A stretch of 64,000 nucleotides of DNA, taken from contig CBFGJN010000001.1 in assembly GCA_965649115.1 (NCBI GenBank), positions 13,576 to 77,575 on the forward strand, written 5' to 3'. Positions within the stretch are counted from its first letter, which is position 1. Each line of letters starts with the position of its first letter. Origin of the DNA: a candidate division WOR-3 bacterium (lineage in GTDB: Bacteria; Hydrothermota; Hydrothermia; LBFQ01; DSFT01). Shown here one piece after another: positions 1 through 64,000 of this stretch. The notes beneath the pieces are model-generated. The model made no database searches. It had not been told where the DNA came from and was given only the letters and a program-made list of their open reading frames with translations. The position numbers and the translations under genes are program-made.

Positions 1-2
1 TT

Positions 3-1289
3 ATTGTTGTTGGTAAAGATGGTGGTGGTATGATAACGAAAATGGATTTAAATGGAAATATAAAATGGGCAAAGAGAGTAGGAGGACTATATACTATAAA
101 CGATATTGTAGAAACATTAGATGGTAAATATATTGTAGTTGGACAAACGGATGCAGGGAATATTTTTATATCTAAAATTGATACGAATGGAATAGAAATT
201 TGGAAAAAATCAATATATAATGGTGGGCTTGCTTCTGGTTATAAGATAGTAAAACTAGGAGATGGAAATTATTTAATTATTGATTATTTTAGGGGTATTG
301 CAGTAATAGATGAGAGTGGAAATGTAATAAAAACTAGGAAAGAAAATACTTATTCCAATACGATATTTTACACTGGTTTGGCAAGAATTGAGGGTAGTTA
401 CTTAATAGCAGGCAATATCTCTTCACAAGGAATGGCTATTGTTCATACTGACTTTTCAATTGATTATTTTACAAAAGCAGATAATCCTAATGCTTCTATT
501 TATCCTTACTTTATTTTTCAAGATGATGATAGTTCGTGCATTATTACTGGCTCTATTAACTCACAAGGCTTTATAATAAGACTTGATAAAAATATAAATC
601 CATTTCAATTAAAGTGGGCTAAAATTTATAATGGAACGAATAACATAAAATTTATTTCAAAAACTTCTGATGGAAATTATATTGCTATTGGAAACTATAA
701 ACCAAATAATGATTCTACTCAAATTGTCATATTTAAAACAGATACACTTGGAAATGTTATTTTCTCTAAAATTTTTAAGAGTCTTCATAATAAGTTCATC
801 ACATCAGCTATTTATAAAAATGGCTATGTCTATGTAATTTCAAATTTTAAGAATGTTAATAATAATGTCGATTTTTTGGTTATGAAAATAGATGAGAACC
901 TATCAGGAGATTGTAATTTCCAAAATCATAATTTAACATATAGTGATTTTCAGCTTAACAGGCAAGCTTTAACTCATTCTTACAATATATCAAATTCAAT
1001 AAGTACTCCATCAACATCAATAAATGATTTGAATTATAATAGCTATAATTTTTGTACTACTCATAATCTTGAAAGTTGTCATTATAATATATCAATCTCA
1101 ATAAGTGGATACAATTTGAAAATTTATTCTCCATACAGAAATGAAATGTTTTATATTTACGATGTTTTAGGTAATCTTATAAAAAGAGGATATTTAAAAG
1201 AAAATAATTTAATTAGTTTTAGTAAAGCGGGAATTTACATTTTAAAAGTTAAAGACAGAACTTATAAACTTTTCATAGGAAGGAGGTGA
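3..1289 (+). CDS. Secreted beta-propeller-like protein with T9SS-like C-terminal sorting domain (5' end probably outside window)
   Basis: Frame is open from base 3. Repeated 'K.D.NGN..W.K' blades; C-terminal 'IYDVLGNLIK...KAGIYILKV'. Confidence 0.7.
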   Translation: MVVGKDGGGMITKMDLNGNIKWAKRVGGLYTINDIVETLDGKYIVVGQTDAGNIFISKIDTNGIEIWKKSIYNGGLASGYKIVKLGDGNYLIIDYFRGIAVIDESGNVIKTRKENTYSNTIFYTGLARIEGSYLIAGNISSQGMAIVHTDFSIDYFTKADNPNASIYPYFIFQDDDSSCIITGSINSQGFIIRLDKNINPFQLKWAKIYNGTNNIKFISKTSDGNYIAIGNYKPNNDSTQIVIFKTDTLGNVIFSKIFKSLHNKFITSAIYKNGYVYVISNFKNVNNNVDFLVMKIDENLSGDCNFQNHNLTYSDFQLNRQALTHSYNISNSISTPSTSINDLNYNSYNFCTTHNLESCHYNISISISGYNLKIYSPYRNEMFYIYDVLGNLIKRGYLKENNLISFSKAGIYILKVKDRTYKLFIGRR

Positions 1290-1293
1290 GTTT

Positions 1294-1392
1294 ATGTTAA
1301 TGTTTATAATGAGCGAGATATTTCTTTGGAGAGGTGTAGCACAGGAACTAGAAAAAAGTTTCTATAAATTTAAAACTATAAAAAGGAGGTGA
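1294..1392 (+). pseudogene. 32-aa remnant of a secreted-protein gene (MLMFIMSEIFLWRGVAQELEKSFYKFKTIKRR)
   Basis: Strong SD (AGGAGGTG) before ATG 1294. N-terminus resembles MLFFIINQTLLW of 2528; C-terminus resembles a CTD end. Confidence 0.45.
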
Positions 1393-1396
1393 AAAT

Positions 1397-2512
1397 ATGA
1401 TGCCCCTTATAATAACCACCATAACTCAAAACAACCCTGGAATGTGGGATGAATACATAAGAACCTACGAGAGGACAATAATAGAGAACAAAGGACAACT
1501 GAAAGACAGAGAAATAATCCTATACTCAAAAATAGACAAAAACCTAAACATATACCTAAAAGAGGACGGACTATACTTTGTAATATACTCAAACGAAAAA
1601 TATAACATAGTAAAGTACAATCTTATGTCATCAAGAATAAAAAAAGAGAACATAGTATATGAAGAAGAACTACCTGGATACAGAAATTACTATTTATCAA
1701 ATAGCCAAGGGGTGCTTTTTGTAAAGAGTTATAAGAAAGCCATAATAAAGGACATATATAACAACATAGATTGGGTATTAAAATTTGACGAATATGGCAA
1801 ATTTCATCACGAATTTATAGTAAAGAAAGGGGGGAGAGTTGAAGACATAAAGATAAGGATTGAAAATGGAAAAATCAGAATAGATGATAACAGAAAAAAC
1901 ATAATAATAACTACTGAACTTGGAGAGATAAAAGATGGAAACTTAATAGCATATCAAGAAGGCAAGGAAATTGAAGTAAAATTAAATTTGAGTAATAATA
2001 ATGAAATAACTTATGAAGTTTCAAATTATGACAAGAACAAGGATTTAACAATTGACCCAAATACACTAATATGGTCTACTTACTTTGGAGGAAGTAGTGA
2101 TGATTTTTCTTATTCCATTACAACAGATGCTAATGGTAATGTATATATAACGGGATACACTGCTTCAACAGACTTTCCATTAGCAAATCCAGGAGGAGGC
2201 GCTTATTTTGATAATACTCAAAATGGTTCTTACGATGCTTTCATTTCAAAATTTACTGGTTCAACTTCCATAAATGAAAAATATGAATATACCTATATTA
2301 AAGATGGAATATATTTAAATCTACAAAAGACAGACAAGCCCATTAAAGTTATAATTTATAGCATAGATGGAAAGTTAATAAGAGAATATAACTATTTAAA
2401 ATCAGATGGGAAATTATTTATTAGAACCAAAGAATTAAAAAATGGCATTTATATTATAAAGGTTTATATTGATAGTAGAGAAGTTCTAAGTTTAAAAGCA
2501 ATTAAAAATTAA
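1397..2512 (+). CDS. SBBP-repeat secreted protein with T9SS-like CTD
   Basis: SD AAGGAGGTG; 'LTIDP..LIWSTYFGGS.DD....ITTDANGNVYITGYT.STDFP' repeat; CTD 'IYSIDGKLI...LKNGIYIIKV'. Confidence 0.75.
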   Translation: MMPLIITTITQNNPGMWDEYIRTYERTIIENKGQLKDREIILYSKIDKNLNIYLKEDGLYFVIYSNEKYNIVKYNLMSSRIKKENIVYEEELPGYRNYYLSNSQGVLFVKSYKKAIIKDIYNNIDWVLKFDEYGKFHHEFIVKKGGRVEDIKIRIENGKIRIDDNRKNIIITTELGEIKDGNLIAYQEGKEIEVKLNLSNNNEITYEVSNYDKNKDLTIDPNTLIWSTYFGGSSDDFSYSITTDANGNVYITGYTASTDFPLANPGGGAYFDNTQNGSYDAFISKFTGSTSINEKYEYTYIKDGIYLNLQKTDKPIKVIIYSIDGKLIREYNYLKSDGKLFIRTKELKNGIYIIKVYIDSREVLSLKAIKN

Positions 2513-2527
2513 AAAGGAGGTCAAGCT

Positions 2528-3994
2528 ATGCTCTTCTTTATCATAAATCAAACACTTCTTTGGATGGCGACTGAACAGGGTAATGGTCCAGGGGGTGCAT
2601 CTATGAAGATTATCTATTATAATGATACACTCTTTTCTTTTGGAACGCTGAATATGAGTAATTTCTCAACCGACTACGATGTATGTAGTATATCTTATAG
2701 CATGAATGGGACTAAACTTTGGCAAAATTGCTACGGTGGTAATGCTAATTCAAATGACCATTTTGGTGACGCTATAATAGGAATTGACGGATATATATAT
2801 ACTACCGCTGGGGTTAAGAATTTAAGTAGTGATTATGATATAGTTGTTTATAAGCACAATAGGGCTAATCTTATACCTGTATGGAGTTATTTGTATAACA
2901 GCTCTCAAAATAGGTGGGATGAAAGTAGTGTTATTGTCCAGGATAATAGTGGGAATCTGTATGTAGGGGGCTATTCTGATACAATTGTTAATAACACTAC
3001 AAGTCAAAAGCATATTGTTTTAAGCCTTAATCAAAATGGAAATTTAAGATGGATTTATAAGAATTATGTAGGTAATAATTGGGGATATTCTCAAGGTGTT
3101 CGATCAATAGCTTATGTTAATAATGCTGTTTATGCTTCTGGAACATTTAATTCTTCAACAATTTTTTCATTAAATGCTAATAATGGTTCTTTGAAGTGGT
3201 ACAATTCGCAAGTTTTGCCTAATGATAATATAATTTACGATAATGGTTATTTATATGTTTCTGGTGTTAAATGGTTTGCTGGCGTACCAAAATTAACAGT
3301 TGATAAAGTTGATACGATAAATGGTAGTTCTATATGGGGGACGATAGTATCAGATTCTATAGCAACTGGGAGCACACGGATTACAAAAGGAACTGATGGA
3401 TATATTTATTTTATTGGTTGTGCAAGTTATAATAATGTTTATCAATATATTATTTCAAAAATTGATCCTCAAAATGGGCAGAAAATTTTTGCTTCAAATT
3501 ATTCAATATTGAATTCTTCTTGTCCTGGTTCTACGCCTGTTATTTATGGCAATAATGGTAGTTTATATTTTGGTGGAAAAAGAGCTGATTCACTTGTTAT
3601 TTATAAAATAAATTCACAAAATGGAAACTTAATATGGAAATGGACTTATCCCCAATCTATGGTTTATTCAATCGTTTATGTTAATTCAAATCCTCCAAAA
3701 ATATGTGGCTCTGGGTATTTAGGGAATAACTTTCTAACATTTTGTATTCAAGATAATTCAACTCAAATTTTAGAGAAGAGTAATTTAATAATAAAGGATA
3801 ACAAGATAATTGTAAAGTTGTCTGGAGTTTCAAAAAACAATTTAAAAATTGCTTTATATTCTGTTGATGGAAGGAAAATCTATGAAAGTAGTTTTGAAAT
3901 TAAGAATGGGGAAGTTTCTCTTAATAAACCTGATAGAAGAGGTATTTACATTATAAAAATTGAATCCATAGGAAGCATGAGGGTTATTTTTTAA
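2528..3994 (+). CDS. Secreted beta-propeller protein with T9SS-like CTD
   Basis: SD AAGGAGG; repeated 'NG.L.W' blades; CTD 'LYSVDGRKI...RGIYIIKI'. Confidence 0.7.
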   Translation: MLFFIINQTLLWMATEQGNGPGGASMKIIYYNDTLFSFGTLNMSNFSTDYDVCSISYSMNGTKLWQNCYGGNANSNDHFGDAIIGIDGYIYTTAGVKNLSSDYDIVVYKHNRANLIPVWSYLYNSSQNRWDESSVIVQDNSGNLYVGGYSDTIVNNTTSQKHIVLSLNQNGNLRWIYKNYVGNNWGYSQGVRSIAYVNNAVYASGTFNSSTIFSLNANNGSLKWYNSQVLPNDNIIYDNGYLYVSGVKWFAGVPKLTVDKVDTINGSSIWGTIVSDSIATGSTRITKGTDGYIYFIGCASYNNVYQYIISKIDPQNGQKIFASNYSILNSSCPGSTPVIYGNNGSLYFGGKRADSLVIYKINSQNGNLIWKWTYPQSMVYSIVYVNSNPPKICGSGYLGNNFLTFCIQDNSTQILEKSNLIIKDNKIIVKLSGVSKNNLKIALYSVDGRKIYESSFEIKNGEVSLNKPDRRGIYIIKIESIGSMRVIF

Positions 3995-4012
3995 AAAGGG
4001 GCTCTTGCCCCT
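3993..4012. terminator. Intrinsic terminator between convergent genes
   Basis: AGGGGC-TCTT-GCCCCT hairpin with flanking A run (U tail on minus strand). Confidence 0.7.
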
Positions 4013-4015
4013 AAA

Positions 4016-5461
4016 TTAAGAGCTTTTTACTTGTACATTTAAAAATACATCGTTGTAATTTTTTGAAATAATTTCAAATCCAAATTTTTTATTTAAATAG
4101 TTTATAATTCGCTTGACTTCTTTTTTTCTAAAATAATAGTAGCTATTTAGGTTAATGTGGCATTGCGATTTTATTAAACTTAATAAAAATTTACAAGCTT
4201 TGCTATTCTTTCTCAATTTTATTAATTTATTATCAATTTTGAAGTTGATGAATGTTTTTTCTTCAATTAAACTTAAACTTTTTGGAAGTTTCAAGTATCT
4301 TGAAATAATTTTTAAGAATTTTAAATTTTTCTGTGCTTTTGGAATTTTTCTAAATAAAATCATATTTAAATATAAATGAGTTAAAACTTTATGCTTCTTC
4401 GCCAACTGAAATGCATTATTGAACCTACCTTTCAAAAAATAATAAGTAATTTTATCCTTAATTCTTAAAGAATTTTTAAAAGAATTTAAGTCAATTTTAG
4501 GTTTTAAGTTATCGTATATTGCTTTTTTTAGGTTTATAAGCATTTCGTAATTACTATAAGCAATTTTGTATTTATGACATAAAAATGAGATTTTTCTTAA
4601 ATTAATCTCAAATAAAACTTGCTGATCTGTCATTAAGTAGGCAATAGCTTTTTTTACTAAATATGCTATTTGTTCTCCATCATATTTACTTTTAAAGCCA
4701 AAAGTCAAGAATTTTCTGAAATTTCCTTCATAAAAGTAAATATCAGGGTCTTGTGGATTAATTTTTTCAAGCTTGTCAATAGTTCCAATTGAAACATAAA
4801 TGCTTTTTAATAAATTATATATCCAGTTTTCTTGTTGTTTTCTATAAAGTTTTTCAAATAATTTCAAGAGTTTATTTAAAACTTCTTTTCTATCCCACAA
4901 GGAATTTAGAATCATACCGAAAATTCTATATTTCAGCCAATTAGGCAGTTTTATGATATTACCTTTTTCGTTATTGTAAATTTCAAAAATTTCATCTTTT
5001 TTCCCTAAGTTTCTCAAAATCTCAAGTTTTACAAGTAAAAATTTATAGTAGGAAAATTTATAACTTGATTTTATACATATCTCCATATATTCTTCAACTT
5101 TTTTTAAGGCTAAGTGAAAGTCAATTTTTCCAAATGATATTAAATGATTATATTTATGTGGTAGATGAAATAGTGGAAGATACTTATCATCAATGCTTTC
5201 ATAAAGATATGTCCATTCTTGTTTTAATAAATTATATTTCAAAATTTCTTTTATTGATTTAAAGTCCTTTTGCTCTATTAATTTTGTTATAATTTTTAAA
5301 AACTCATTGCTTGGATATTCAAATGAATAAACACCGTATCTTGATAGTTTTTCATTTATTGTTGAGATTGGTAATTTGAAATGTTTTGAGATTTTTTTAT
5401 GATGAAAAATTAAATTTTTTTCCACATACAAGTAAATTTTATAAGCAATTTCATCTATCAT
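4016..5461 (-). CDS. Hypothetical helical protein, possible DNA-binding regulator
   Basis: 481 aa; N-terminal HTH-like 'KKISKHFKLPISTINEKL'; -10 motif 6 nt upstream of ATG. Confidence 0.45.
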   Translation of the reverse strand: MIDEIAYKIYLYVEKNLIFHHKKISKHFKLPISTINEKLSRYGVYSFEYPSNEFLKIITKLIEQKDFKSIKEILKYNLLKQEWTYLYESIDDKYLPLFHLPHKYNHLISFGKIDFHLALKKVEEYMEICIKSSYKFSYYKFLLVKLEILRNLGKKDEIFEIYNNEKGNIIKLPNWLKYRIFGMILNSLWDRKEVLNKLLKLFEKLYRKQQENWIYNLLKSIYVSIGTIDKLEKINPQDPDIYFYEGNFRKFLTFGFKSKYDGEQIAYLVKKAIAYLMTDQQVLFEINLRKISFLCHKYKIAYSNYEMLINLKKAIYDNLKPKIDLNSFKNSLRIKDKITYYFLKGRFNNAFQLAKKHKVLTHLYLNMILFRKIPKAQKNLKFLKIISRYLKLPKSLSLIEEKTFINFKIDNKLIKLRKNSKACKFLLSLIKSQCHINLNSYYYFRKKEVKRIINYLNKKFGFEIISKNYNDVFLNVQVKSS

Positions 5462-5474
5462 AGTAAAATTTTAA

Positions 5475-5729
5475 AGCTGTGTCTAATAATTCTGGAATTA
5501 TTTATTTTCCTCCTAAAACAAGGATTTCTAATAAATTTTCATAAGTTAAAGCATAATTCTAAAAATATAATCATTCCTATTTAAGGCTTCACAATTCATC
5601 AACCCTCCATTGTCTTGAAATGCTTGAAGTAATAGGGAATTAAAAAGGCTTAGAACCGAAGGCTCAATTCGTAGGGTGAGTGGTAAAAGTATAGAAATAA
5701 TTATACTCTCAGAATTTTTGGACACAGCA
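5475..5729. mobile_element. Degenerate composite of the intergenic MITE family (two outward-facing ends)
   Basis: Starts AGCTGTGTCTAATAATTCT, ends TTTTGGACACAGCA; internal ACCGAAGGCT and GGGTGAGTGG blocks. Confidence 0.7.
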
Positions 5730-5770
5730 AAAACCATTTATTTTTTAGCTTTAAAATTTTCAAAGTTTTT

Positions 5771-7039
5771 ATGCTTGATTTAAGTTATCTAAAGGGAGAA
5801 AAACTTGAAAAATTAAAAAGTAGTTTAATAAATAGAGGATATAGCTTAGATATTCTTGAAAAGATTTTGGATATTGATGGAAAAAGAAGGAAATTAATTA
5901 AGGAAGTGGATGATTTAAGAGCAAAGAAAAATGAGAAATCAAAAATTATTTCTCAAATGATATCAAAAGGAGAAAATGTAGATGATTTATTAAAGGAGGC
6001 AAGGGAAATTGATAATATGCTTGAACATTTGGAAGAAGAAAGAAGAAAAATTGAAAATGAATTTAATTATTATTGGAGTTTAATTCCAAACATTCCCCAT
6101 CAAAGTGTTCCTATTGGTAAAGATAGTTCTGATAATGTAGTAGTTAGAGAATGGGGTAGAATTCCAGAATTTGAATTTGAACCCAAACCACACTGGGAAA
6201 TATGCGAAAAACTTGATATTATAGATTTTAATATGGGAGGGGAATTAGCAGGTTCAAGATTTGTTGTTTATAAAGGAATTGGAGCAGAGCTTGAATGGGC
6301 TTTGATAAACTATTTTAGAGAATTTGCTAAAAAGCATGGATATAAAGAAATTATTCCACCATTTTTGGTAAATGAAAGAGTTATGTTCAATAGTGGCCAA
6401 TTACCAAAATTTAAGGATGAAATGTACTATATTGAAAAAGATGAGTTATATCTCGTTCCTACAGCAGAAGTTCCACTAACAAGTTTATTTATGAATAAAA
6501 CATTAGATGAAGAAGAATTACCTATATATTACTTTGCCTATACACCTTGTTTTAGGAGAGAAGCTGGCGCTTATGGTAAAGATGTTAGAGGAATTAAAAG
6601 AATGCATCAATTTAATAAAGTTGAATTATATAAATTTACACTTCCTGAAAATTCATATGAGGAACATGAAAAAATGGTAAGAGATGTTGAGGAAATTTTA
6701 CAAAGTTTGAATATTCCTTATAGAGTTGTTTTGCTATGTACTGGTGATATGGGCTTTGCATCAGCTAAAACTTATGATATTGAGGTTTATTGTGCAGGGC
6801 AAGGTGGTTATTTGGAAGCAAGTTCAATTAGTAATGTAGAAGATTTTCAAAGTAGAAGAGCTAATATAAAAGTTAAAAGAAAAAGTGGAAAGAAGGATTT
6901 TGTTCATACACTTAATGGTTCAGGTCTTGCAACACCAAGAGTCCTAATAAGTATTATTGAAAATAATCAAACAAAGGAAGGTTATGTTGTTATTCCTGAA
7001 CCTTTAAGAAAATATATTGGAGTTGATATTATTAAATGA
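5771..7039 (+). CDS. serS: Serine--tRNA ligase
   Basis: Coiled-coil arm, 'LVPTAEVPL', 'FRREAGAYGKD.RG..RMHQF.KVE', 'HTLNGSGLA..R'. Confidence 0.98.
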   Translation: MLDLSYLKGEKLEKLKSSLINRGYSLDILEKILDIDGKRRKLIKEVDDLRAKKNEKSKIISQMISKGENVDDLLKEAREIDNMLEHLEEERRKIENEFNYYWSLIPNIPHQSVPIGKDSSDNVVVREWGRIPEFEFEPKPHWEICEKLDIIDFNMGGELAGSRFVVYKGIGAELEWALINYFREFAKKHGYKEIIPPFLVNERVMFNSGQLPKFKDEMYYIEKDELYLVPTAEVPLTSLFMNKTLDEEELPIYYFAYTPCFRREAGAYGKDVRGIKRMHQFNKVELYKFTLPENSYEEHEKMVRDVEEILQSLNIPYRVVLLCTGDMGFASAKTYDIEVYCAGQGGYLEASSISNVEDFQSRRANIKVKRKSGKKDFVHTLNGSGLATPRVLISIIENNQTKEGYVVIPEPLRKYIGVDIIK

Positions 7040-7889
7040 AATTTTTAAGAAGTTTTCTTTCAATTTTTTCAATTATCCTATTTTTTTTGATGGTTTATTT
7101 TGCATTTAAAGATATTGATAAAATCAAGGAGATTTTAAAATTCTCAAATAAATTCTATCTTCTTTTATCAGGGATTTTTTTTTAGCGTTTAATTTATTTT
7201 CAATTTATATTGTTAAGTTTATCTATCATTTTTTTTCACTTGAATTATCATTTAAGAGAGCTTTTTATATTTCATTTATTTCAATTCTTGGAAGATACCT
7301 ACCTGGAAGGTTTTGGACATTTACATTACTTTTAGCATTCTCAAAAGCTTTAAATTTAGATTTGAAAGCAATTACAAAAGGTGCAATTTTAAATCAATTT
7401 TTCTTAATTTTTTCAGCAATTCCTGCGTTGTGTTTTTATTTTTTGGAAATAAAAAATTACTTACTATTTTTTATTTTTTTAATTTTTTTCCTTATCTTTC
7501 CATTAACATTACATTTTTTGTCTTTAAAGTACGAAATAAAATTAAATGTCTTTGTGTTTTTAAAAATTTTTTTAATGTTTTTAGTTCTTTGGTTTCTTGT
7601 GGGTTTTTCTTTATTTTTCTTTATTTTATCATTTTCAAAATCAATAAATTTATTTTATACAATTTTAATTTTTCCGATAGCTTATAACATTGGGATATTG
7701 TCTTTAATATCACCTGCGGGAATTGGTATAAGAGAGGGAGTTATGACATTTATGTTATTAAAGTTTTTTGATTTGGAATTTTCAAATAAAATTAGTGTTC
7801 TTTTTAGAATTTTTAATTTGATTATTGAATTGTTTCTTTCACTAATAGCTTATATTTTGTATAAATTAGATAAACTAAGTAGAATTTAA
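7036..7889 (+). pseudogene. Lysylphosphatidylglycerol-synthase-TM/YbhN flippase-like gene, frameshifted in a T9 run
   Basis: ATG 7036 overlaps the serS stop and ends at TAG 7183. One more T in 7175-7183 joins it to the frame with 'LGRYLPGRFW' and 'ISPAGIGIREG'. Confidence 0.7.
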
Positions 7890-8441
7890 CAGATTTACTA
7901 AATTTTCCTTGCTTAATGTATTCAGCTCAAAATTACCAAAATTTACTATAATTGCCCTATTTTTAATTTTAATAATCATAGGAAGAGCATAATAAGGCTC
8001 AATTCTTTTTAAAAAACTATAAATTTTTTCATTAAAGTCAAGAATCCCATCGTTTTCATCGTGAAGTTTTCCCTCGGGAAAAATAAAGAAGTAAAATTTA
8101 TTTGGAAATTCGTTAAGAAGTCTAATTGTTTTAATAATTGAAGCAGTTCTAATATGTTTTTCTTTAAATGGTAAAGTTAATGCAAATTTTGAAAAAAATG
8201 GATATTTTTCATATTCTTCCATCCAAATAATTATTTTTCTATCTTTAAGGATTGTTTTTCTTAACCTATTTAAAATATGAACATCATAAATATAAAAGTG
8301 ATTGGAATAAATAATAATTTTTTTATCTTTGTATTCACTAAAATTTGGAATGTTCAATAAAATTAACTTTCCAATCATTTTTAATTGAATTTCAAGAACA
8401 AGATCAACAAGAAACTTAGGATAATAACTTTTAATACTCAT
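7875..8441 (-). CDS. PlsC-family lysophospholipid acyltransferase
   Basis: 'SNHFYIYD' (HxxxxD) and 'IFPEG' motifs. Confidence 0.8.
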   Translation of the reverse strand: MSIKSYYPKFLVDLVLEIQLKMIGKLILLNIPNFSEYKDKKIIIYSNHFYIYDVHILNRLRKTILKDRKIIIWMEEYEKYPFFSKFALTLPFKEKHIRTASIIKTIRLLNEFPNKFYFFIFPEGKLHDENDGILDFNEKIYSFLKRIEPYYALPMIIKIKNRAIIVNFGNFELNTLSKENLVNLLNST

Positions 8442-8532
8442 ATCAATAGAAAATGTTAAAGATTAGGTAAAAATAGACTTTATTTATTAAGCAAAACACA
8501 AATTTTTCATTTACTTTAAAATTTCAAACTTT

Positions 8533-9477
8533 ATGAAAACAATTGATTATCTTTTGAAATTTGACGGTAAAATTGTTTTAATTGTTCATAAAAATCCTGA
8601 CCCTGATTGTATTGGTAGTGCATTAGCACTTTACAAATTTTTAAAAAATTTTAAAAGTGATGTTAAAATTGTTTCAAAAGATGAACCACCTCAAAACTTG
8701 GATTATTTGAAAGGATTTAATGAGATTATTGTTAATAATTTTCAGGATGCTAATTTATATGTCTTAATTGATACACCTAATATAAAAAGAACAGGTTTTG
8801 ATAATTTTAATTTTAATAATAAAAATATAATAAAAATTGACCATCATATTTCTGATGATAAATATAGTGAATTTGATTATGTTAAGATTGAGGCTCCTTC
8901 AACAACATATCTGATTTTAGAACTTATAAGAAATTATAATGAAAATTATTTAGATGAAGATATGGCTGAGTGTATTTTTATAGGACTTGTAGGTGATACG
9001 GGTAGCTTTTCATATTCAAACTTGAAGTTAGCATTTGAAGCAGCTTTGTATTTAGCAAATAAAGGTTATGATTTATCTAAATTTTCAGAGAGATATTCAA
9101 GAAATAATTCAATAAGTAGATTTTGTTTAATTAGGAAGGCTCTTGAAACATTAAAGCAAGATGGTGAGATTGCTTATATTGTAATAAGAAAGCATTTTTA
9201 TGATGATTGTAGTGCTAAAAAATATGAAAATTTTGGAATTGTTGATTATCCACTTTCAATAAAAGGTGTAAAGGTTGCTTTGAAATTTGAAGAAATAGAA
9301 AATAATAAATGGAAAATAAATTTAAGAAGTAAAAAGGAAATAGATGTTCAAAAATTTGCTTCGCTTCATGGTGGTGGAGGACATAAGAATGCTTCTGCAT
9401 TTGAAAAGTTAGGAACAGAAGAAGAGGTTATAAATGAGGTTATTTCTGATTTGAAGGAATATCTAAAAAGCTTTTGA
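8533..9477 (+). CDS. nrnA: DHH/DHHA1 phosphoesterase (NrnA-like)
   Basis: 'H.NPD.D.IGS', 'IDHH', 'DTG.F', 'GGGGHKNAS'. Confidence 0.9.
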   Translation: MKTIDYLLKFDGKIVLIVHKNPDPDCIGSALALYKFLKNFKSDVKIVSKDEPPQNLDYLKGFNEIIVNNFQDANLYVLIDTPNIKRTGFDNFNFNNKNIIKIDHHISDDKYSEFDYVKIEAPSTTYLILELIRNYNENYLDEDMAECIFIGLVGDTGSFSYSNLKLAFEAALYLANKGYDLSKFSERYSRNNSISRFCLIRKALETLKQDGEIAYIVIRKHFYDDCSAKKYENFGIVDYPLSIKGVKVALKFEEIENNKWKINLRSKKEIDVQKFASLHGGGGHKNASAFEKLGTEEEVINEVISDLKEYLKSF

Positions 9478-10582
9478 TTTCATCAATTTCAGATTTTTTG
9501 TTTACTTTTAAAATTTCTAAAAGTTGATTAAAATCTTTATTGGTTAATTCATATAAGAATTGGATAATAGAAGCAAATCCACTTCCAATTAAAAATTTTA
9601 ATTGCTCGTAATCTATATTTTTAAAATTGAGAACCATAAGTTTCAAGTAATAGTCAGCAATTTTCAAATTATAATTCTCATCAAATTGTTCAGTTATATG
9701 TTTTGGTAAATTTTCAAATTTTAGAACTTTATTATCTAAGGATAATGCATATTTTATAGCATTTTCAATTTCGCTAAAATTTCCAAACCAAGGATAAGTT
9801 AAGAATGCTTTATAAAAGTTATCTTCAATCTCAATAAAATCATTTGAAATTTTCCTTAAAAAGTGTTCTAAAATTAGTAATTTTTCTTTATTGTTTCTTT
9901 CACTTATTGAGGGAATATAAATTGAAGGGATTGTCAATAAATTTTGTGGAGGAGATATTTTATCAGTAATAAAAATAATTCTCTGACCACGTTTATAAAT
10001 TTCATTTATAGCAAAATTCAAATCATATTCGTTTTCAAATAAATCTATATTTAGTATAATGATTGATTTTTCAGTTTTTTTATTATCAGTTTTGAATCCA
10101 GCATGTTTTTCCTCAATCTCAAAATAATCAATAGCATTTTCAAGAATTGATCTAATAATTGTTAATTTGCCAACACCTCTTTGACCATATATTAATATCC
10201 AAGGATTATAAGGACTTTTTAGTAATGTTTCAAGTTTTTCGTAAGTCTCCATTGTTTGACCATAATAGCAAACAAATTTAACATTTGCAGGTTTTAGGCT
10301 GTCTAAGTTGTAAAATTTATTATAAAAATCAGAAATTCTTTGTCTTATTGTCTTCTTTGAATAATCATTTAAGAAATTTTTAATTTCATCTTTATTTTCA
10401 AATGACCAATCTACTGATTTAAAATTCGTTTTACCAATTGTAATAGTTAGATAATTTAAGGATAATTCATATAATTTTTTATGGTTGTTAGGAATTATTA
10501 CAATATCGGGAATATCAGTTATAGATTTTGCTAATTCGTATTGTTCAATTTTTAGATCCTTTACTAAATTAAGAATTTTCAA
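9440..10582 (-). CDS. Degenerate sigma54-activator-like AAA+ protein
   Basis: 'ILIYGQRGVGK', 'IPSISER', 'YPWFGNFSEIENAI'; no GAFTGA. TTG start. Confidence 0.6.
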   Translation of the reverse strand: MKILNLVKDLKIEQYELAKSITDIPDIVIIPNNHKKLYELSLNYLTITIGKTNFKSVDWSFENKDEIKNFLNDYSKKTIRQRISDFYNKFYNLDSLKPANVKFVCYYGQTMETYEKLETLLKSPYNPWILIYGQRGVGKLTIIRSILENAIDYFEIEEKHAGFKTDNKKTEKSIIILNIDLFENEYDLNFAINEIYKRGQRIIFITDKISPPQNLLTIPSIYIPSISERNNKEKLLILEHFLRKISNDFIEIEDNFYKAFLTYPWFGNFSEIENAIKYALSLDNKVLKFENLPKHITEQFDENYNLKIADYYLKLMVLNFKNIDYEQLKFLIGSGFASIIQFLYELTNKDFNQLLEILKVNKKSEIDEIKSFLDIPSNQK

Positions 10583-10589
10583 TAATAAG

Positions 10590-10662
10590 AGCGAGCGACG
10601 GGACTCGAACCCGCAACCCCCAGCTTGGAAGGCTGGCGCTCTACCAATTGAGCTACGCTCGC
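10590..10662 (-). tRNA. tRNA-Gly(TCC), CCA not encoded
   Basis: GCGAGCGTAGCTCAATTGGTAGAGCGCCAGCCTTCCAAGCTGG...GGTTCGAGTCCCGTCGCTCGCT cloverleaf. Confidence 0.97.
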
Positions 10663-10690
10663 AAGGTTTAAAATTTTAAAGCATAAGTTT

Positions 10691-11527
10691 ATGGATGGTT
10701 TTATCCTCATAAACAAACCAAAGGGTTGGACATCTTACGATGTTATTAGGGTTTTAAAGAAGTTATTTAATGTTAAAAAAATAGGACACTCTGGGACATT
10801 AGACCCTTTTGCAGAAGGACTTTTAATTATTGGGATAAATAAAGCTACAAAATTTATTGAATTCTTGATGAATTTACCAAAGGAGTACATTGCTAAAATT
10901 AAACTTGGTGCTGAAACGGATACACTTGATATAGATGGTGAAATTGTAAATTACGATAATAACTTTAAATTAAATAGAGAAATTCTTGAAATGGTTATTA
11001 ATGATTTTCCAAGAGATTATGAGCAAATTCCACCAAAATTCTCTGCTAAGAAAATTGATGGAAAAAGGGCTTATGAATTAGCAAGGGAAGGTAAGGAATT
11101 TGAATTAAAACCAAAACTTGTAAGTATATATGATTTGAAAATTGAAGATATTGATGAGGTTAATAATGAAGCTATTTTTTATCTTAAAGTTAGTTCTGGG
11201 TTTTATGTTAGAAGTTTTGCAAGAGATTTAGCCAATAAAATGGGAACATTTGGATATTTATTAGAATTAAAAAGGATAGCAATTGGTAATTTTAAAATAG
11301 AAAAAGCACATAGTATAAATGATAAAGAATTTAAACTTATTCAAATTGATACTGCTCTTGATTTTATAGAAAAAATTGAAATTCTTGATTGTAGAAAATT
11401 CAAAAATGGCCAGATTACAACTTATAAATACAAAGATGGAATTTATAGAGTTTACTGTGATAGTAATTTTTTAGGAATAGGAAAAATTGAAAATAATTTA
11501 TTAAAACCATTAAAAGTTTTGACTTAA
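10691..11527 (+). CDS. truB: tRNA pseudouridine(55) synthase
   Basis: 'NKPKGWTSYD', 'GHSGTLDPFAEG', 'PPKFSAKK..G.RAYELAR'. Confidence 0.97.
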   Translation: MDGFILINKPKGWTSYDVIRVLKKLFNVKKIGHSGTLDPFAEGLLIIGINKATKFIEFLMNLPKEYIAKIKLGAETDTLDIDGEIVNYDNNFKLNREILEMVINDFPRDYEQIPPKFSAKKIDGKRAYELAREGKEFELKPKLVSIYDLKIEDIDEVNNEAIFYLKVSSGFYVRSFARDLANKMGTFGYLLELKRIAIGNFKIEKAHSINDKEFKLIQIDTALDFIEKIEILDCRKFKNGQITTYKYKDGIYRVYCDSNFLGIGKIENNLLKPLKVLT

Positions 11528-11637
11528 ATAGTTTTAAATTGCTTGGTATCGGGTGGCTTTTTGGCTTTAAAAACTCCATTTTTTGGCATTGGGGGTTCGC
11601 CTTTATAAATACTTTGGGTGAGAAATTCCAAATTACC

Positions 11638-11820
11638 TGCTTTGTCCAATAAATAATGTTAAATGCCTAATAATCAATAACTTATAAAATTTTTAAGGAA
11701 ATTATTGAATTTTAGCCCCCCATAACCGAAAAATGGGTATTTTTAAGCCGAAGGCTTAATTTCAGGGTGGGTGGGAAAAATATAGAAAAATAAATAATTT
11801 CAGAATTATTAGACACAGCA
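11638..11820 (+). mobile_element. MITE copy (183 bp) with both inverted ends
   Basis: TGCTTTGTCCAATAA...TTATTAGACACAGCA; AAGCCGAAGGCTT hairpin; degenerate fragments just upstream. Confidence 0.85.
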
Positions 11821-11855
11821 TAATTTCAGGAAATTTATCCTTTAAACTTTTCATA

Positions 11856-13319
11856 GTGGAAAAATTGTCTATTGAAATTTCTAATGGTGCTATTGGTTTT
11901 TCGCTTCCAGAGTTAGATGTGCCAGAAGTTAAAATTGATGAGAGAATTCCAAGTCATTTATTAAGAAAAACAGAATTGAATTTACCTCAAATTTCTGAAA
12001 ATGAAACATTTAGACATTTTTTGAGATTATCTCAATTGAATTATAACATTGATAAAGGAATTTATCCACTTGGTTCTTGTACTATGAAATATAATCCTAA
12101 AATAAATGAGGAATTGGCAAGGCACTATAAATTCGTTAATATCCACCCTCATACACCTATTGAATTTTCACAAGGTTGTTTAGCAATAATATATGAGTTA
12201 TCTGAATTATTAAAAGAAATATCGGGAATGGATGCTGTTAGCTTACAAGCGGTAGCAGGTGCTCAGGGAGAATTGGCGGGTGTTTTAATTATTTCAAAGT
12301 ATCATAAAATGAAAAATGAAAAACGAGACATTATATTAGTTCCCGATTCAGCACATGGAACTAATCCAGCAACTGCTACACTTGCAGGTTTAAATACTAT
12401 TGAAATTAAAACTATTGAAACAAATGGAATTTTAAGGGCTAAATTGGTTAAGAAAGAAGTTGAAAATTATGGAGAAAGAATAGCAGGTTTAATGATTACA
12501 AATCCAAATACACTTGGTATATTTGAAGAAGAAATATATGAAATTTCGCAAATGCTTCATCAAATAGATGCACAAATATATATGGATGGAGCAAATATGA
12601 ATGCATTAGTAGGGAATATAAAGCCTTCAAAATTTGGTATTGATGTAATGCACTTTAATTTACATAAAACATTTTCAACACCTCATGGAGGTGGTGGTCC
12701 TGGTAGTGGAGCAATTGCTGTTAAAAAACATCTTGAAAAATTTTTGCCAAATCCAAGAATTAGGAAAATTGGTGAGAAGTACGAGTTAGTTTATGAAGAT
12801 GAAGAATATAGCATTGGAAGATTACATAGTTTTTATGGAAATTTTGGAATGTTCATTAGAGCATTAGTATATATAAGAATGCTTTCAAGTGAAGGATTGA
12901 AAATGATTTCATATTTGGCGGTTTTAAATGCTAATTATTTGAGGAAAAGACTTGAAGAAATAGGATTTAAGATATCTTTTGATATGCCAACAATGCATGA
13001 ATTCGTTTTAACATTAAAAGATATAAAAGAAAAATATAATGTAAAAGCGTTAGATTTTGCTAAAAGAATTCTAGATTATGGTTATCATGCACCTACAATT
13101 TATTTCCCTCTAATCGTTGAAGAAGCATTTATGATAGAACCGACTGAAAGTGAAAGTAAAATTTCACTTGATAATTATATTGAAGTTTATAGAAAAATTT
13201 TAAATGAGATAAGAGAAAACCCTGAAATTGTCCTTTCTGCTCCATTAAATACTCCTGTATCAAGACTTGATGAAGTTAAGGCAGCAAAAGATTTAATTGT
13301 AAAATGGCAAGATATTTAA
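11856..13319 (+). CDS. gcvPB: Glycine dehydrogenase (decarboxylating) subunit 2
   Basis: 'YPLGSCTMKYNP', 'SAHGTNPA', 'NLHKTFSTPHGGGGPG', 'MIEPTESE'. Confidence 0.97.
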   Translation: MEKLSIEISNGAIGFSLPELDVPEVKIDERIPSHLLRKTELNLPQISENETFRHFLRLSQLNYNIDKGIYPLGSCTMKYNPKINEELARHYKFVNIHPHTPIEFSQGCLAIIYELSELLKEISGMDAVSLQAVAGAQGELAGVLIISKYHKMKNEKRDIILVPDSAHGTNPATATLAGLNTIEIKTIETNGILRAKLVKKEVENYGERIAGLMITNPNTLGIFEEEIYEISQMLHQIDAQIYMDGANMNALVGNIKPSKFGIDVMHFNLHKTFSTPHGGGGPGSGAIAVKKHLEKFLPNPRIRKIGEKYELVYEDEEYSIGRLHSFYGNFGMFIRALVYIRMLSSEGLKMISYLAVLNANYLRKRLEEIGFKISFDMPTMHEFVLTLKDIKEKYNVKALDFAKRILDYGYHAPTIYFPLIVEEAFMIEPTESESKISLDNYIEVYRKILNEIRENPEIVLSAPLNTPVSRLDEVKAAKDLIVKWQDI

Positions 13320-13828
13320 TGCTATTTTTTATTTTTGGTTGTTTAAATGCCCAAAACTCTCTAAAATTAAATGAAGAGAAATTAAATGAATTTATTAAAA
13401 AAAATTTTAAAAATTATCAGCTCTTTGAAAAGCCTATTATAAGAAAACAATATAAAAATTTTATTCTTGTTGATTTTGCTTATGCTGGTGCAACAGGAAA
13501 TTATTCGGTTTTGATTATAAATAAAAACAATAATTTTCAAATTGCAAAACTTAAAAATAAAGAAATTAAAAATGCTATATTTCTAATTGCTTCAGGAGGA
13601 GCTGGAAGATATAGTTCTTATGTGGAACTTGATGATAAATTAAAAGTTTTTGAATATTCAATTTATGGAGAGGATAATGATTATTGTAGGGTTGAAGTTT
13701 ATAGTTTTCAAAAAGGTTATTTTATTTACGACAAAACTTTAAGTGATATAGAAAGGAAAAATTATTGTAAAAAAATTTGTGAAATGCTTTCAATTGAAAG
13801 TAAAGTTTGTAAAACCTTGGAAAAATAA
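13304..13828 (+). CDS. Hypothetical lipoprotein or exported protein
   Basis: MARYLMLFFIFGC lipobox-like N-terminus. Confidence 0.55.
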   Translation: MARYLMLFFIFGCLNAQNSLKLNEEKLNEFIKKNFKNYQLFEKPIIRKQYKNFILVDFAYAGATGNYSVLIINKNNNFQIAKLKNKEIKNAIFLIASGGAGRYSSYVELDDKLKVFEYSIYGEDNDYCRVEVYSFQKGYFIYDKTLSDIERKNYCKKICEMLSIESKVCKTLEK

Positions 13829-13892
13829 ATCATTATAAGGACTAATATAGGGTAATCTGCCCCCCATAAAAACTATATTTTCTTAAAATTTT

Positions 13893-14849
13893 TTAGTCAC
13901 TTATTTCCATTACAATTTTTCCTCTAACATGACCGCTTTCTAATATCTTATGAGCTTTTTTAACACTTTCAACACTAAATGGTAAAACCTCTGAAATTAT
14001 TGGTTTCACTAATCCCCTTTCAATAACTTCCTTCATTTCTTCAAGTCTTTTACTTTCTCTTGTTAAGAAAATCCCATATAGAGTTATATTATTTCTATAA
14101 AGCAATGATAAATCTCCTTTCGGTGGTAATATACAAGCAACCCTTCCAAAAGGTTTAATTACAGGTAAAACTCTTGAAACGATGTTATCACCTTGAATAT
14201 CAAAAGCACAGTCAACCCCTTTATTTTCAGTTATTTCCATAACAATTTTATTTACATCGTCATTATAGTCAATAACATAATCTGCTCCAATTTGCTTTAA
14301 GAAGTCAAAATTTCTTGGACTACTTGTTGCAATTACTCTTGCAGAAATCATTTTAGCAAACTGAACAGCAAAAGAACCAACACCACCTGCTCCCGAATGA
14401 ATAAGAATTGTCTCGTAAGGCCTTATATTTAACCTTCTAACAATTGCTTCCCAGGCTGTTCCTCCTGCTAAGGGAACAGCTGATGCTTCAATGAATGACA
14501 AATTTTTTGGTTTTTTTGAAACAATGTTTGCTTTAACAACATTATATTCTGCATAAGCACCATTTGGATTATTATATATTTCAGGAGTGTAATAAACTTC
14601 ATCACCGACTTTAAAATCTTTAACACCTTCCCCAACTTCTTCAACAATTCCACTTACATCATAACCTATTATAATAGGTGGCTTTAATCCAGCCCAAGTT
14701 CCATTTATTCTTATTTTATAATCAACAGGGTTAAAAGCAACTGCCTTAACCTTCACAAGTATTTCGCCAGCATTAGGTTTTGGTTTTTTCATTTCAGTCA
14801 TTTCAAAGTTTTCAACATCTCCAAACTCTTTAAGAACGATCGCACGCAT
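13893..14849 (-). CDS. MDR-family NADPH:quinone reductase-like oxidoreductase
   Basis: 'NPVDYKIR', 'GYDVSG.V', 'HSGAGGVGSFAVQ', 'GHVRGKIV'. Confidence 0.9.
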   Translation of the reverse strand: MRAIVLKEFGDVENFEMTEMKKPKPNAGEILVKVKAVAFNPVDYKIRINGTWAGLKPPIIIGYDVSGIVEEVGEGVKDFKVGDEVYYTPEIYNNPNGAYAEYNVVKANIVSKKPKNLSFIEASAVPLAGGTAWEAIVRRLNIRPYETILIHSGAGGVGSFAVQFAKMISARVIATSSPRNFDFLKQIGADYVIDYNDDVNKIVMEITENKGVDCAFDIQGDNIVSRVLPVIKPFGRVACILPPKGDLSLLYRNNITLYGIFLTRESKRLEEMKEVIERGLVKPIISEVLPFSVESVKKAHKILESGHVRGKIVMEISD

Positions 14850-14886
14850 AGTTTGAAAATTTTAAAGCTTTTTAGAGACTTTCAAT

Positions 14887-15028
14887 TGCTGTGTCTAGCC
14901 TAAAAATAAGGCTTCGCCTTATAAATGCCCATTTTTCGGCTATGGGAGGGCTTAAATTCAATAATTTCATTAAAAATTTTACAAGTTCTTGATCGTCAAG
15001 GACTTAACACTATTTATTGGACAATTGT
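14887..15028 (-). mobile_element. MITE copy, internally deleted, overlapping the 3' end of 14979..15548
   Basis: TGCTGTGTCTAG at 14887, AAGGCTTCGCCTT hairpin, TTATTGGACAA at ~15014. Confidence 0.8.
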
Positions 15029-15548
15029 ATAATTGCAAATTTCTATTTATAATTTCTTTTAAATTTTTCAAAGTTTGACTTTTTTCAAAATTAGTGAAAA
15101 TAATTTCTAAAACTTGTTCAAATTTAAATTCAGATTTGAGTTCCTTCAATTTGCCATAATTAGTTCCTTTTATTTCTTTATATATTTCATTTACAAAACT
15201 TTCAATTGCTTTTGGTTTGACAATCCAAACTTGATGTTTGGGATTTTGTTTCTTTTTAAAAATTATCATTAAATCATTTTCGCATGAATTATAATCTTCA
15301 TGGAGTTTTAATTTTTTAGCGAGTTTATCAAAATGTTGTTCATTATCATAATCAAAAACTGCAATTATTAGTTTATTTTTATTATTATTTTTAATTCTTT
15401 TACAATAAGTTTTTATAACTCCATCATAACCACCTGTTTCTACTTCATCTGAGCAGTGTAAAACATCACAAACAGCATTTAGTTTTAAAAAATCTCGTAA
15501 TTTCTTAAAAAATGAGTAATCATTATTACATTCAACAATAAAAATCAT
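14979..15548 (-). CDS. Putative TOPRIM-fold nuclease partner of the adjacent ATPase
   Basis: 'FIVECNND' and 'AVFDYD' resemble TOPRIM E and DxD motifs; ATGA overlap with the ATPase. Confidence 0.55.
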   Translation of the reverse strand: MIFIVECNNDYSFFKKLRDFLKLNAVCDVLHCSDEVETGGYDGVIKTYCKRIKNNNKNKLIIAVFDYDNEQHFDKLAKKLKLHEDYNSCENDLMIIFKKKQNPKHQVWIVKPKAIESFVNEIYKEIKGTNYGKLKELKSEFKFEQVLEIIFTNFEKSQTLKNLKEIINRNLQLYNCPINSVKSLTIKNL

Positions 15549-16639
15549 TTTTTACTGAAATATTCAGTATTAAGGAAGGGGTCTAAATCTTCTTCTTGAT
15601 AAATTTTTTCAGTTATATCAATAATTTTTGTTTCTTCATTCTCAAATTTAAATAGAAGAACTGCAACATCTTTATTTTCCTTACCTTCTCTAACAAGTTT
15701 TCTAAATAGATAAGGATTATGAGTTGAAATGAAAAATTGGTTTTCACTATAATAAATATCTTTTGCCATTTCAAAAATAAATGGAGGGAAAACTTTACTT
15801 TCAGGTTCTTCAAAAATTAAAGTTGAATTTTCTGATGAATGAATTGCTGATAAATAAAAGATGTAGTTCCTCAAAGTATCTGCTAACAATAGATAAGAAA
15901 GTCTTATAATTTTCCCTTCCTTTTTCTTAACGACATAGTACTCCTTATCATCTACATCTTCGTAAATTTCATACCCTATTTTTTGAAGATAAAGTCTAAA
16001 TCTCTCATAAACTTCTCTGTTTCTATTTAAAATTCCAAATATATTTTTGCCATAAGGTGGAATAAGGGAAGGATAATAAAAATTGTATCTTTCTTTTTCT
16101 TCTAAATCCAAATGATAATATCTTTTTACAGAATTTAAGGGTTTTGGTACTTCAATTTCACCAAGGTATTCAATTCCAAAATTTCCTTTATAAAATTTAA
16201 ATTCCAAATTTTTTGAAATGGAAAAACTATAAAAAATTTTTCCTTTCATTTTTTCTGTGAGTTCTAAAAGATTTTTTACTTGTTCCAATTCTTCTTCAAA
16301 TTTTAATTTGTCTTGATACCTTATTAGAAATCCGCAAACTGATTCAACATAATCAAAAATAATAAGTGAAAATTCTTTGTTAATATCAATATAAATTTTT
16401 TCTTGAATGTTCTTAAAATAAAAAAGTTCATAGGGGGAGTTAATACGAATAATTTTTTTGTCAATTAACATTGGTGATTTCGTTAATAAAAAATTTATAG
16501 GGTTTAAAATAGTTAAGGCTTCTAAAAAGTTGCTTTTCCCTGAGTTTGGACTTCCAATAATTAGATTTATTCTTCTTATATTTTCCAACTTAACATCTTT
16601 AAGGGTTTTGAAATTTCTTATACTGATTTCTCTAATCAT
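15545..16639 (-). CDS. ABC/AAA_21-type ATPase
   Basis: 'I.NFK', Walker A 'GSPNSGKSN', 'LIFEEPE', 'FISTHNP'. Confidence 0.85.
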   Translation of the reverse strand: MIREISIRNFKTLKDVKLENIRRINLIIGSPNSGKSNFLEALTILNPINFLLTKSPMLIDKKIIRINSPYELFYFKNIQEKIYIDINKEFSLIIFDYVESVCGFLIRYQDKLKFEEELEQVKNLLELTEKMKGKIFYSFSISKNLEFKFYKGNFGIEYLGEIEVPKPLNSVKRYYHLDLEEKERYNFYYPSLIPPYGKNIFGILNRNREVYERFRLYLQKIGYEIYEDVDDKEYYVVKKKEGKIIRLSYLLLADTLRNYIFYLSAIHSSENSTLIFEEPESKVFPPFIFEMAKDIYYSENQFFISTHNPYLFRKLVREGKENKDVAVLLFKFENEETKIIDITEKIYQEEDLDPFLNTEYFSKK

Positions 16640-16673
16640 ATTTAAAATTTTAAAGGAAAAAATTTTATTTATC

Positions 16674-16790
16674 TGCTGTGTCTAGGAATTCTAAAATCAT
16701 TTATTTTTCACCCTTTAAATAAAGCTTCGCCCTAATAAAATCAATAATCTCAAAAAAGTTTTTATAAGTTTGTGTCTAATAATTAATACC
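16674..16790 (-). mobile_element. Truncated MITE copy
   Basis: TGCTGTGTCTAGGAATTCT end; AAAGCTTCGCC; AATCAATAA; second TGTGTCTAATAA near 16771. Confidence 0.75.
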
Positions 16791-16813
16791 CCCCGTCTTA
16801 GATAAAACGCAAT

Positions 16814-18211
16814 CTATTTAATTAAAGACCTTACAACTTCCTCATCATCAAAATGATATTTTATTCCCTTGATTTCTTGATATGTTTCATGACCTTTTCC
16901 TGCAATTAAAATAACATCATCTTCATTTGAAATGGAAATTGCAAGTTCTATTGCTTTTTTTCTGTCTATTTCAATAATGTGAGCCTTATCAATACCTTCT
17001 TCTATATCTCTAATAATATCCATAGGGTCTTCATCTCTTGGATTATCGCTTGTTAAAATAATAATATCAGCTATTTGTGAAACTTTTCCCATAATTGGTC
17101 TTTTTAAATGATCTCTATTTCCACCTGCTCCAAAAACCAAAATAATTTTTTTATTATAAACACTTTTTAATGTTTTCAAAACCCTTTCAAGAGCATCAGG
17201 TGTATGAGCATAATCAATAAATACATTTTTTATTTTTTGTAATCTTCCTTTTGGTGGTTTAACGTTTCTTAAAACATCAATAATTTTATTAATGTCAAAT
17301 CCAATTGAATTCAATATGGAAAATGAGCAAAGTAAATTATAAGCATTAAATTCACCTATGAAGTTTTCATTTTCAATAATTTTATCAAAAACTTTTATTT
17401 TTAAACCATTTTTTGAATTTTCAATAATCTCTCCTTTTATATTAGCATTTTTATAAAATCCATATGTTATTGCTTTACCCTTACAGGCATTTATGAAATA
17501 AGGACTATTCTCATCATCTAAATTTATAATACCAATAGCATTTTCATTTAACATTCTAAATAATTTGAGTTTTGCTTCTCTGTAATTTTCAAATGTTTTG
17601 TGAAAATCAAGATGATCTATCGTTAAATTTGTAAAAACTGCTATTTTGAAATTAACATCATCAACTCTATTTAGTGCTAATGAATGACTTGAAACTTCCA
17701 TTACAAGAAATTCACCATTATTTTTTAGAATTTCAAACATGTACCTTTGTAAATCTAAGGATTGAGGCGTTGTTAATTTTGGCACTTCTTTTCTTGAAAT
17801 TAAATCATTTATTATTGTTCCAAGAAGAGCAGTTTTATGTCCCAATAGATTTAAAGCTTGATAAGTTATATAGGTTGTTGTAGTTTTTCCATTCGTTCCT
17901 GTAATTCCTATTACAAATAAATTTTTTGAGGGATAATTGTAAAATTTTGCTGAAATTTTTGAAAGTTCAATTCTTGAATTTTCAACAATTACTTGATTAA
18001 CCTTTACATCTAACTTTCTTTCAACAACAATAGCTTTTGCTCCATTATTGATTGCTTCATATACAAAATCATGACCATCAAACTTTTCTCCCTTTATTGC
18101 AAAAAAGACATAATTTTCTTTTACTTCTTTGCTATTATAGGCAATTCCTTCAACTATAAAATCTTCAAAGTTTTCAATTTTATAACCTTCAAATAATTCT
18201 GAGAACTTCAA
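16814..18211 (-). CDS. murE: UDP-MurNAc-tripeptide ligase
   Basis: 'GITGTNGKTT', 'MEVSSH', 'DYAHTPD', 'SDNPR', 'AGKGHE'. Confidence 0.97.
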   Translation of the reverse strand: MKFSELFEGYKIENFEDFIVEGIAYNSKEVKENYVFFAIKGEKFDGHDFVYEAINNGAKAIVVERKLDVKVNQVIVENSRIELSKISAKFYNYPSKNLFVIGITGTNGKTTTTYITYQALNLLGHKTALLGTIINDLISRKEVPKLTTPQSLDLQRYMFEILKNNGEFLVMEVSSHSLALNRVDDVNFKIAVFTNLTIDHLDFHKTFENYREAKLKLFRMLNENAIGIINLDDENSPYFINACKGKAITYGFYKNANIKGEIIENSKNGLKIKVFDKIIENENFIGEFNAYNLLCSFSILNSIGFDINKIIDVLRNVKPPKGRLQKIKNVFIDYAHTPDALERVLKTLKSVYNKKIILVFGAGGNRDHLKRPIMGKVSQIADIIILTSDNPRDEDPMDIIRDIEEGIDKAHIIEIDRKKAIELAISISNEDDVILIAGKGHETYQEIKGIKYHFDDEEVVRSLIK

Positions 18212-18462
18212 AGTTGTTTATAAAGAATTACAAGGATAAGCCCAAAAATTAACATTATTAAAGAAAATGAAAACATTAAGGAAAGTGAGAAATTGAAAGC
18301 AACTAAATCAACTTTTAAGTTTTCTATTCCAAATCTGATTTTGTGAGTTAAAAATTCACTTGCAGGGTGAGGAGGAAAGTATCTGTTTATTGACCAATCT
18401 AAGATAGTTCCTATAATAATACCGATTATAAATACAACAAAATAAGATTTTACTGATTTCAA
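18208..18462 (-). CDS. Small membrane protein (DUF4321-like); start moved to TTG 18462
   Basis: The tracked start lies inside tRNA-Leu. Two hydrophobic segments; TTGA overlap with murE. Confidence 0.6.
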   Translation of the reverse strand: MKSVKSYFVVFIIGIIIGTILDWSINRYFPPHPASEFLTHKIRFGIENLKVDLVAFNFSLSLMFSFSLIMLIFGLILVILYKQL

Positions 18463-18465
18463 AGA

Positions 18466-18551
18466 TGCCCGGGGAGGGACTCGAACCCTCACGCCCCTTT
18501 CGGGGCCCAGGATTTTAAGTCCTGTGCGTCTTCCGATTCCGCCACCCGGGC
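18466..18551 (-). tRNA. tRNA-Leu(TAA), CCA not encoded
   Basis: GCCCGGGTGGCGGAATCGGAAGACGCACAGGACTTAAAATCCTG, long variable arm, GGTTCGAGTCCCTCCCCGGGCA. Confidence 0.97.
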
Positions 18552-18640
18552 AAGTTTTAAAATTTTAAAGGATAGAGCTTAATTTATGAAAAATTTAATG
18601 GGGGCGCCAGGAAGCTTAAATATCCTTTAAAATTTTAATT

Positions 18641-19543
18641 ATGAGGAAGCCTTCTATATTATTAATTTTCGTTATATCCTGTGCTAAAAGTAGTATGGAG
18701 AAATTTTGGCAAGATGGGAATCCTTTACCTTACAGCGTTGCAAATTTTGGATGGACATCAGACTTAAATGGTTTTTATATATTTGGAGGAGATACAAGCT
18801 TTAATGATTATTCAACTTCAAGAATGATTATTTATAATAATAATTCTTATCAAATTTCTGAAACTTTAATAGCTCCTATTCACTTAAAAAATTCCTGTAT
18901 CGCTATTTATAATAATAAAGTTTATATTTTTGGGGGTTATATTGCTAATAGTCCGACGAATTATTTCTTTTCTTATGATTTAAATACAAAAACTTATCAA
19001 GATTTAGGAAATTTGCCTTTTGATGCAGGAGGATGTTTTGCTCTTACTTTGAATAATAAAATTTACATTATTGTTGGTGCAAATACTTCTTCGTTTTATG
19101 AATTCAATCCTACAAATAATTCGTTTAATCAAAAGGCATCATTAAAATATAGTAGAGATGGGGCTTGTGCAGTTGTTTTAAATGGACAAATTTATGTCAT
19201 TGGAGGAGGAAATGATAAGCTTGAGGCTTATGATATTACAACGAACGCTTGGATTGAAAAGAAAAATTTAGATATTAGTTTAAAAAATCATACATGTTCA
19301 GTTTTAGATAATAATGTATATGTTTTTGGAGGTCAAACATCTTCAAATACTATTTCTTCAAAGGTTTTTAAATACGATCCTAATAGTGATACTTGGACAT
19401 ATATAACTGATATGAAAACACCAAGAAAAGGGCTTGGTTCAGCAGTAATAGGAAATGAAATTTATATATTTGGTGGTATTGATGATAACAATAACTTTAC
19501 AAATAAAGTAGAGATATTTAAGGTTTCTCCTATTGTTTTTTAA
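18641..19543 (+). CDS. Kelch-repeat lipoprotein
   Basis: Lipobox VISC; repeated 'IY.FGG' blades. Confidence 0.88.
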   Translation: MRKPSILLIFVISCAKSSMEKFWQDGNPLPYSVANFGWTSDLNGFYIFGGDTSFNDYSTSRMIIYNNNSYQISETLIAPIHLKNSCIAIYNNKVYIFGGYIANSPTNYFFSYDLNTKTYQDLGNLPFDAGGCFALTLNNKIYIIVGANTSSFYEFNPTNNSFNQKASLKYSRDGACAVVLNGQIYVIGGGNDKLEAYDITTNAWIEKKNLDISLKNHTCSVLDNNVYVFGGQTSSNTISSKVFKYDPNSDTWTYITDMKTPRKGLGSAVIGNEIYIFGGIDDNNNFTNKVEIFKVSPIVF

Positions 19544-20624
19544 TTCAGTTTTAAATTTAATTAATATCTTACTTGGTTTTTTAAATTTGAAAGTTCTTTT
19601 TACTTTTTTAGATTTAAAAACATTAGATAATTTCTTTTTAATTCAGTCAATATCACTTTCAATTTCAAGTATATTTGTTGTTAGTTTTGAAACAACTTTT
19701 CAAAATTTCATTCCAAAGATGAATGATAAAGATAGTAAAATTTTACTTACAAAATCATTAATTTTGACTTTTTGTTTTTATATAATTTTTTCCATTTTTA
19801 ATTTTAAAATTTTTCTTTTTTTCCCCTATGCTATTTTTCCAATTTTTTTAAGTTATCTTTATGCTATTAAAAAATTTACAATCTCTAATATAATAAATGC
19901 CCTTTCAATTATTTCAACAACTTTTTTCATTTTCCTTATCAAACCAAAAGAAATAAAATTAGTTATTCTTATATATTTCTTCGTTTATTTAGTGTTTTGC
20001 TTATTTTTGATTGTCTTAATAAGACCACCTTTGACTTTTAAAAAAGAAATTATAATTCAAATAAAAGATTATTATAAATTCTCATTCCTTTCATCACTAA
20101 CAAGCCCTATATATAGATATTTAGATAGATTTATTCTTGGATTTTTTGGGAATGTTGGTGATGTTTCAGGATTTGTGCTAATCAGAAGAATTGATAATTT
20201 CATTAGGCAAGTTTTAAATGCACCATTATCAATAGCGCTTGTAAATATAAGTTCAAATCCAAATTATTTCAATAATTTTTTTAGAAAGTATTTAATTTTT
20301 TCATTTTTTCTCTTTATTGTTGAATTAGTTTTAGGATATTTTATTCTTCTCATTATTGGAGGTAAAATTTTTTTAAAATTTTATTTTTCATTAATTTTGT
20401 TCTCTTTTTCATTTCTAATTTCTGCTATTTTTTCAGTTTTCATATTAAAAGAAAGAGTTCTTAACAATCCAAAACCATTTTTCATTTATAATATCTCATT
20501 TGTAGTTTTTTACTTTCTTTTCTCTATAATTTTATTTAAATTTTTTAATTATAATGGTATTGCATTAGCTTTTCTTTTAAGCACAGTAATTTCAAGTTTA
20601 ATTAGTATGAGCTTTAAAATTTAA
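19533..20624 (+). CDS. Wzx/MOP-family flippase-like membrane protein
   Basis: Polytopic; 'YLDRFILGFF', 'NGIALAFLLS'. Confidence 0.65.
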   Translation: MFFNSVLNLINILLGFLNLKVLFTFLDLKTLDNFFLIQSISLSISSIFVVSFETTFQNFIPKMNDKDSKILLTKSLILTFCFYIIFSIFNFKIFLFFPYAIFPIFLSYLYAIKKFTISNIINALSIISTTFFIFLIKPKEIKLVILIYFFVYLVFCLFLIVLIRPPLTFKKEIIIQIKDYYKFSFLSSLTSPIYRYLDRFILGFFGNVGDVSGFVLIRRIDNFIRQVLNAPLSIALVNISSNPNYFNNFFRKYLIFSFFLFIVELVLGYFILLIIGGKIFLKFYFSLILFSFSFLISAIFSVFILKERVLNNPKPFFIYNISFVVFYFLFSIILFKFFNYNGIALAFLLSTVISSLISMSFKI

Positions 20625-20626
20625 AA

Positions 20627-21073
20627 ATGCCTATTTTAATCATAGTTCTTTTAATTTTAGGATGTAAAAAGAAAGATCTTGTAGAATCTTGTCAAGAACC
20701 ATCCCAACAAAATATGTCAGGCGTTTGGAAGGGTTCATGGAAGCTACCACCTGATCCGCCTTACAATAGCCAAACAGGTCAGATCTGCTCTAAAATTAAT
20801 CAAAATGGAAATTTGTTAAATGGAAAATTGTACGATATGGACAATTCAAGTCAATTTTTTGATAGTATTGATATAAAAGGGACAATATGTGGTTCTTCAT
20901 TGAAATTGCAAACTGATACGATGACATTTATAATTAAAATTGTTGCTAAGTTTAATGGAAGTGTAATAAATGATAGCTCATATGGAACATTTAGAATATA
21001 TTCAGAAAATAATTATGAAAGTCAAGATGGAACTTGGTGGATGAAAAAAGATACTGCCAATGCTTGTAAATGA
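20627..21073 (+). CDS. Hypothetical lipoprotein
   Basis: Lipobox ILGC; own -10 motif 6 nt upstream. Confidence 0.7.
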   Translation: MPILIIVLLILGCKKKDLVESCQEPSQQNMSGVWKGSWKLPPDPPYNSQTGQICSKINQNGNLLNGKLYDMDNSSQFFDSIDIKGTICGSSLKLQTDTMTFIIKIVAKFNGSVINDSSYGTFRIYSENNYESQDGTWWMKKDTANACK

Positions 21074-22080
21074 TATTTATTATAATTCAACAAGTTTTGG
21101 AAGGTGCTAAACCACTATTTGAAATAAAGAACACTAATCCATATAATTTATTTGAAAAAAAACCGAATTATATTCAGTTTTTCAAATATAAAAACAATTA
21201 CATAATGGAAGGTTATTTTTTCAACGATGAAAATCATTTTTTAAAGCAATTAATTATTTTGGATAGTTTAAGTTATTTTAAAATTGTTCAAAACTATTCA
21301 AGAAAACAAAGTTTTTTAATACACTATTTAACTTCGCAAGCTTTAATTTCTTATATATTTTATTCTGATTTTGCTAATGTTATTGAAATTCCTGAAAGTT
21401 TTGTAAAACCTTTAAGAGTTTATTTTCCTTTAATTTGGACGAGTTTTAGTTATATTTTAAGCTTGAAGTTTTCACCAATTACTTCTTCTATGGTTTATTC
21501 TTCAACTTCTTGTGCAATTATTTCTTATTTAAAAAACTATTTAGTTCTTGATATTTATGACAGAATTGTTTGGAGTATGATTGAAAATAACTTTTGTTTT
21601 ATCACTTCGTACTACATAAAACCTAAAATACCAAATATAACGCGTGGAATTTTTTTAATATTTTTGTTTTATTATAATTATTATAGCTTTGAAAACAATT
21701 TATTTGATATAAAGAGTTCTTTTAATAGTTCTCTAATAAATGCTTTGAATTTGTTTTTATCTTATTTTGAAAGAAAATCAACAAATGGTGATGTTTTTTT
21801 TGAAGGTTTCTCATCATTTTCTTTTGGTTATAGCTTTTATAATTTAACAAAGAATTATAGGTATTCAGCAATAGCATCTAATTTAGGTTATTTAACAGGC
21901 TTTATTCTTTCCCAAAAGAATGATTTATCACTTTCAAAATCATTAGCAATTATTATTTCAACTTTAATTTTTACTTATACAATTTCAGGAACACTAAGTA
22001 ATTATGAAAAAGAAGTTTATAACTTCTTGCCTGTTATTCTTTATTTAGATTACTTTCTATTTAGCAAAATTAAAATTTAA
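21070..22080 (+). CDS. Hypothetical membrane protein
   Basis: 336-aa ORF, ATGA-coupled, hydrophobic. Confidence 0.5.
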   Translation: MIFIIIQQVLEGAKPLFEIKNTNPYNLFEKKPNYIQFFKYKNNYIMEGYFFNDENHFLKQLIILDSLSYFKIVQNYSRKQSFLIHYLTSQALISYIFYSDFANVIEIPESFVKPLRVYFPLIWTSFSYILSLKFSPITSSMVYSSTSCAIISYLKNYLVLDIYDRIVWSMIENNFCFITSYYIKPKIPNITRGIFLIFLFYYNYYSFENNLFDIKSSFNSSLINALNLFLSYFERKSTNGDVFFEGFSSFSFGYSFYNLTKNYRYSAIASNLGYLTGFILSQKNDLSLSKSLAIIISTLIFTYTISGTLSNYEKEVYNFLPVILYLDYFLFSKIKI

Positions 22081-22081
22081 A

Positions 22082-22110
22082 TGCTCTGTCCCATAAAATC
22101 AATAATTTTA
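22082..22110 (-). repeat. Minimal MITE remnant
   Basis: TGCTCTGTCC end fused to internal CCATAAAATCAATAATTTT block. Confidence 0.5.
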
Positions 22111-23748
22111 TTCTAAATTCAATATCTTTTTTATTATTTCATAGTGATTTTTAATTTCGTTATCATCAGGTTTCTTTTCATAGGCTTGCTTGATGTACTT
22201 AAAAGCTTCTTCGTATTGACCTTTTTTAAATAATGCCCAGCCATAAGAATCTAATATAGATGCATCGTTTGGATTTAAAGAAATTGCCTTCTTTATTAAT
22301 TCAAATCCTTTATTTATGTCTATATTTTCATTAACTAACATATATCCATAATTATTATAAACCATTGAAGCAAAAATGATAAACTGTTTATCAGTTGTTG
22401 TATCAATTATTTCCTGAATGATTTTTATCGTTTCTTCATAATAATATTGTGCTTTTTGGAAATCACCTTCTTTATTATATTCTTCTGCCAATTCAAAATA
22501 TGCTGAATAATCTTCTGGTTTTCTTTTAGTATATTCAATTAGAACCTCCTTTGCTTTTTTTTGAAATCCTATCCTTTTATAAAAATTTGAAAGTTCTCTA
22601 TATCTTGATAAATTATCTTTATCATAATCAACTGCAAGTTTATAGTATTTTTCAGCAAGTTTAAGTTTGTTTTCATTTTCAAAGATGTTTGCCAGTGCAG
22701 AGAATAATGAGGGTTTTTTTGATTTAACACCTAATGCTAAATTTTTAGCTTCTTCATATCTCTTATCTTCTACTAACCAATGAATTTTTAAAATTTTATA
22801 GTCATCTTTGAAATCTAAAATTTTATCAATAACTTTATAAGCTCTTTCCTTCATTTTAAGTTTATAATATGAGTAAGCAATAAAAAAGTCATTGTCAGTT
22901 GAATAAGATAAACTATTTGCTAATTGTAAATTTTCTATCACTTTTGAGTAAAGACTATCTTGTTTTTTATCCTCTGCTATTTTATAATAAGAAAAACCCT
23001 TATATTTCCAACAATAATCTTCATCAGGGTAAGTCTTTAACAAATCTTCACATATCTCAATAACCCTTTCATATTCTTTATATCCAAATAGCATACTCAC
23101 AAGAAATTTATTAAATTCTTTTTTTTCTTTTAAAGAATAAATATATGCTCTAACACCCGTTAAAATTGCATTTTCTTTATCTCCTTTTTTGTTATAAATA
23201 GATGACAATGCAGCAAGAACTCTAAAATGTAATTCTTGATTTTTTAAAAAAACATCAATTGAACCTTTTATCTCAAAATTACTTAAAATACTATCTGCTT
23301 TTTTTAGATAAAGTAAAGCTTGGTCATAATTCTTTTTTCTAAATAAAATTATTCCATAATTTACAAGATTTTCTAAATTTGATGTATCCATTTCATAAAG
23401 CTTTTTAAAAATACTATAAGCCTCTTCTATTTTATCCATATTATCTAAAAAAATTGCTTGATATTTGAGAAAGTTAGAATTTTCAGGAAATTTAAGATAT
23501 GCTTTTTTTGACCAATTATAACCACCTTTTAAGTCTTTTAAACTTCCATGAATCCTTATTATTAAATCATAAGCTGAACTATCATCCACATATTTAATAT
23601 ATTTTTTAAGTAATTTTAAAGCATTTTTGTAATCTTGTTTTTTTAAATAATAATTTGCTAATTCCTTTAAAGCAAATGTATCTTTTGATTTTATTCTTTG
23701 TTTTAATTTAATTTCTGTTGTATCAATTAATAAAATTAAAAAAATCAC
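22108..23748 (-). CDS. Tetratricopeptide-repeat protein
   Basis: Multiple TPRs; 'NNYGYML', '[13 protein letters not shown]'. Confidence 0.85.
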
Positions 23749-25130
23749 TCAGATGGTTTGTAAAACTTATCAAGGTACTCTTTTGAAATTCTAACTAATT
23801 CGCTTCTTGGTAGTATTGAGAGTAATTTCCAGCCAACTTCAAATGTTTGTTCTATCGTTCTACCTTCAAATCCTTGATTTATCATAACTTTTTCAAATTC
23901 GTCAGCGAATTTAATGTACTTTCTATCTATTTCAGATAAAGCATCTTCTCCTACAATTGCAGCAAGTCTTCTATTATCTTTTCCTCTTGCATAAGCGGCA
24001 AAAATTTGATCTGCCCATTGTCTGTGATACTTTTCAGTTTTACCTTCACCAATTCCATTATTCATTAATCTTGAAAGTGAAGGTAATATGTCAATTGGTG
24101 GGAATATACCTAATCTATGTAATTCTCTTGATAGAACAATTTGTCCTTCTGTAATATAACCTGTTAAGTCTGGTATTGGATGAGTAATATCATCATCAGG
24201 CATGGTTAAAATTGGAATTTGTGTAACTGAACCTTTTTTACCTTTAATTCTTCCTGCTCTCTCATATATACTTGCTAAATCGGTGTACATATAACCAGGA
24301 TAACCTCTTCTTCCTGGAACTTCCTCTCTTGCTGAGGAAATTTCTCTCAGTGCTTCACAATAATTTGTAATATCAGTTAAGATAACAAGGACATGGTAAT
24401 CTAATTCAAATGCAAAGTATTCAGCAACAGTTAGGGCAAATCTTGGTGTTAAAATTCTTTCAATAGTAGGGTCATCAGCTAAGTTTATAAATGCTATTAA
24501 TCTATTACTTGCTCCCATTTCTTCAAATTGTTGTTTAAAATAAGCATATTCTCTTTGGGTTATACCAATTGCACCAAATACAATTAAGAATTGCTCACCT
24601 TCTCCTCTAACGGTAGCATATCTCATAATCATTGCTGCTATTTCATTTGCAGGAAGTCCTGAACCAGAAAATATAGGTAATTTTTGGCCTCTTACTAATG
24701 TGTTAAAACCATCAATAGCAGAAATTCCTGTTTGTATAAAGTCAGATGGTTTTTCCCTTGCGACAGGGTTTATTGGAGAACCTATGATTGGTAGCTTCTT
24801 TTCGGGTATAACTGGACCAAGGTCATCAATTGGTTCTCCTCTTCCATTGAATATTCTTCCAATCATATTTCTACTTACTCCAAAACGAATAACATCTTCA
24901 ACTAATTTTATTTTACATGTTTTAACATCAAGTCCAAGTGTTCCTTCAAGAACTTGAATGACTGCAAATTCTTCTGTAACTTCAAGAACTTGACCACTTC
25001 TTTTAATACCCGTTTCAGTTTCTATTTCAACTAAAGCTCCATAAGAAAGTTCCTTAGCATTTTTTACTATTAATAGAGGTCCAGATATGTAATCAACGGA
25101 TGTCCATTCTTTAATAGATAAGTCAGTCAT
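23745..25130 (-). CDS. atpB: V/A-type ATP synthase subunit B
   Basis: '[27 protein letters not shown]', '[14 protein letters not shown]', '[17 protein letters not shown]'. Confidence 0.96.
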
Positions 25131-25192
25131 ATTGAAAATTTTAAAGGGTAAATAATTTACTTTTCAGCTAAATCGGTTTTTTACCACTTACC

Positions 25193-25340
25193 TGCTTTGT
25201 TTAATAATTCTAAAATTATTTATTTTTCTTTATTTCCCCACCCACCCTAAAAATAAGCCTTCGGCTTATAAAAGCCCCTATTTTTTTTCAGGAGGCTTTG
25301 CCCCCTTATTAACCCCCATAAAATCAATAGGGACTTAAAA
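25193..25340 (-). mobile_element. Truncated MITE copy
   Basis: TGCTTTGTTTAATAATTCT, CCCACCCACCCT, AAGCCTTCGGCTT, GGAGGCTTTGCCCC. Confidence 0.8.
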
Positions 25341-25343
25341 TAT

Positions 25344-25988
25344 CTATAAAAAATTATCTATGCTAACTTCAAAAACTTCTTTAAAAATTCTTTCATTAAG
25401 AAGTGTTGAATAAATTTTTCCATTTTTCATAATAATAAAATCTTTAAAATACTTAATTGCTAAATGAATATCGTGAATTGTTAAAATAACTGTCTTGTTA
25501 ATTTGATTTAGGTAATTTAAGAGTTTTATTTGGAAGTAAGGATCCAAGTGAGATAATGGTTCGTCAAGTATTAAAATTTTTGAATCTGAATTAATAACTC
25601 TACTTAACCTAACTCTTTGAATTTCTCCACTTGAAAGTTCATCTAATTTTTTGTTTAATAGGTTTGATATTTCAAAAATATCATATTTTAGTTTTATATT
25701 TGCTAAATTTAAATATGTTTTAACTTTTATGCTTGGGCAATATTCAACTTGTAATAAAAAAGAACAAAGTCTTGTAAGTTCTTTTTGACTAATTTCACTT
25801 AATTCTTTATTAAATAATTTTATAGAGCCTTCATAATTTAACATTTTTAGTAGGGTTTTTATAAGTGTGCTTTTACCACTTCCATTCGGACCTAAAATGG
25901 CAATTTTCTGTCCTTCGTAAATTTCTAAATTACCTATATGAATTTTAAAATTTTTATAACCTGAAATAACATTTTTTAATTTTAACAA
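25344..25988 (-). CDS. ABC transporter ATPase (FepC/BtuD-like)
   Basis: 'GPNGSGKST', 'LSSGE.QR', 'LDEPLSHLD..FQ', 'IHD'. Confidence 0.85.
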   Translation of the reverse strand: MLKLKNVISGYKNFKIHIGNLEIYEGQKIAILGPNGSGKSTLIKTLLKMLNYEGSIKLFNKELSEISQKELTRLCSFLLQVEYCPSIKVKTYLNLANIKLKYDIFEISNLLNKKLDELSSGEIQRVRLSRVINSDSKILILDEPLSHLDPYFQIKLLNYLNQINKTVILTIHDIHLAIKYFKDFIIMKNGKIYSTLLNERIFKEVFEVSIDNFL

Positions 25989-25991
25989 TGC

Positions 25992-26612
25992 TTATATTTC
26001 TTTTCCGTGTTTAAAAATTTTACCTTCCATAAGAAAAATAACATCTTCACATATATTAGTACATAAATCTGCTATTCTTTCAAGATTTTGAATAATGTTT
26101 ATTGTCTTTATACCACTATCAACAAGATTTGAATTTTCCGTCATTAAACTGACAATTTTGTTAATCAGCTCATTTCTTAAATTATCAATTTCTTTGTCAC
26201 CATTTAAAACTTCTCTTGCTATAACTAAATCATTATTCCTATATGAATTTATTGATTTTTGAAAGACATTGAAAACCTTTTCAAACAATTCATCAATACT
26301 AATAATAACATTATCCTTTATTAGATAAAAGTCTCTTGCTATATTTTCAATATGGTCTGCTATTCTCTCTAAATCATTATTTACTTTAATAGCGGTTATG
26401 ATTTTTCTTAAATCCATGGCTTCTGGTTGATACAATGCTAATATCCTTATTGCGAAAAATTCAATTTCAATTTCACTTTGATTAACACTATCTTCAAGTT
26501 TTAAAATTTCTTCATAATTATGACAATGTAAAAACATATTTTTTATAATATCTGACATCTGAAAAATTTTCTCTTCAAGTTCTTTCAATTCATCAGAAAG
26601 GGGTTTTCTCAT
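25992..26612 (-). CDS. phoU: Phosphate signalling protein PhoU
   Basis: 'QPEAMDLR', 'DLERIADH', 'LERIAD...NI.E'. Confidence 0.95.
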
Positions 26613-27367
26613 CCAAACCTTCCTGTTATATAATCTTCTGTTAGCTTTTGTTTAGGTCTAGTAAATATATCATCGGTTTTTCCATATTCTATAATTTCTC
26701 CAAGGTACATAAAAGCTGTCCAGTCAGATACCCTTGCTGCTTGTTGCATATTATGAGTTACAATAACGATTGTCATTTTTTTACCAAGTTCCCTTATAAG
26801 TTCTTCAATTTTGGCAGTAGATATTGGGTCAAGGGCACTTGTTGGCTCATCAAATAATAAGACTTCTGGTTCAACCGCAATAGCCCTTGCTATACATAGT
26901 CTTTGTTGTTGTCCGCCTGATAATGATAAGGCATTTTTGTTTAATTTGTCTTTTACCTCATCAAATAAATATGCGTCTTTTAGTGCTTTTTCAACCCTAT
27001 CTTTAATTTCAGTTTTATTTTTTATTCCTTTAAGTTTAAGACCAAATGCGACATTATCAAAAATTGACATATTAAAAGGGGTTGGTTTTTGAAAAACCAT
27101 TCCTATTCTCATTCTTAAACTTATGACATTTATATTATTTTTTAAAATATTTTCATTATCAAAAATAATTTCACCTTCATATTTCGTATTTGGATATAAA
27201 TCGTGTATCCTATTTAAACATCTTAAAAATGTAGTTTTACCACATCCTGATGGACCAATTAGAGCGGTTATTTTGTTCTCAAAAATTTTCAAATTTATGT
27301 TTTTAAGAACTTTTAAATTACCATAATAAAAATTTAAATTTTTGACCTCTATTTTGATATTTTCCAT
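26609..27367 (-). CDS. pstB: Phosphate ABC transporter ATPase
   Basis: 'GPSGCGKT', '[13 protein letters not shown]', '[12 protein letters not shown]', 'YITGRFG'. Confidence 0.97.
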
Positions 27368-27461
27368 AAAGCTGAAATTTTAAAGGACTTTCTAAAATAT
27401 GTGTATAATAAATTTTGAAACTATTCAAGGCGTATTAAAATAGACTTTAAAATTTTCGTCT

Positions 27462-28415
27462 ATGCTTTGGATAACCAACCTTTTTCCAAAGATAGGTTCA
27501 TCTTATGGCAAAGAAGTAGATAATTTATTTTGGTTTATTTTTTGGATTTCACTATTTTTCTTTTTAATTGTTCAAATTGCTATGATTTACTTTGTAATTA
27601 AGTATAGAAATAAAAAGGAGGAGGAAGTTAGCACTGTTGAAGGAAACAATTTTCTTGAAATAACTTGGACAATTATTCCAACGATTATTCTTGTTATTAT
27701 ATTCTTTTATGGAGTTTATGTTTTTGATAACTTCCAAAGAAGACCTCCCGCTAATAGTATAGAGATAAAAGTTATTGGTCATCAGTGGTGGTGGGAATTT
27801 CAATATCCAAATGGTTATACTACAAGAGATACACTTATTGTTCCTACTAATAAACCAGTAAAACTCATTATGACATCAACTGATGTAATTCATAGTTTTT
27901 ATGTAAGAAGTTTTAGAATTAAAGAAGATGCTGTTCCTGGAAGATATACTTGGACTTGGTTTAAAGTAGTTGAACCTGGTGTTTATGATATTCAATGTGC
28001 GGAATATTGTGGTTCAAGACATTCAAAAATGATAGGATATATTAAGGCTGTAAATAGAAGTGATTTTGAAACGTGGCTGGCAAGTGTTTCCAAAGAAACT
28101 GATTTATCTTCATTATCTCCTGTTGAGAAAGGTAAGAAATTATCTCAAATTAAAGGTTGTACAAGTTGTCATTCAGTTGATGGTTCTCAACTTGTAGGAC
28201 CAACTTGGAAAGGATTATATAACCATGAAGTAGTTGTTTTAGAGAATGGAAAAGAAAAGAAGATATTAGCAGATGAAAATTATTTGAGAGAAAGCATATT
28301 AAATCCAAATGCTAAAATTGTCAAAGGTTTTCAAAATATAATGCCTTCTTATCAGGGTCAATTAAGTGAAGATGAGATTTTAGCAATCATAGAATATATA
28401 AAAAGTTTGAAGTAA
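27462..28415 (+). CDS. coxB: Cytochrome c oxidase subunit II with fused cytochrome c (caa3 type)
   Basis: 'GHQWWW', 'DVIHSF', CuA 'CAEYCG..H..M', C-terminal CTSCH. Confidence 0.95.
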   Translation: MLWITNLFPKIGSSYGKEVDNLFWFIFWISLFFFLIVQIAMIYFVIKYRNKKEEEVSTVEGNNFLEITWTIIPTIILVIIFFYGVYVFDNFQRRPPANSIEIKVIGHQWWWEFQYPNGYTTRDTLIVPTNKPVKLIMTSTDVIHSFYVRSFRIKEDAVPGRYTWTWFKVVEPGVYDIQCAEYCGSRHSKMIGYIKAVNRSDFETWLASVSKETDLSSLSPVEKGKKLSQIKGCTSCHSVDGSQLVGPTWKGLYNHEVVVLENGKEKKILADENYLRESILNPNAKIVKGFQNIMPSYQGQLSEDEILAIIEYIKSLK

Positions 28416-28431
28416 AAGGAGGGATTTAGAT

Positions 28432-30039
28432 ATGCTAAATAAACTTTTAAGCCATGAACCAAGACCTGGGATATTAGGTTGGTTGTTTTCAACAGATCAT
28501 AAGAGAATTGCCCTTCTTTATTTTTGGACAATAATTTTCATTTTCTTAATAGCGGGTATTTTCGCACTCTTAATAAGAACTGAACTTTTCTTACCTGGAA
28601 AGCAAATTGTTGATTCTGATACTTATAATAGATTATTCACACTACATGGTGTAATGATGGTTTTCTTAGTTATTGTTCCTTTAATACCTGCGGTCATGGG
28701 CAATTATTTAATTCCGCTTATGATAGGAGCAAGAGATGTTGCATTTCCAAAATTAAATCTTTTGAGTTATTGGATATTTTTAACAGGTGTTATTATTATC
28801 CTATCTTCACTTATATTTGGTGCTATTGATACAGGTTGGACATTTTATACACCATATAGTCTTAAGACAGGCGGTGGTGTTTTATTGGCGCTATTTGGTG
28901 TTTTTGTTGTTGGTTTTTCATCTATTTTAACAGGTCTGAATTTTGTCGTTACAATTCATAGGTTAAGAGCACCTGGAATGACATGGAGCAAATTACCCCT
29001 TTTCGTTTGGGCTTTATATGCTACTTCACTAATGAATGTTATTTCAACACCTGTTATTGGTATAACATTATTACTATTAATTTTGGAAAGGGTTTTTGGT
29101 GTTGGCTTCTTTGATCCTACAAAAGGTGGAGATCCTTTAATGTTTCAACATTTCTTTTGGTTTTATTCTCATCCCGTTGTTTATATAATGATACTTCCAG
29201 GAATGGGTATAATTTCTGAATTAATTGCAGTTCATTCAAGAAAAAGGATATTTGGTTATTGGGCAATGGCTGCTGCCATTTTTGGAATTGCTTTTATTGG
29301 TTTTATTGTTTGGGCTCATCATATGTTCGTTAGTGGTATGTCTGATGTTGCAAGGTGGGTATTTTCATTCTTAACATTTTTTGTTGCTGTTCCAACAGGT
29401 GTTAAAATTTTTAATTGGGTAGCTACACTTTATAAAGGTTCAATTAGATTAACAACACCTATGTTATTTGCTTTGTCATTCTTATTCCTTTTTACAATTG
29501 GTGGATTAACGGGATTATGGCTTGCTACTATTGCTACTGATGTTTATTTACATGACACATATTTTGTAGTAGCACACTTTCATTATGTAATGGTTGGAGG
29601 TGCTATAACTGCATTCTTTGGTGGATTGTTCCATTGGTTTCCTAAAATTACAGGTAGAATGTACAACGAAAATTGGGGTAGGTTAGGAGCGATTCTTATA
29701 TTTATAGGTTTTAATCTAACATTCTTCCCACAATTTCTCTTGGGTATGCAAGGTATGCCAAGAAGATATTGGGATTATTTACCTGAATTTACATTATTAA
29801 ATCAAATATCTACAATTGGTGCATATACAATAGCTCTTGGTGTTTTCATTTCACTAATAACATTACTTATAGCTTGGAGAAGAGGACAAAAAGCTTCTGA
29901 AAATCCTTGGGGTGGTGCAACACTTGAATGGAAGACTTCATCTCCACCACCATATTATAATTTTGAAGAAATACCACATGTAGAACACGGACCTTATGAT
30001 TTTGAACATTTATTAAAGAAAGAAAAAGTTTCTCAATAA
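28432..30039 (+). CDS. coxA: Cytochrome c oxidase subunit I (A2 type)
   Basis: 'DHKRI', 'WFYSHPVVY', 'WAHHMF', 'AHFHY', 'MPRR'. Confidence 0.97.
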   Translation: MLNKLLSHEPRPGILGWLFSTDHKRIALLYFWTIIFIFLIAGIFALLIRTELFLPGKQIVDSDTYNRLFTLHGVMMVFLVIVPLIPAVMGNYLIPLMIGARDVAFPKLNLLSYWIFLTGVIIILSSLIFGAIDTGWTFYTPYSLKTGGGVLLALFGVFVVGFSSILTGLNFVVTIHRLRAPGMTWSKLPLFVWALYATSLMNVISTPVIGITLLLLILERVFGVGFFDPTKGGDPLMFQHFFWFYSHPVVYIMILPGMGIISELIAVHSRKRIFGYWAMAAAIFGIAFIGFIVWAHHMFVSGMSDVARWVFSFLTFFVAVPTGVKIFNWVATLYKGSIRLTTPMLFALSFLFLFTIGGLTGLWLATIATDVYLHDTYFVVAHFHYVMVGGAITAFFGGLFHWFPKITGRMYNENWGRLGAILIFIGFNLTFFPQFLLGMQGMPRRYWDYLPEFTLLNQISTIGAYTIALGVFISLITLLIAWRRGQKASENPWGGATLEWKTSSPPPYYNFEEIPHVEHGPYDFEHLLKKEKVSQ

Positions 30040-30051
30040 GGAGGCTTAGAA

Positions 30052-30678
30052 ATGGAGCATATTTTAGAACATAAACATATTGAAACTACTCATAGAGATG
30101 ATTTTTCTGCTAAACTTGGAATGTGGCTATTCCTTGCAACTGAATTACTTCTTTTTGCAGGTCTATTCACACTTTATTTTTTATTTAGAGGAATATACTT
30201 ACCATTTTTTCATGAAGGTCAAAAGGAACTTCAACCAATTATAGGACTTATAAATAGTATTGTTTTATTTATTGGAGGATTAACAGCAGTTTTATCTATA
30301 TCAGCAGCAAGAAAAGATAATAAAAACCACTTAATTCTATTTCTTTTTATTACAATTCTAACGGGATTAACATTTCTTGGAATAAAAGCTTATGAATATG
30401 GTTTGAAGTTTGAGCATGGTTTATTCTTTAATATGGAACACTTTAAAAGTTTGCCAAATGGTGAAAAAATTTTCTTTTCTTTATATTTTGTAATGACTGG
30501 TATTCATGCTTTACACGTTTTAATAGGTGTTATATTATTTTCATTTTTGTTATTTTTTGCCATTAGAGGAGATTATAATTCAAAAAACTACATTCAAGTA
30601 GAAATAGGGGGATTATATTGGTGTCTTGTTGATTTAATATGGATGTATCTTTTTCCTCTTTTATATTTAATTAAGTAA
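30052..30678 (+). CDS. coxC: Cytochrome c oxidase subunit III
   Basis: 'LGMWLFLATE', 'MTGIHALHV', 'GLYW.LVD..W'. Confidence 0.93.
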   Translation: MEHILEHKHIETTHRDDFSAKLGMWLFLATELLLFAGLFTLYFLFRGIYLPFFHEGQKELQPIIGLINSIVLFIGGLTAVLSISAARKDNKNHLILFLFITILTGLTFLGIKAYEYGLKFEHGLFFNMEHFKSLPNGEKIFFSLYFVMTGIHALHVLIGVILFSFLLFFAIRGDYNSKNYIQVEIGGLYWCLVDLIWMYLFPLLYLIK

Positions 30679-31436
30679 TGGATTTTTTAAAAAAATTTTT
30701 TGAAGTTTTATATAATTTTAATGCTTTTAAGGAAATTTCAAGTAAGAACTACATTTTGCCATCTATATTATTTTTTATAATTTCCACGATAACATTCAAT
30801 AGCTTGAAAATTTCACTAAATTACGATAAATATAGAGAACTTATGTTAAATCAAATGGATACTAATCTTAATGAAATAAAGAAAAATTTGAAAAAGCAGG
30901 ATTTAACTACACAAGAGATTGAAAAACGCCTTGAAAATTATAAAAATGTTTATTTGGCTTCAATATCACTTGAAATTATTATTCTTTCTGAAATAGCAAA
31001 GGGAATTTTTATCCAACCTATTATTCTTTTAATTCAGTCTCTTGCTTTCAGTTTGATATTTTTAATTTTTTCAAAAGTTCAAATAAAATTAGAATTTAAG
31101 AAATTATTTTCAATTTTAATTTATTCAAAATCTCCAATTATTATAGGCTCATTTATTGTTTTTATTTTATCAGTTATTCTACAAAATCCATTCTTTTCTT
31201 TAAATTTTTCAAATTTTATTCCTTATGAGATTGTTTCAAATAATGATTATTTAAAGGCTTTAAGAAATACACTTTATCATGTTGAACCATTTTCAATTTT
31301 AAGTTTAATTTTGCTTTCTTTTGGAATAAATAAAGCTTTTGAATTTCCACTAAAAAGTGTTATTTATGGTGTTTTTGTTATATATTTTTCATTTTTGATT
31401 TTAAATGCTTTGTTCTATCTAATTTTTTTTAAATGA
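30678..31436 (+). CDS. Yip1-like membrane protein
   Basis: TM helix, soluble helical insert, four more TMs. Confidence 0.55.
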   Translation: MDFLKKFFEVLYNFNAFKEISSKNYILPSILFFIISTITFNSLKISLNYDKYRELMLNQMDTNLNEIKKNLKKQDLTTQEIEKRLENYKNVYLASISLEIIILSEIAKGIFIQPIILLIQSLAFSLIFLIFSKVQIKLEFKKLFSILIYSKSPIIIGSFIVFILSVILQNPFFSLNFSNFIPYEIVSNNDYLKALRNTLYHVEPFSILSLILLSFGINKAFEFPLKSVIYGVFVIYFSFLILNALFYLIFFK

Positions 31437-32416
31437 AACGGATAATTTTTTTATTTTTGTTATCTTGTTCAAAAGTTGATATTATTCCAAAAATTTCAAT
31501 TAGTCCAAATCCTTCCCAATCAAATAGTTATGTAAATATATTACTTGACATTCCTGATACTTTAAAAAAATTTGATAAGTACTTGGTTGTCCATTTCATT
31601 TATAAAAATAGTAAGGAAAGGAAAGTTATTAAATTAAATGATGAAAAAATTTATCAGATTTATCTTCCTGAAAGTTTGATTAATTATTCAGTTTATTTAA
31701 TTGTTGATACATTTAATGCAAAAGTTGAAGGTATTAGGGTTTATGATGGTTCAAAACCGAAAGAAGGAACATTTTTTATTTCTTCAAGTTATACAAAAAA
31801 TGATAGTGAAAAATTAGCTCTTATTGAAAAAGAATTAACATTTTATCCTAATAACATTAAAGCAAGAGCATATTATGATTGTTTGAAAGGAATTAAAAAT
31901 AATGTTAGTGAAATTTATGAAATTTATTATAATATATGTAAAAATGAAAATGATTATCAAAGCATTTATAAAGCGCTATATTATGGTGATAGTTCTTATG
32001 AATTTTTATTGAAATTGGCAAGTGTTTCAGATACTATTCTTGAAATTGCATCAAAAAAATTTCCTGATGATATTCAAATTCAAATGATGAAATTAAAAAA
32101 GTTAAATGAAAAAAATAGATTTAACGAAGCTATTATTTATTCCGACTTTATATTACAGAACTTAAATATTGAGTGGTTATATAAATTTTTTCCAAATTTA
32201 AATTATATTGAGAGAAACAGAAAGTTTTTTGAAAATTTTTCAAATGTTTATAAATTAAGAGCAATGGCATATTTGAAATTGAACGATAGTTTAAAATATA
32301 AAGAAAATTTTTTACTTTATTGCCTAAATTATCCTAATGAAAGTGAAGTTTACGAAGAGTGTAAAAGTTTTGATAGATTTTTAAATAAAATAAAGAAAAA
32401 GGAGAAGAAAAAATGA
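31433..32416 (+). CDS. Hypothetical lipoprotein
   Basis: MKRIIFLFLLSC lipobox. Confidence 0.6.
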   Translation: MKRIIFLFLLSCSKVDIIPKISISPNPSQSNSYVNILLDIPDTLKKFDKYLVVHFIYKNSKERKVIKLNDEKIYQIYLPESLINYSVYLIVDTFNAKVEGIRVYDGSKPKEGTFFISSSYTKNDSEKLALIEKELTFYPNNIKARAYYDCLKGIKNNVSEIYEIYYNICKNENDYQSIYKALYYGDSSYEFLLKLASVSDTILEIASKKFPDDIQIQMMKLKKLNEKNRFNEAIIYSDFILQNLNIEWLYKFFPNLNYIERNRKFFENFSNVYKLRAMAYLKLNDSLKYKENFLLYCLNYPNESEVYEECKSFDRFLNKIKKKEKKK

Positions 32417-32964
32417 ATAGAGAGTGGGCTATAAATTTAGTTAAACAACATATAAAGAAACCTAATCTTATAAAGCATGTTATAGCGGTTGGAGGGTGTA
32501 TGAGGAGACTTGCTAATTATTTTAATGAAAATGAAGAAAGATGGGAAATAGCAGGAATTTTACATGACTTGGATTATGAATATACAAATGAAGATCCTCA
32601 AAATCATCCTGAAATGGGTGTTAATATATTAAGGGCGTTAGGTTTTAATGATGAAGAAATTTTACATGCTATTTTAGCCCATAATAATAAAGTTCCTCTT
32701 GAAACACTAATGGACAAGGCACTTTATTTATCTGACCCAACAAGTGGATTTATTGTTGCTTGTGCTTTAATTTTACCTCAAAAAAATTTAGATTATGTTG
32801 ATGTTGATTTTATGTTAAGAAGGTTTAAAGAAAAGTCATTTGCAAAAGGAGCTAATAGAGAACAGATATTAAGGTGTAAAGAACTTTTAAATTTGGAATT
32901 AAGTGAATTTCTTAATTTATGTCTTGAAGGTTTGAAACTTGTTAGAAGTGAGCTTGAATTATGA
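32413..32964 (+). CDS. HD-domain phosphohydrolase
   Basis: 'LIKH', 'GILHDLDYE', 'AILAH', 'FKEKSFAKGANRE'. Confidence 0.9.
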   Translation: MNREWAINLVKQHIKKPNLIKHVIAVGGCMRRLANYFNENEERWEIAGILHDLDYEYTNEDPQNHPEMGVNILRALGFNDEEILHAILAHNNKVPLETLMDKALYLSDPTSGFIVACALILPQKNLDYVDVDFMLRRFKEKSFAKGANREQILRCKELLNLELSEFLNLCLEGLKLVRSELEL

Positions 32965-33926
32965 TTGTTGATACAATTGTTTTTTCATTTGTAGGCGATA
33001 TAATGATTACGAATAACTATCCATTTTCTGAAAAATTGCCATCTTACGAAGTTTTTAAAAATTCGGATATTGCTTTTGGAAATCTTGAAGGTCCAATAAT
33101 TGAAAATGGTAAATCTACAAAATGTTCAGAAGAAAGTATAAAATTAAAAAAATGTTTTGCATTTAAGATGCCAAAAATTTCTGCAATTTATTTAAAAGAA
33201 ATGGGTTTTAATGTTTTAGCATTAGCTAATAATCATATTTTAGATTATGGAATTGAAGGCATAGAATCAACAAAGAAAATGCTTGATAGTGTTAAAATTA
33301 ACTATTGTGGAACTAATAAAGAAGATAATGCTTATGTAATTTTGAAAGTTAGGAACACGAAAATTGGTATTATTTGTTTTGACCATAATCCTATTTCTCC
33401 CAGTGTAAATGATATTGAATATTCAAAAAAAATTGTTAGAGATTTAAGAAAAAATGTAGATATTTTGATTGTTTCATTTCATGGAGGAGCAGAAGGTTCA
33501 AATGCTCAAAGGGTTAAGGATGGAAATGAGTACTTTTATGGTGAAAATAGAGGAAATTTAAAATTGTTTTCAAGAATTGTAATTGATGAAGGTGCTGATT
33601 TAGTAATAGGTCATGGACCTCATGTTTTAAGAGGTATGGAAGTTTATAAAAATAAATTAATAGCTTATTCACTTGGTAATTTCTTGACTTATGAACATTT
33701 TAATCTTTCGGGTAATCAATCAATTACTTGTGTTTTACAAGTTAAACTAACTTCAAAGGGTGAATTTGTTGAAGGCAAAATTTATCCTTTTAAACTTTTT
33801 GGCATTGGTTTATTAAGAGAAGATAATGATAAAAATGCAATAAAAATTATTAAGAAACTATCAGAATTGGATTTTCCAGAAACTAAACCTATTATTCTTG
33901 ATGATGGAACAATAAAATTAAAATAA
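32961..33926 (+). CDS. CapA-family metallophosphatase
   Basis: 'GDIM', 'NLEG', 'ANNHILDYG', 'GHGPHV', 'YSLGNF'. Confidence 0.9.
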   Translation: MIVDTIVFSFVGDIMITNNYPFSEKLPSYEVFKNSDIAFGNLEGPIIENGKSTKCSEESIKLKKCFAFKMPKISAIYLKEMGFNVLALANNHILDYGIEGIESTKKMLDSVKINYCGTNKEDNAYVILKVRNTKIGIICFDHNPISPSVNDIEYSKKIVRDLRKNVDILIVSFHGGAEGSNAQRVKDGNEYFYGENRGNLKLFSRIVIDEGADLVIGHGPHVLRGMEVYKNKLIAYSLGNFLTYEHFNLSGNQSITCVLQVKLTSKGEFVEGKIYPFKLFGIGLLREDNDKNAIKIIKKLSELDFPETKPIILDDGTIKLK

Positions 33927-33929
33927 ATA

Positions 33930-34952
33930 ATGAAGTTAATTTTTCTTATTATCTTTTCTTTCCATTTATTTTCCTTAATCATTGCCATTTATAAATTCTT
34001 CTCAATTAAAAAATTAAAAAGAAACTATCAAAATAACTTTAATAGAATCTCTATTTTAATTCCTGCGAGAAATGAAGAAAGAAACATAGAAAGAATTTTA
34101 AATTCTATTAAAAATTTAGATTATGAAAATTACGAAGTTTTAATTTATGATGATTTATCAGAAGATAGGACTTATGAAATTGCTAAAGGTTTTGAAAGTG
34201 AAAAAATAAGAGTTATAAAGGGATTTGATAAGCCAAAAGAATGGGTTGGTAAAAATTTTGCTCTTTATAATCTTGTAAAATTTTCAAGTGGAGAAATTTT
34301 ATTATTTTTAGATGCAGATATTGAAATCAAAGATAAGGAGATTTTAAAAAAAATTTCAGAAAATATAAATGATGATGTTATTACAGGTTTTGGAAAATTT
34401 GAAGGATATGGAAAATTTATATTATCTATTGTTCCTTATTTATTTTCAATAATCCCAATAAATTTGGGTTTAAATGGTCAATTTTGGGCAATTAAAAAAA
34501 ACATTTATTTAAAATACAATCCTCATCTTTTATTTAAAAACGAAATTCTTGAAGATGTTAAAATTGGAAATTATCTAAAAATGAAGGGAATTAAGGTTAA
34601 GTTTTATGATTTGAAAGATGTGTTTGAAGTCAGAATGTACAATAATTTTAATGAATTACTTGAAGGTCTTACAAAAAATTCTTATAGAATGTTTGGAAAA
34701 TTTTTAACACCAATTGCACTCATTTTTTATATTTTATTTTTCATATTACCATTTTTAAAATTTTGGAAAATTGGATTTATAGTTATCTTTGTAAAATTTA
34801 TTTCGGATTTTAAGTTTGGCTTTTCAATTAAAGAAACAATTTTATCACCAATTGGTTTTATGATATTTGGAATAATTATTTTAAGGTCTTGGATTTTTTC
34901 TATTTTAAATAGAATTTATTGGAAAGGTAGAAAATTGGAAACTAAATTGTGA
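33930..34952 (+). CDS. GT2 glycosyltransferase (CrtQ/HpnB-like)
   Basis: 'IPARNEE', 'DDLSEDRT', 'P..WVGK.FA', 'FLDAD', 'LED', 'WKGR'. Confidence 0.8.
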   Translation: MKLIFLIIFSFHLFSLIIAIYKFFSIKKLKRNYQNNFNRISILIPARNEERNIERILNSIKNLDYENYEVLIYDDLSEDRTYEIAKGFESEKIRVIKGFDKPKEWVGKNFALYNLVKFSSGEILLFLDADIEIKDKEILKKISENINDDVITGFGKFEGYGKFILSIVPYLFSIIPINLGLNGQFWAIKKNIYLKYNPHLLFKNEILEDVKIGNYLKMKGIKVKFYDLKDVFEVRMYNNFNELLEGLTKNSYRMFGKFLTPIALIFYILFFILPFLKFWKIGFIVIFVKFISDFKFGFSIKETILSPIGFMIFGIIILRSWIFSILNRIYWKGRKLETKL

Positions 34953-35012
34953 GTTAATGTTAAGTTTTTCATTATAAATAAGTTATTTTCGAGTGGGTGG
35001 GGAAAATAAAGT

Positions 35013-35519
35013 TGCTTTGTTCAATAAAAATTTTAAGAAAACTATTGATTTTAGCGGGTTTTTAAGGGGGGCAAAGCCCCCCATAACCGAAATAGACACA
35101 GCAAATATATTTTGCTTTGTCCAGTAATTATTGTCAATCACTTGATAATCAATAACTTATAAAATTTTTAGGGAAATTATAGATTTCATTAGGGGGATTT
35201 TAGGGGGGCGAAGTCCCCCACAGCCTAAAAATGGGCATTTTAAAGCCGAAAGCTTTTATTTAGGGTGAGCGAGGAAAAATAGTAAAATAAATAATTTTAG
35301 AATTATTAGACACAGCAAATATATTTAACTTTGTCTAGTAATTGGTGTTAAGTTATTGATAATCAATAATTTGTGAAAACTTAATAAAATTATTGTCTTT
35401 ATGGGGGTTTTAAGGGGGGCGAAGCCCCCCATAGCCGAAATATGGGTATTTTAAAGCCGAAGGCTTAATTTTAGGGTGGGTGGGAAAAATAAATGGTTTT
35501 AGAATTACTAGACACAGCA
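35013..35519 (+). mobile_element. Tandem MITE cluster: 35013-35103, 35113-35317, 35327-35519
   Basis: Each copy ends GACACAGCA and is followed by the same 9-mer AATATATTT. Confidence 0.9.
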
Positions 35520-35553
35520 AATATATTTATCAATTCTACTTTAAAATTTCATT

Positions 35554-35739
35554 ATGAAAAAAATTTTAATAATTATAATTTTTTTACTTTCTTGTGAGAA
35601 AGAAGCTGATATTATAATAGAAAAAAATGGCTCTGTAATTATAAAAAGTAAAAGAATTAAATGCGAAAAAGAAAAATTCCTTTTTTGGGAAACAGGTAGA
35701 TTGAAATGTTATATTGTAGAGGAAAAAGGGAGAAAATAA
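35554..35739 (+). CDS. Small lipoprotein
   Basis: MKKILIIIIFLLSC lipobox; -10 motif 6 nt upstream. Confidence 0.7.
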   Translation: MKKILIIIIFLLSCEKEADIIIEKNGSVIIKSKRIKCEKEKFLFWETGRLKCYIVEEKGRK

Positions 35740-35741
35740 AA

Positions 35742-37199
35742 ATGTTGCTTTTATTTCTTTTTGGAAGTTTTTCATTAATTTTAACTCAATATCCATTTTA
35801 TTTTTTTCCAGCAAGCTTATTTGCTTTTGTTCCACTGCTTATTATAACGAAAAATTTTGATAATAAAAGGACATTTTTTATAAGTTTTCTTTATACCTTT
35901 CCATTTTTTTTTATTCATTTAAATTGGTTGTACAATTTAGATGTAGGTAAAAGTCTTGGGGTTTTATTAGTGATTGGTGTTAGTTTTATGATAATTTTAA
36001 GAACAATTTTATTTTGTATTTGGTTTTTATTATTTAGAAAATCAAAAAGTCCTATTATTTTTGGACTTTCATTTACAGTCTATGAATGGATTATTTCATA
36101 TTGGTTATTTGATTTATCACTTCCTTGGGCAAATTATTATTATTCATCACTTGGTTTTTTAATATATGCTCAAATTAGTTCAGTTTTTGGTCCTCATTTC
36201 ATAACATTTTCTCTTATTACATTCAATTATGCACTTTATCTCTCAATTGAAAGAAGGATTAATATATTGCCATATTCATTTTTTATACTAATTATAGTAA
36301 TTTTTGGTATCTTTTGGAAGAATTTTAAAATTAAAGAAAATGATTATTTAAGAGTTGCTATTATTCAACCAAATGTCCTTCCAAGATATGCTTATGACCC
36401 GATGGAATGGAAAGAGACAAGAGAAGCATTTTCAATTCTATTAGATTCCATAAAAAATAAAAATTATGATATTTTAGTTTTGTCTGAATCAGCAATACCT
36501 GGAATTTATCCTCAAAATTATTGGAATTTTGAACTTGTTAATAAAATTTTAAAAGAAACAAAAAGGCCAATTCTAATGGGAAGTGCTCGTGAGGAAGATG
36601 GTAATTATTATAATACAGCTCTTTTAATTGATACAACTGGAAAAATTGTTGATTTTTATGATAAAGTTCATATTGTTCCTTTTGGTGAAAATCTACCATT
36701 TTATGAATATCTTCCAAATTTTATTAAAAATTTAGATTTAGGTCAAGGCAATTACAAGAAGGGAAAATTTTTCAAACCTATTAATTTTAATGAACAAAAA
36801 ATTGGTGTTATGATATGTTATGAAAGTATATTTCCTGAAATTTCAAGAAGCTTAGTTAGGAATGGTTCAAATGTTCTTTTTGTTATAACGAATGACGGAT
36901 GGTTTGGTCCTTCAACAGGACCAAGAGAACATTATTTATTTTCAAAATTGAGAGCTATTGAAACAGGAAAATTCATTGTTAGGAGTGCAAAGACTGGTAT
37001 TTCTGCTATTATAAATGATAAGGGAGAGACAATTAAGGAGATAGATTTATTTAAAAGAGGATATTTAATTGAAAATGTTCCAACTAATGACTATAAAACA
37101 TTATATTCTTATATTGGAGAATCTTGGATTTTCGTTATTTTCTTGCTTTTAGTGATTTTAAAATTTCTTCAAATTTTCCATAAAAATTCTCATAACTAA
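35742..37199 (+). CDS. lnt: Apolipoprotein N-acyltransferase (start moved to ATG 35742)
   Basis: 'LPW', 'IQPN', 'YDKVHIVPFGE', 'ICYESIF', 'TNDGWF', 'RAIE'. Confidence 0.95.
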   Translation: MLLLFLFGSFSLILTQYPFYFFPASLFAFVPLLIITKNFDNKRTFFISFLYTFPFFFIHLNWLYNLDVGKSLGVLLVIGVSFMIILRTILFCIWFLLFRKSKSPIIFGLSFTVYEWIISYWLFDLSLPWANYYYSSLGFLIYAQISSVFGPHFITFSLITFNYALYLSIERRINILPYSFFILIIVIFGIFWKNFKIKENDYLRVAIIQPNVLPRYAYDPMEWKETREAFSILLDSIKNKNYDILVLSESAIPGIYPQNYWNFELVNKILKETKRPILMGSAREEDGNYYNTALLIDTTGKIVDFYDKVHIVPFGENLPFYEYLPNFIKNLDLGQGNYKKGKFFKPINFNEQKIGVMICYESIFPEISRSLVRNGSNVLFVITNDGWFGPSTGPREHYLFSKLRAIETGKFIVRSAKTGISAIINDKGETIKEIDLFKRGYLIENVPTNDYKTLYSYIGESWIFVIFLLLVILKFLQIFHKNSHN

Positions 37200-38049
37200 A
37201 TAATTTAATAAATAATTCTTTTTGATTGAAATCTTCAATTTCAGAGTTTTTAATATAATTTGCGATTTGTTCTATACTATCAAAACACCATTCATATTTA
37301 CTAACTAATTGTAAAATCTCAAAAGCTCCACCTGCACTACTTAGGGTTAAAACAGGAACACCATAATAGAGTGATTCTAAACAAACAAAAGGAAATGCTT
37401 CATAATAACTTGTTATTATAATTGCTTTTGCCTTATTAATAAATTCATAAACATTATTGACATATCCAAAAAATTTAATGTTATTATAATTTTTTCCTTC
37501 AACACCTAAAACCCATCCCTCATAATTAGGCAATAATTTCATAAGCTCTAAGAATCTATTTAGTCCTTTAATCCAAGCATTTCTTCCAATCCAAAGCAAA
37601 ACATTCTCATTTTTATTTCTTTCCATTTTTGGTAATGAATCAAAATCCAAAGGAGAATGTAAAATAAAGCTATTAACATTATAAAATTTTTTAGCCATAA
37701 AACTCATAGAAAATGAAACACTTATAAAATAATCAAAGTTTTTAAGCCAATTTCTAAATTTGATAAGTTTTAGGATATGATAAGGATTAAATTCAAATTT
37801 ATTTAGAATCATTCTTTTAGAAACTTCTCTTAAGCCTTGAAAGTAATAAATTTTTATTTTATTTTTAAAAGGTTCAAAATTAAAATTAGAAATATAGCCG
37901 TGTAAAATAATAGTATCAACTTCATCTAGGTTTAAAGGTGGTTCTTTTTGTTTTTTCATTTCCCAAATAATTTCACCTTTCCTTTCAAGAATTTTTAAGA
38001 ATGTTCCTATTCCACCTCCTTTTATGTTTGTAATATGAAGAACTTTCAT
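37135..38049 (-). CDS. GT4-family glycosyltransferase
   Basis: 'GGG', 'GR...KG', 'SYYEAFPFVCLES...GVPV'. Confidence 0.8.
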   Translation of the reverse strand: MKVLHITNIKGGGIGTFLKILERKGEIIWEMKKQKEPPLNLDEVDTIILHGYISNFNFEPFKNKIKIYYFQGLREVSKRMILNKFEFNPYHILKLIKFRNWLKNFDYFISVSFSMSFMAKKFYNVNSFILHSPLDFDSLPKMERNKNENVLLWIGRNAWIKGLNRFLELMKLLPNYEGWVLGVEGKNYNNIKFFGYVNNVYEFINKAKAIIITSYYEAFPFVCLESLYYGVPVLTLSSAGGAFEILQLVSKYEWCFDSIEQIANYIKNSEIEDFNQKELFIKLFSYENFYGKFEEILKSLKARK

Positions 38050-38984
38050 TATTTTAATATAAATTCAGGATTATCCAAAATTCTTTTAATTCCTTCTTCT
38101 ATGCTAATAAATTCTTTCTTGTAAAACATTCTTAACTTTGAAATATCAGGGCATCTTCTTTTCATATCACCCTCTTGGAGGGGTGGAAGAAAAACGATTT
38201 GCGATTTTGAATTTGATAAATTTTTAATGATATTAGCAAGTTCTAAAATTGTTATTTCATTATCTGAACCTATATTAACAATTTCATTCATAAAAATATC
38301 TTTTTCAATTGTAAAAATAATTATATCTATTAAATCATTTATGTAAAGAAATGTTCTCGTTTGTTTTCCATCTCCATATATTGTAATTGGTTCATTCTTT
38401 AAAGCTTGTTTTATAAATTTAGAAATTACAAAATCGGGTCTTTGAAGCTCTCCATATATATTGAATAATCTAAAAATTGTCCAAGATAAATTATGTTGTC
38501 TTGAAAAATGTCTTATATAAGTTTCTCCAAAGACTTTTACAACAGCATAAGGTAATTTTGAATTTAATGGTGTTGATTCCTCATCTTGTGGAATTTTAAA
38601 TGGTTCTCCATAAACTTCTGATGATGATGAAAAAAATAATCTTTTAACATTTGTATAATATGAAAGATGAACAATGTTCTTTATCCCTTCAATATCCTTA
38701 AAAACAAGCATAGGATTTTCTAATGTTTGTTTGACACCTACAACAGCAGCAAAATGAAAAACATAATCAAATGAATAAGTGTAAAAAATTGATGATATTG
38801 AATTAAAATCATTTACATCGCAATTTATAAATTTGATATTATCTGCTTTTTTAATTCTTCTTAAATCCCCAAATAGTAAATTATCAACACACACAATAAA
38901 CCAATTTGGAAACTTTTCAGATAAAGCGTTTGCTAATGATGCACCTATAAAACCTGCTACACCTGTTATAAGAACTTTTTTCAT
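38049..38984 (-). CDS. NAD-dependent nucleotide-sugar epimerase/dehydratase
   Basis: 'TGVAGFIG', 'SSSEVYG', YxxxK, 'GDGKQTRTF'. Confidence 0.92.
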   Translation of the reverse strand: MKKVLITGVAGFIGASLANALSEKFPNWFIVCVDNLLFGDLRRIKKADNIKFINCDVNDFNSISSIFYTYSFDYVFHFAAVVGVKQTLENPMLVFKDIEGIKNIVHLSYYTNVKRLFFSSSSEVYGEPFKIPQDEESTPLNSKLPYAVVKVFGETYIRHFSRQHNLSWTIFRLFNIYGELQRPDFVISKFIKQALKNEPITIYGDGKQTRTFLYINDLIDIIIFTIEKDIFMNEIVNIGSDNEITILELANIIKNLSNSKSQIVFLPPLQEGDMKRRCPDISKLRMFYKKEFISIEEGIKRILDNPEFILK

Positions 38985-39014
38985 AGTATGAAATTTTAAA
39001 CGAGGTAAAAGATG

Positions 39015-39166
39015 AAAAATTATTTTAATGAGACTTTTGATTTCATGGGGGGATTGAAGGGGGTGGTAGCCCCCTACTGCTGAAAAATGTGTATTTTAAA
39101 GGTTCCACCTTGGTGGATGGGTAAAATAAAGAAATAATCTATATTTTAGAATTACTAGACAAAGAA
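39015..39166 (+). mobile_element. Diverged MITE copy
   Basis: GGGGGTGGTAGCCCCC, AAGGTTCCACCTT, end AATTACTAGACAAAGAA. Confidence 0.75.
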
Positions 39167-39204
39167 AATAATTTTAAATAATTTTCCTTAAAATTTTAAG
39201 TTTA

Positions 39205-40092
39205 ATGAAATTTCCAATTTCTTTAATTTTTTTAATCGTTTCATTATTTTTTTATTTTTTGAAAACTGATTTTTCTCTATTTTTTCTTTCAGTTCATAAA
39301 TTGATGATAATTTTTATTGTTGGTTCATCGTTGTCAATTTCAGGTCTTATTTTACAAAATTTGTTAAAAAATCCACTTGTTGAACCATATATTCTTGGTA
39401 TATCTTCAGTTTCTGCGCTTGGTTATGTTTTATCAATTATTCTAAACTTAAATGTTGTTTTATCGAATATCTTAATGCTAATTTTTGTTTTTATCTGTTT
39501 TTTTATTATTATGCTAAGTTATGATAATTCATTTAAGCTTATATTGGTCGGTATAGCAATAAATATGCTATCTTCAAGTTTAATAAATTTTTTGATGGCA
39601 ATTTCAAAACAAGATATATTCAAAACAATTTTTATTCTTTGGGGAAATGTTGATAGAATTTTGAAAAAATCAGAAGTTATATTTCTATATTTCTGTTTTG
39701 TAGTAGTTATAATAATTATATTTTGGTTATTTTTAAATCGTAAAAAGCTTTTATTGTTATCACTTTCAGATGAAGAAGCATTAAGTTTTGGTTTTGATAT
39801 AAAAAGATATAAAAAAATTTTTTTAATAATAAGCTTTTTCTTAACATCAATTAGTGTGTATTTTGCAGGAATTATTGGTTTTATAGGTTTGATTGTTCCA
39901 CATATTTCAAGGATGTTAAATGATGATAATTATAATTCTATAATTATTGATTGTATAGGTTTTTCAGTATCATTTATTATTCTTTCTTTTCTAATTTTTA
40001 AGTTTCTAAATTTATCTTTACCAATAGGAATTATAACTTCAATCATTGGAACACCAATTTTTATTATAATTCTTTTAAGATATTTTAGGTGA
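39205..40092 (+). CDS. FecCD/BtuC-family ABC permease
   Basis: 'QNLLKNPLVEPYILGISS', 'GIIGFIGLIVPH', 'LPIGIITSIIGTP'. Confidence 0.9.
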   Translation: MKFPISLIFLIVSLFFYFLKTDFSLFFLSVHKLMIIFIVGSSLSISGLILQNLLKNPLVEPYILGISSVSALGYVLSIILNLNVVLSNILMLIFVFICFFIIMLSYDNSFKLILVGIAINMLSSSLINFLMAISKQDIFKTIFILWGNVDRILKKSEVIFLYFCFVVVIIIIFWLFLNRKKLLLLSLSDEEALSFGFDIKRYKKIFLIISFFLTSISVYFAGIIGFIGLIVPHISRMLNDDNYNSIIIDCIGFSVSFIILSFLIFKFLNLSLPIGIITSIIGTPIFIIILLRYFR

Positions 40093-40122
40093 TAATAAGA
40101 GGCAATGCTTTAAAATTAACAT

Positions 40123-42045
40123 ATGATTTTCATAACAACTTCTCTAATAACTTTTAAAGTTAGAGATGCTTTTACATTCTTTGGGGTGAGTGATTATAGT
40201 GTCGTCGTTAGAGATCCGAATGGTTCTATTTTAAGCTACAAATCTAACAATCCTATATTCAAATTCCAAGGTGATAAGAAAGGTAAATATGAATTTGAAT
40301 TTTACGCTGATGGTTATCAGACATTAAGTACTTATTTTATGATAGACGATACTACCAATTTGGATGTTGATATTTTACTTTCTTCAAAGGCTTCTAAATT
40401 AGATGATGTTAAATTAATGCCTGATGAAGTTCTTATTGAAGGTTATGTTTCGGATAATGATAATTTAAAACCTCTTCCTAATGTAAAAATTAAAGTTGGA
40501 AATTTAACGACTTTTACTAATGAAAAGGGATACTTTTCGATAAGGCTAATTACTTTTAGTCCTTATGAAGATGAAAATTCAAGAGAATATAGAGTTATAT
40601 CTGACAGAAAAGATATGTCGTTTTCAAAATTTGGTTATAAGGATTACATTTTAAAAAATGTTTTAATAGTTCCTGGAAGAAAAATTATAAGAATTGCTTT
40701 GGAAAAGGGTCAAGGCTTTGTTATTAAGGAATATAAACATGGACTTATTGACAGAAAAACTGATGAATATCTTATAAAGGATGGCATCAATTCAAGTGAA
40801 AATGGTATTTATCAAAAAGATAAATTAGAAAAAATTAAAAGTGATAATGTTATTAATGAGACTGATGTTATACCGTTGCCATTTTTTGATCCACCAAGTT
40901 CAATAAGAGTAGGGACGAATTGTTCTTGTACAAGTTGTTCAAGTGTTTCAGTAATGAGTCTAGAAAATTATGTAGGAACTGGATTAGATGATGAGTGGAT
41001 AGCTGGTTGGAATGCGCAGTCTTTAAGAGCTGGTGCTCTTGCTTATAGGGCTTATGGTTCTTGGTACGTTTTAAATCCTATATCTAATAATTACGATATA
41101 TGTTCTACTGCTTGTTGTCAAGTTTGGAATGCTGATCAATATCAAAGTACAATGAATGCAGCTATTTATACTTCTGGTTTTGCTATTTCGCCGTCTTCTA
41201 ATTCGGTTGCAAGGGCCGAGTATTCTGCTGAAAATAATGGACTTGTTGGTCAATTAAATTGTGTTAATAGTTGTCCTTGTGGAGATGGTAAAGCAGGTTC
41301 TCCTTGTGCAGGTTGGCCTTGTATAAGTGATAATGTTTGTTCTGGGCAGGCTTGTTTTGGACATGGAAGAGGAATGTGTCAGTGGGGAACTTATAGATGG
41401 GGTAATAACGGGAAGTTTTGGGACTGGATGGCGATTCATTATTATTCTCCCAAAGGTTGGCATATTTCAACACCTATGGGATTTACAAATTTATCTGCTA
41501 ATCCAACCAATGTCCAACCTGGTCAAACATTTACAATATATGCAAGTATTTATTCTGGTGCTCAAAATTCACATAATCAAATTATGCTTGGAGCTAGCTT
41601 ATATGATGGTGCTAATTGGATAAGTGATCCTGCTCATGATGTAAAGATAAATATAACGCCAGGAAATGGAACTTATCAAAGACAGTTTACAACACCAAGC
41701 AATATAGCAACTAAGTGTTATGATTTGGTAGTTATGATATGGTTTGATATTGATGAAAATAATCAAATAAACTCTCCTGCTGACTTGCCAATAGATAAGA
41801 TAACTAAAACTAATTATATATGTGTTACTGCTGTTAATCAAAATGAAGTTTCAATAGGAGATTTGAAGTTTTATTTGAAGGATTCAAAACTAATTTTTAG
41901 TGGTTATGGTAGATTTAACTTATACTCCACTGATGGAAAAGTTATAATATCTGATGAAGTAAGGGGTAAAAAGATTTTAAACTTGAAAAGGGGGCTTTAT
42001 ATTTTAAAGGTAGAAAAAATTATCAAAGTTATCTTAATACCATAA
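40123..42045 (+). CDS. Secreted SpoIID/LytB-like protein with carboxypeptidase-regulatory-like domain and T9SS-like CTD
   Basis: 'LENYV...L..EW', 'LRAGA.A.R.Y', 'YDICST..CQV', 'GHGRGMCQWG'; CTD 'LYSTDGK...KRGLYILK'. Confidence 0.75.
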   Translation: MIFITTSLITFKVRDAFTFFGVSDYSVVVRDPNGSILSYKSNNPIFKFQGDKKGKYEFEFYADGYQTLSTYFMIDDTTNLDVDILLSSKASKLDDVKLMPDEVLIEGYVSDNDNLKPLPNVKIKVGNLTTFTNEKGYFSIRLITFSPYEDENSREYRVISDRKDMSFSKFGYKDYILKNVLIVPGRKIIRIALEKGQGFVIKEYKHGLIDRKTDEYLIKDGINSSENGIYQKDKLEKIKSDNVINETDVIPLPFFDPPSSIRVGTNCSCTSCSSVSVMSLENYVGTGLDDEWIAGWNAQSLRAGALAYRAYGSWYVLNPISNNYDICSTACCQVWNADQYQSTMNAAIYTSGFAISPSSNSVARAEYSAENNGLVGQLNCVNSCPCGDGKAGSPCAGWPCISDNVCSGQACFGHGRGMCQWGTYRWGNNGKFWDWMAIHYYSPKGWHISTPMGFTNLSANPTNVQPGQTFTIYASIYSGAQNSHNQIMLGASLYDGANWISDPAHDVKINITPGNGTYQRQFTTPSNIATKCYDLVVMIWFDIDENNQINSPADLPIDKITKTNYICVTAVNQNEVSIGDLKFYLKDSKLIFSGYGRFNLYSTDGKVIISDEVRGKKILNLKRGLYILKVEKIIKVILIP

Positions 42046-42073
42046 TTTAAAAATGTCCCTTAAACTTTTGAGT

Positions 42074-43195
42074 ATGAAGAAACTAACCTTAGCCACTTTG
42101 TTGAGCATAGGGGTTGCTTTTGCAACAGAAACGAGAGTAAATGTTCTAACTCAAAACTCAAATAGATTCGGCTATGCGAACTTCCTCTTGGATGATGAGT
42201 ACATAATTCAATTCTATCCTTCTGCTCTCTTCAAATTCCCAGCCCACTTCACTATTGAAGTTCCTAATATACCAAGAAATACAGTTTATGGTAATTATGA
42301 TTATGCTTCTGCTTTTGGTAAATATCAAAATTATGGATTTGGTGCGTATCTTGGAAGAGATAGGGTAGGTATTGATTTAGATTTAAATGGTAATGTTGAT
42401 TTTACTGTTGTTCCTATTGATCTTGTAGGAGCTATAAACTTAACAAGTGCTTCCTTTGGTCTAAATTTAAGATTTGGAAATGCCTCAATTGATGATAAAC
42501 AGAATCCTGCAACTGTTAATAGTGCAACTGTAATTGGTTTAAATCCATCCTTAACATTTAATATAGCTGAGAATAGTGCTTTTAACCTTGGTATTCCTTT
42601 ACAATTTGTTAATGGTTCAAGCAAAACTGGTAATACTAAAAACTTTGATTATAAAGATAATAGATTTGGTTTCTTTGGAAGATTTTACAATTCAAAATTT
42701 ATAGCTTATGCTTTATATTTAAATAGAAGTCAAAGTTCTGATAATCCAGCGACAAATGCTAACCCTGATATAAAAATTACTACTAATACATTTTCAGCAG
42801 GAGGAGGCTTGAATTTACCAATTTCTGATATTGGATTTGGTATTATTGGTCTTACAGCAAATGTTGAAAGTCAAAATAGGACTGTTGGTAATCAAGAAAC
42901 AAAAACCTCTGATTTCTTCTTAGGATTTCTAATTGGTGGTGAAGTGAAGGCATTAAGAGATAATTTCAAATTGAGAAGTTCATTTACTTATGATTTCCTT
43001 AGGAATGTAGATGCTAATGTTAAAGCAAGTGGAATTGGTAGTGTTGGTGATTTAACACTTGGTTTTGGATATGAAATTGGATTTATAAGATTTGATGCAT
43101 CTGTCTCAACTGAATTAATATATAATGGTCCATATTTCTTAACAGGTGTTCCATCAGGATTTATTCCAAGTATTTCTATTCTCGGAAAATTTTAA
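42074..43195 (+). CDS. Outer-membrane beta-barrel protein (start moved to ATG 42074)
   Basis: Signal MKKLTLATLLSIGVAFA; amphipathic strands; terminal Phe; TAAACT box 7 nt upstream. Confidence 0.75.
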   Translation: MKKLTLATLLSIGVAFATETRVNVLTQNSNRFGYANFLLDDEYIIQFYPSALFKFPAHFTIEVPNIPRNTVYGNYDYASAFGKYQNYGFGAYLGRDRVGIDLDLNGNVDFTVVPIDLVGAINLTSASFGLNLRFGNASIDDKQNPATVNSATVIGLNPSLTFNIAENSAFNLGIPLQFVNGSSKTGNTKNFDYKDNRFGFFGRFYNSKFIAYALYLNRSQSSDNPATNANPDIKITTNTFSAGGGLNLPISDIGFGIIGLTANVESQNRTVGNQETKTSDFFLGFLIGGEVKALRDNFKLRSSFTYDFLRNVDANVKASGIGSVGDLTLGFGYEIGFIRFDASVSTELIYNGPYFLTGVPSGFIPSISILGKF

Positions 43196-43214
43196 GGGGC
43201 TTTTGCCCCTTTTT
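43194..43214 (+). terminator. Intrinsic terminator
   Basis: AAGGGGC-TTTT-GCCCCTT followed by T run. Confidence 0.75.
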
Positions 43215-43218
43215 CAAA

Positions 43219-44130
43219 ATGATAATTGTTCATGGTGGTGCAGGTGAATGGAATGAAGAAAAATTTAAAATTGCTGAAAAAATTTTAATTAAAGCAGTAG
43301 AAGAAGCATTAGAAATTTTAAGAAAAGATGATGACCCTATAACTGCTTGTGAAACAGCTATTAAAATTCTTGAAGATGAACCTATCTTTAATGCAGGAAC
43401 GGGAAGTGTTTTGAATATATTTGGTGAGGTTGAAATGGATGCAAGCATTATGCGTGGAGATAATTTAAAAGCAGGGGCTGTTGCAGGTATTAAAAATATT
43501 AAAAATCCAATCAGTTTAGCAAGGAAAATTATGGAAGAAACTGAACATGTTTTAATAATTTCAGAAGGCGCTCAAAAACTTGCTAAAACCTTTGGATTTG
43601 AAGAATATAATCCTATTACAGATGAAAGTATTGAAAAGTACAAAAAGGCAAAAGAAAATTTTGATAAAATTAATAGTTTGAAACATATTAAAGAATTTAT
43701 GGAAAAATATCCAAATTATTTCATTGGAACTGTTGGAGCAGTTGTTGTAAATAGTAAGGGAGTTATTGTAAGTGGTTCTTCAACAGGTGGGACAATTTTA
43801 AAATTAAAGGGTAGAGTTGGAGATACACCCTTAATTGGTGCAGGAATATATGCTAATGATGTTTGTGGAGCAAGTGCAACAGGAATAGGAGAGGGCATAA
43901 TTAGAGTAAATTTAAGTTCATTTGTTTGTTATTTAGTTAAATTTGGAGTTTCAGTTGAAAATGCTACAAAAAGTGCTATTGATTATTTAACTCAAAAAGT
44001 AAATTTGCCAGCAGGTATTATTGCTGTTGATAAATATGGAAATGTAGGATTTTATCATAATACAAAATATATGCCTGTTGCCTACTATAAAGATGGTGAA
44101 ATTCAAACAAAATTTAGTTGTTTTGTCTAG
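43219..44130 (+). CDS. iaaA: Isoaspartyl peptidase/L-asparaginase
   Basis: 'IVHGGAG', 'FNAG.GS', 'EMDASIM', 'GTVGAV', 'GRVGDTP', 'SATG.GE'. Confidence 0.93.
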   Translation: MIIVHGGAGEWNEEKFKIAEKILIKAVEEALEILRKDDDPITACETAIKILEDEPIFNAGTGSVLNIFGEVEMDASIMRGDNLKAGAVAGIKNIKNPISLARKIMEETEHVLIISEGAQKLAKTFGFEEYNPITDESIEKYKKAKENFDKINSLKHIKEFMEKYPNYFIGTVGAVVVNSKGVIVSGSSTGGTILKLKGRVGDTPLIGAGIYANDVCGASATGIGEGIIRVNLSSFVCYLVKFGVSVENATKSAIDYLTQKVNLPAGIIAVDKYGNVGFYHNTKYMPVAYYKDGEIQTKFSCFV

Positions 44131-44240
44131 TAATTCCAATTTCGGTTATGGGGGGCAAAGCCCTCTTAACCCCCGATAAATCAACTATTTTAAGGACTTA
44201 ACAATAATTACTGAACAAATAGTTCGGCTGTGGGGCTGAG
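44119..44240 (-). mobile_element. Deleted MITE copy between convergent genes
   Basis: TGTTTTGTCTAGTAATT end, GGGGGGCAAAGCCCTC hairpin, AATAATTACTGAACAAA end. Confidence 0.7.
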
Positions 44241-44254
44241 CAATTTAAAGAACT

Positions 44255-45652
44255 TTATATTTTTTCTTCTTCAAGATTAATAAATTTTAAATTTTTAGAT
44301 TTTATTTCTTTTAATATACTTCCAAGTGATTTTAGTGTGTTTTTTCTTTCGTGAAATAGAATTATTGAACCTCCTCTTAATTGGTTAATTACTTTAAAAT
44401 AAATTCCATTTGGACTTAAAAGTTTCCAATCTTCTGAATCATCGTTCCATAAAACTACTTTCATATTTAAGTCTCTTATTACTGAATCCATAGTGTAGGA
44501 ATATCTTCCATAAGGTGGTCTAAAAAGGAAGGGTTTAAAACCTGTTAATTTCTCTATTAATTTATTTGTAGTATCAATCTCTTTTCTTATCGTTTTATAA
44601 TCTTTAAAAATTAAAACAGGTGAGTGTGAATATGAATGATTTCCAATTATGTGTCCCCTCTTATAAATTTCTAAAACTTCATTTGGATATTTTTCTATAT
44701 TCTTTCCAACTAGAAAGAAAACAGCTTTTATTTGGTATTTATCTAAGGTATCAAGTATTTGTTTTGTCCATGGACTTGGTCCATCATCAAATGTTATTAA
44801 AACTTCGTCTTTGCTATTTAATTGATATATAATATATGGCTTTTTAAGTAATTTTTTGTTTAGTTGAGCATGGACTTCAAAGTACGAAAATGTAATTAGT
44901 ATAATAGCAAAAACTACAAATGCTAAAATGTTTCTTCTTTTTATCTCTCTAATTGGTGGTAAGTTCTTCATAATAGGTTTTTTAAAAACATTTAAAAAGA
45001 TGTAATTTAGTAAAATATATACAAATAAAGATTTAAAAAGACCCATTTTAAATCTCCTACTTGATGTAATAACAGGATTGTTAATGGTTTTTACTTTGCC
45101 TATTTTCTTTAAACGATTGCCAAGGTCAATATCTTCGCCTGTTATAAAATTTAAATTAAATCCACCCACTTTCAAAAATGCTGATTTTTTAACTGCAAAA
45201 TTACAACCTGCAAAACTATTATTTCCTTTTATCATTCTTTCAATTTTTAAGACAATTGGTGTAAAAATTTTAAAAATTAATGATGTAAAATTAAAGACCT
45301 CTTTAAATTTTACTTCTCCATTTAAAGCAATTATATTTTCATCTTTTTTAAATTCCTCAACATATTTACTTATCCAATTTCTTGGAACAATAGTGTCAGC
45401 ATCTGTTGATAAAATAATATCCCCACTTGCATTTAAAAATCCTGTTTGTCTTGCAAAGGCAGTTCCTTTTCTATTTTCAACAATTACTTTAACAGGATAA
45501 TTTTTTAAAATTTCTAATGTTCTATCAGTAGAACCATTATCAACAACAATAATTTCATATTCTTCTTCATAATCTTGATTTAGCAAAGATTCTATACAAT
45601 TTTTTATATATTTTTCTTCATTATAAACAGGAATAACGATAGAAACTTTCAT
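44255..45652 (-). CDS. GT2 glycosyltransferase fused to NodB polysaccharide deacetylase (start moved to 45652)
   Basis: 'SIVIPVYNEE','DNGSTD','TDAD','GED'; TM segments; 'TFDDGP','GNHSYSH','FRPPYG'. The longer tracked start is MITE DNA. Confidence 0.9.
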   Translation of the reverse strand: MKVSIVIPVYNEEKYIKNCIESLLNQDYEEEYEIIVVDNGSTDRTLEILKNYPVKVIVENRKGTAFARQTGFLNASGDIILSTDADTIVPRNWISKYVEEFKKDENIIALNGEVKFKEVFNFTSLIFKIFTPIVLKIERMIKGNNSFAGCNFAVKKSAFLKVGGFNLNFITGEDIDLGNRLKKIGKVKTINNPVITSSRRFKMGLFKSLFVYILLNYIFLNVFKKPIMKNLPPIREIKRRNILAFVVFAIILITFSYFEVHAQLNKKLLKKPYIIYQLNSKDEVLITFDDGPSPWTKQILDTLDKYQIKAVFFLVGKNIEKYPNEVLEIYKRGHIIGNHSYSHSPVLIFKDYKTIRKEIDTTNKLIEKLTGFKPFLFRPPYGRYSYTMDSVIRDLNMKVVLWNDDSEDWKLLSPNGIYFKVINQLRGGSIILFHERKNTLKSLGSILKEIKSKNLKFINLEEEKI

Positions 45653-45690
45653 AATATATAAAATTTTAAAGTTTAATGTTGATTTTTTTG

Positions 45691-46195
45691 TGCCTTGTCC
45701 AATAATTCTGGAAATATAATTATTTCTATATTTTCCCACCCGCCCTAAAAATAAGCCTTCGGCTTTAAAAAACCCCATCTTTTGCTATGGGGGGCTCTGC
45801 CCCCCATAAAGTGCCCCCATTATTTCAAGTATTTCAATTAATACTTAATAAGTAGTTGATTATCAATCACTTAGCAATAATTATTGGACAAAGCAAGAGT
45901 TAGTTGCTGTGTCTAAGAATTCTGAAAGTATTTATTTTTCTTATTTTGCCCACCCGCCCTGAAATAAAGGCTACGCCTTTAAAATGCCCATTTTTCGGCT
46001 GTGGGGGGCTCCGCCCCCCATTAGATCCCCCATAAAATCAATAGTTTTATTGAAATTTTCGTAAGTCATTGATAATCAAGGATTTAACAATAATTATTGG
46101 ACAAAGCAATTTTTTTGTGCTGTGTCCAGTAATTCTGAAATATAAAATAATTCTTTTTCCCCCGAAAAATCAAGAGTTTTAATTAACAATATTTT
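45691..46195 (-). mobile_element. Tandem MITE cluster: 45691-45895, 45905-46108, partial from 46118
   Basis: Two full copies (205 and 204 bp) ending TTATTGGACAAAGCA; all junctions are 9 nt. Confidence 0.9.
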
Positions 46196-46216
46196 TCATG
46201 CTTTAAAATTTTCAAA

Positions 46217-46400
46217 CATGCAGGCGACAGGGAAGAGGGGTGAAATTCCCCCGCTGTCCCAGCAGCCGTGATGGGCATAAAAATTGCCCCTGAAAGCCAC
46301 TGCCGAAAGGTGGGAAGGCTCAGGGGTTTTTAGCCCTAAGCCGGAAGACCTGCCTGCATGCTTCAAAACCCTTCCTGCTGGGGTTCAGGAAGGGGGGAGG
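46217..46400 (+). ncRNA. Cobalamin riboswitch with expression platform
   Basis: P1 CATGCAGGC/GCCTGCATG; 'GCCACTG...GGGAAGGC'; B12 box 'AAGCCGGAAGACCTGCC'; kissing loop CCCAGC (46258)/GCTGGG (46377) next to SD GGAGG. Confidence 0.93.
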
Positions 46401-46408
46401 TTGTAAGC

Positions 46409-47833
46409 TTGCTTGATACTATAATTGTTATAGATACTTTTAGATTTTTTTATAAAATTGATAGTTTAAGTAAATTTTCAGATTTTAGGGAAGTTTTTAG
46501 ACAGAATAGTTCTATTATTTTTAGAGAACTTTCTAATAGGATTGTAGTTTCAATAAGAGGACTTGAAGATAAGCAAAATGAAGTTTATTTAAATGGTGTA
46601 AAATTGAATAATCCAATTTGGGGATTTTTTTATGCTAATGCTTTACCTTTAAATTTAATAAGTTCTTCAAACGTTATTCTGAATAATTATAGAGTAAATT
46701 TTGAAATTTCAGGGGAGAAAGAAATTGGATTTTTTATTGGCTCATATAATAAATTTTCAATGTACTATAAAAATGGAACTTTTGGAATTGAAAGAACATA
46801 TAATGAAAATAATTACAGATATTGGGATAGTTTTAATAGGGAATATCAAAGAAAAAATAATTTTGAAGATAAAATTGGAGGATTTTTAAATTTTAAGAAT
46901 TTAAGCATCATTTTTTATGATGGAATTTTTGGAATGCCATTAAGAGGATATGGTAATGAAGGAAGCGATTTTGAAATTTATAAAGGTTTAATTTTAAGTT
47001 ATAAAAATCATTATTTTAATTATCAATTCTATCGCTATAATTATGAAAAACCCTATGAAAGCTATATATTGGATCTCAATTATTTCCAAGTAGTTTTTTC
47101 AAATATGGAAGAATTTCACAAAAGATTTATTTTCAAAATGCCTTTCAAATATCTTGGTTATTTTTCAATAGTTTTAGATGAAAACAATTTCAAATTTGAC
47201 TATTTAATTTCAAAAGCTTTTAGGTATCATAATTTTATTTTTGAATTAGCACTAAAAAGAAGAATTCCAAATTTTTCTGAATTATATTATAAAAGTAATT
47301 ATGCAATTGGAAATCAAAGCTTAACCCCTGAAAATTTTTACACATTACAAATGAAATATAAACTTTTTGACATTTTTATAACTTATATTCAAAATCCTAT
47401 TTTATGGCTACCTGATGAAAATTATTGGAAAGCTCAAAACTTAAATTATTTATTTTTATATGGTTTTGAAATGGATTATAATTATAGATTTTTAGAGTTT
47501 TCAGTTTCTTATATCAAAAATAAGCTTTCAAATAACATGATATTGCCATATAGACCAAATTTAACAATTTCAGCCTCTATAAATTACAATTTTAGCTCTT
47601 TCTTGAAAGATAAATTAGTTTTTATATATTATTCAAAAAGACCAAGCTATTATTATCCTTCAAGTTTTTATTTAGAACCAATTTTAATAATAGATTATTA
47701 TAAATTCTTTGAGTTTAAAAAGTTTTTCTTCTACATTTACTTTAAAAATCTTTTAAATAAATCTTATGAGTTTATAAAAGGCTATCCTATGGAAAGCTTT
47801 TCTTTAAACATAAAAGGAGGTTTAAAGTGGTAG
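46409..47833 (+). CDS. Small TonB-dependent receptor (BtuB-like); start probably TTG 46409
   Basis: Plug 'SIRGL...VYLNGVKLN', 'R.PNFSELYY', 'L.PE', 'NLLNKSYE...GYP'; follows the riboswitch. Confidence 0.75.
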   Translation: MLDTIIVIDTFRFFYKIDSLSKFSDFREVFRQNSSIIFRELSNRIVVSIRGLEDKQNEVYLNGVKLNNPIWGFFYANALPLNLISSSNVILNNYRVNFEISGEKEIGFFIGSYNKFSMYYKNGTFGIERTYNENNYRYWDSFNREYQRKNNFEDKIGGFLNFKNLSIIFYDGIFGMPLRGYGNEGSDFEIYKGLILSYKNHYFNYQFYRYNYEKPYESYILDLNYFQVVFSNMEEFHKRFIFKMPFKYLGYFSIVLDENNFKFDYLISKAFRYHNFIFELALKRRIPNFSELYYKSNYAIGNQSLTPENFYTLQMKYKLFDIFITYIQNPILWLPDENYWKAQNLNYLFLYGFEMDYNYRFLEFSVSYIKNKLSNNMILPYRPNLTISASINYNFSSFLKDKLVFIYYSKRPSYYYPSSFYLEPILIIDYYKFFEFKKFFFYIYFKNLLNKSYEFIKGYPMESFSLNIKGGLKW

Positions 47834-48912
47834 CTTGGATAGATACAATATACTTATTTTCACACGGAGATGGTCAATGGTATGGTCAAAATAACTATCC
47901 TTATATTGTTTATAATTCTCCACCTAATTCTGCTACACCTACTAATCCTTCACTTGATGTTTTATCGCTTGGAAAATATGGATTTATTATTTTTGGATTT
48001 AAAAATAAATTTACAAATTCGGAGATAAGAGTTTTTGAAAATGCTTTTATAACATCTACAAATCCTGACACGCAAGTTTTTGCTGAACCTGGACTTCTTT
48101 ACTATTCTAAAAATGGAAAATTATTTTTTATTTATCCTTTTGATACAAGCTCAAATAACATATACTATTGGAAAGGTCTTGCTGGAATAAAACCAACGAA
48201 TTATGGAGCGAATACAAATGATCCGAATGTTTGGATGGGTGATAAATTTCTATTTAATGATACTGTAAGATTTGTTTTAATAGCGGATTGGATAGAGAAG
48301 TGTAAAAGTCAATTGTGTTCAGGTTTTGATTTAGATGCAACTGCTTGTTTAAATTGTCAAAACGATAATTATAATTATCAATTGCCTGAAATTATTTATG
48401 CAGTAGGAATTGGTGGAGATACAAATGATTGGGAAAATAAATTAAAATTTGTAGATGGCAATTGTTTAAATATAGGTGAAAATGGGATTGTTATTTTTAG
48501 AAATTTAAATATCATTAACAAAAATGGAATTGATTTTAAAATTAAAACAAATAAACCTGTCAGAATATATGGTGGAAATGGAAAACTGAATTTTATAAAT
48601 GCTTTTTATAGTGATTCAAGAGTGGATAGTATTGGTGAAATAGATTCACTAAAATCAAGACAAATTTTAAGTCCATTTATTGTTTCTGATACTATTAATA
48701 TAATTGCTATAAGAAGCAAAGAAAATGCTTGTATTGATGGAATTGAGATTTATAACGCAAAATTAAATGAAGAAATAAAAAATTATGATATTGTAGAAAT
48801 TTATAATTTAAGTGGTAAAAGGGTTTTTTATGGAAAGTATATGGATTTTAAATCAAAGGGTGTTTTTATAATAAGAAAAGGGAAACTTATCAAAAAGGAG
48901 GTAAAAAAATGA
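47827..48912 (+). CDS. Cell-surface protein with T9SS-like CTD in the B12 operon
   Basis: 'SLG..G.I..GF', 'VFENAF', 'FAEPG', 'GFDLDA'; CTD 'IYNLSGKRV'. Confidence 0.6.
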   Translation: MVAWIDTIYLFSHGDGQWYGQNNYPYIVYNSPPNSATPTNPSLDVLSLGKYGFIIFGFKNKFTNSEIRVFENAFITSTNPDTQVFAEPGLLYYSKNGKLFFIYPFDTSSNNIYYWKGLAGIKPTNYGANTNDPNVWMGDKFLFNDTVRFVLIADWIEKCKSQLCSGFDLDATACLNCQNDNYNYQLPEIIYAVGIGGDTNDWENKLKFVDGNCLNIGENGIVIFRNLNIINKNGIDFKIKTNKPVRIYGGNGKLNFINAFYSDSRVDSIGEIDSLKSRQILSPFIVSDTINIIAIRSKENACIDGIEIYNAKLNEEIKNYDIVEIYNLSGKRVFYGKYMDFKSKGVFIIRKGKLIKKEVKK

Positions 48913-50066
48913 TAAACCTTATAGTTAGCTATGGAGCGTTTGTTATTGGTCAAAGTACAAAACAAGTTTATATTATATATCAAAATCAGATTGTTGATAG
49001 CTTTCCAACTGGAACAAGAGCTGTTCCAAATTATCTAATATCTTTTGGTGATACTTTTCTTATTGTGAATTCTGGTGGATTTTCAGATAATGGCTCAATT
49101 GCTTTTATAAAGAATAAAAACATCATATATGAACTTTTACTTCCAAGCTTTATGAATCCTATGGAAGCTGTTAAGGTAAACAACAAAATATATTTTACTG
49201 ATTTTGGAGATACTTTTAATGATAAAATTTACATTATTCAAAATTACCAAATTATTGATTCAATAAAGGTTTATAAAAGACCAAGTTCAATAGCTTATTG
49301 TTTTGGCTATATCTTTTCTACTTCAACGGGGATAAATAGTGATTATAGTTATGACGATTCGTCATTTGTTCATAAAATAAATCCTTCAAACAATAGTGTT
49401 TTGAACTTAAAGCTTCGCTCAAATGCTAATGGTGTAAAATGTGATAATAATTATGTTTATGTAATGACAAGTGGAACTTATGATAATAATTTCAATCCTT
49501 TAAACAATTCAACAATTTATAAAATAAATCCACTGACATTTCAAATTATTGATTCTACAAAAAATTTAGAAAATGTTTCAAGTTTTGCTGTTGGTAATAA
49601 TTATATTCTTGTTGGTGTTTGGAAATTTGATAGTGTAAAAGTTTATAAAATAAATAAAAATAATTTTAGTTTAATTGATAGTTTCAAATTAAATTATGGT
49701 GGCCTTGGAGGGATTGATTTTGATGGTCAATTTTTTAAATTTTCACTTGGTGGATTTACAGGTGGTCCAAATGTAATTTATGTTTTAAAAGAAAGTGATA
49801 ATACTTCATATTATTTTATTCATCATAATAGTGATGTTGGAAGTGGATTTATTAAAGGATTTATTAGTTTATCTAATTACGAGGTCGTTAAAAATAAAGT
49901 TGGAAACGGAATTATTCATTTCTCAAAAATTCAAGAAATCTATGTTTATGATATTTCAGGAAGAAAAATCCTTCATTTAAGAGATAATAAGTTAAATTTA
50001 AGAAGTTTAAATAATGGCGTTTATATTATTAAAACTGATGAAGGATATTTGAAAATTTTAAAATAA
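48909..50066 (+). CDS. YncE/BtuG-like beta-propeller with T9SS-like CTD
   Basis: 'VPN.....D.FLIVNSG', 'NP......KIYFT', 'IDSIKV..RP'; CTD 'VYDISGRKI...LNNGVYIIK'. Confidence 0.65.
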   Translation: MINLIVSYGAFVIGQSTKQVYIIYQNQIVDSFPTGTRAVPNYLISFGDTFLIVNSGGFSDNGSIAFIKNKNIIYELLLPSFMNPMEAVKVNNKIYFTDFGDTFNDKIYIIQNYQIIDSIKVYKRPSSIAYCFGYIFSTSTGINSDYSYDDSSFVHKINPSNNSVLNLKLRSNANGVKCDNNYVYVMTSGTYDNNFNPLNNSTIYKINPLTFQIIDSTKNLENVSSFAVGNNYILVGVWKFDSVKVYKINKNNFSLIDSFKLNYGGLGGIDFDGQFFKFSLGGFTGGPNVIYVLKESDNTSYYFIHHNSDVGSGFIKGFISLSNYEVVKNKVGNGIIHFSKIQEIYVYDISGRKILHLRDNKLNLRSLNNGVYIIKTDEGYLKILK

Positions 50067-50074
50067 ATTGAGAT

Positions 50075-50364
50075 AAACTTTATTGGGGGTAGGGTTTTAA
50101 GGGAGTCCCCCCATAGCCTAAAAATGGACATTTAAAAGATGGATTTTTTAAAGCTGTGGGCTTAATTTTTAGGATAGGTAGGCAAAATATAGAAATACAA
50201 TAACTTATAAATTTTTAAGGAAATTGTTAATTTATTGGGGGAAATTAAGGGGGGCGAAGCCCCCCACTGCCGAAAAATGGGTATTTTTAAGCCGAAGGCT
50301 TAATTATAGGGTGGGTGGGCAAAATATAGAAATGAATATATTTTTAGAATTATTGGACACAGCA
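50075..50364 (+). mobile_element. Two consecutive partial MITE copies
   Basis: Duplicated CCCCCA.(T)GCC.AAAAATGG blocks; GGGGGGCGAAGCCCCCC; end TTATTGGACACAGCA. Confidence 0.85.
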
Positions 50365-50399
50365 TTTGAACCTTTCTTATGCCCTTTAAAATTTAAATT

Positions 50400-51890
50400 A
50401 TGCTATTTTTAAATTTTCAATTTACATGGAGTGGTTATTCAGATATTCATATAGCTGATGAGCAGATAAAAAGTGTGAAAGAAATTGGAAATGGTTTTCT
50501 CATAACAGGATATTTCTATAATGATGATGGTTATGCTGATGTTATTATTATGAAAATTGATAAATTAGGTAATGTCGTTTGGGCTAAGTACTTTGGTGAT
50601 TTTTATGTAGATGATGTTGGTTATGATATTTTAATTTTAAATGATGGTTTTTTGATTTTTGGGACAACAAATCAGGGTTCAATTGATGGCTATAATGATT
50701 TATTTCTTGCAAAATTTACAAATAATGGAGATTTAATTTGGGCAAAAATTTATAAATATCCAGGTCAGGTTTATGCTAATGAAATTATAAGAGATAGTAA
50801 TAGTTACATTCTTGTTTCAAAAATAGCTCCTGGAAATGTTTCACTTCATCCATTTGTTATAAATGTGGATACTAATGGAAATATAATATGGGCTAAATTT
50901 TATGGTTATCCTTCTGATATTCAGGAATATAGTCCTGCTTATTATTTTGATAGAATAGCACTAAAAATAAATGATGGTTTCTTTATATTAGGTAGTAAAA
51001 TTTATCAAGTTCAACCTTCATATCATTATGATATTTATCTCCTAAAAATTGATAATAACGAGAATCCATTATGGGCAAAGAGTTATGGTGGTGATAATGT
51101 TCCAAGCCATAATGAAAATGCTAGTTCTATCATTAAGTCAATAGATGGAAATTATTACATTATTGGTAGTTATGGCTCATTTAGTGTTAGTCAATATGGC
51201 ATATATTTATTAAAAATTGATCAAAATGGCAATTTAATAAAATCAAAGGTTTATTATCAAAATATGGGAGCATCATCAGGTTTAAGGATTTTTCAAAACA
51301 ACGATAAGTTAATTATTCCTTATAGTAATTATTCAAGTTATTATCCACTTGGTATTTTAGTAATTGATACATCAGGTTCAATTTTTTCAAATAAGCAACA
51401 ATTTTTAATAAGAAGTGATATTACTGATATAATAGAAACTAACGAAGGTCTTTTTGCTATTGGTTATACACTTGATAACAATGCTAAACCATTTGAAGTG
51501 AATTTTAATTTCTTAGATAAAATTGGTTTTTCCTGTAATCAGAACATTGATGTAAGTTATTTATCTTCAAACGCCTTTACAAATGTTCAAAATCTTCAAA
51601 ATCCAAGTGTTGATGATATTACAAATAATATAATCATTTCAGATTACAATATATTACCCAAAAATAAATCTATTACCATAACATTATCTTGCTTGACATA
51701 TATAAGGGAAACAACTCAATACAAAATTAATGGTAATATCATTAAATTTAAAAATACAGTTAAGTTTTCTATTTATAAGCCAAATGGAAGCATTTATTTC
51801 AAGGGTTATGGTAATGAATTTAAGTTCAAAGAAAATGGATTGTACTTTATAAAATTAGAAAATGAGGTTTTTAGGGTTTTTATTCCTTAG
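50400..51890 (+). CDS. Secreted beta-propeller protein with T9SS-like CTD
   Basis: Repeated 'KID..GN..WAK.YG'; CTD 'IYKPNGS...ENGLYFIK'. Confidence 0.7.
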   Translation: MLFLNFQFTWSGYSDIHIADEQIKSVKEIGNGFLITGYFYNDDGYADVIIMKIDKLGNVVWAKYFGDFYVDDVGYDILILNDGFLIFGTTNQGSIDGYNDLFLAKFTNNGDLIWAKIYKYPGQVYANEIIRDSNSYILVSKIAPGNVSLHPFVINVDTNGNIIWAKFYGYPSDIQEYSPAYYFDRIALKINDGFFILGSKIYQVQPSYHYDIYLLKIDNNENPLWAKSYGGDNVPSHNENASSIIKSIDGNYYIIGSYGSFSVSQYGIYLLKIDQNGNLIKSKVYYQNMGASSGLRIFQNNDKLIIPYSNYSSYYPLGILVIDTSGSIFSNKQQFLIRSDITDIIETNEGLFAIGYTLDNNAKPFEVNFNFLDKIGFSCNQNIDVSYLSSNAFTNVQNLQNPSVDDITNNIIISDYNILPKNKSITITLSCLTYIRETTQYKINGNIIKFKNTVKFSIYKPNGSIYFKGYGNEFKFKENGLYFIKLENEVFRVFIP

Positions 51891-52680
51891 TTTCTTAATT
51901 TCTTGTCAAATGAGAGATTATTATGTCCTTGGGGTATTTCCTTCTCAAAAAGAAATTGCTACTTACACTGAACTACAAAAAATAGCAGAAGATTTATCAA
52001 AAGAACTCAAAAGACCTGTCAGATTATATATTGGTAATAATTATGAGGATATGGAAAATAAACTAAAAGTTGGATTTTTTGACTTTGCATTTGTTCCCTC
52101 TTTAATTTATATTGAAGTTAGTGATAAATATGAAATGGTTTTGAAGTTTTTAAGGAATAATAAAGGATTTTACAGAGGACAATTCGTAGTTTTAAAAGAC
52201 ATTGATAGTATTAGTCAATTAAGAAATAAAAATTGGGCTTTTCCTGATAAAAAATCTACAAGTGGTTATTTGCTTCCAAAATATATGCTTTTGAAAATGG
52301 GTATAGATCCAGATACATTTTTTAATTATCAATATGAAGCAGGTTCCCACGATAAAGCAATTGAATTGCTTATAAGAGGAAATGTTCAATTAGCTACTAC
52401 TTTTGAAGATGTTAGAGAAAGAATGAAAGATAAATTTCCTGATATTTTTGAAAAAACTAAAATTCTTCTTTATACTGATTCTATACCTAATGATGGCTTC
52501 GCAATAAATAGAAAAATAAAAGGTATTGAAAAAGAAAAAATTATAGAGTCAATTAAGAAGGTTGTTAAAAATAATGGTGATTTATTTTATAGATTTTTAG
52601 GTAGCAAAGAACTTATTCCTGCAAGCGATAGCGATTATAAGATATTGTGGGATATTAAAAATAAAATTAGTGTTAAATAA
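51862..52680 (+). CDS. PhnD-like phosphate/phosphonate-binding lipoprotein
   Basis: Lipobox LISC; 'AFPD..STSGYLLP', 'GSHD', 'IPND'. Confidence 0.88.
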   Translation: MRFLGFLFLSFLISCQMRDYYVLGVFPSQKEIATYTELQKIAEDLSKELKRPVRLYIGNNYEDMENKLKVGFFDFAFVPSLIYIEVSDKYEMVLKFLRNNKGFYRGQFVVLKDIDSISQLRNKNWAFPDKKSTSGYLLPKYMLLKMGIDPDTFFNYQYEAGSHDKAIELLIRGNVQLATTFEDVRERMKDKFPDIFEKTKILLYTDSIPNDGFAINRKIKGIEKEKIIESIKKVVKNNGDLFYRFLGSKELIPASDSDYKILWDIKNKISVK

Positions 52681-52768
52681 TTTATAAAAAATTTTCTGAA
52701 ATTATTGTTTTAATGGGGGCTCCGCCTCCGAGGCATAAAAATGGGGTATTTATAAGCCGAAGGCTTAT
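52672..52768 (+). mobile_element. Truncated MITE copy
   Basis: GGGGGCTCCGCCTCC and TAAGCCGAAGGCTTA hairpins. Confidence 0.7.
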
Positions 52769-52799
52769 ATTATTTTAATCTATCCTTTAAAATTTTCAT

Positions 52800-53321
52800 A
52801 TGGTCAGAACAATTGAAAATATCTGGTTAAGTTGTTCCTTGATTTATAGAGTTTTTCTTGTTCTCCTTTCAAGTTCAATTATTTTCATTTCTGCTCAAAT
52901 ATCTATAAATTTACCATTTACACCTGTTCCAATAACGGGACAGACATTTGCTATATTCTTACTTGGACTTATTCTTCCAAAAGATTGGGCTATTTATAGT
53001 GTTTTAGCTTATATAATGGAAGGTGCGATTGGTTTTCCTGTATTTGCTAATTTTAGAGGTGGTATAAGTGTTATTTTAGGTCCAACAGGTGGATATATTC
53101 TATCTTGGGTCTTAGCTATTGTAATTTTGAAATTTTTATTAAATTACATTCCTAAGTTTTTTGCCTTGCTAATTTCAAGTTTTTTTGTATTATTTATAGG
53201 AAGTATGTGGCTTGGGTTTTTCGTTGGTTTTGAAAATGCTTTTAAAATGGGCTTCTTACCATTTATAGTTGGAGATTTTATTAAAATTTTAATTTTATCA
53301 TTTGTTCCTATTAAAAAATGA
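52800..53321 (+). CDS. bioY: Biotin transporter BioY
   Basis: 'PFTPVPITGQT', 'G.PVFA', 'GPTGGYI', 'PFIVGD.IK'. Confidence 0.93.
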   Translation: MVRTIENIWLSCSLIYRVFLVLLSSSIIFISAQISINLPFTPVPITGQTFAIFLLGLILPKDWAIYSVLAYIMEGAIGFPVFANFRGGISVILGPTGGYILSWVLAIVILKFLLNYIPKFFALLISSFFVLFIGSMWLGFFVGFENAFKMGFLPFIVGDFIKILILSFVPIKK

Positions 53322-53337
53322 GCTTTAAAATTTTGCT

Positions 53338-53958
53338 ATGCTTGATGTTTTAAAACCTCTTATAACGAATATCAAGAACTTTTTAAAACCACCATTAACA
53401 GCTAATTATCCAATTGAAGTAAGAGAAATTCCAACTCGTTATAGAGGAGGTACATTTGGTCTTAGTGAAGATGAAGAAGGTAATATAAATTGTATAGCCT
53501 GTCTATTGTGTCAAAATATATGTCCATCACAAATTATTACAATTATAAGAGCAGTTGAAGAAAAGGAGTTGCCTGATGGTTCAAAAAAGAAAATTACATA
53601 TCCAAAAGAATTTATATTGGATTTAAATGCTTGTATGAAGTGTGAAATGTGTGTTCAAGTTTGCCCGACAGATGCGATAGTAATGCTTCCAAATATTGAA
53701 GGAGGATATTTTTCAAGAGAAGACTTAATTCTTGATAAGCAGAAGCTCTTGGATAATTGGAGAAAATATAGAATGAGTTCTTGGGCAACAGGAGAAAGTT
53801 TAAGAGCAGAACAAGACCCTAAGAAGAACGAAAATGTTGATGTATCAAGTAAGTCTTTAATTGAAACATCTTCAAAAAATAAAGAGAAATTTATAGAAAT
53901 TATTAAAAGCGCTTCAAAATCAAAGAAAATTAAAAAAATTTTTGATGGAATTGGATAG
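53338..53958 (+). CDS. nuoI: NADH-quinone oxidoreductase subunit I-like 2x[4Fe-4S] protein
   Basis: 'T..YP......P.RYRG', CIACLLCQNICP, CMKCEMCVQVCPTDAI. Confidence 0.82.
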   Translation: MLDVLKPLITNIKNFLKPPLTANYPIEVREIPTRYRGGTFGLSEDEEGNINCIACLLCQNICPSQIITIIRAVEEKELPDGSKKKITYPKEFILDLNACMKCEMCVQVCPTDAIVMLPNIEGGYFSREDLILDKQKLLDNWRKYRMSSWATGESLRAEQDPKKNENVDVSSKSLIETSSKNKEKFIEIIKSASKSKKIKKIFDGIG

Positions 53959-54265
53959 AATTATTCAGTTAATTATTGAAAAAAAAGGTTTTGATATCGT
54001 CATTATTGAACTTAAAGGAATAACGAATATCGCTGATTACTTTATTTTGGCAAGTGGTTGGACACCTGAGCATTTAGTAGCGATTGCTGAAAATATAGAA
54101 AAAGAGTTTGAACCATTTAGAGAAGATGGAAGAGGAAGTAAATGGTTATCTATTGATTATGTTGATATTATTATTCATTTATTTACAAAAGAAGCAAGAG
54201 AATTTTATGACCTTGAAGGATTTTGGATTAAAGCTCCTCAAAAGAAAATTCTTCTTACCTTATAA
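53945..54265 (+). CDS. rsfS: Ribosomal silencing factor
   Basis: 'KKG.DI', 'ADYFILASG', 'W..IDY.DIIIHLF...REFYDLE..W'. Confidence 0.92.
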
Positions 54266-56636
54266 TTCCAACGCAAGCTATTAAATCATTTTCAGATAAG
54301 TCTATTAATTTGACTCCTCCTGCATTTCTTGAATATTCTTGTAAATTTGAAATATCTATTCTTAAAGCTATGCCATTTTTTGTAATTATTATTAAATTTT
54401 CATTTTCAAGAAAACTATCTATAACTTCTATTAGAGAGCCTATTTTTTCATTTGATTTTAAAATATAAACACCTTTTGCAGGTCTTTTTAAGGTAGGTAT
54501 TTCACTTTCTTTAACCTTCTTGCCATAGCCTTTACTTGTAATTGTTATAACCTTTGAATTCGGTAATATAATGCAACCTGATATGATATTTTTCCCAATT
54601 GTTCCTTTAACACCACTACCTTTTCTACTTTGAATAGGAATATCACTTTGTTTAATTCTTAACACTTTTCCATCTTCCTTAGCTATTAGTATATCTTCTT
54701 CACCAATAGTAAATAAGCATTTAATTACTTCATCATTTTCTTTCAATTTAATAATATAACTTCCCATTCTACCTTTCAAAACTTCATCTATTCTAACTCT
54801 TTTGATTTTTCCAAATTTCGTTAAAATAACAATAAATTTAGCATCCTCATCTGGTAAAATATCAATGACTTTTTCATTTTCTTTTAATGGCAAAAATTGA
54901 TTTATAGACCTTCCTTTACTTGTTAGACTCATTTCAGGTATTTTGTAAGCCTTCATCCAAAAAATTCTTCCTTTATTCGTTATGAAAAATAATTGGGAAT
55001 GTGTATTACAAACACAAATTTTATATGGAAAGTCATTATCATTCATAGTTATTCCAGTTTTTCCTTTCGTTCCACGATTTTGACTTTTAAAACTTTTTAA
55101 AGACATTCTTTTAATATAACCTCCATTTGTTATTAAAACTACAACATCTTCCTTTTGTATCAAATCCTCAATTTCCAAACTAATTTCATCTTTTTCGCTA
55201 TCTATAATTTTTGTTCTTCTTTTATCTGCAAATTTTTCCTTAATTTTTATTAATTCTTCTTTTATGAGCTTATAAAGTTCATTTTTATCTTTTAACAATT
55301 TTTCATAAGTTTTAACTTCCTCTTCAAGTTGTTTATATTCCTTCAAAATTTTCTCTCTTTCAAGTTTTGTTAAATTTTGAAGTTTAATTTCTAAAATTGC
55401 ATTTACTTGTTCAAGTGTAAATTTAAATTTATTTATAAGTTTTTCCCTTGCACTTTGAACATCTTCACTATTTCTAATTATCTCAATTATTTCGTCTAAA
55501 TTTTCAATTGCTTTTAAAAAACCTTCCAAAACATGCATTCTAAATTTAGCTTTATTTAATCTAAATTTCGTTCTTCTTATTATTACTTCCTCTCTGAATT
55601 TCACAAAAACTTCTATTAGTTCCTTTAAATTAAAAAGTTTAGGTTGGTTATTTAAAATAGCTATCATGTTTATGCTGAATGTATCTTGAAGTTTTGTATG
55701 TTTCATCAATTGATTTAAAACAATTTGTGGTTCATAACCTCTTTTTACTTCAATAACAACTCTCAAACCTTCTTTATCAGATTCATCTCTAATGTCAGAA
55801 ATTCCTTCAATAACTCCTTCTCTTACAAGTTGTGCAATTTTACCAATTAGTTCAGCTTTATTAACAAGATAAGGAATTTCTTTTATTATAATATCTTTTT
55901 CCTCAATTTCATATTTTGCCCTTAATGTTATTTTTCCTTTTCCAGTTTTATATGCATCGTAAATTCCTTTTCTTCCAACAATTATTCCTCCTGTTGGAAA
56001 ATCGGGACCTTTTATAAATTTCAATAATTCTTCAATCGTAATATTTGGATTGTCAATATATGCGATTGTTCCATCAATAATTTCGCCTAAATTATGAGGT
56101 GGAATACTTGTTCCCATACCGACTGCTATTCCAACCGCTCCATTTACCAATAAATTTGGGAAACCAGCAGGTAATAGAACTGGTTCTTTGTACCTTCCAT
56201 CAAAGTTATCAACAAAATCTACAACATCCTCATCTATATTATTTAAAAGTTCTAATGTTATTTTTTCAAGTCTTGCTTCTGTGTATCGGTAAGCTGCTGG
56301 TGGGTCACCATCAATTGAACCAAAATTTCCTTGTCCCTCAATAAGAGGGTATCTCATATGAAAATCTTGGGCAAGTCTAACAAGTGCATCATAAACTGCT
56401 TGGTCACCATGAGGGTGGTACTTTCCTATTACTTCACCAACAACTGTTGCTGATTTTCTAAATGGCCTATTAGGTAATAATCCCATATCGTACATTGCAT
56501 ATAAAATTCTCCTTTGAACGGGTTTTAATCCATCTCTTGCATCAGGTATAGCTCTACTTATAATTACACTTAAAGCATACTTTAAATAACTTTCTTTTAA
56601 CTCTTCTTCAAATTCGGAATTTATAAGTTTATTCAT
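54255..56636 (-). CDS. gyrA: DNA gyrase subunit A
   Basis: '[16 protein letters not shown]', 'HPHGD', '[10 protein letters not shown]', GyrA-box-like QNRGTKG. Confidence 0.93.
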
Positions 56637-56674
56637 AAGTTTGAAAATTTTAAAGTTGGATAAGTTTGTTTTTT

Positions 56675-56735
56675 TGCCTTATTTTTCCAACTCACCCTGA
56701 AAGTAAGGCAGAGCCTTGCAATAGTCTTTTAATAA
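56675..56735 (-). mobile_element. Heavily deleted MITE copy
   Basis: TGCCTT end joined to TTTTTCCAACTCACCCTGAAA and AAGGCAGAGCCTT hairpin. Confidence 0.6.
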
Positions 56736-56736
56736 T

Positions 56737-57753
56737 TTAATCATTTCCTTTTATAGATATTATCTTAATAATAGTAATTCCTCTTTTTGTTCTAACGATT
56801 GAAAAAGATAATCCTTTTTCTCTTACCTTAATTTCACTGTTTGAAATTTCTAAATTTTTCCTTGGGAAAACTTCAATAATTTCAAACGATTTGGGAATTT
56901 GCATAGAATTTCTTATAATTATAAAATCTTTATCATCATCTTCCTTATAAGCGTCTCTATGAAACAAAAAAGGAACTTTTCTTTCATCAACTTCCAACAA
57001 ACCAAAACATTTATCATTACAAGTTAAATAATTATTTTCTAATTTGACAGAACCTACAGAATTCAAAATTTTTACATTCTTTCCTTCAACTTTTATTTTA
57101 TCACCAGGTTTTCCAATAATTTCCATAACTTTTGGCTTTATAATAAAAATAACATTTTTATATCCATATATTGTATCGTCTTCATAAGAGAAAAAAACTC
57201 TTGCTATGCCATAATTTAAAGCAACTATTGTATCAGAAGTTATTTTAACTTTATCAGAGGAGCTTGAAATTTTATAACCAATAAAAACTTTTCTTTCATC
57301 TTTTTCCATAACAACTTTATTAGGTAAGGATAAATTTACTTGTTTTTTATTTTTTCTAATAGAGATAATTTTAATTATTCCAAAACCTTCATCAGATTTA
57401 GCAATTAAAATACCATTTCCAGGATTTGTTATGTAAAGTTTATTATTTTTAATAAATCCTATAAATTTTGGTTTTATTTCATATTGATAATTTCCAAAAT
57501 TCAAAAATAAGCTATCTCCAACATTTAAAACCAAACTATCATAAGGCAATTTAATTCTTTTTGTTTTCCTTATGAAAACTGATGTTTTTCCTTTTTCTGT
57601 TATTACGATAATTCTTCCTGGTGCTTTTGCAATAATTTTATTTCCTAAAATATCCGCTTTGTCTGATGGAATAACTTTTAAAACTTTGCTATCAAATGGG
57701 ATTGTATCACCAACAAAACTTTTTATTTCAACTTGAAGAATTATCCACAACAT
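56737..57753 (-). CDS. Hypothetical exported protein, Ig-like repeats
   Basis: Beta-rich repeats such as 'IIAKAPGRIIV'; third gene of the ECF operon. Confidence 0.45.
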   Translation of the reverse strand: MLWIILQVEIKSFVGDTIPFDSKVLKVIPSDKADILGNKIIAKAPGRIIVITEKGKTSVFIRKTKRIKLPYDSLVLNVGDSLFLNFGNYQYEIKPKFIGFIKNNKLYITNPGNGILIAKSDEGFGIIKIISIRKNKKQVNLSLPNKVVMEKDERKVFIGYKISSSSDKVKITSDTIVALNYGIARVFFSYEDDTIYGYKNVIFIIKPKVMEIIGKPGDKIKVEGKNVKILNSVGSVKLENNYLTCNDKCFGLLEVDERKVPFLFHRDAYKEDDDKDFIIIRNSMQIPKSFEIIEVFPRKNLEISNSEIKVREKGLSFSIVRTKRGITIIKIISIKGND

Positions 57754-58156
57754 AAAACTTTATTTCTTTTCTTTCATTATCTTTGATTATTTCTAATCTA
57801 TATTCACCTTCTTTTAGTGTTTCCTCATATATGTAAAAATTGTTTTCTACCTTTGGTTCAATGAATTTTGAATTTATATAAACCTCAATTGGCTCTTTTG
57901 ATATTATTGAAAACTCATCAGGAGCTAAAACTTCACCTTCTTTTGGTCCAACATAATTCAATTCTTCATAGTAGTAATAATTAATTTGTTCGCTTTTGCT
58001 ATTATTTAAAATTAAGAGAAATATAATTATTAAAACTATTAAAAAAACAGGAGAAATTTTCAATAAGCTAAATTTTCTTCTTTTTAGATATGGAATTTTA
58101 TGTAAGTTTTGCTTTAAATCTTCTGGAATTGGTTTCATTTTAACTTTCATAGCCAA
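57728..58156 (-). CDS. Putative anti-sigma factor
   Basis: Single TM, directly after the ECF sigma. Confidence 0.6.
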   Translation of the reverse strand: MAMKVKMKPIPEDLKQNLHKIPYLKRRKFSLLKISPVFLIVLIIIFLLILNNSKSEQINYYYYEELNYVGPKEGEVLAPDEFSIISKEPIEVYINSKFIEPKVENNFYIYEETLKEGEYRLEIIKDNERKEIKFYVVDNSSS

Positions 58157-58649
58157 ACCTCATAATTAAACTTTTAAGTTTTTCTCTTGCTCTATGTAAT
58201 TTTGATTTTATCGTTCCTTCCTTTGTTCCCAAAATTTCAGATATTTCTTTTATATTAAATCCATCTATATAGAAAAGGACCAAGACTCTTCTATAATCCT
58301 CTGGAAGTTTTGATAATAAACTTTCAATCCTTTCAGATAAGTAATAATCTTTACTTTCAAAATCACGATTTTTTTCTTCAAATAAAAATTCAAGTGATAA
58401 TATTCGCTTAATTTTTTTACTTTTTAAATAATTTTTTAGATGATTTTGAGTAATTTTAAAAATCCAAGTTTTAAGACTTGCTTCATTTCTAAAATTATCA
58501 AGACCTTTCCAAATTTTATAAAAAACTTCTTGTGTTAAATCTTTTGCATCTTCCTCATCCAAAACAGTATAGTAAATCATATTATAGACATATTCAGAAT
58601 AATTTTCTATTATAGAGTTAAAAATTTTTATTTTTTCATTCTCGCTCAT
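58140..58649 (-). CDS. ECF RNA polymerase sigma factor (start probably ATG 58649)
   Basis: 'DAKDLTQEVF', 'F...ASLKTWI', 'EISEILG...GTIKSKLHRAR'. Confidence 0.92.
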   Translation of the reverse strand: MSENEKIKIFNSIIENYSEYVYNMIYYTVLDEEDAKDLTQEVFYKIWKGLDNFRNEASLKTWIFKITQNHLKNYLKSKKIKRILSLEFLFEEKNRDFESKDYYLSERIESLLSKLPEDYRRVLVLFYIDGFNIKEISEILGTKEGTIKSKLHRAREKLKSLIMRFGYES

Positions 58650-58734
58650 ATTTAAATTAGACAAATTTTAAAGCTAAAAGGTTGCATTAAAGCATAATAA
58701 ACTCCTTTAAAATTTTTATGCTAAATCATTTTGC

Positions 58735-61056
58735 TTGTTTTCAATTTTAAGGGATAGTTTAAATTTAATAAAAGATACATTTTTATCTTTAAATAGTATT
58801 GTTTTAAATAGTTTTTGGACAAATTCATCAATTTATATTCAAAAAGATAGTAATAAAGTTTTTTTAAGACCATTAGAATTAAATTCAGTTGCTTATTTTG
58901 AAAGAATTCTTTATAATAACCAAAATAAAAACTATTTATATAATTACGATAATAACAATTATGATTTTGAATTTAGTGGCAATGCATTTTGGAAATTTTC
59001 AATTAGTCAAAGTTTGGAGCAAGGGCAAGGTATTTCAGCAATTATAAATGGAAATTATAATGATTATAAAATTTCAGGTGTTATAAAATCACAAGTTCAA
59101 AATAAAACGATTAGTATTGATGAGATTGAGGAGAGTTATTTATTAGTAAAGAATAATAATTTTTCATCAAAATTTGGAACATTCTTATTTAAAAATTTTA
59201 GAATTTTTGGCTTAGATATTAAAAAAAATGATTTATTTGGAACATTTGGTTATGAAAAGGCTCAATGGACAAAAACTGAAATTTATTTAGATGAGAATAA
59301 TAGAGGTCCATATAGATTTTCCAAAAGTTATAATATCGTCTCAGGTTCAGTTAAAGTTTATTTAAATGGCGAAAAACTAAATGAAGATGATTATATTATA
59401 AATTATCAAAGTGGAACAATTACATTTAAGCCAAATGTTATTATTAAAAAAGGTGATAAATTAACTATTGAATATCAATTTTTTGAGCTTGATGGTCAAA
59501 AAGAGCATTTATTTTTTGGTTATAAAAATTTAAATTTATATCAAAGAAGGAAAATTTTAAAATATGAAAGTGATACAATTAAGTTTATTGAATCAGCAGG
59601 TTATTATCCAAGTTATTATAAATCAAATAATGGGAGTTATGTTAAAAAGGATTCAATTTTTGTTTATGTTGGAGAAGGTAAAGGTGATTATGTTGTTAGA
59701 TTTTCTCCGTTTTTAGGAGGTTCTTATAATTTTAATGGAAATTTTTATTACTTTGTAGGTAAAGGTTTTGGAAATTATGAACCTTTGGAATATTATGAAC
59801 CACCTACTATTGAGAGAGAATTAGATATTAGTTTTTTAAACAATCAAATAACGATTTTTGAATTTAATAAAAATTATTATAAGTATAGGTATGGTGATTT
59901 TGATTTTGAGGGAAAAGTTAAATTCAATTATAAAAATTTTGAATTTGGACTTAAAAGAAGGAAGAAATTAATTTCTGATTTTCAAATTGATAATAATTTG
60001 ATGTTTCAAAATTTTGGCAATTATTTATATTTGAAATTTTTCATTTTTGAGCCTTATGTTCTTGATAGTCTTTTTGGTTTTAAAATTAATCATAAAATGT
60101 TTTCGTTTGAAAGTATATCAAATAGAAGAAAATTTCATTTCAATTTGAATAAAGATATTTTTGAGTTTGAATATGACTATTTTTTCATAGATAGTTCATT
60201 TAATAGAATTTCTTTTAAAACGAAAACACCATTTTATCCAATTTATAATTTAAGGATTAAAAGAGATATTGAAAATGAAGTTGGTCTTGGTATTAGTTCT
60301 AATTTTATTAATTTTATAGCGTTTTATAATGTAAATAAACAAAATTATCAATTTAGAGCTTTTAGAAGTTCTTTAAATTTAAGCTTTGATATAAACTATA
60401 TTTTAGAGCCTGATGTTATTTATATTGAAAAGTTCATTTATGTAGGTGAAGGACTTGGTGATTATTCTTATGATGCTAAAAGCAATAGTTATTATAGAGA
60501 TAGTTATGGGAGTTATATTAAGCAAAATTTTCCAATTTATCTCAAAGGAACAAATTCTCAAATAATTGGAAATTTATTATTTAATTATAAAAATTTTAAT
60601 GTTTCAATTTCAAGAAGTAAAGAAAATTTATTTTTTGGAATTTCTTCTGAAAACTTTAATTTCAATTATAGCAAGCAGCTAAATTACGAAGAGCTAAACA
60701 ATAATGTGAGATTTAAAATTTTTACAATAAAGAATAAATATGTTTATCAAGATGAAAGTTTTAATTACTTAAGAAATAGTTTTGGATTTTTGTTTTCAAA
60801 TTTTGATATTGGTTTTGGAATTTATGGCAATAAAACACCATTTTTTTATTTTGAATATAAAAGTTTTTTAAATGTTAGTTTTGAGTATAAGTTCTCCGAT
60901 TATTCTGATTATATTAAAAGTGGTATAGATTTAACTTCTTCAATAAATCGCATTTTTAATTTGAAAAATTATAATGTTATTGTATTTGGAATTTTCGCAT
61001 ATAATAATTTAAGGATAATTAAGAATTTCGGAGTTAATTTAATGTTAAGGCTTTAA
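58735..61056 (+). CDS. Large aromatic-rich outer-membrane protein
   Basis: 'GPYRF...IVSGSVKVYLNGE.L..DDYIINYQSGTITF'; beta-strand pattern; start uncertain. Confidence 0.5.
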   Translation: MFSILRDSLNLIKDTFLSLNSIVLNSFWTNSSIYIQKDSNKVFLRPLELNSVAYFERILYNNQNKNYLYNYDNNNYDFEFSGNAFWKFSISQSLEQGQGISAIINGNYNDYKISGVIKSQVQNKTISIDEIEESYLLVKNNNFSSKFGTFLFKNFRIFGLDIKKNDLFGTFGYEKAQWTKTEIYLDENNRGPYRFSKSYNIVSGSVKVYLNGEKLNEDDYIINYQSGTITFKPNVIIKKGDKLTIEYQFFELDGQKEHLFFGYKNLNLYQRRKILKYESDTIKFIESAGYYPSYYKSNNGSYVKKDSIFVYVGEGKGDYVVRFSPFLGGSYNFNGNFYYFVGKGFGNYEPLEYYEPPTIERELDISFLNNQITIFEFNKNYYKYRYGDFDFEGKVKFNYKNFEFGLKRRKKLISDFQIDNNLMFQNFGNYLYLKFFIFEPYVLDSLFGFKINHKMFSFESISNRRKFHFNLNKDIFEFEYDYFFIDSSFNRISFKTKTPFYPIYNLRIKRDIENEVGLGISSNFINFIAFYNVNKQNYQFRAFRSSLNLSFDINYILEPDVIYIEKFIYVGEGLGDYSYDAKSNSYYRDSYGSYIKQNFPIYLKGTNSQIIGNLLFNYKNFNVSISRSKENLFFGISSENFNFNYSKQLNYEELNNNVRFKIFTIKNKYVYQDESFNYLRNSFGFLFSNFDIGFGIYGNKTPFFYFEYKSFLNVSFEYKFSDYSDYIKSGIDLTSSINRIFNLKNYNVIVFGIFAYNNLRIIKNFGVNLMLRL

Positions 61057-62067
61057 AATCATTTCCCAATTTTTATTTCCATTTAAATCTAAATTTATTA
61101 AATATCCGTCAGTGTAACCATCATTTGAAATTTTTTCTCCTCCAAGCAAAATAGAATTATTAGATAAAAATTTTGCTGTCCATATGCCTTCGGAAAATGT
61201 TTTATACCAATCAATATCTCCATAAATGTTAATTTTTGAAACAAAATTAAAATTGTAAATTAGAAAACTACTGTCATTATTTAATTTGATAATTCCTAAA
61301 ATGCTTTCTGAATTATAAATTTTTGAATAAAGTTCATTCCCTAAACTATCAATTACTAAAAATAATCCTTTGTATTCTCCATTTTGATAAACTGAACCAA
61401 CTATGAAAAATTTATTGTTTAAATATAGTGCATTTTCTAATGTATAATTTGAATTTAAATTTCTTACAATTTTATCTAATTGATTGCCATTTTGGTCAAG
61501 TTTTAGAATTTCAATATATTTTGATTGAGAAGCAGTTTTATATTGAAAGATAAGAATGTTATCATTTATAACATTTGAAAAAATGACATATTCACTATAA
61601 AAAATAGAACCAAAATTTTTATTCCATAATAAATTTCCATCTTTGCTAATTCTTGCTACAAGAAAATCTTTATAATATTGTCCAACAACTAAATAATCAC
61701 CATTTGAAAGTTCACTTACATATTCTAAATAACAACCTGAACAATCAATATCTACTTCAAATTGAAAACTATTATCCTTTGTAAATTTTATAAATTTATT
61801 TCCTGCTAAAACAACAAATCCACTATCACTAACATTTTTTACAATAATTGGTATAACACCTCCAACTGAAAAGAAATTCTGCCAAATAATGTTTCTTTGA
61901 TTATCTAATTTTAAAATCCAAGCATTTTGAGTAGTAAAAGCCCCAATTAAAAGATTGTTATTTATTTCATCAATTGAATAAATAGTCTCACTACTTTCAT
62001 AATTTTTTTCTTTTTTAGAACAAGCAATAATAATAAATACGAAAATTAAAAATTTTAAATTCTGCAT
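61045..62067 (-). CDS. Beta-propeller lipoprotein (start moved to 62067)
   Basis: MQNLKFLIFVFIIIAC lipobox; -10 motif 7 nt upstream; 'LD.NGN..W' blades. Confidence 0.75.
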   Translation of the reverse strand: MQNLKFLIFVFIIIACSKKEKNYESSETIYSIDEINNNLLIGAFTTQNAWILKLDNQRNIIWQNFFSVGGVIPIIVKNVSDSGFVVLAGNKFIKFTKDNSFQFEVDIDCSGCYLEYVSELSNGDYLVVGQYYKDFLVARISKDGNLLWNKNFGSIFYSEYVIFSNVINDNILIFQYKTASQSKYIEILKLDQNGNQLDKIVRNLNSNYTLENALYLNNKFFIVGSVYQNGEYKGLFLVIDSLGNELYSKIYNSESILGIIKLNNDSSFLIYNFNFVSKINIYGDIDWYKTFSEGIWTAKFLSNNSILLGGEKISNDGYTDGYLINLDLNGNKNWEMILKP

Positions 62068-62138
62068 ATTTATAATTTTAAAGCCTATTTTCAGATAAAA
62101 CAAACAATTTATTTACTGAATGATAATACTAAAATCCT

Positions 62139-63886
62139 CTTTAAATTCCACTACGTTCAGATGAAACATATATTGAGTAAAAAAGAAATCAGAATTGAAT
62201 TTAACTTTAAATTCCACTACGTTCAGATGAAACGTGAAATAATTTTGTTTCATCATTATAAAGACACTTCCTTTAAATTCCACTACGTTCAGATGAAACT
62301 AGGGGAGATGAATTGTGTATAATGAATGTATGAGCTTTAAATTCCACTACGTTCAGATGAAACTGAGAGGTATTTGCGATCCATTCAACGTAAAAAATAA
62401 CTTTAAATTCCACTACGTTCAGATGAAACCAAAAAGGAGGTGGCTCGCGATGCAAGCACAAATCTATAAAAAGTTTAAATTCCACTACGTTCAGATGAAA
62501 CGCTGTTGGCACTAATATACTATCCACATAAATAAGGTTTAAATTCCACTACGTTCAGATGAAACTCTTCATATTTTTTAAAGTGAGGATGTCTCTCATA
62601 ACAGTTTAAATTCCACTACGTTCAGATGAAACGCCAGTCCGGGCACGCACCCTCCGCTCTGATCTGAGGTTTAAATTCCACTACGTTCAGATGAAACAAA
62701 TAAACAAATAAATGAAGATAAAGATGATATACTTTAGTTTAAATTCCACTACGTTCAGATGAAACCATGATGAAAATGAAACTCTTCTGGAAGTAAATTT
62801 TCGTTTAAATTCCACTACGTTCAGATGAAACTTCTTATGACTAAATTTACTGTTGCTGATGAGGTTTTGTTTAAATTCCACTACGTTCAGATGAAACGAT
62901 ATTGAGGGAACTAGTTTTCTTTATAGTTCTAATAGTTTAAATTCCACTACGTTCAGATGAAACGATTTATGATGAAGAGATTGTTAGAGAAGCAAATAAA
63001 GTTTAAATTCCACTACGTTCAGATGAAACACTATTACCTGGACTATTTATATGAGAATGAAAGAAGTTTAAATTCCACTACGTTCAGATGAAACGCTGTT
63101 GGCACTAATATACTATCCACATAAATAAGGTTTAAATTCCACTACGTTCAGATGAAACAACATTATTACAATTTTTTGTTATATAACAGAGATAGTTTAA
63201 ATTCCACTACGTTCAGATGAAACATTTAAGAGCAGTTTATGAAAGAAACAGACTTAATTTGTTTAAATTCCACTACGTTCAGATGAAACTCATTATGAAA
63301 GATAATGAAGGATATATTTGGTTTGCGTTTAAATTCCACTACGTTCAGATGAAACCCGAGTAGGTGGGACGGGAGCACGAGCATGTGGGCTTCCGTTTAA
63401 ATTCCACTACGTTCAGATGAAACCCAATACAGGCAAGAATAATTATTGCAGAAAAATTTGTTTAAATTCCACTACGTTCAGATGAAACTAGTTAATTGCT
63501 TGATTAGTCGATTAGTTGGTTGATGTTTAAATTCCACTACGTTCAGATGAAACCAAACATGCAATAAAGATGAGTATGAGGAGCACAATTGTTTAAATTC
63601 CACTACGTTCAGATGAAACTTGCCATTAATTTGCACATAATGATAGACCCATTCATGTTTAAATTCCACTACGTTCAGATGAAACAAGAACTAACAACAG
63701 GAGCAATTGAAATATATATTAAAGTTTAAATTCCACTACGTTCAGATGAAACCATGAATACAGAGCAGTTATAGGTTATGGTTTAACTAAGTTTAAATTC
63801 CACTACGTTCAGATGAAACCAAGATGTAGAATATCCATCCGTCTCATCACCAATTATGTTTAAATTCCACTACGTTCAGATGAAAC
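62139..63886 (-). CRISPR. CRISPR array: 27 repeats of 29 bp, 26 spacers of 35-43 bp
   Basis: Plus-strand repeat GTTTAAATTCCACTACGTTCAGATGAAAC; the five leftmost begin with C. Minus orientation is inferred from the variant left end and leader-like right flank. No cas genes in window. Confidence 0.98.
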
Positions 63887-64000
63887 CTCCCCTTTTAACC
63901 CCCTAAACCTATTTCAACAAGGCTTGATGCCTTGTAAAGAGAAACATTAACCAAACTAAGTCCATACCTAACTAAATTTAAATTTTCCCTAACGAAAATG
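63887..64000 (-). promoter_or_regulatory. Probable CRISPR leader
   Basis: Non-coding flank on the side opposite the variant repeats. Confidence 0.55.

Follow-up and report, generated by a model that had tools for sequence, protein, structure and literature searches.

Probable promoter homing by an IS903-type insertion sequence and its MITE in a hot-spring bacterium

What places the same short non-coding element at one distance from gene after gene? We analysed a 64-kb stretch of DNA from a hot-spring bacterium (the window) together with the genome that contains it (1.85 Mb in 99 contigs). A preliminary description had quoted nine distances between the end of a repeated element and a TAAAAT-type box, and all of them are exact: 22 nt at serS, gcvPB, an oxidoreductase gene, position 35554, a permease gene, a GT2-deacetylase gene, position 50400 and gyrA, and 21 nt at an ATPase gene. 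An nhmmer profile built on seven window copies yields 16 hits or fragments at ~12 intergenic loci of the 64-kb window; it misses two fragments that consist of an end only (22082, 46118), as well as the remnant at gyrA (56675). Allowing up to 3 mismatches, a search of the window for the two end motifs gives 20 and 23 matches, counts never equalled by any shuffle (6.0 and 3.0 expected, respectively).

Upstream of serS (TIGR00414, ATG at 5771), a composite remnant on the plus strand (5476-5729; nhmmer hit 5651-5729, plus strand) has its right end at 5729 and is followed by the box TAAAAT (5752-5757, plus strand). Its first part is an inverted right-end fragment (5476-5511, minus strand, nhmmer hit), which abuts the box of a minus-strand gene. 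The 183-bp gcvPB copy (11638-11820, plus strand) carries an internal deletion and precedes TAAACT at 11843. Three minus-strand copies follow: one with an internal deletion at the oxidoreductase gene (14887-15024, right end 14887, box 14864), a truncated one at the ATPase gene (16674-16782, right end 16674, box 16652) and one without its left ~43 positions (25193-25350, right end 25193), for which the preliminary description had given 49 nt as the distance to a box. A head-to-tail array on the plus strand consists of an internally deleted member located by motif scan and alignment (35013-35103), a full-length copy of 205 bp (35113-35317, nhmmer E 1e-56) and a promoter-proximal copy (35327-35519). 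Alignment of these copies (c35013, c35113, c35327) identifies the 9-bp target duplication AATATATTT after each of them (35104-35112, 35318-35326 and 35520-35528, plus strand), the box lying at 35542. The remaining plus-strand copies are one without its left part at the permease gene (39023-39166, box 39189), two partial copies (50076-50364, right end 50364, box 50387) and an internal fragment with no ends, detected by nhmmer (52675-52770). On the minus strand, motif scan and nhmmer locate a fragment between convergent genes with no adjoining box (44119-44219). The same strand carries two full-length copies arranged head-to-tail with a 9-nt spacer, one at the GT2-deacetylase gene (45691-45895, right end 45691, box 45668) and one behind it (45905-46108, motif scan and nhmmer), beyond which an end-only fragment is found (46118-46132). 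An eroded remnant ending in AAGGCA is located at gyrA (56675-56735, minus strand, box 56652).

Across the genome, the ~204-bp element accounts for 705 nhmmer hits and ~5% of the DNA. With its inverted ends, target duplications, 204 model positions, many copies and an IS sharing its ends, it is a MITE. Perfect 9-nt repeats flank 93 of 207 full-length copies (107 when one mismatch is allowed), while repeats of 8 nt flank 10 of 207, repeats of 6, 7 or 10-12 nt flank none, and control pairs taken 9 nt farther outward include no perfect match (0 of 206). Full-length copies have a mean pairwise identity of 78%, and the outer 15 nt are nearly alike at the left and right ends. No Rfam family matched the MITE, which has two conserved hairpins with a T-run after each.

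The distance between element and box was determined for all right ends. Measured to TTTAAAAT with at most one mismatch, 127 of 471 right ends lie at 22 nt and 43 at 21 nt; another 54 are found at 13-15 nt and 25 at 56 nt, the last class representing a box inside the tandem copy that follows. For 120 right ends no such box was found, and the flank was too short for 6. We also used a stricter box, CTTTAAAAT with at most one mismatch, counting to its T. Here, 181 of the 465 right ends fall into the 21-22-nt register, compared with 3 of the 314 left ends and 17 of 5000 positions drawn at random, so that the same end does face the gene, as had been described for the window. Among the 471 right ends, 63 lack a box within 45 nt and 69 have other distances; judging from examples, many right ends without a regular box look like later deletions. 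The sharp 22-nt peak in one orientation is what the preliminary description had proposed to look for as a sign of a non-autonomous element that finds its target through promoter geometry, and the DDE transposase and empty sites reported below support the same proposal. The description had also regarded the 22 nt as unrelated between copies; a sequence logo bears this out, yet the stretch is not a uniform spacer, its first 9 nt being the target-site duplication.

None of the 54 open reading frames of the window encodes a transposase, as had been noted from the start, and the suggested search for a DDE transposase between the same inverted ends was positive elsewhere in the genome. An IS with an estimated length of ~1.05 kb and the MITE's inverted ends (~15 bp, of the form TGCTTTGTCCAATAA) is present at contig ends, where 10 of its left ends and 16 of its right ends were found. 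All of these right ends are 100% identical and thus recent. The left end encodes 49 N-terminal residues that match a 300-residue metagenome protein, P0001, at 96%, and the P0001 C-terminus LIMNSFYSYSNLAD could be read by eye in the right-end fragment. As the assembly does not contain the interior of the IS, its length (67 + 903 + 82 = ~1052 bp) was deduced from the two ends and the 96%-identical metagenome protein; the related full-length copies L231-L238 have two recognisable ends each. The 9-bp duplication shown for the MITE, which shares these ends, would be made by the IS as well; each IS copy is split over two contigs. Against NF033579, which we take to be the IS903 group, P0001 reaches 245.5 bits (cut-off 140), and it contains the domains DDE_Tnp_1 (PF01609) and DDE_Tnp_1_5 (PF13737). 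Since residues 5-292 of 300 align to positions 2-288 of 289 of this plain family model, no extra docking domain is visible. Only IS5-family models matched, so a Mutator-like transposase (p-MULT 3 or 4, ISLre2/TnGBS) is ruled out; by its predicted sequence the enzyme is of the IS5 family, IS903 type. By scan, 10 of the 16 IS right ends are located at exactly 22 nt; by eye, C51 also lies at 22 nt and C54 at 22 nt from a degenerate box.

To what does the box correspond? Start codons are found 12-17 nt past its T, and 379 of 555 CTTTAAAATTT sites in the genome precede a gene start. The box also occurs upstream of tRNA genes and of a CRISPR array (C85), and elements have inserted there too. Empty and occupied promoters have one consensus in common, and comparison of the two consensuses revealed no -35 motif in either. 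From these position statistics, the box appears to be a -10-only promoter element, CTT-TAAAAT-TT probably being all that is conserved in the promoters of the host's genes, most of which are leaderless. An element is present within 60 nt of ~60% of the canonical promoters, 151 of 379 having none.

Taken together, these findings make it highly probable that an IS903-type IS and a MITE, using one pair of inverted ends, form a transposon family that homes to promoters in a fixed register and orientation. DNA transposons (cut- or copy-and-paste) have invaded the host genus, and IS and MITE are two members sharing inverted ends. Both insert so that 22 nt separate their right end from the T of CTT-TAAAAT-TT downstream. 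The staggered cuts thus fall 22 and 13 nt ahead of the box, corresponding to ~-35/-34 and ~-26/-25 from the transcription start. The resulting 9-bp duplication would preserve all sequence downstream of ~-34 and leave the host promoter intact; an intact promoter with no -35 to lose would explain the ~60% occupancy. The idea that the cut falls where a -35 would lie thus holds for the position (joint at ~-35/-34) and fails for the removal of a -35, as these promoters have no such motif. The orientation may derive from the difference between the two inverted ends, and the transposition complex would measure its distance from the box.

Repeated strikes on the same 9 bp build up head-to-tail arrays. 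The genome contains ~100 head-to-tail junctions with a gap of 9-10 nt and just 2 tail-to-tail junctions, and in 36 of 67 cases the spacer equals the 9 nt that follow the downstream copy. Three of the 16 IS right ends have a MITE 9 nt beyond, and a MITE end plus 9 nt precedes 6 of 7 full-length related IS copies in metagenomes. Young IS copies are mostly the array member nearest the promoter.

Relatives of the host provide empty sites, for which the preliminary description had proposed to look. In four congeners no element occupies the promoters of serS and gcvPB, and G000 lacks it at two promoters where a second species (G002) has it. In congeners without a detected MITE, serS and gcvPB are preceded by this box with unchanged spacing. 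Some insertions are common to our genome and G002, which, together with the 78% identity of the MITE copies, indicates that much of the pattern is old and filtered by selection. In G002, the rule is repeated: 23 of 57 pattern matches lie at 22 nt and 10 at 14 nt, with 0 matches to a reversed control pattern. We further inspected metagenome contigs encoding transposases related to P0002, a protein with 72% identity to P0001. Their 17 right ends divide into 9 at 22 nt, another 2 at this distance from variant boxes, 2 at 21 nt, 2 at 14 nt and 2 with none. Transposase relatives at 32-38% identity in archaeal genomes (14 copies, 4 genomes) have no common flank motif.

How the register is set allows for more than one explanation. 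We lean slightly towards a complex that reads the box DNA directly. A reading to which we give a little less than an even chance is that the transposase docks on RNA polymerase or sigma factor at the promoter, with the protein complex setting the distance. Variant boxes are struck at 22 nt too (TAAACT at gcvPB; TATACT and TATAAT at L237 and L245, by eye), promoters of tRNA genes and the CRISPR array are targeted as well as those of protein genes, and the distant relatives, which have the same end type, lack the preference, so that the trait looks like an add-on; such an interaction has been proposed for TnGBS (PMC3942029). Yet the joint, at ~-35 to -26, would lie inside the stretch covered by the holoenzyme, while TnGBS lands 15-17 bp upstream of -35, and the end-to-end model fit of the transposase leaves no additional domain for docking. 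For the arrays and the 14-nt class only, the transposase might instead be drawn to the TGCTTT... of its own end, landing 9 bp before a resident copy or a TGCTTTAAAAT box. TG precedes the box in 9 of 18 copies of the 14-nt class, compared with 12 of 86 in the 22-nt class; this yields TGCTTT, the hexamer with which the element's end begins, and in many 14-nt copies the 9-nt duplication directly adjoins it. The array spacers of exactly 9 nt fit as well. We consider this explanation unlikely: it leaves the main 22-nt class unexplained, where nothing end-like follows the duplication, young IS copies are mostly nearest the promoter, and 14-nt copies would also result if the DNA from a downstream copy's TGCTTT to the box were deleted. 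The 14-nt class is probably derived from the 22-nt class or reflects the likeness of the box to the element's own end.

Could the pattern have arisen without targeting? Random insertion, with only those copies surviving that are harmless in position and orientation, is compatible with the age of the MITE family and the insertions common to two species; gene-internal insertions would be purged and invisible, and for boxes inside genes selection is inseparable from targeting. We nevertheless regard it as very improbable. The peak is sharp to one base, though positions 30-60 nt upstream should be equally harmless, the orientation bias arises despite near-equal outer ends, the recent IS copies already follow the rule in 10-12 of 16 cases, and the same 9 bp have been struck repeatedly. 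Still fainter is the chance that the 22 nt and the box are part of the repeat, in a fixed regulatory module or mobile promoter acting as an upstream control element or carrying a promoter along. The element is indeed structured (hairpins are kept, one pair covaries, being CG in 131 copies and GC in 62, and fold z-scores are -3.5 and -2.1), and it is present at most promoters. A duplication between element end and box, 22 nt that differ freely from copy to copy, and canonical promoters that have no element speak against it, as do congeners without a detected MITE that have an unchanged box; a fixed regulatory module is contradicted by the duplications and the empty orthologous promoters. Returning to promoter homing, we can tentatively envisage a wider scenario, in which an IS903-type transposase with no added domain evolved to read the -10-only promoter, as DNA or as a polymerase-bound complex, and integrates precisely at its upstream edge. 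The host may then have kept the MITE as a transcription insulator at most promoters, and the element and the leaderless, -35-less architecture may have shaped each other.

We compared the family to known systems. The preliminary description had likened it to TnGBS and ISLre2, which is correct for the promoter homing and incorrect for the enzyme, IS5 family and IS903 type here rather than Mutator-like (NF033579, 245 bits); consequently, the likeness is convergent. To our knowledge, promoter homing by bacterial DDE transposases was formerly known for Mutator-like enzymes only. TnGBS conjugative elements, ISLre2 and ISKra4 encode prokaryotic Mutator-like transposases, unrelated to the enzyme described here, and insert 15-17 bp upstream of -35 (PMC3942029), whereas our family lands 22 nt upstream of a -10 box (~-35). 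Like our family, they settle in one orientation a short, constant way upstream of housekeeping promoters and spare genes, and here as there the unequal inverted ends are held responsible for the orientation (PMC3942029). In contrast to the TnGBS group, the promoters here have no -35 motif and the MITE has reached hundreds of copies. Two Paracoccus elements of the IS903 group (IS5 family), ISPam1 and ISPpa8, have a length of 1050-1054 bp, compared with the ~1052 bp deduced for our IS, and likewise combine one ~300-residue DDE transposase with inverted ends of 15-27 bp and 9-bp direct repeats (PMC3281130). They were captured with trap plasmids, and the available part of that report notes outward-facing promoters and no promoter homing (PMC3281130). 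Like our MITE, MITEAba12 (113 bp, 90 copies across 31 Acinetobacter genomes) shares its ends with an IS, ISAba12, that mobilises it in trans, and it generates 9-bp duplications; its end GGCTTTGTTGCACAAA has a GCTTTGT core in common with TGCTTTGTCCAATAA (PMC6382973). Its targets are described as AT-rich with no motif and may lie inside genes (hns) (PMC6382973), in contrast to the fixed promoter register and the 705 hits in a single genome found here.

A second, unrelated transposase family with a different and sharper register suggests that this safe-harbour strategy has more than one evolutionary origin, and an enzyme of 300 residues would offer a small system for studying how a transposase measures its distance from a promoter. 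The share of the 1.85-Mb genome and of its canonical promoters now occupied illustrates the extent that such an element can reach. As the insertions mark promoters, those of tRNA genes and CRISPR arrays included, they would provide a free map of transcription units in an uncultured lineage. The occupied promoters include those of the essential genes gyrA and serS.

Alignment of 17 regions of the window yields a single element of ~204 bp, whose two end motifs are counted 20 and 23 times (at most 3 mismatches), compared with 6.0 and 3.0 in shuffles, none of which equalled the observed counts. Between its left end (TGCTTTGTCCAATAA) and its inverted right end (...TTAGACACAGCA), this MITE contains, in this order, an internal box resembling a promoter, a first, G-rich hairpin (GGGGGGC-GAA-GCCCCCC), another hairpin (AAGSC-GAA-GSCTT) with a T run behind it, and a G-rich stretch. 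We searched the assembly containing the window (1,848,020 bp in 99 contigs, 27.6% G+C) with a profile built on seven window copies, accepting E-values up to 0.001, and found 705 hits that together account for 94,988 bases (5.1% of the assembly); 217 of them are full-length. Both hairpins are retained in more than 90% of the copies, as counted from named base pairs, and one pair in hairpin 2 shows clean covariation (CG in 131 copies, GC in 62, ~4% unpaired). Individual copies form more stable folds than shuffled sequences (z-scores of -3.5 and -2.1); RNAalifold returned no structure for 120 copies, and no Rfam family reached threshold on the MITE. A terminator scan of positions 34900-35700 made one hairpin plus T-run call inside a MITE with 0.3 expected, which is suggestive only. 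The MITE could possibly act as a transcription insulator before promoters.

The preliminary description had placed the right end, which faces the gene, at a fixed distance from promoter boxes, and all nine distances it quoted are exact (eight of 22 nt, one of 21 nt). The peak it predicted is found genome-wide: measured to the first TTTAAAAT with at most one mismatch, and counted to the first T of TAAAAT, 127 of 471 right ends lie at 22 nt and 43 more at 21 nt. The remainder are found at 13-15 nt (54), at 56 nt, where the next tandem copy has its own internal box (25), or at other distances (96), with 120 having no box and 6 too little flank. When the same 471 ends are sorted by context, 145 have a box at 21-22 nt with a gene start behind it and 25 a box at this distance without an ORF of at least 60 aa, 109 are followed by a further copy after ~9 nt, 54 are 13-15 nt from a box, 69 are at other distances, 63 have no box within 45 nt, and 6 are too short. 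The fuller box CTTTAAAAT occurs at 21-22 nt from 181 of 465 right ends, compared with 3 of 314 left ends and 17 of 5000 random positions.

This box is the promoter of the host and does not belong to the element. In long ORFs, start codons cluster 12-17 nt past the T of TAAAAT, a spacing that, by established promoter geometry, would place the transcription start at the start codon or immediately before it. tRNA genes are also preceded by the box (loci L130 and L234). The genome contains 555 CTTTAAAATTT sites, and a gene start follows 379 of them. An element is located at ~22 nt from 125 of these promoters, at ~14 nt from 38, and elsewhere within 60 nt of 65, with none at 151; about 60% are thus occupied. 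Occupied and empty promoters have the consensus tTat.CTTTAAAATTTTaAaa.T in common, and no -35 motif is found in either class. Outside the elements, 409 of 728 boxes with the C precede genes versus 76 of 1715 without it; the C of the box is important for the promoter itself. In the main sigma factor, which is of an ordinary type, regions 1.2, 2, 3, and 4 are all present; loss of region 4 is thus ruled out as the cause of the absent -35 motif. The sigma factor gene itself has AAGGAGG, but no box, upstream of it (L252:540-603, contig C12 of this genome), and hence leaderless and Shine-Dalgarno-led starts coexist in the genome.

Some right ends depart from the 22-nt register. Among those of the 14-nt class, TGCTTT, the first six bases of the element end, often adjoins the duplication, and 9 of 18 copies have TG before the box, versus 12 of 86 in the 22-nt class. 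These ends may be products of a deletion between the end of a downstream copy and the box or, in a second reading that we do not rank against the first, of attraction to end-like sequence, as in TGCTTTAAAAT promoters. At L139 and L146, orthologous promoters switch between the two classes. At positions 5461-5489 (minus strand), listed in the preliminary description as an exception at 1 nt, the element end ...GACACAGC continues directly into TTTAAAATTTT, so that the bases preceding the box are the GC of that end. This looks like a deletion fusing the element to the promoter; genome-wide, 28 right ends are located 2-7 nt from a box.

Outside the MITE hits, the end motif is clustered 100-127 nt from contig ends, where it bounds a different interior. 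The DDE transposase with the same inverted ends that the preliminary description proposed to look for is present: 10 left and 16 right ends of this second element, an IS, are located at contig ends, with 100% identity among the right ends. The multi-copy IS has evidently been collapsed by the assembler, with its interior missing from the bin; no interior was found in this genome, in six other genomes of the family, or, by exact pattern, in genome and metagenome contigs. The left end has its own box (ATTTAAAAT), lacking the C, and an ATG 12 nt after the T starts the reading frame MGKINWQKYNKELVRRGEIW..., whose first 49 residues match P0001, a 300-aa metagenome protein, at 96%. By eye, the C terminus of P0001 (LIMNSFYSYSNLAD) is encoded by the right-end fragment just before the stop codon. 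P0001 is an IS5-family transposase, scoring 245.5 bits against NF033579 (cut-off 140; residues 5-292 aligned) and containing the Pfam domains DDE_Tnp_1 and DDE_Tnp_1_5. No relative of it was found at an E-value of 1e-20 in 200 other genomes of the phylum or, as a single protein, in the genome contig collection, a negative of little weight given that MAGs often drop repeats. The MITE matches the IS left end in its first 25 nt and in the placement of its internal box, which we therefore interpret as a relic of the transposase promoter. IS903-type elements are well known, as are their MITEs. The IS would measure 67 + 903 + 82 = ~1052 bp, which together with a 9-bp duplication fits the IS903 group (1050-1054 bp and 9-bp repeats in a table and passages of PMC3281130); the GCTTTGT core of the element end is common to ISAba12 and MITEAba12, as described in passages of PMC6382973.

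The IS lands in the same register as the MITE. Our scan placed 10 of 16 IS right ends at exactly 22 nt; by eye, the distance is likewise 22 nt on contig C51, where the scan had been misled by an earlier near-match, and the end on C54 is 22 nt from a degenerate box. Three others are followed by a MITE after 9 nt, and the end on C3 follows a MITE-end remnant. As the IS copies are identical, they are recent, and long-term selection thus cannot have sculpted their positions.

Transposition proceeds with 9-bp staggered cuts. Identical 9-nt repeats flank 93 of the 207 full-length MITE copies with flanks (107 with at most one mismatch), the 9 nt further outward are identical in no pair, and repeats of 8 nt occur in 10 of 207 copies and those of 6, 7, or 10-12 nt in none. 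The duplicated 9 bp are A-rich without further conservation. Junctions between copies are head-to-tail with a 9-10-nt gap in ~100 cases and tail-to-tail in only 2. In 36 of 67 junctions, the spacer and the 9 nt that follow the downstream copy are identical, and the same target has therefore been hit again, for example in the window triple of AATATATTT at 35104, 35318, and 35520. Directly before six of seven full-length copies on metagenome contigs we found a MITE end plus 9 nt, and thus the newest insert adjoins the promoter. Insertions nested 22 nt upstream of the MITE internal box were not seen among the junctions. Logan contigs of four runs, compared with window positions 5000-17500, contained many chimeric MITE-to-MITE joints and none that cleanly omitted a single MITE. 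No RNA run was listed among the sequencing runs that contain this DNA.

We compared the element with its counterparts in other species. A gyrA search gave best named relatives of about 45% identity. MITE DNA matches were found in 5 of 41 genomes searched, our own included: strong ones in the congeners G002 (many) and G003 (two), weak ones in the congener G004 and in one genome of another family, and none in a fourth congener, G001. In G002, an element end followed by 5-35 nt and CTTTAAAAT occurs 57 times, with hand-counted distances of 22 nt (23), 21 nt (4), 23 nt (5), 14 nt (10), 15 nt (3), and elsewhere (12); this pattern gave no match in G001, G003, or G004, nor did a reversed control. On metagenome contigs chosen for transposases related to P0002 (72% identical to P0001), 9 of 17 right ends are at 22 nt, 2 at 21 nt, and 2 at 14 nt, and 2 have none; by eye, two more are 22 nt from the variant boxes TATACT and TATAAT. 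Archaeal copies (14 in 4 genomes, 32-38% identical) have the same kind of ends and no common flank motif. Empty sites, for which the preliminary description had suggested a search, do exist: the serS and gcvPB promoters have the box and no element in all four congeners. Conversely, the tRNA promoter L130 and L142 are occupied in G002 and empty in our genome. At L145 and L147, the 22 nt are the same in both species, so these insertions predate the split. The family is old, with full-length MITEs averaging 78% pairwise identity, and it is still active, as shown by the identical IS copies. G002 also contains a 1533-bp element bounded by the same inverted ends (L107:1501-3033, corresponding to G002:C87:3786-5318), in which a 456-aa ORF replaces the IS5 transposase and the GGACAAGGCA end is located 22 nt upstream of a box. 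Pfam gave no hit for this ORF at E 0.001, and its motif NPAWTSVQG is, we presume, reminiscent of TnpB-type proteins; tblastn found no copy of the element in our genome.

Insertion by this IS5-family transposase occurs in a single orientation and in fixed register to the box. The cuts would fall at about -35/-34 and -26/-25. With the target duplication preserving the sequence downstream of about -34, and these promoters lacking a -35 motif that an insertion could remove, the promoter should outlast the insertion. Orientation may be set by the asymmetry of the two ends, as argued for Mutator-like promoter-targeting elements in passages of PMC3942029, which also describe promoter-directed, oriented insertion for TnGBS, ISLre2, and ISKra4. 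Among abstracts and main-text passages, we found no paper on promoter homing by an IS5-family element, in this lineage or elsewhere.

How the box is recognized may be envisioned in two ways. The transposase might dock on RNA polymerase, the model put forward for TnGBS (passages of PMC3942029); this is a serious possibility, as it fits the insertion at variant boxes and at promoters of all kinds. The landing point, however, falls within the footprint of bound polymerase, and no extra domain is seen in the transposase. On these grounds, we lean toward a transposition complex that reads the box DNA directly.

Several other features were seen in passing. A cobalamin riboswitch (RF00174, 85.8 bits) at window positions 46205-46371 (plus strand) is located directly downstream of a MITE array (45691-46132) and upstream of a gene starting at 46358. 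A distance of 8 nt separates the end of a tRNA gene (10590-10662, minus strand) from the TTG start codon of the next ORF on this strand (9440-10582). A CRISPR array with at least 27 repeats (GTTTAAATTCCACTACGTTCAGATGAAAC) occupies 62060-63893 and reaches the end of the window, with a duplicated spacer at 62468-62565 and 63061-63158 (99% identical). On contig C85 (~101-400), a second CRISPR array (repeat GTTTTTATCGTCCCTATAAGGGATTGAAAC) is preceded by a box with an IS right end 22 nt upstream of it, and the CRISPR leader promoter is therefore also a target.
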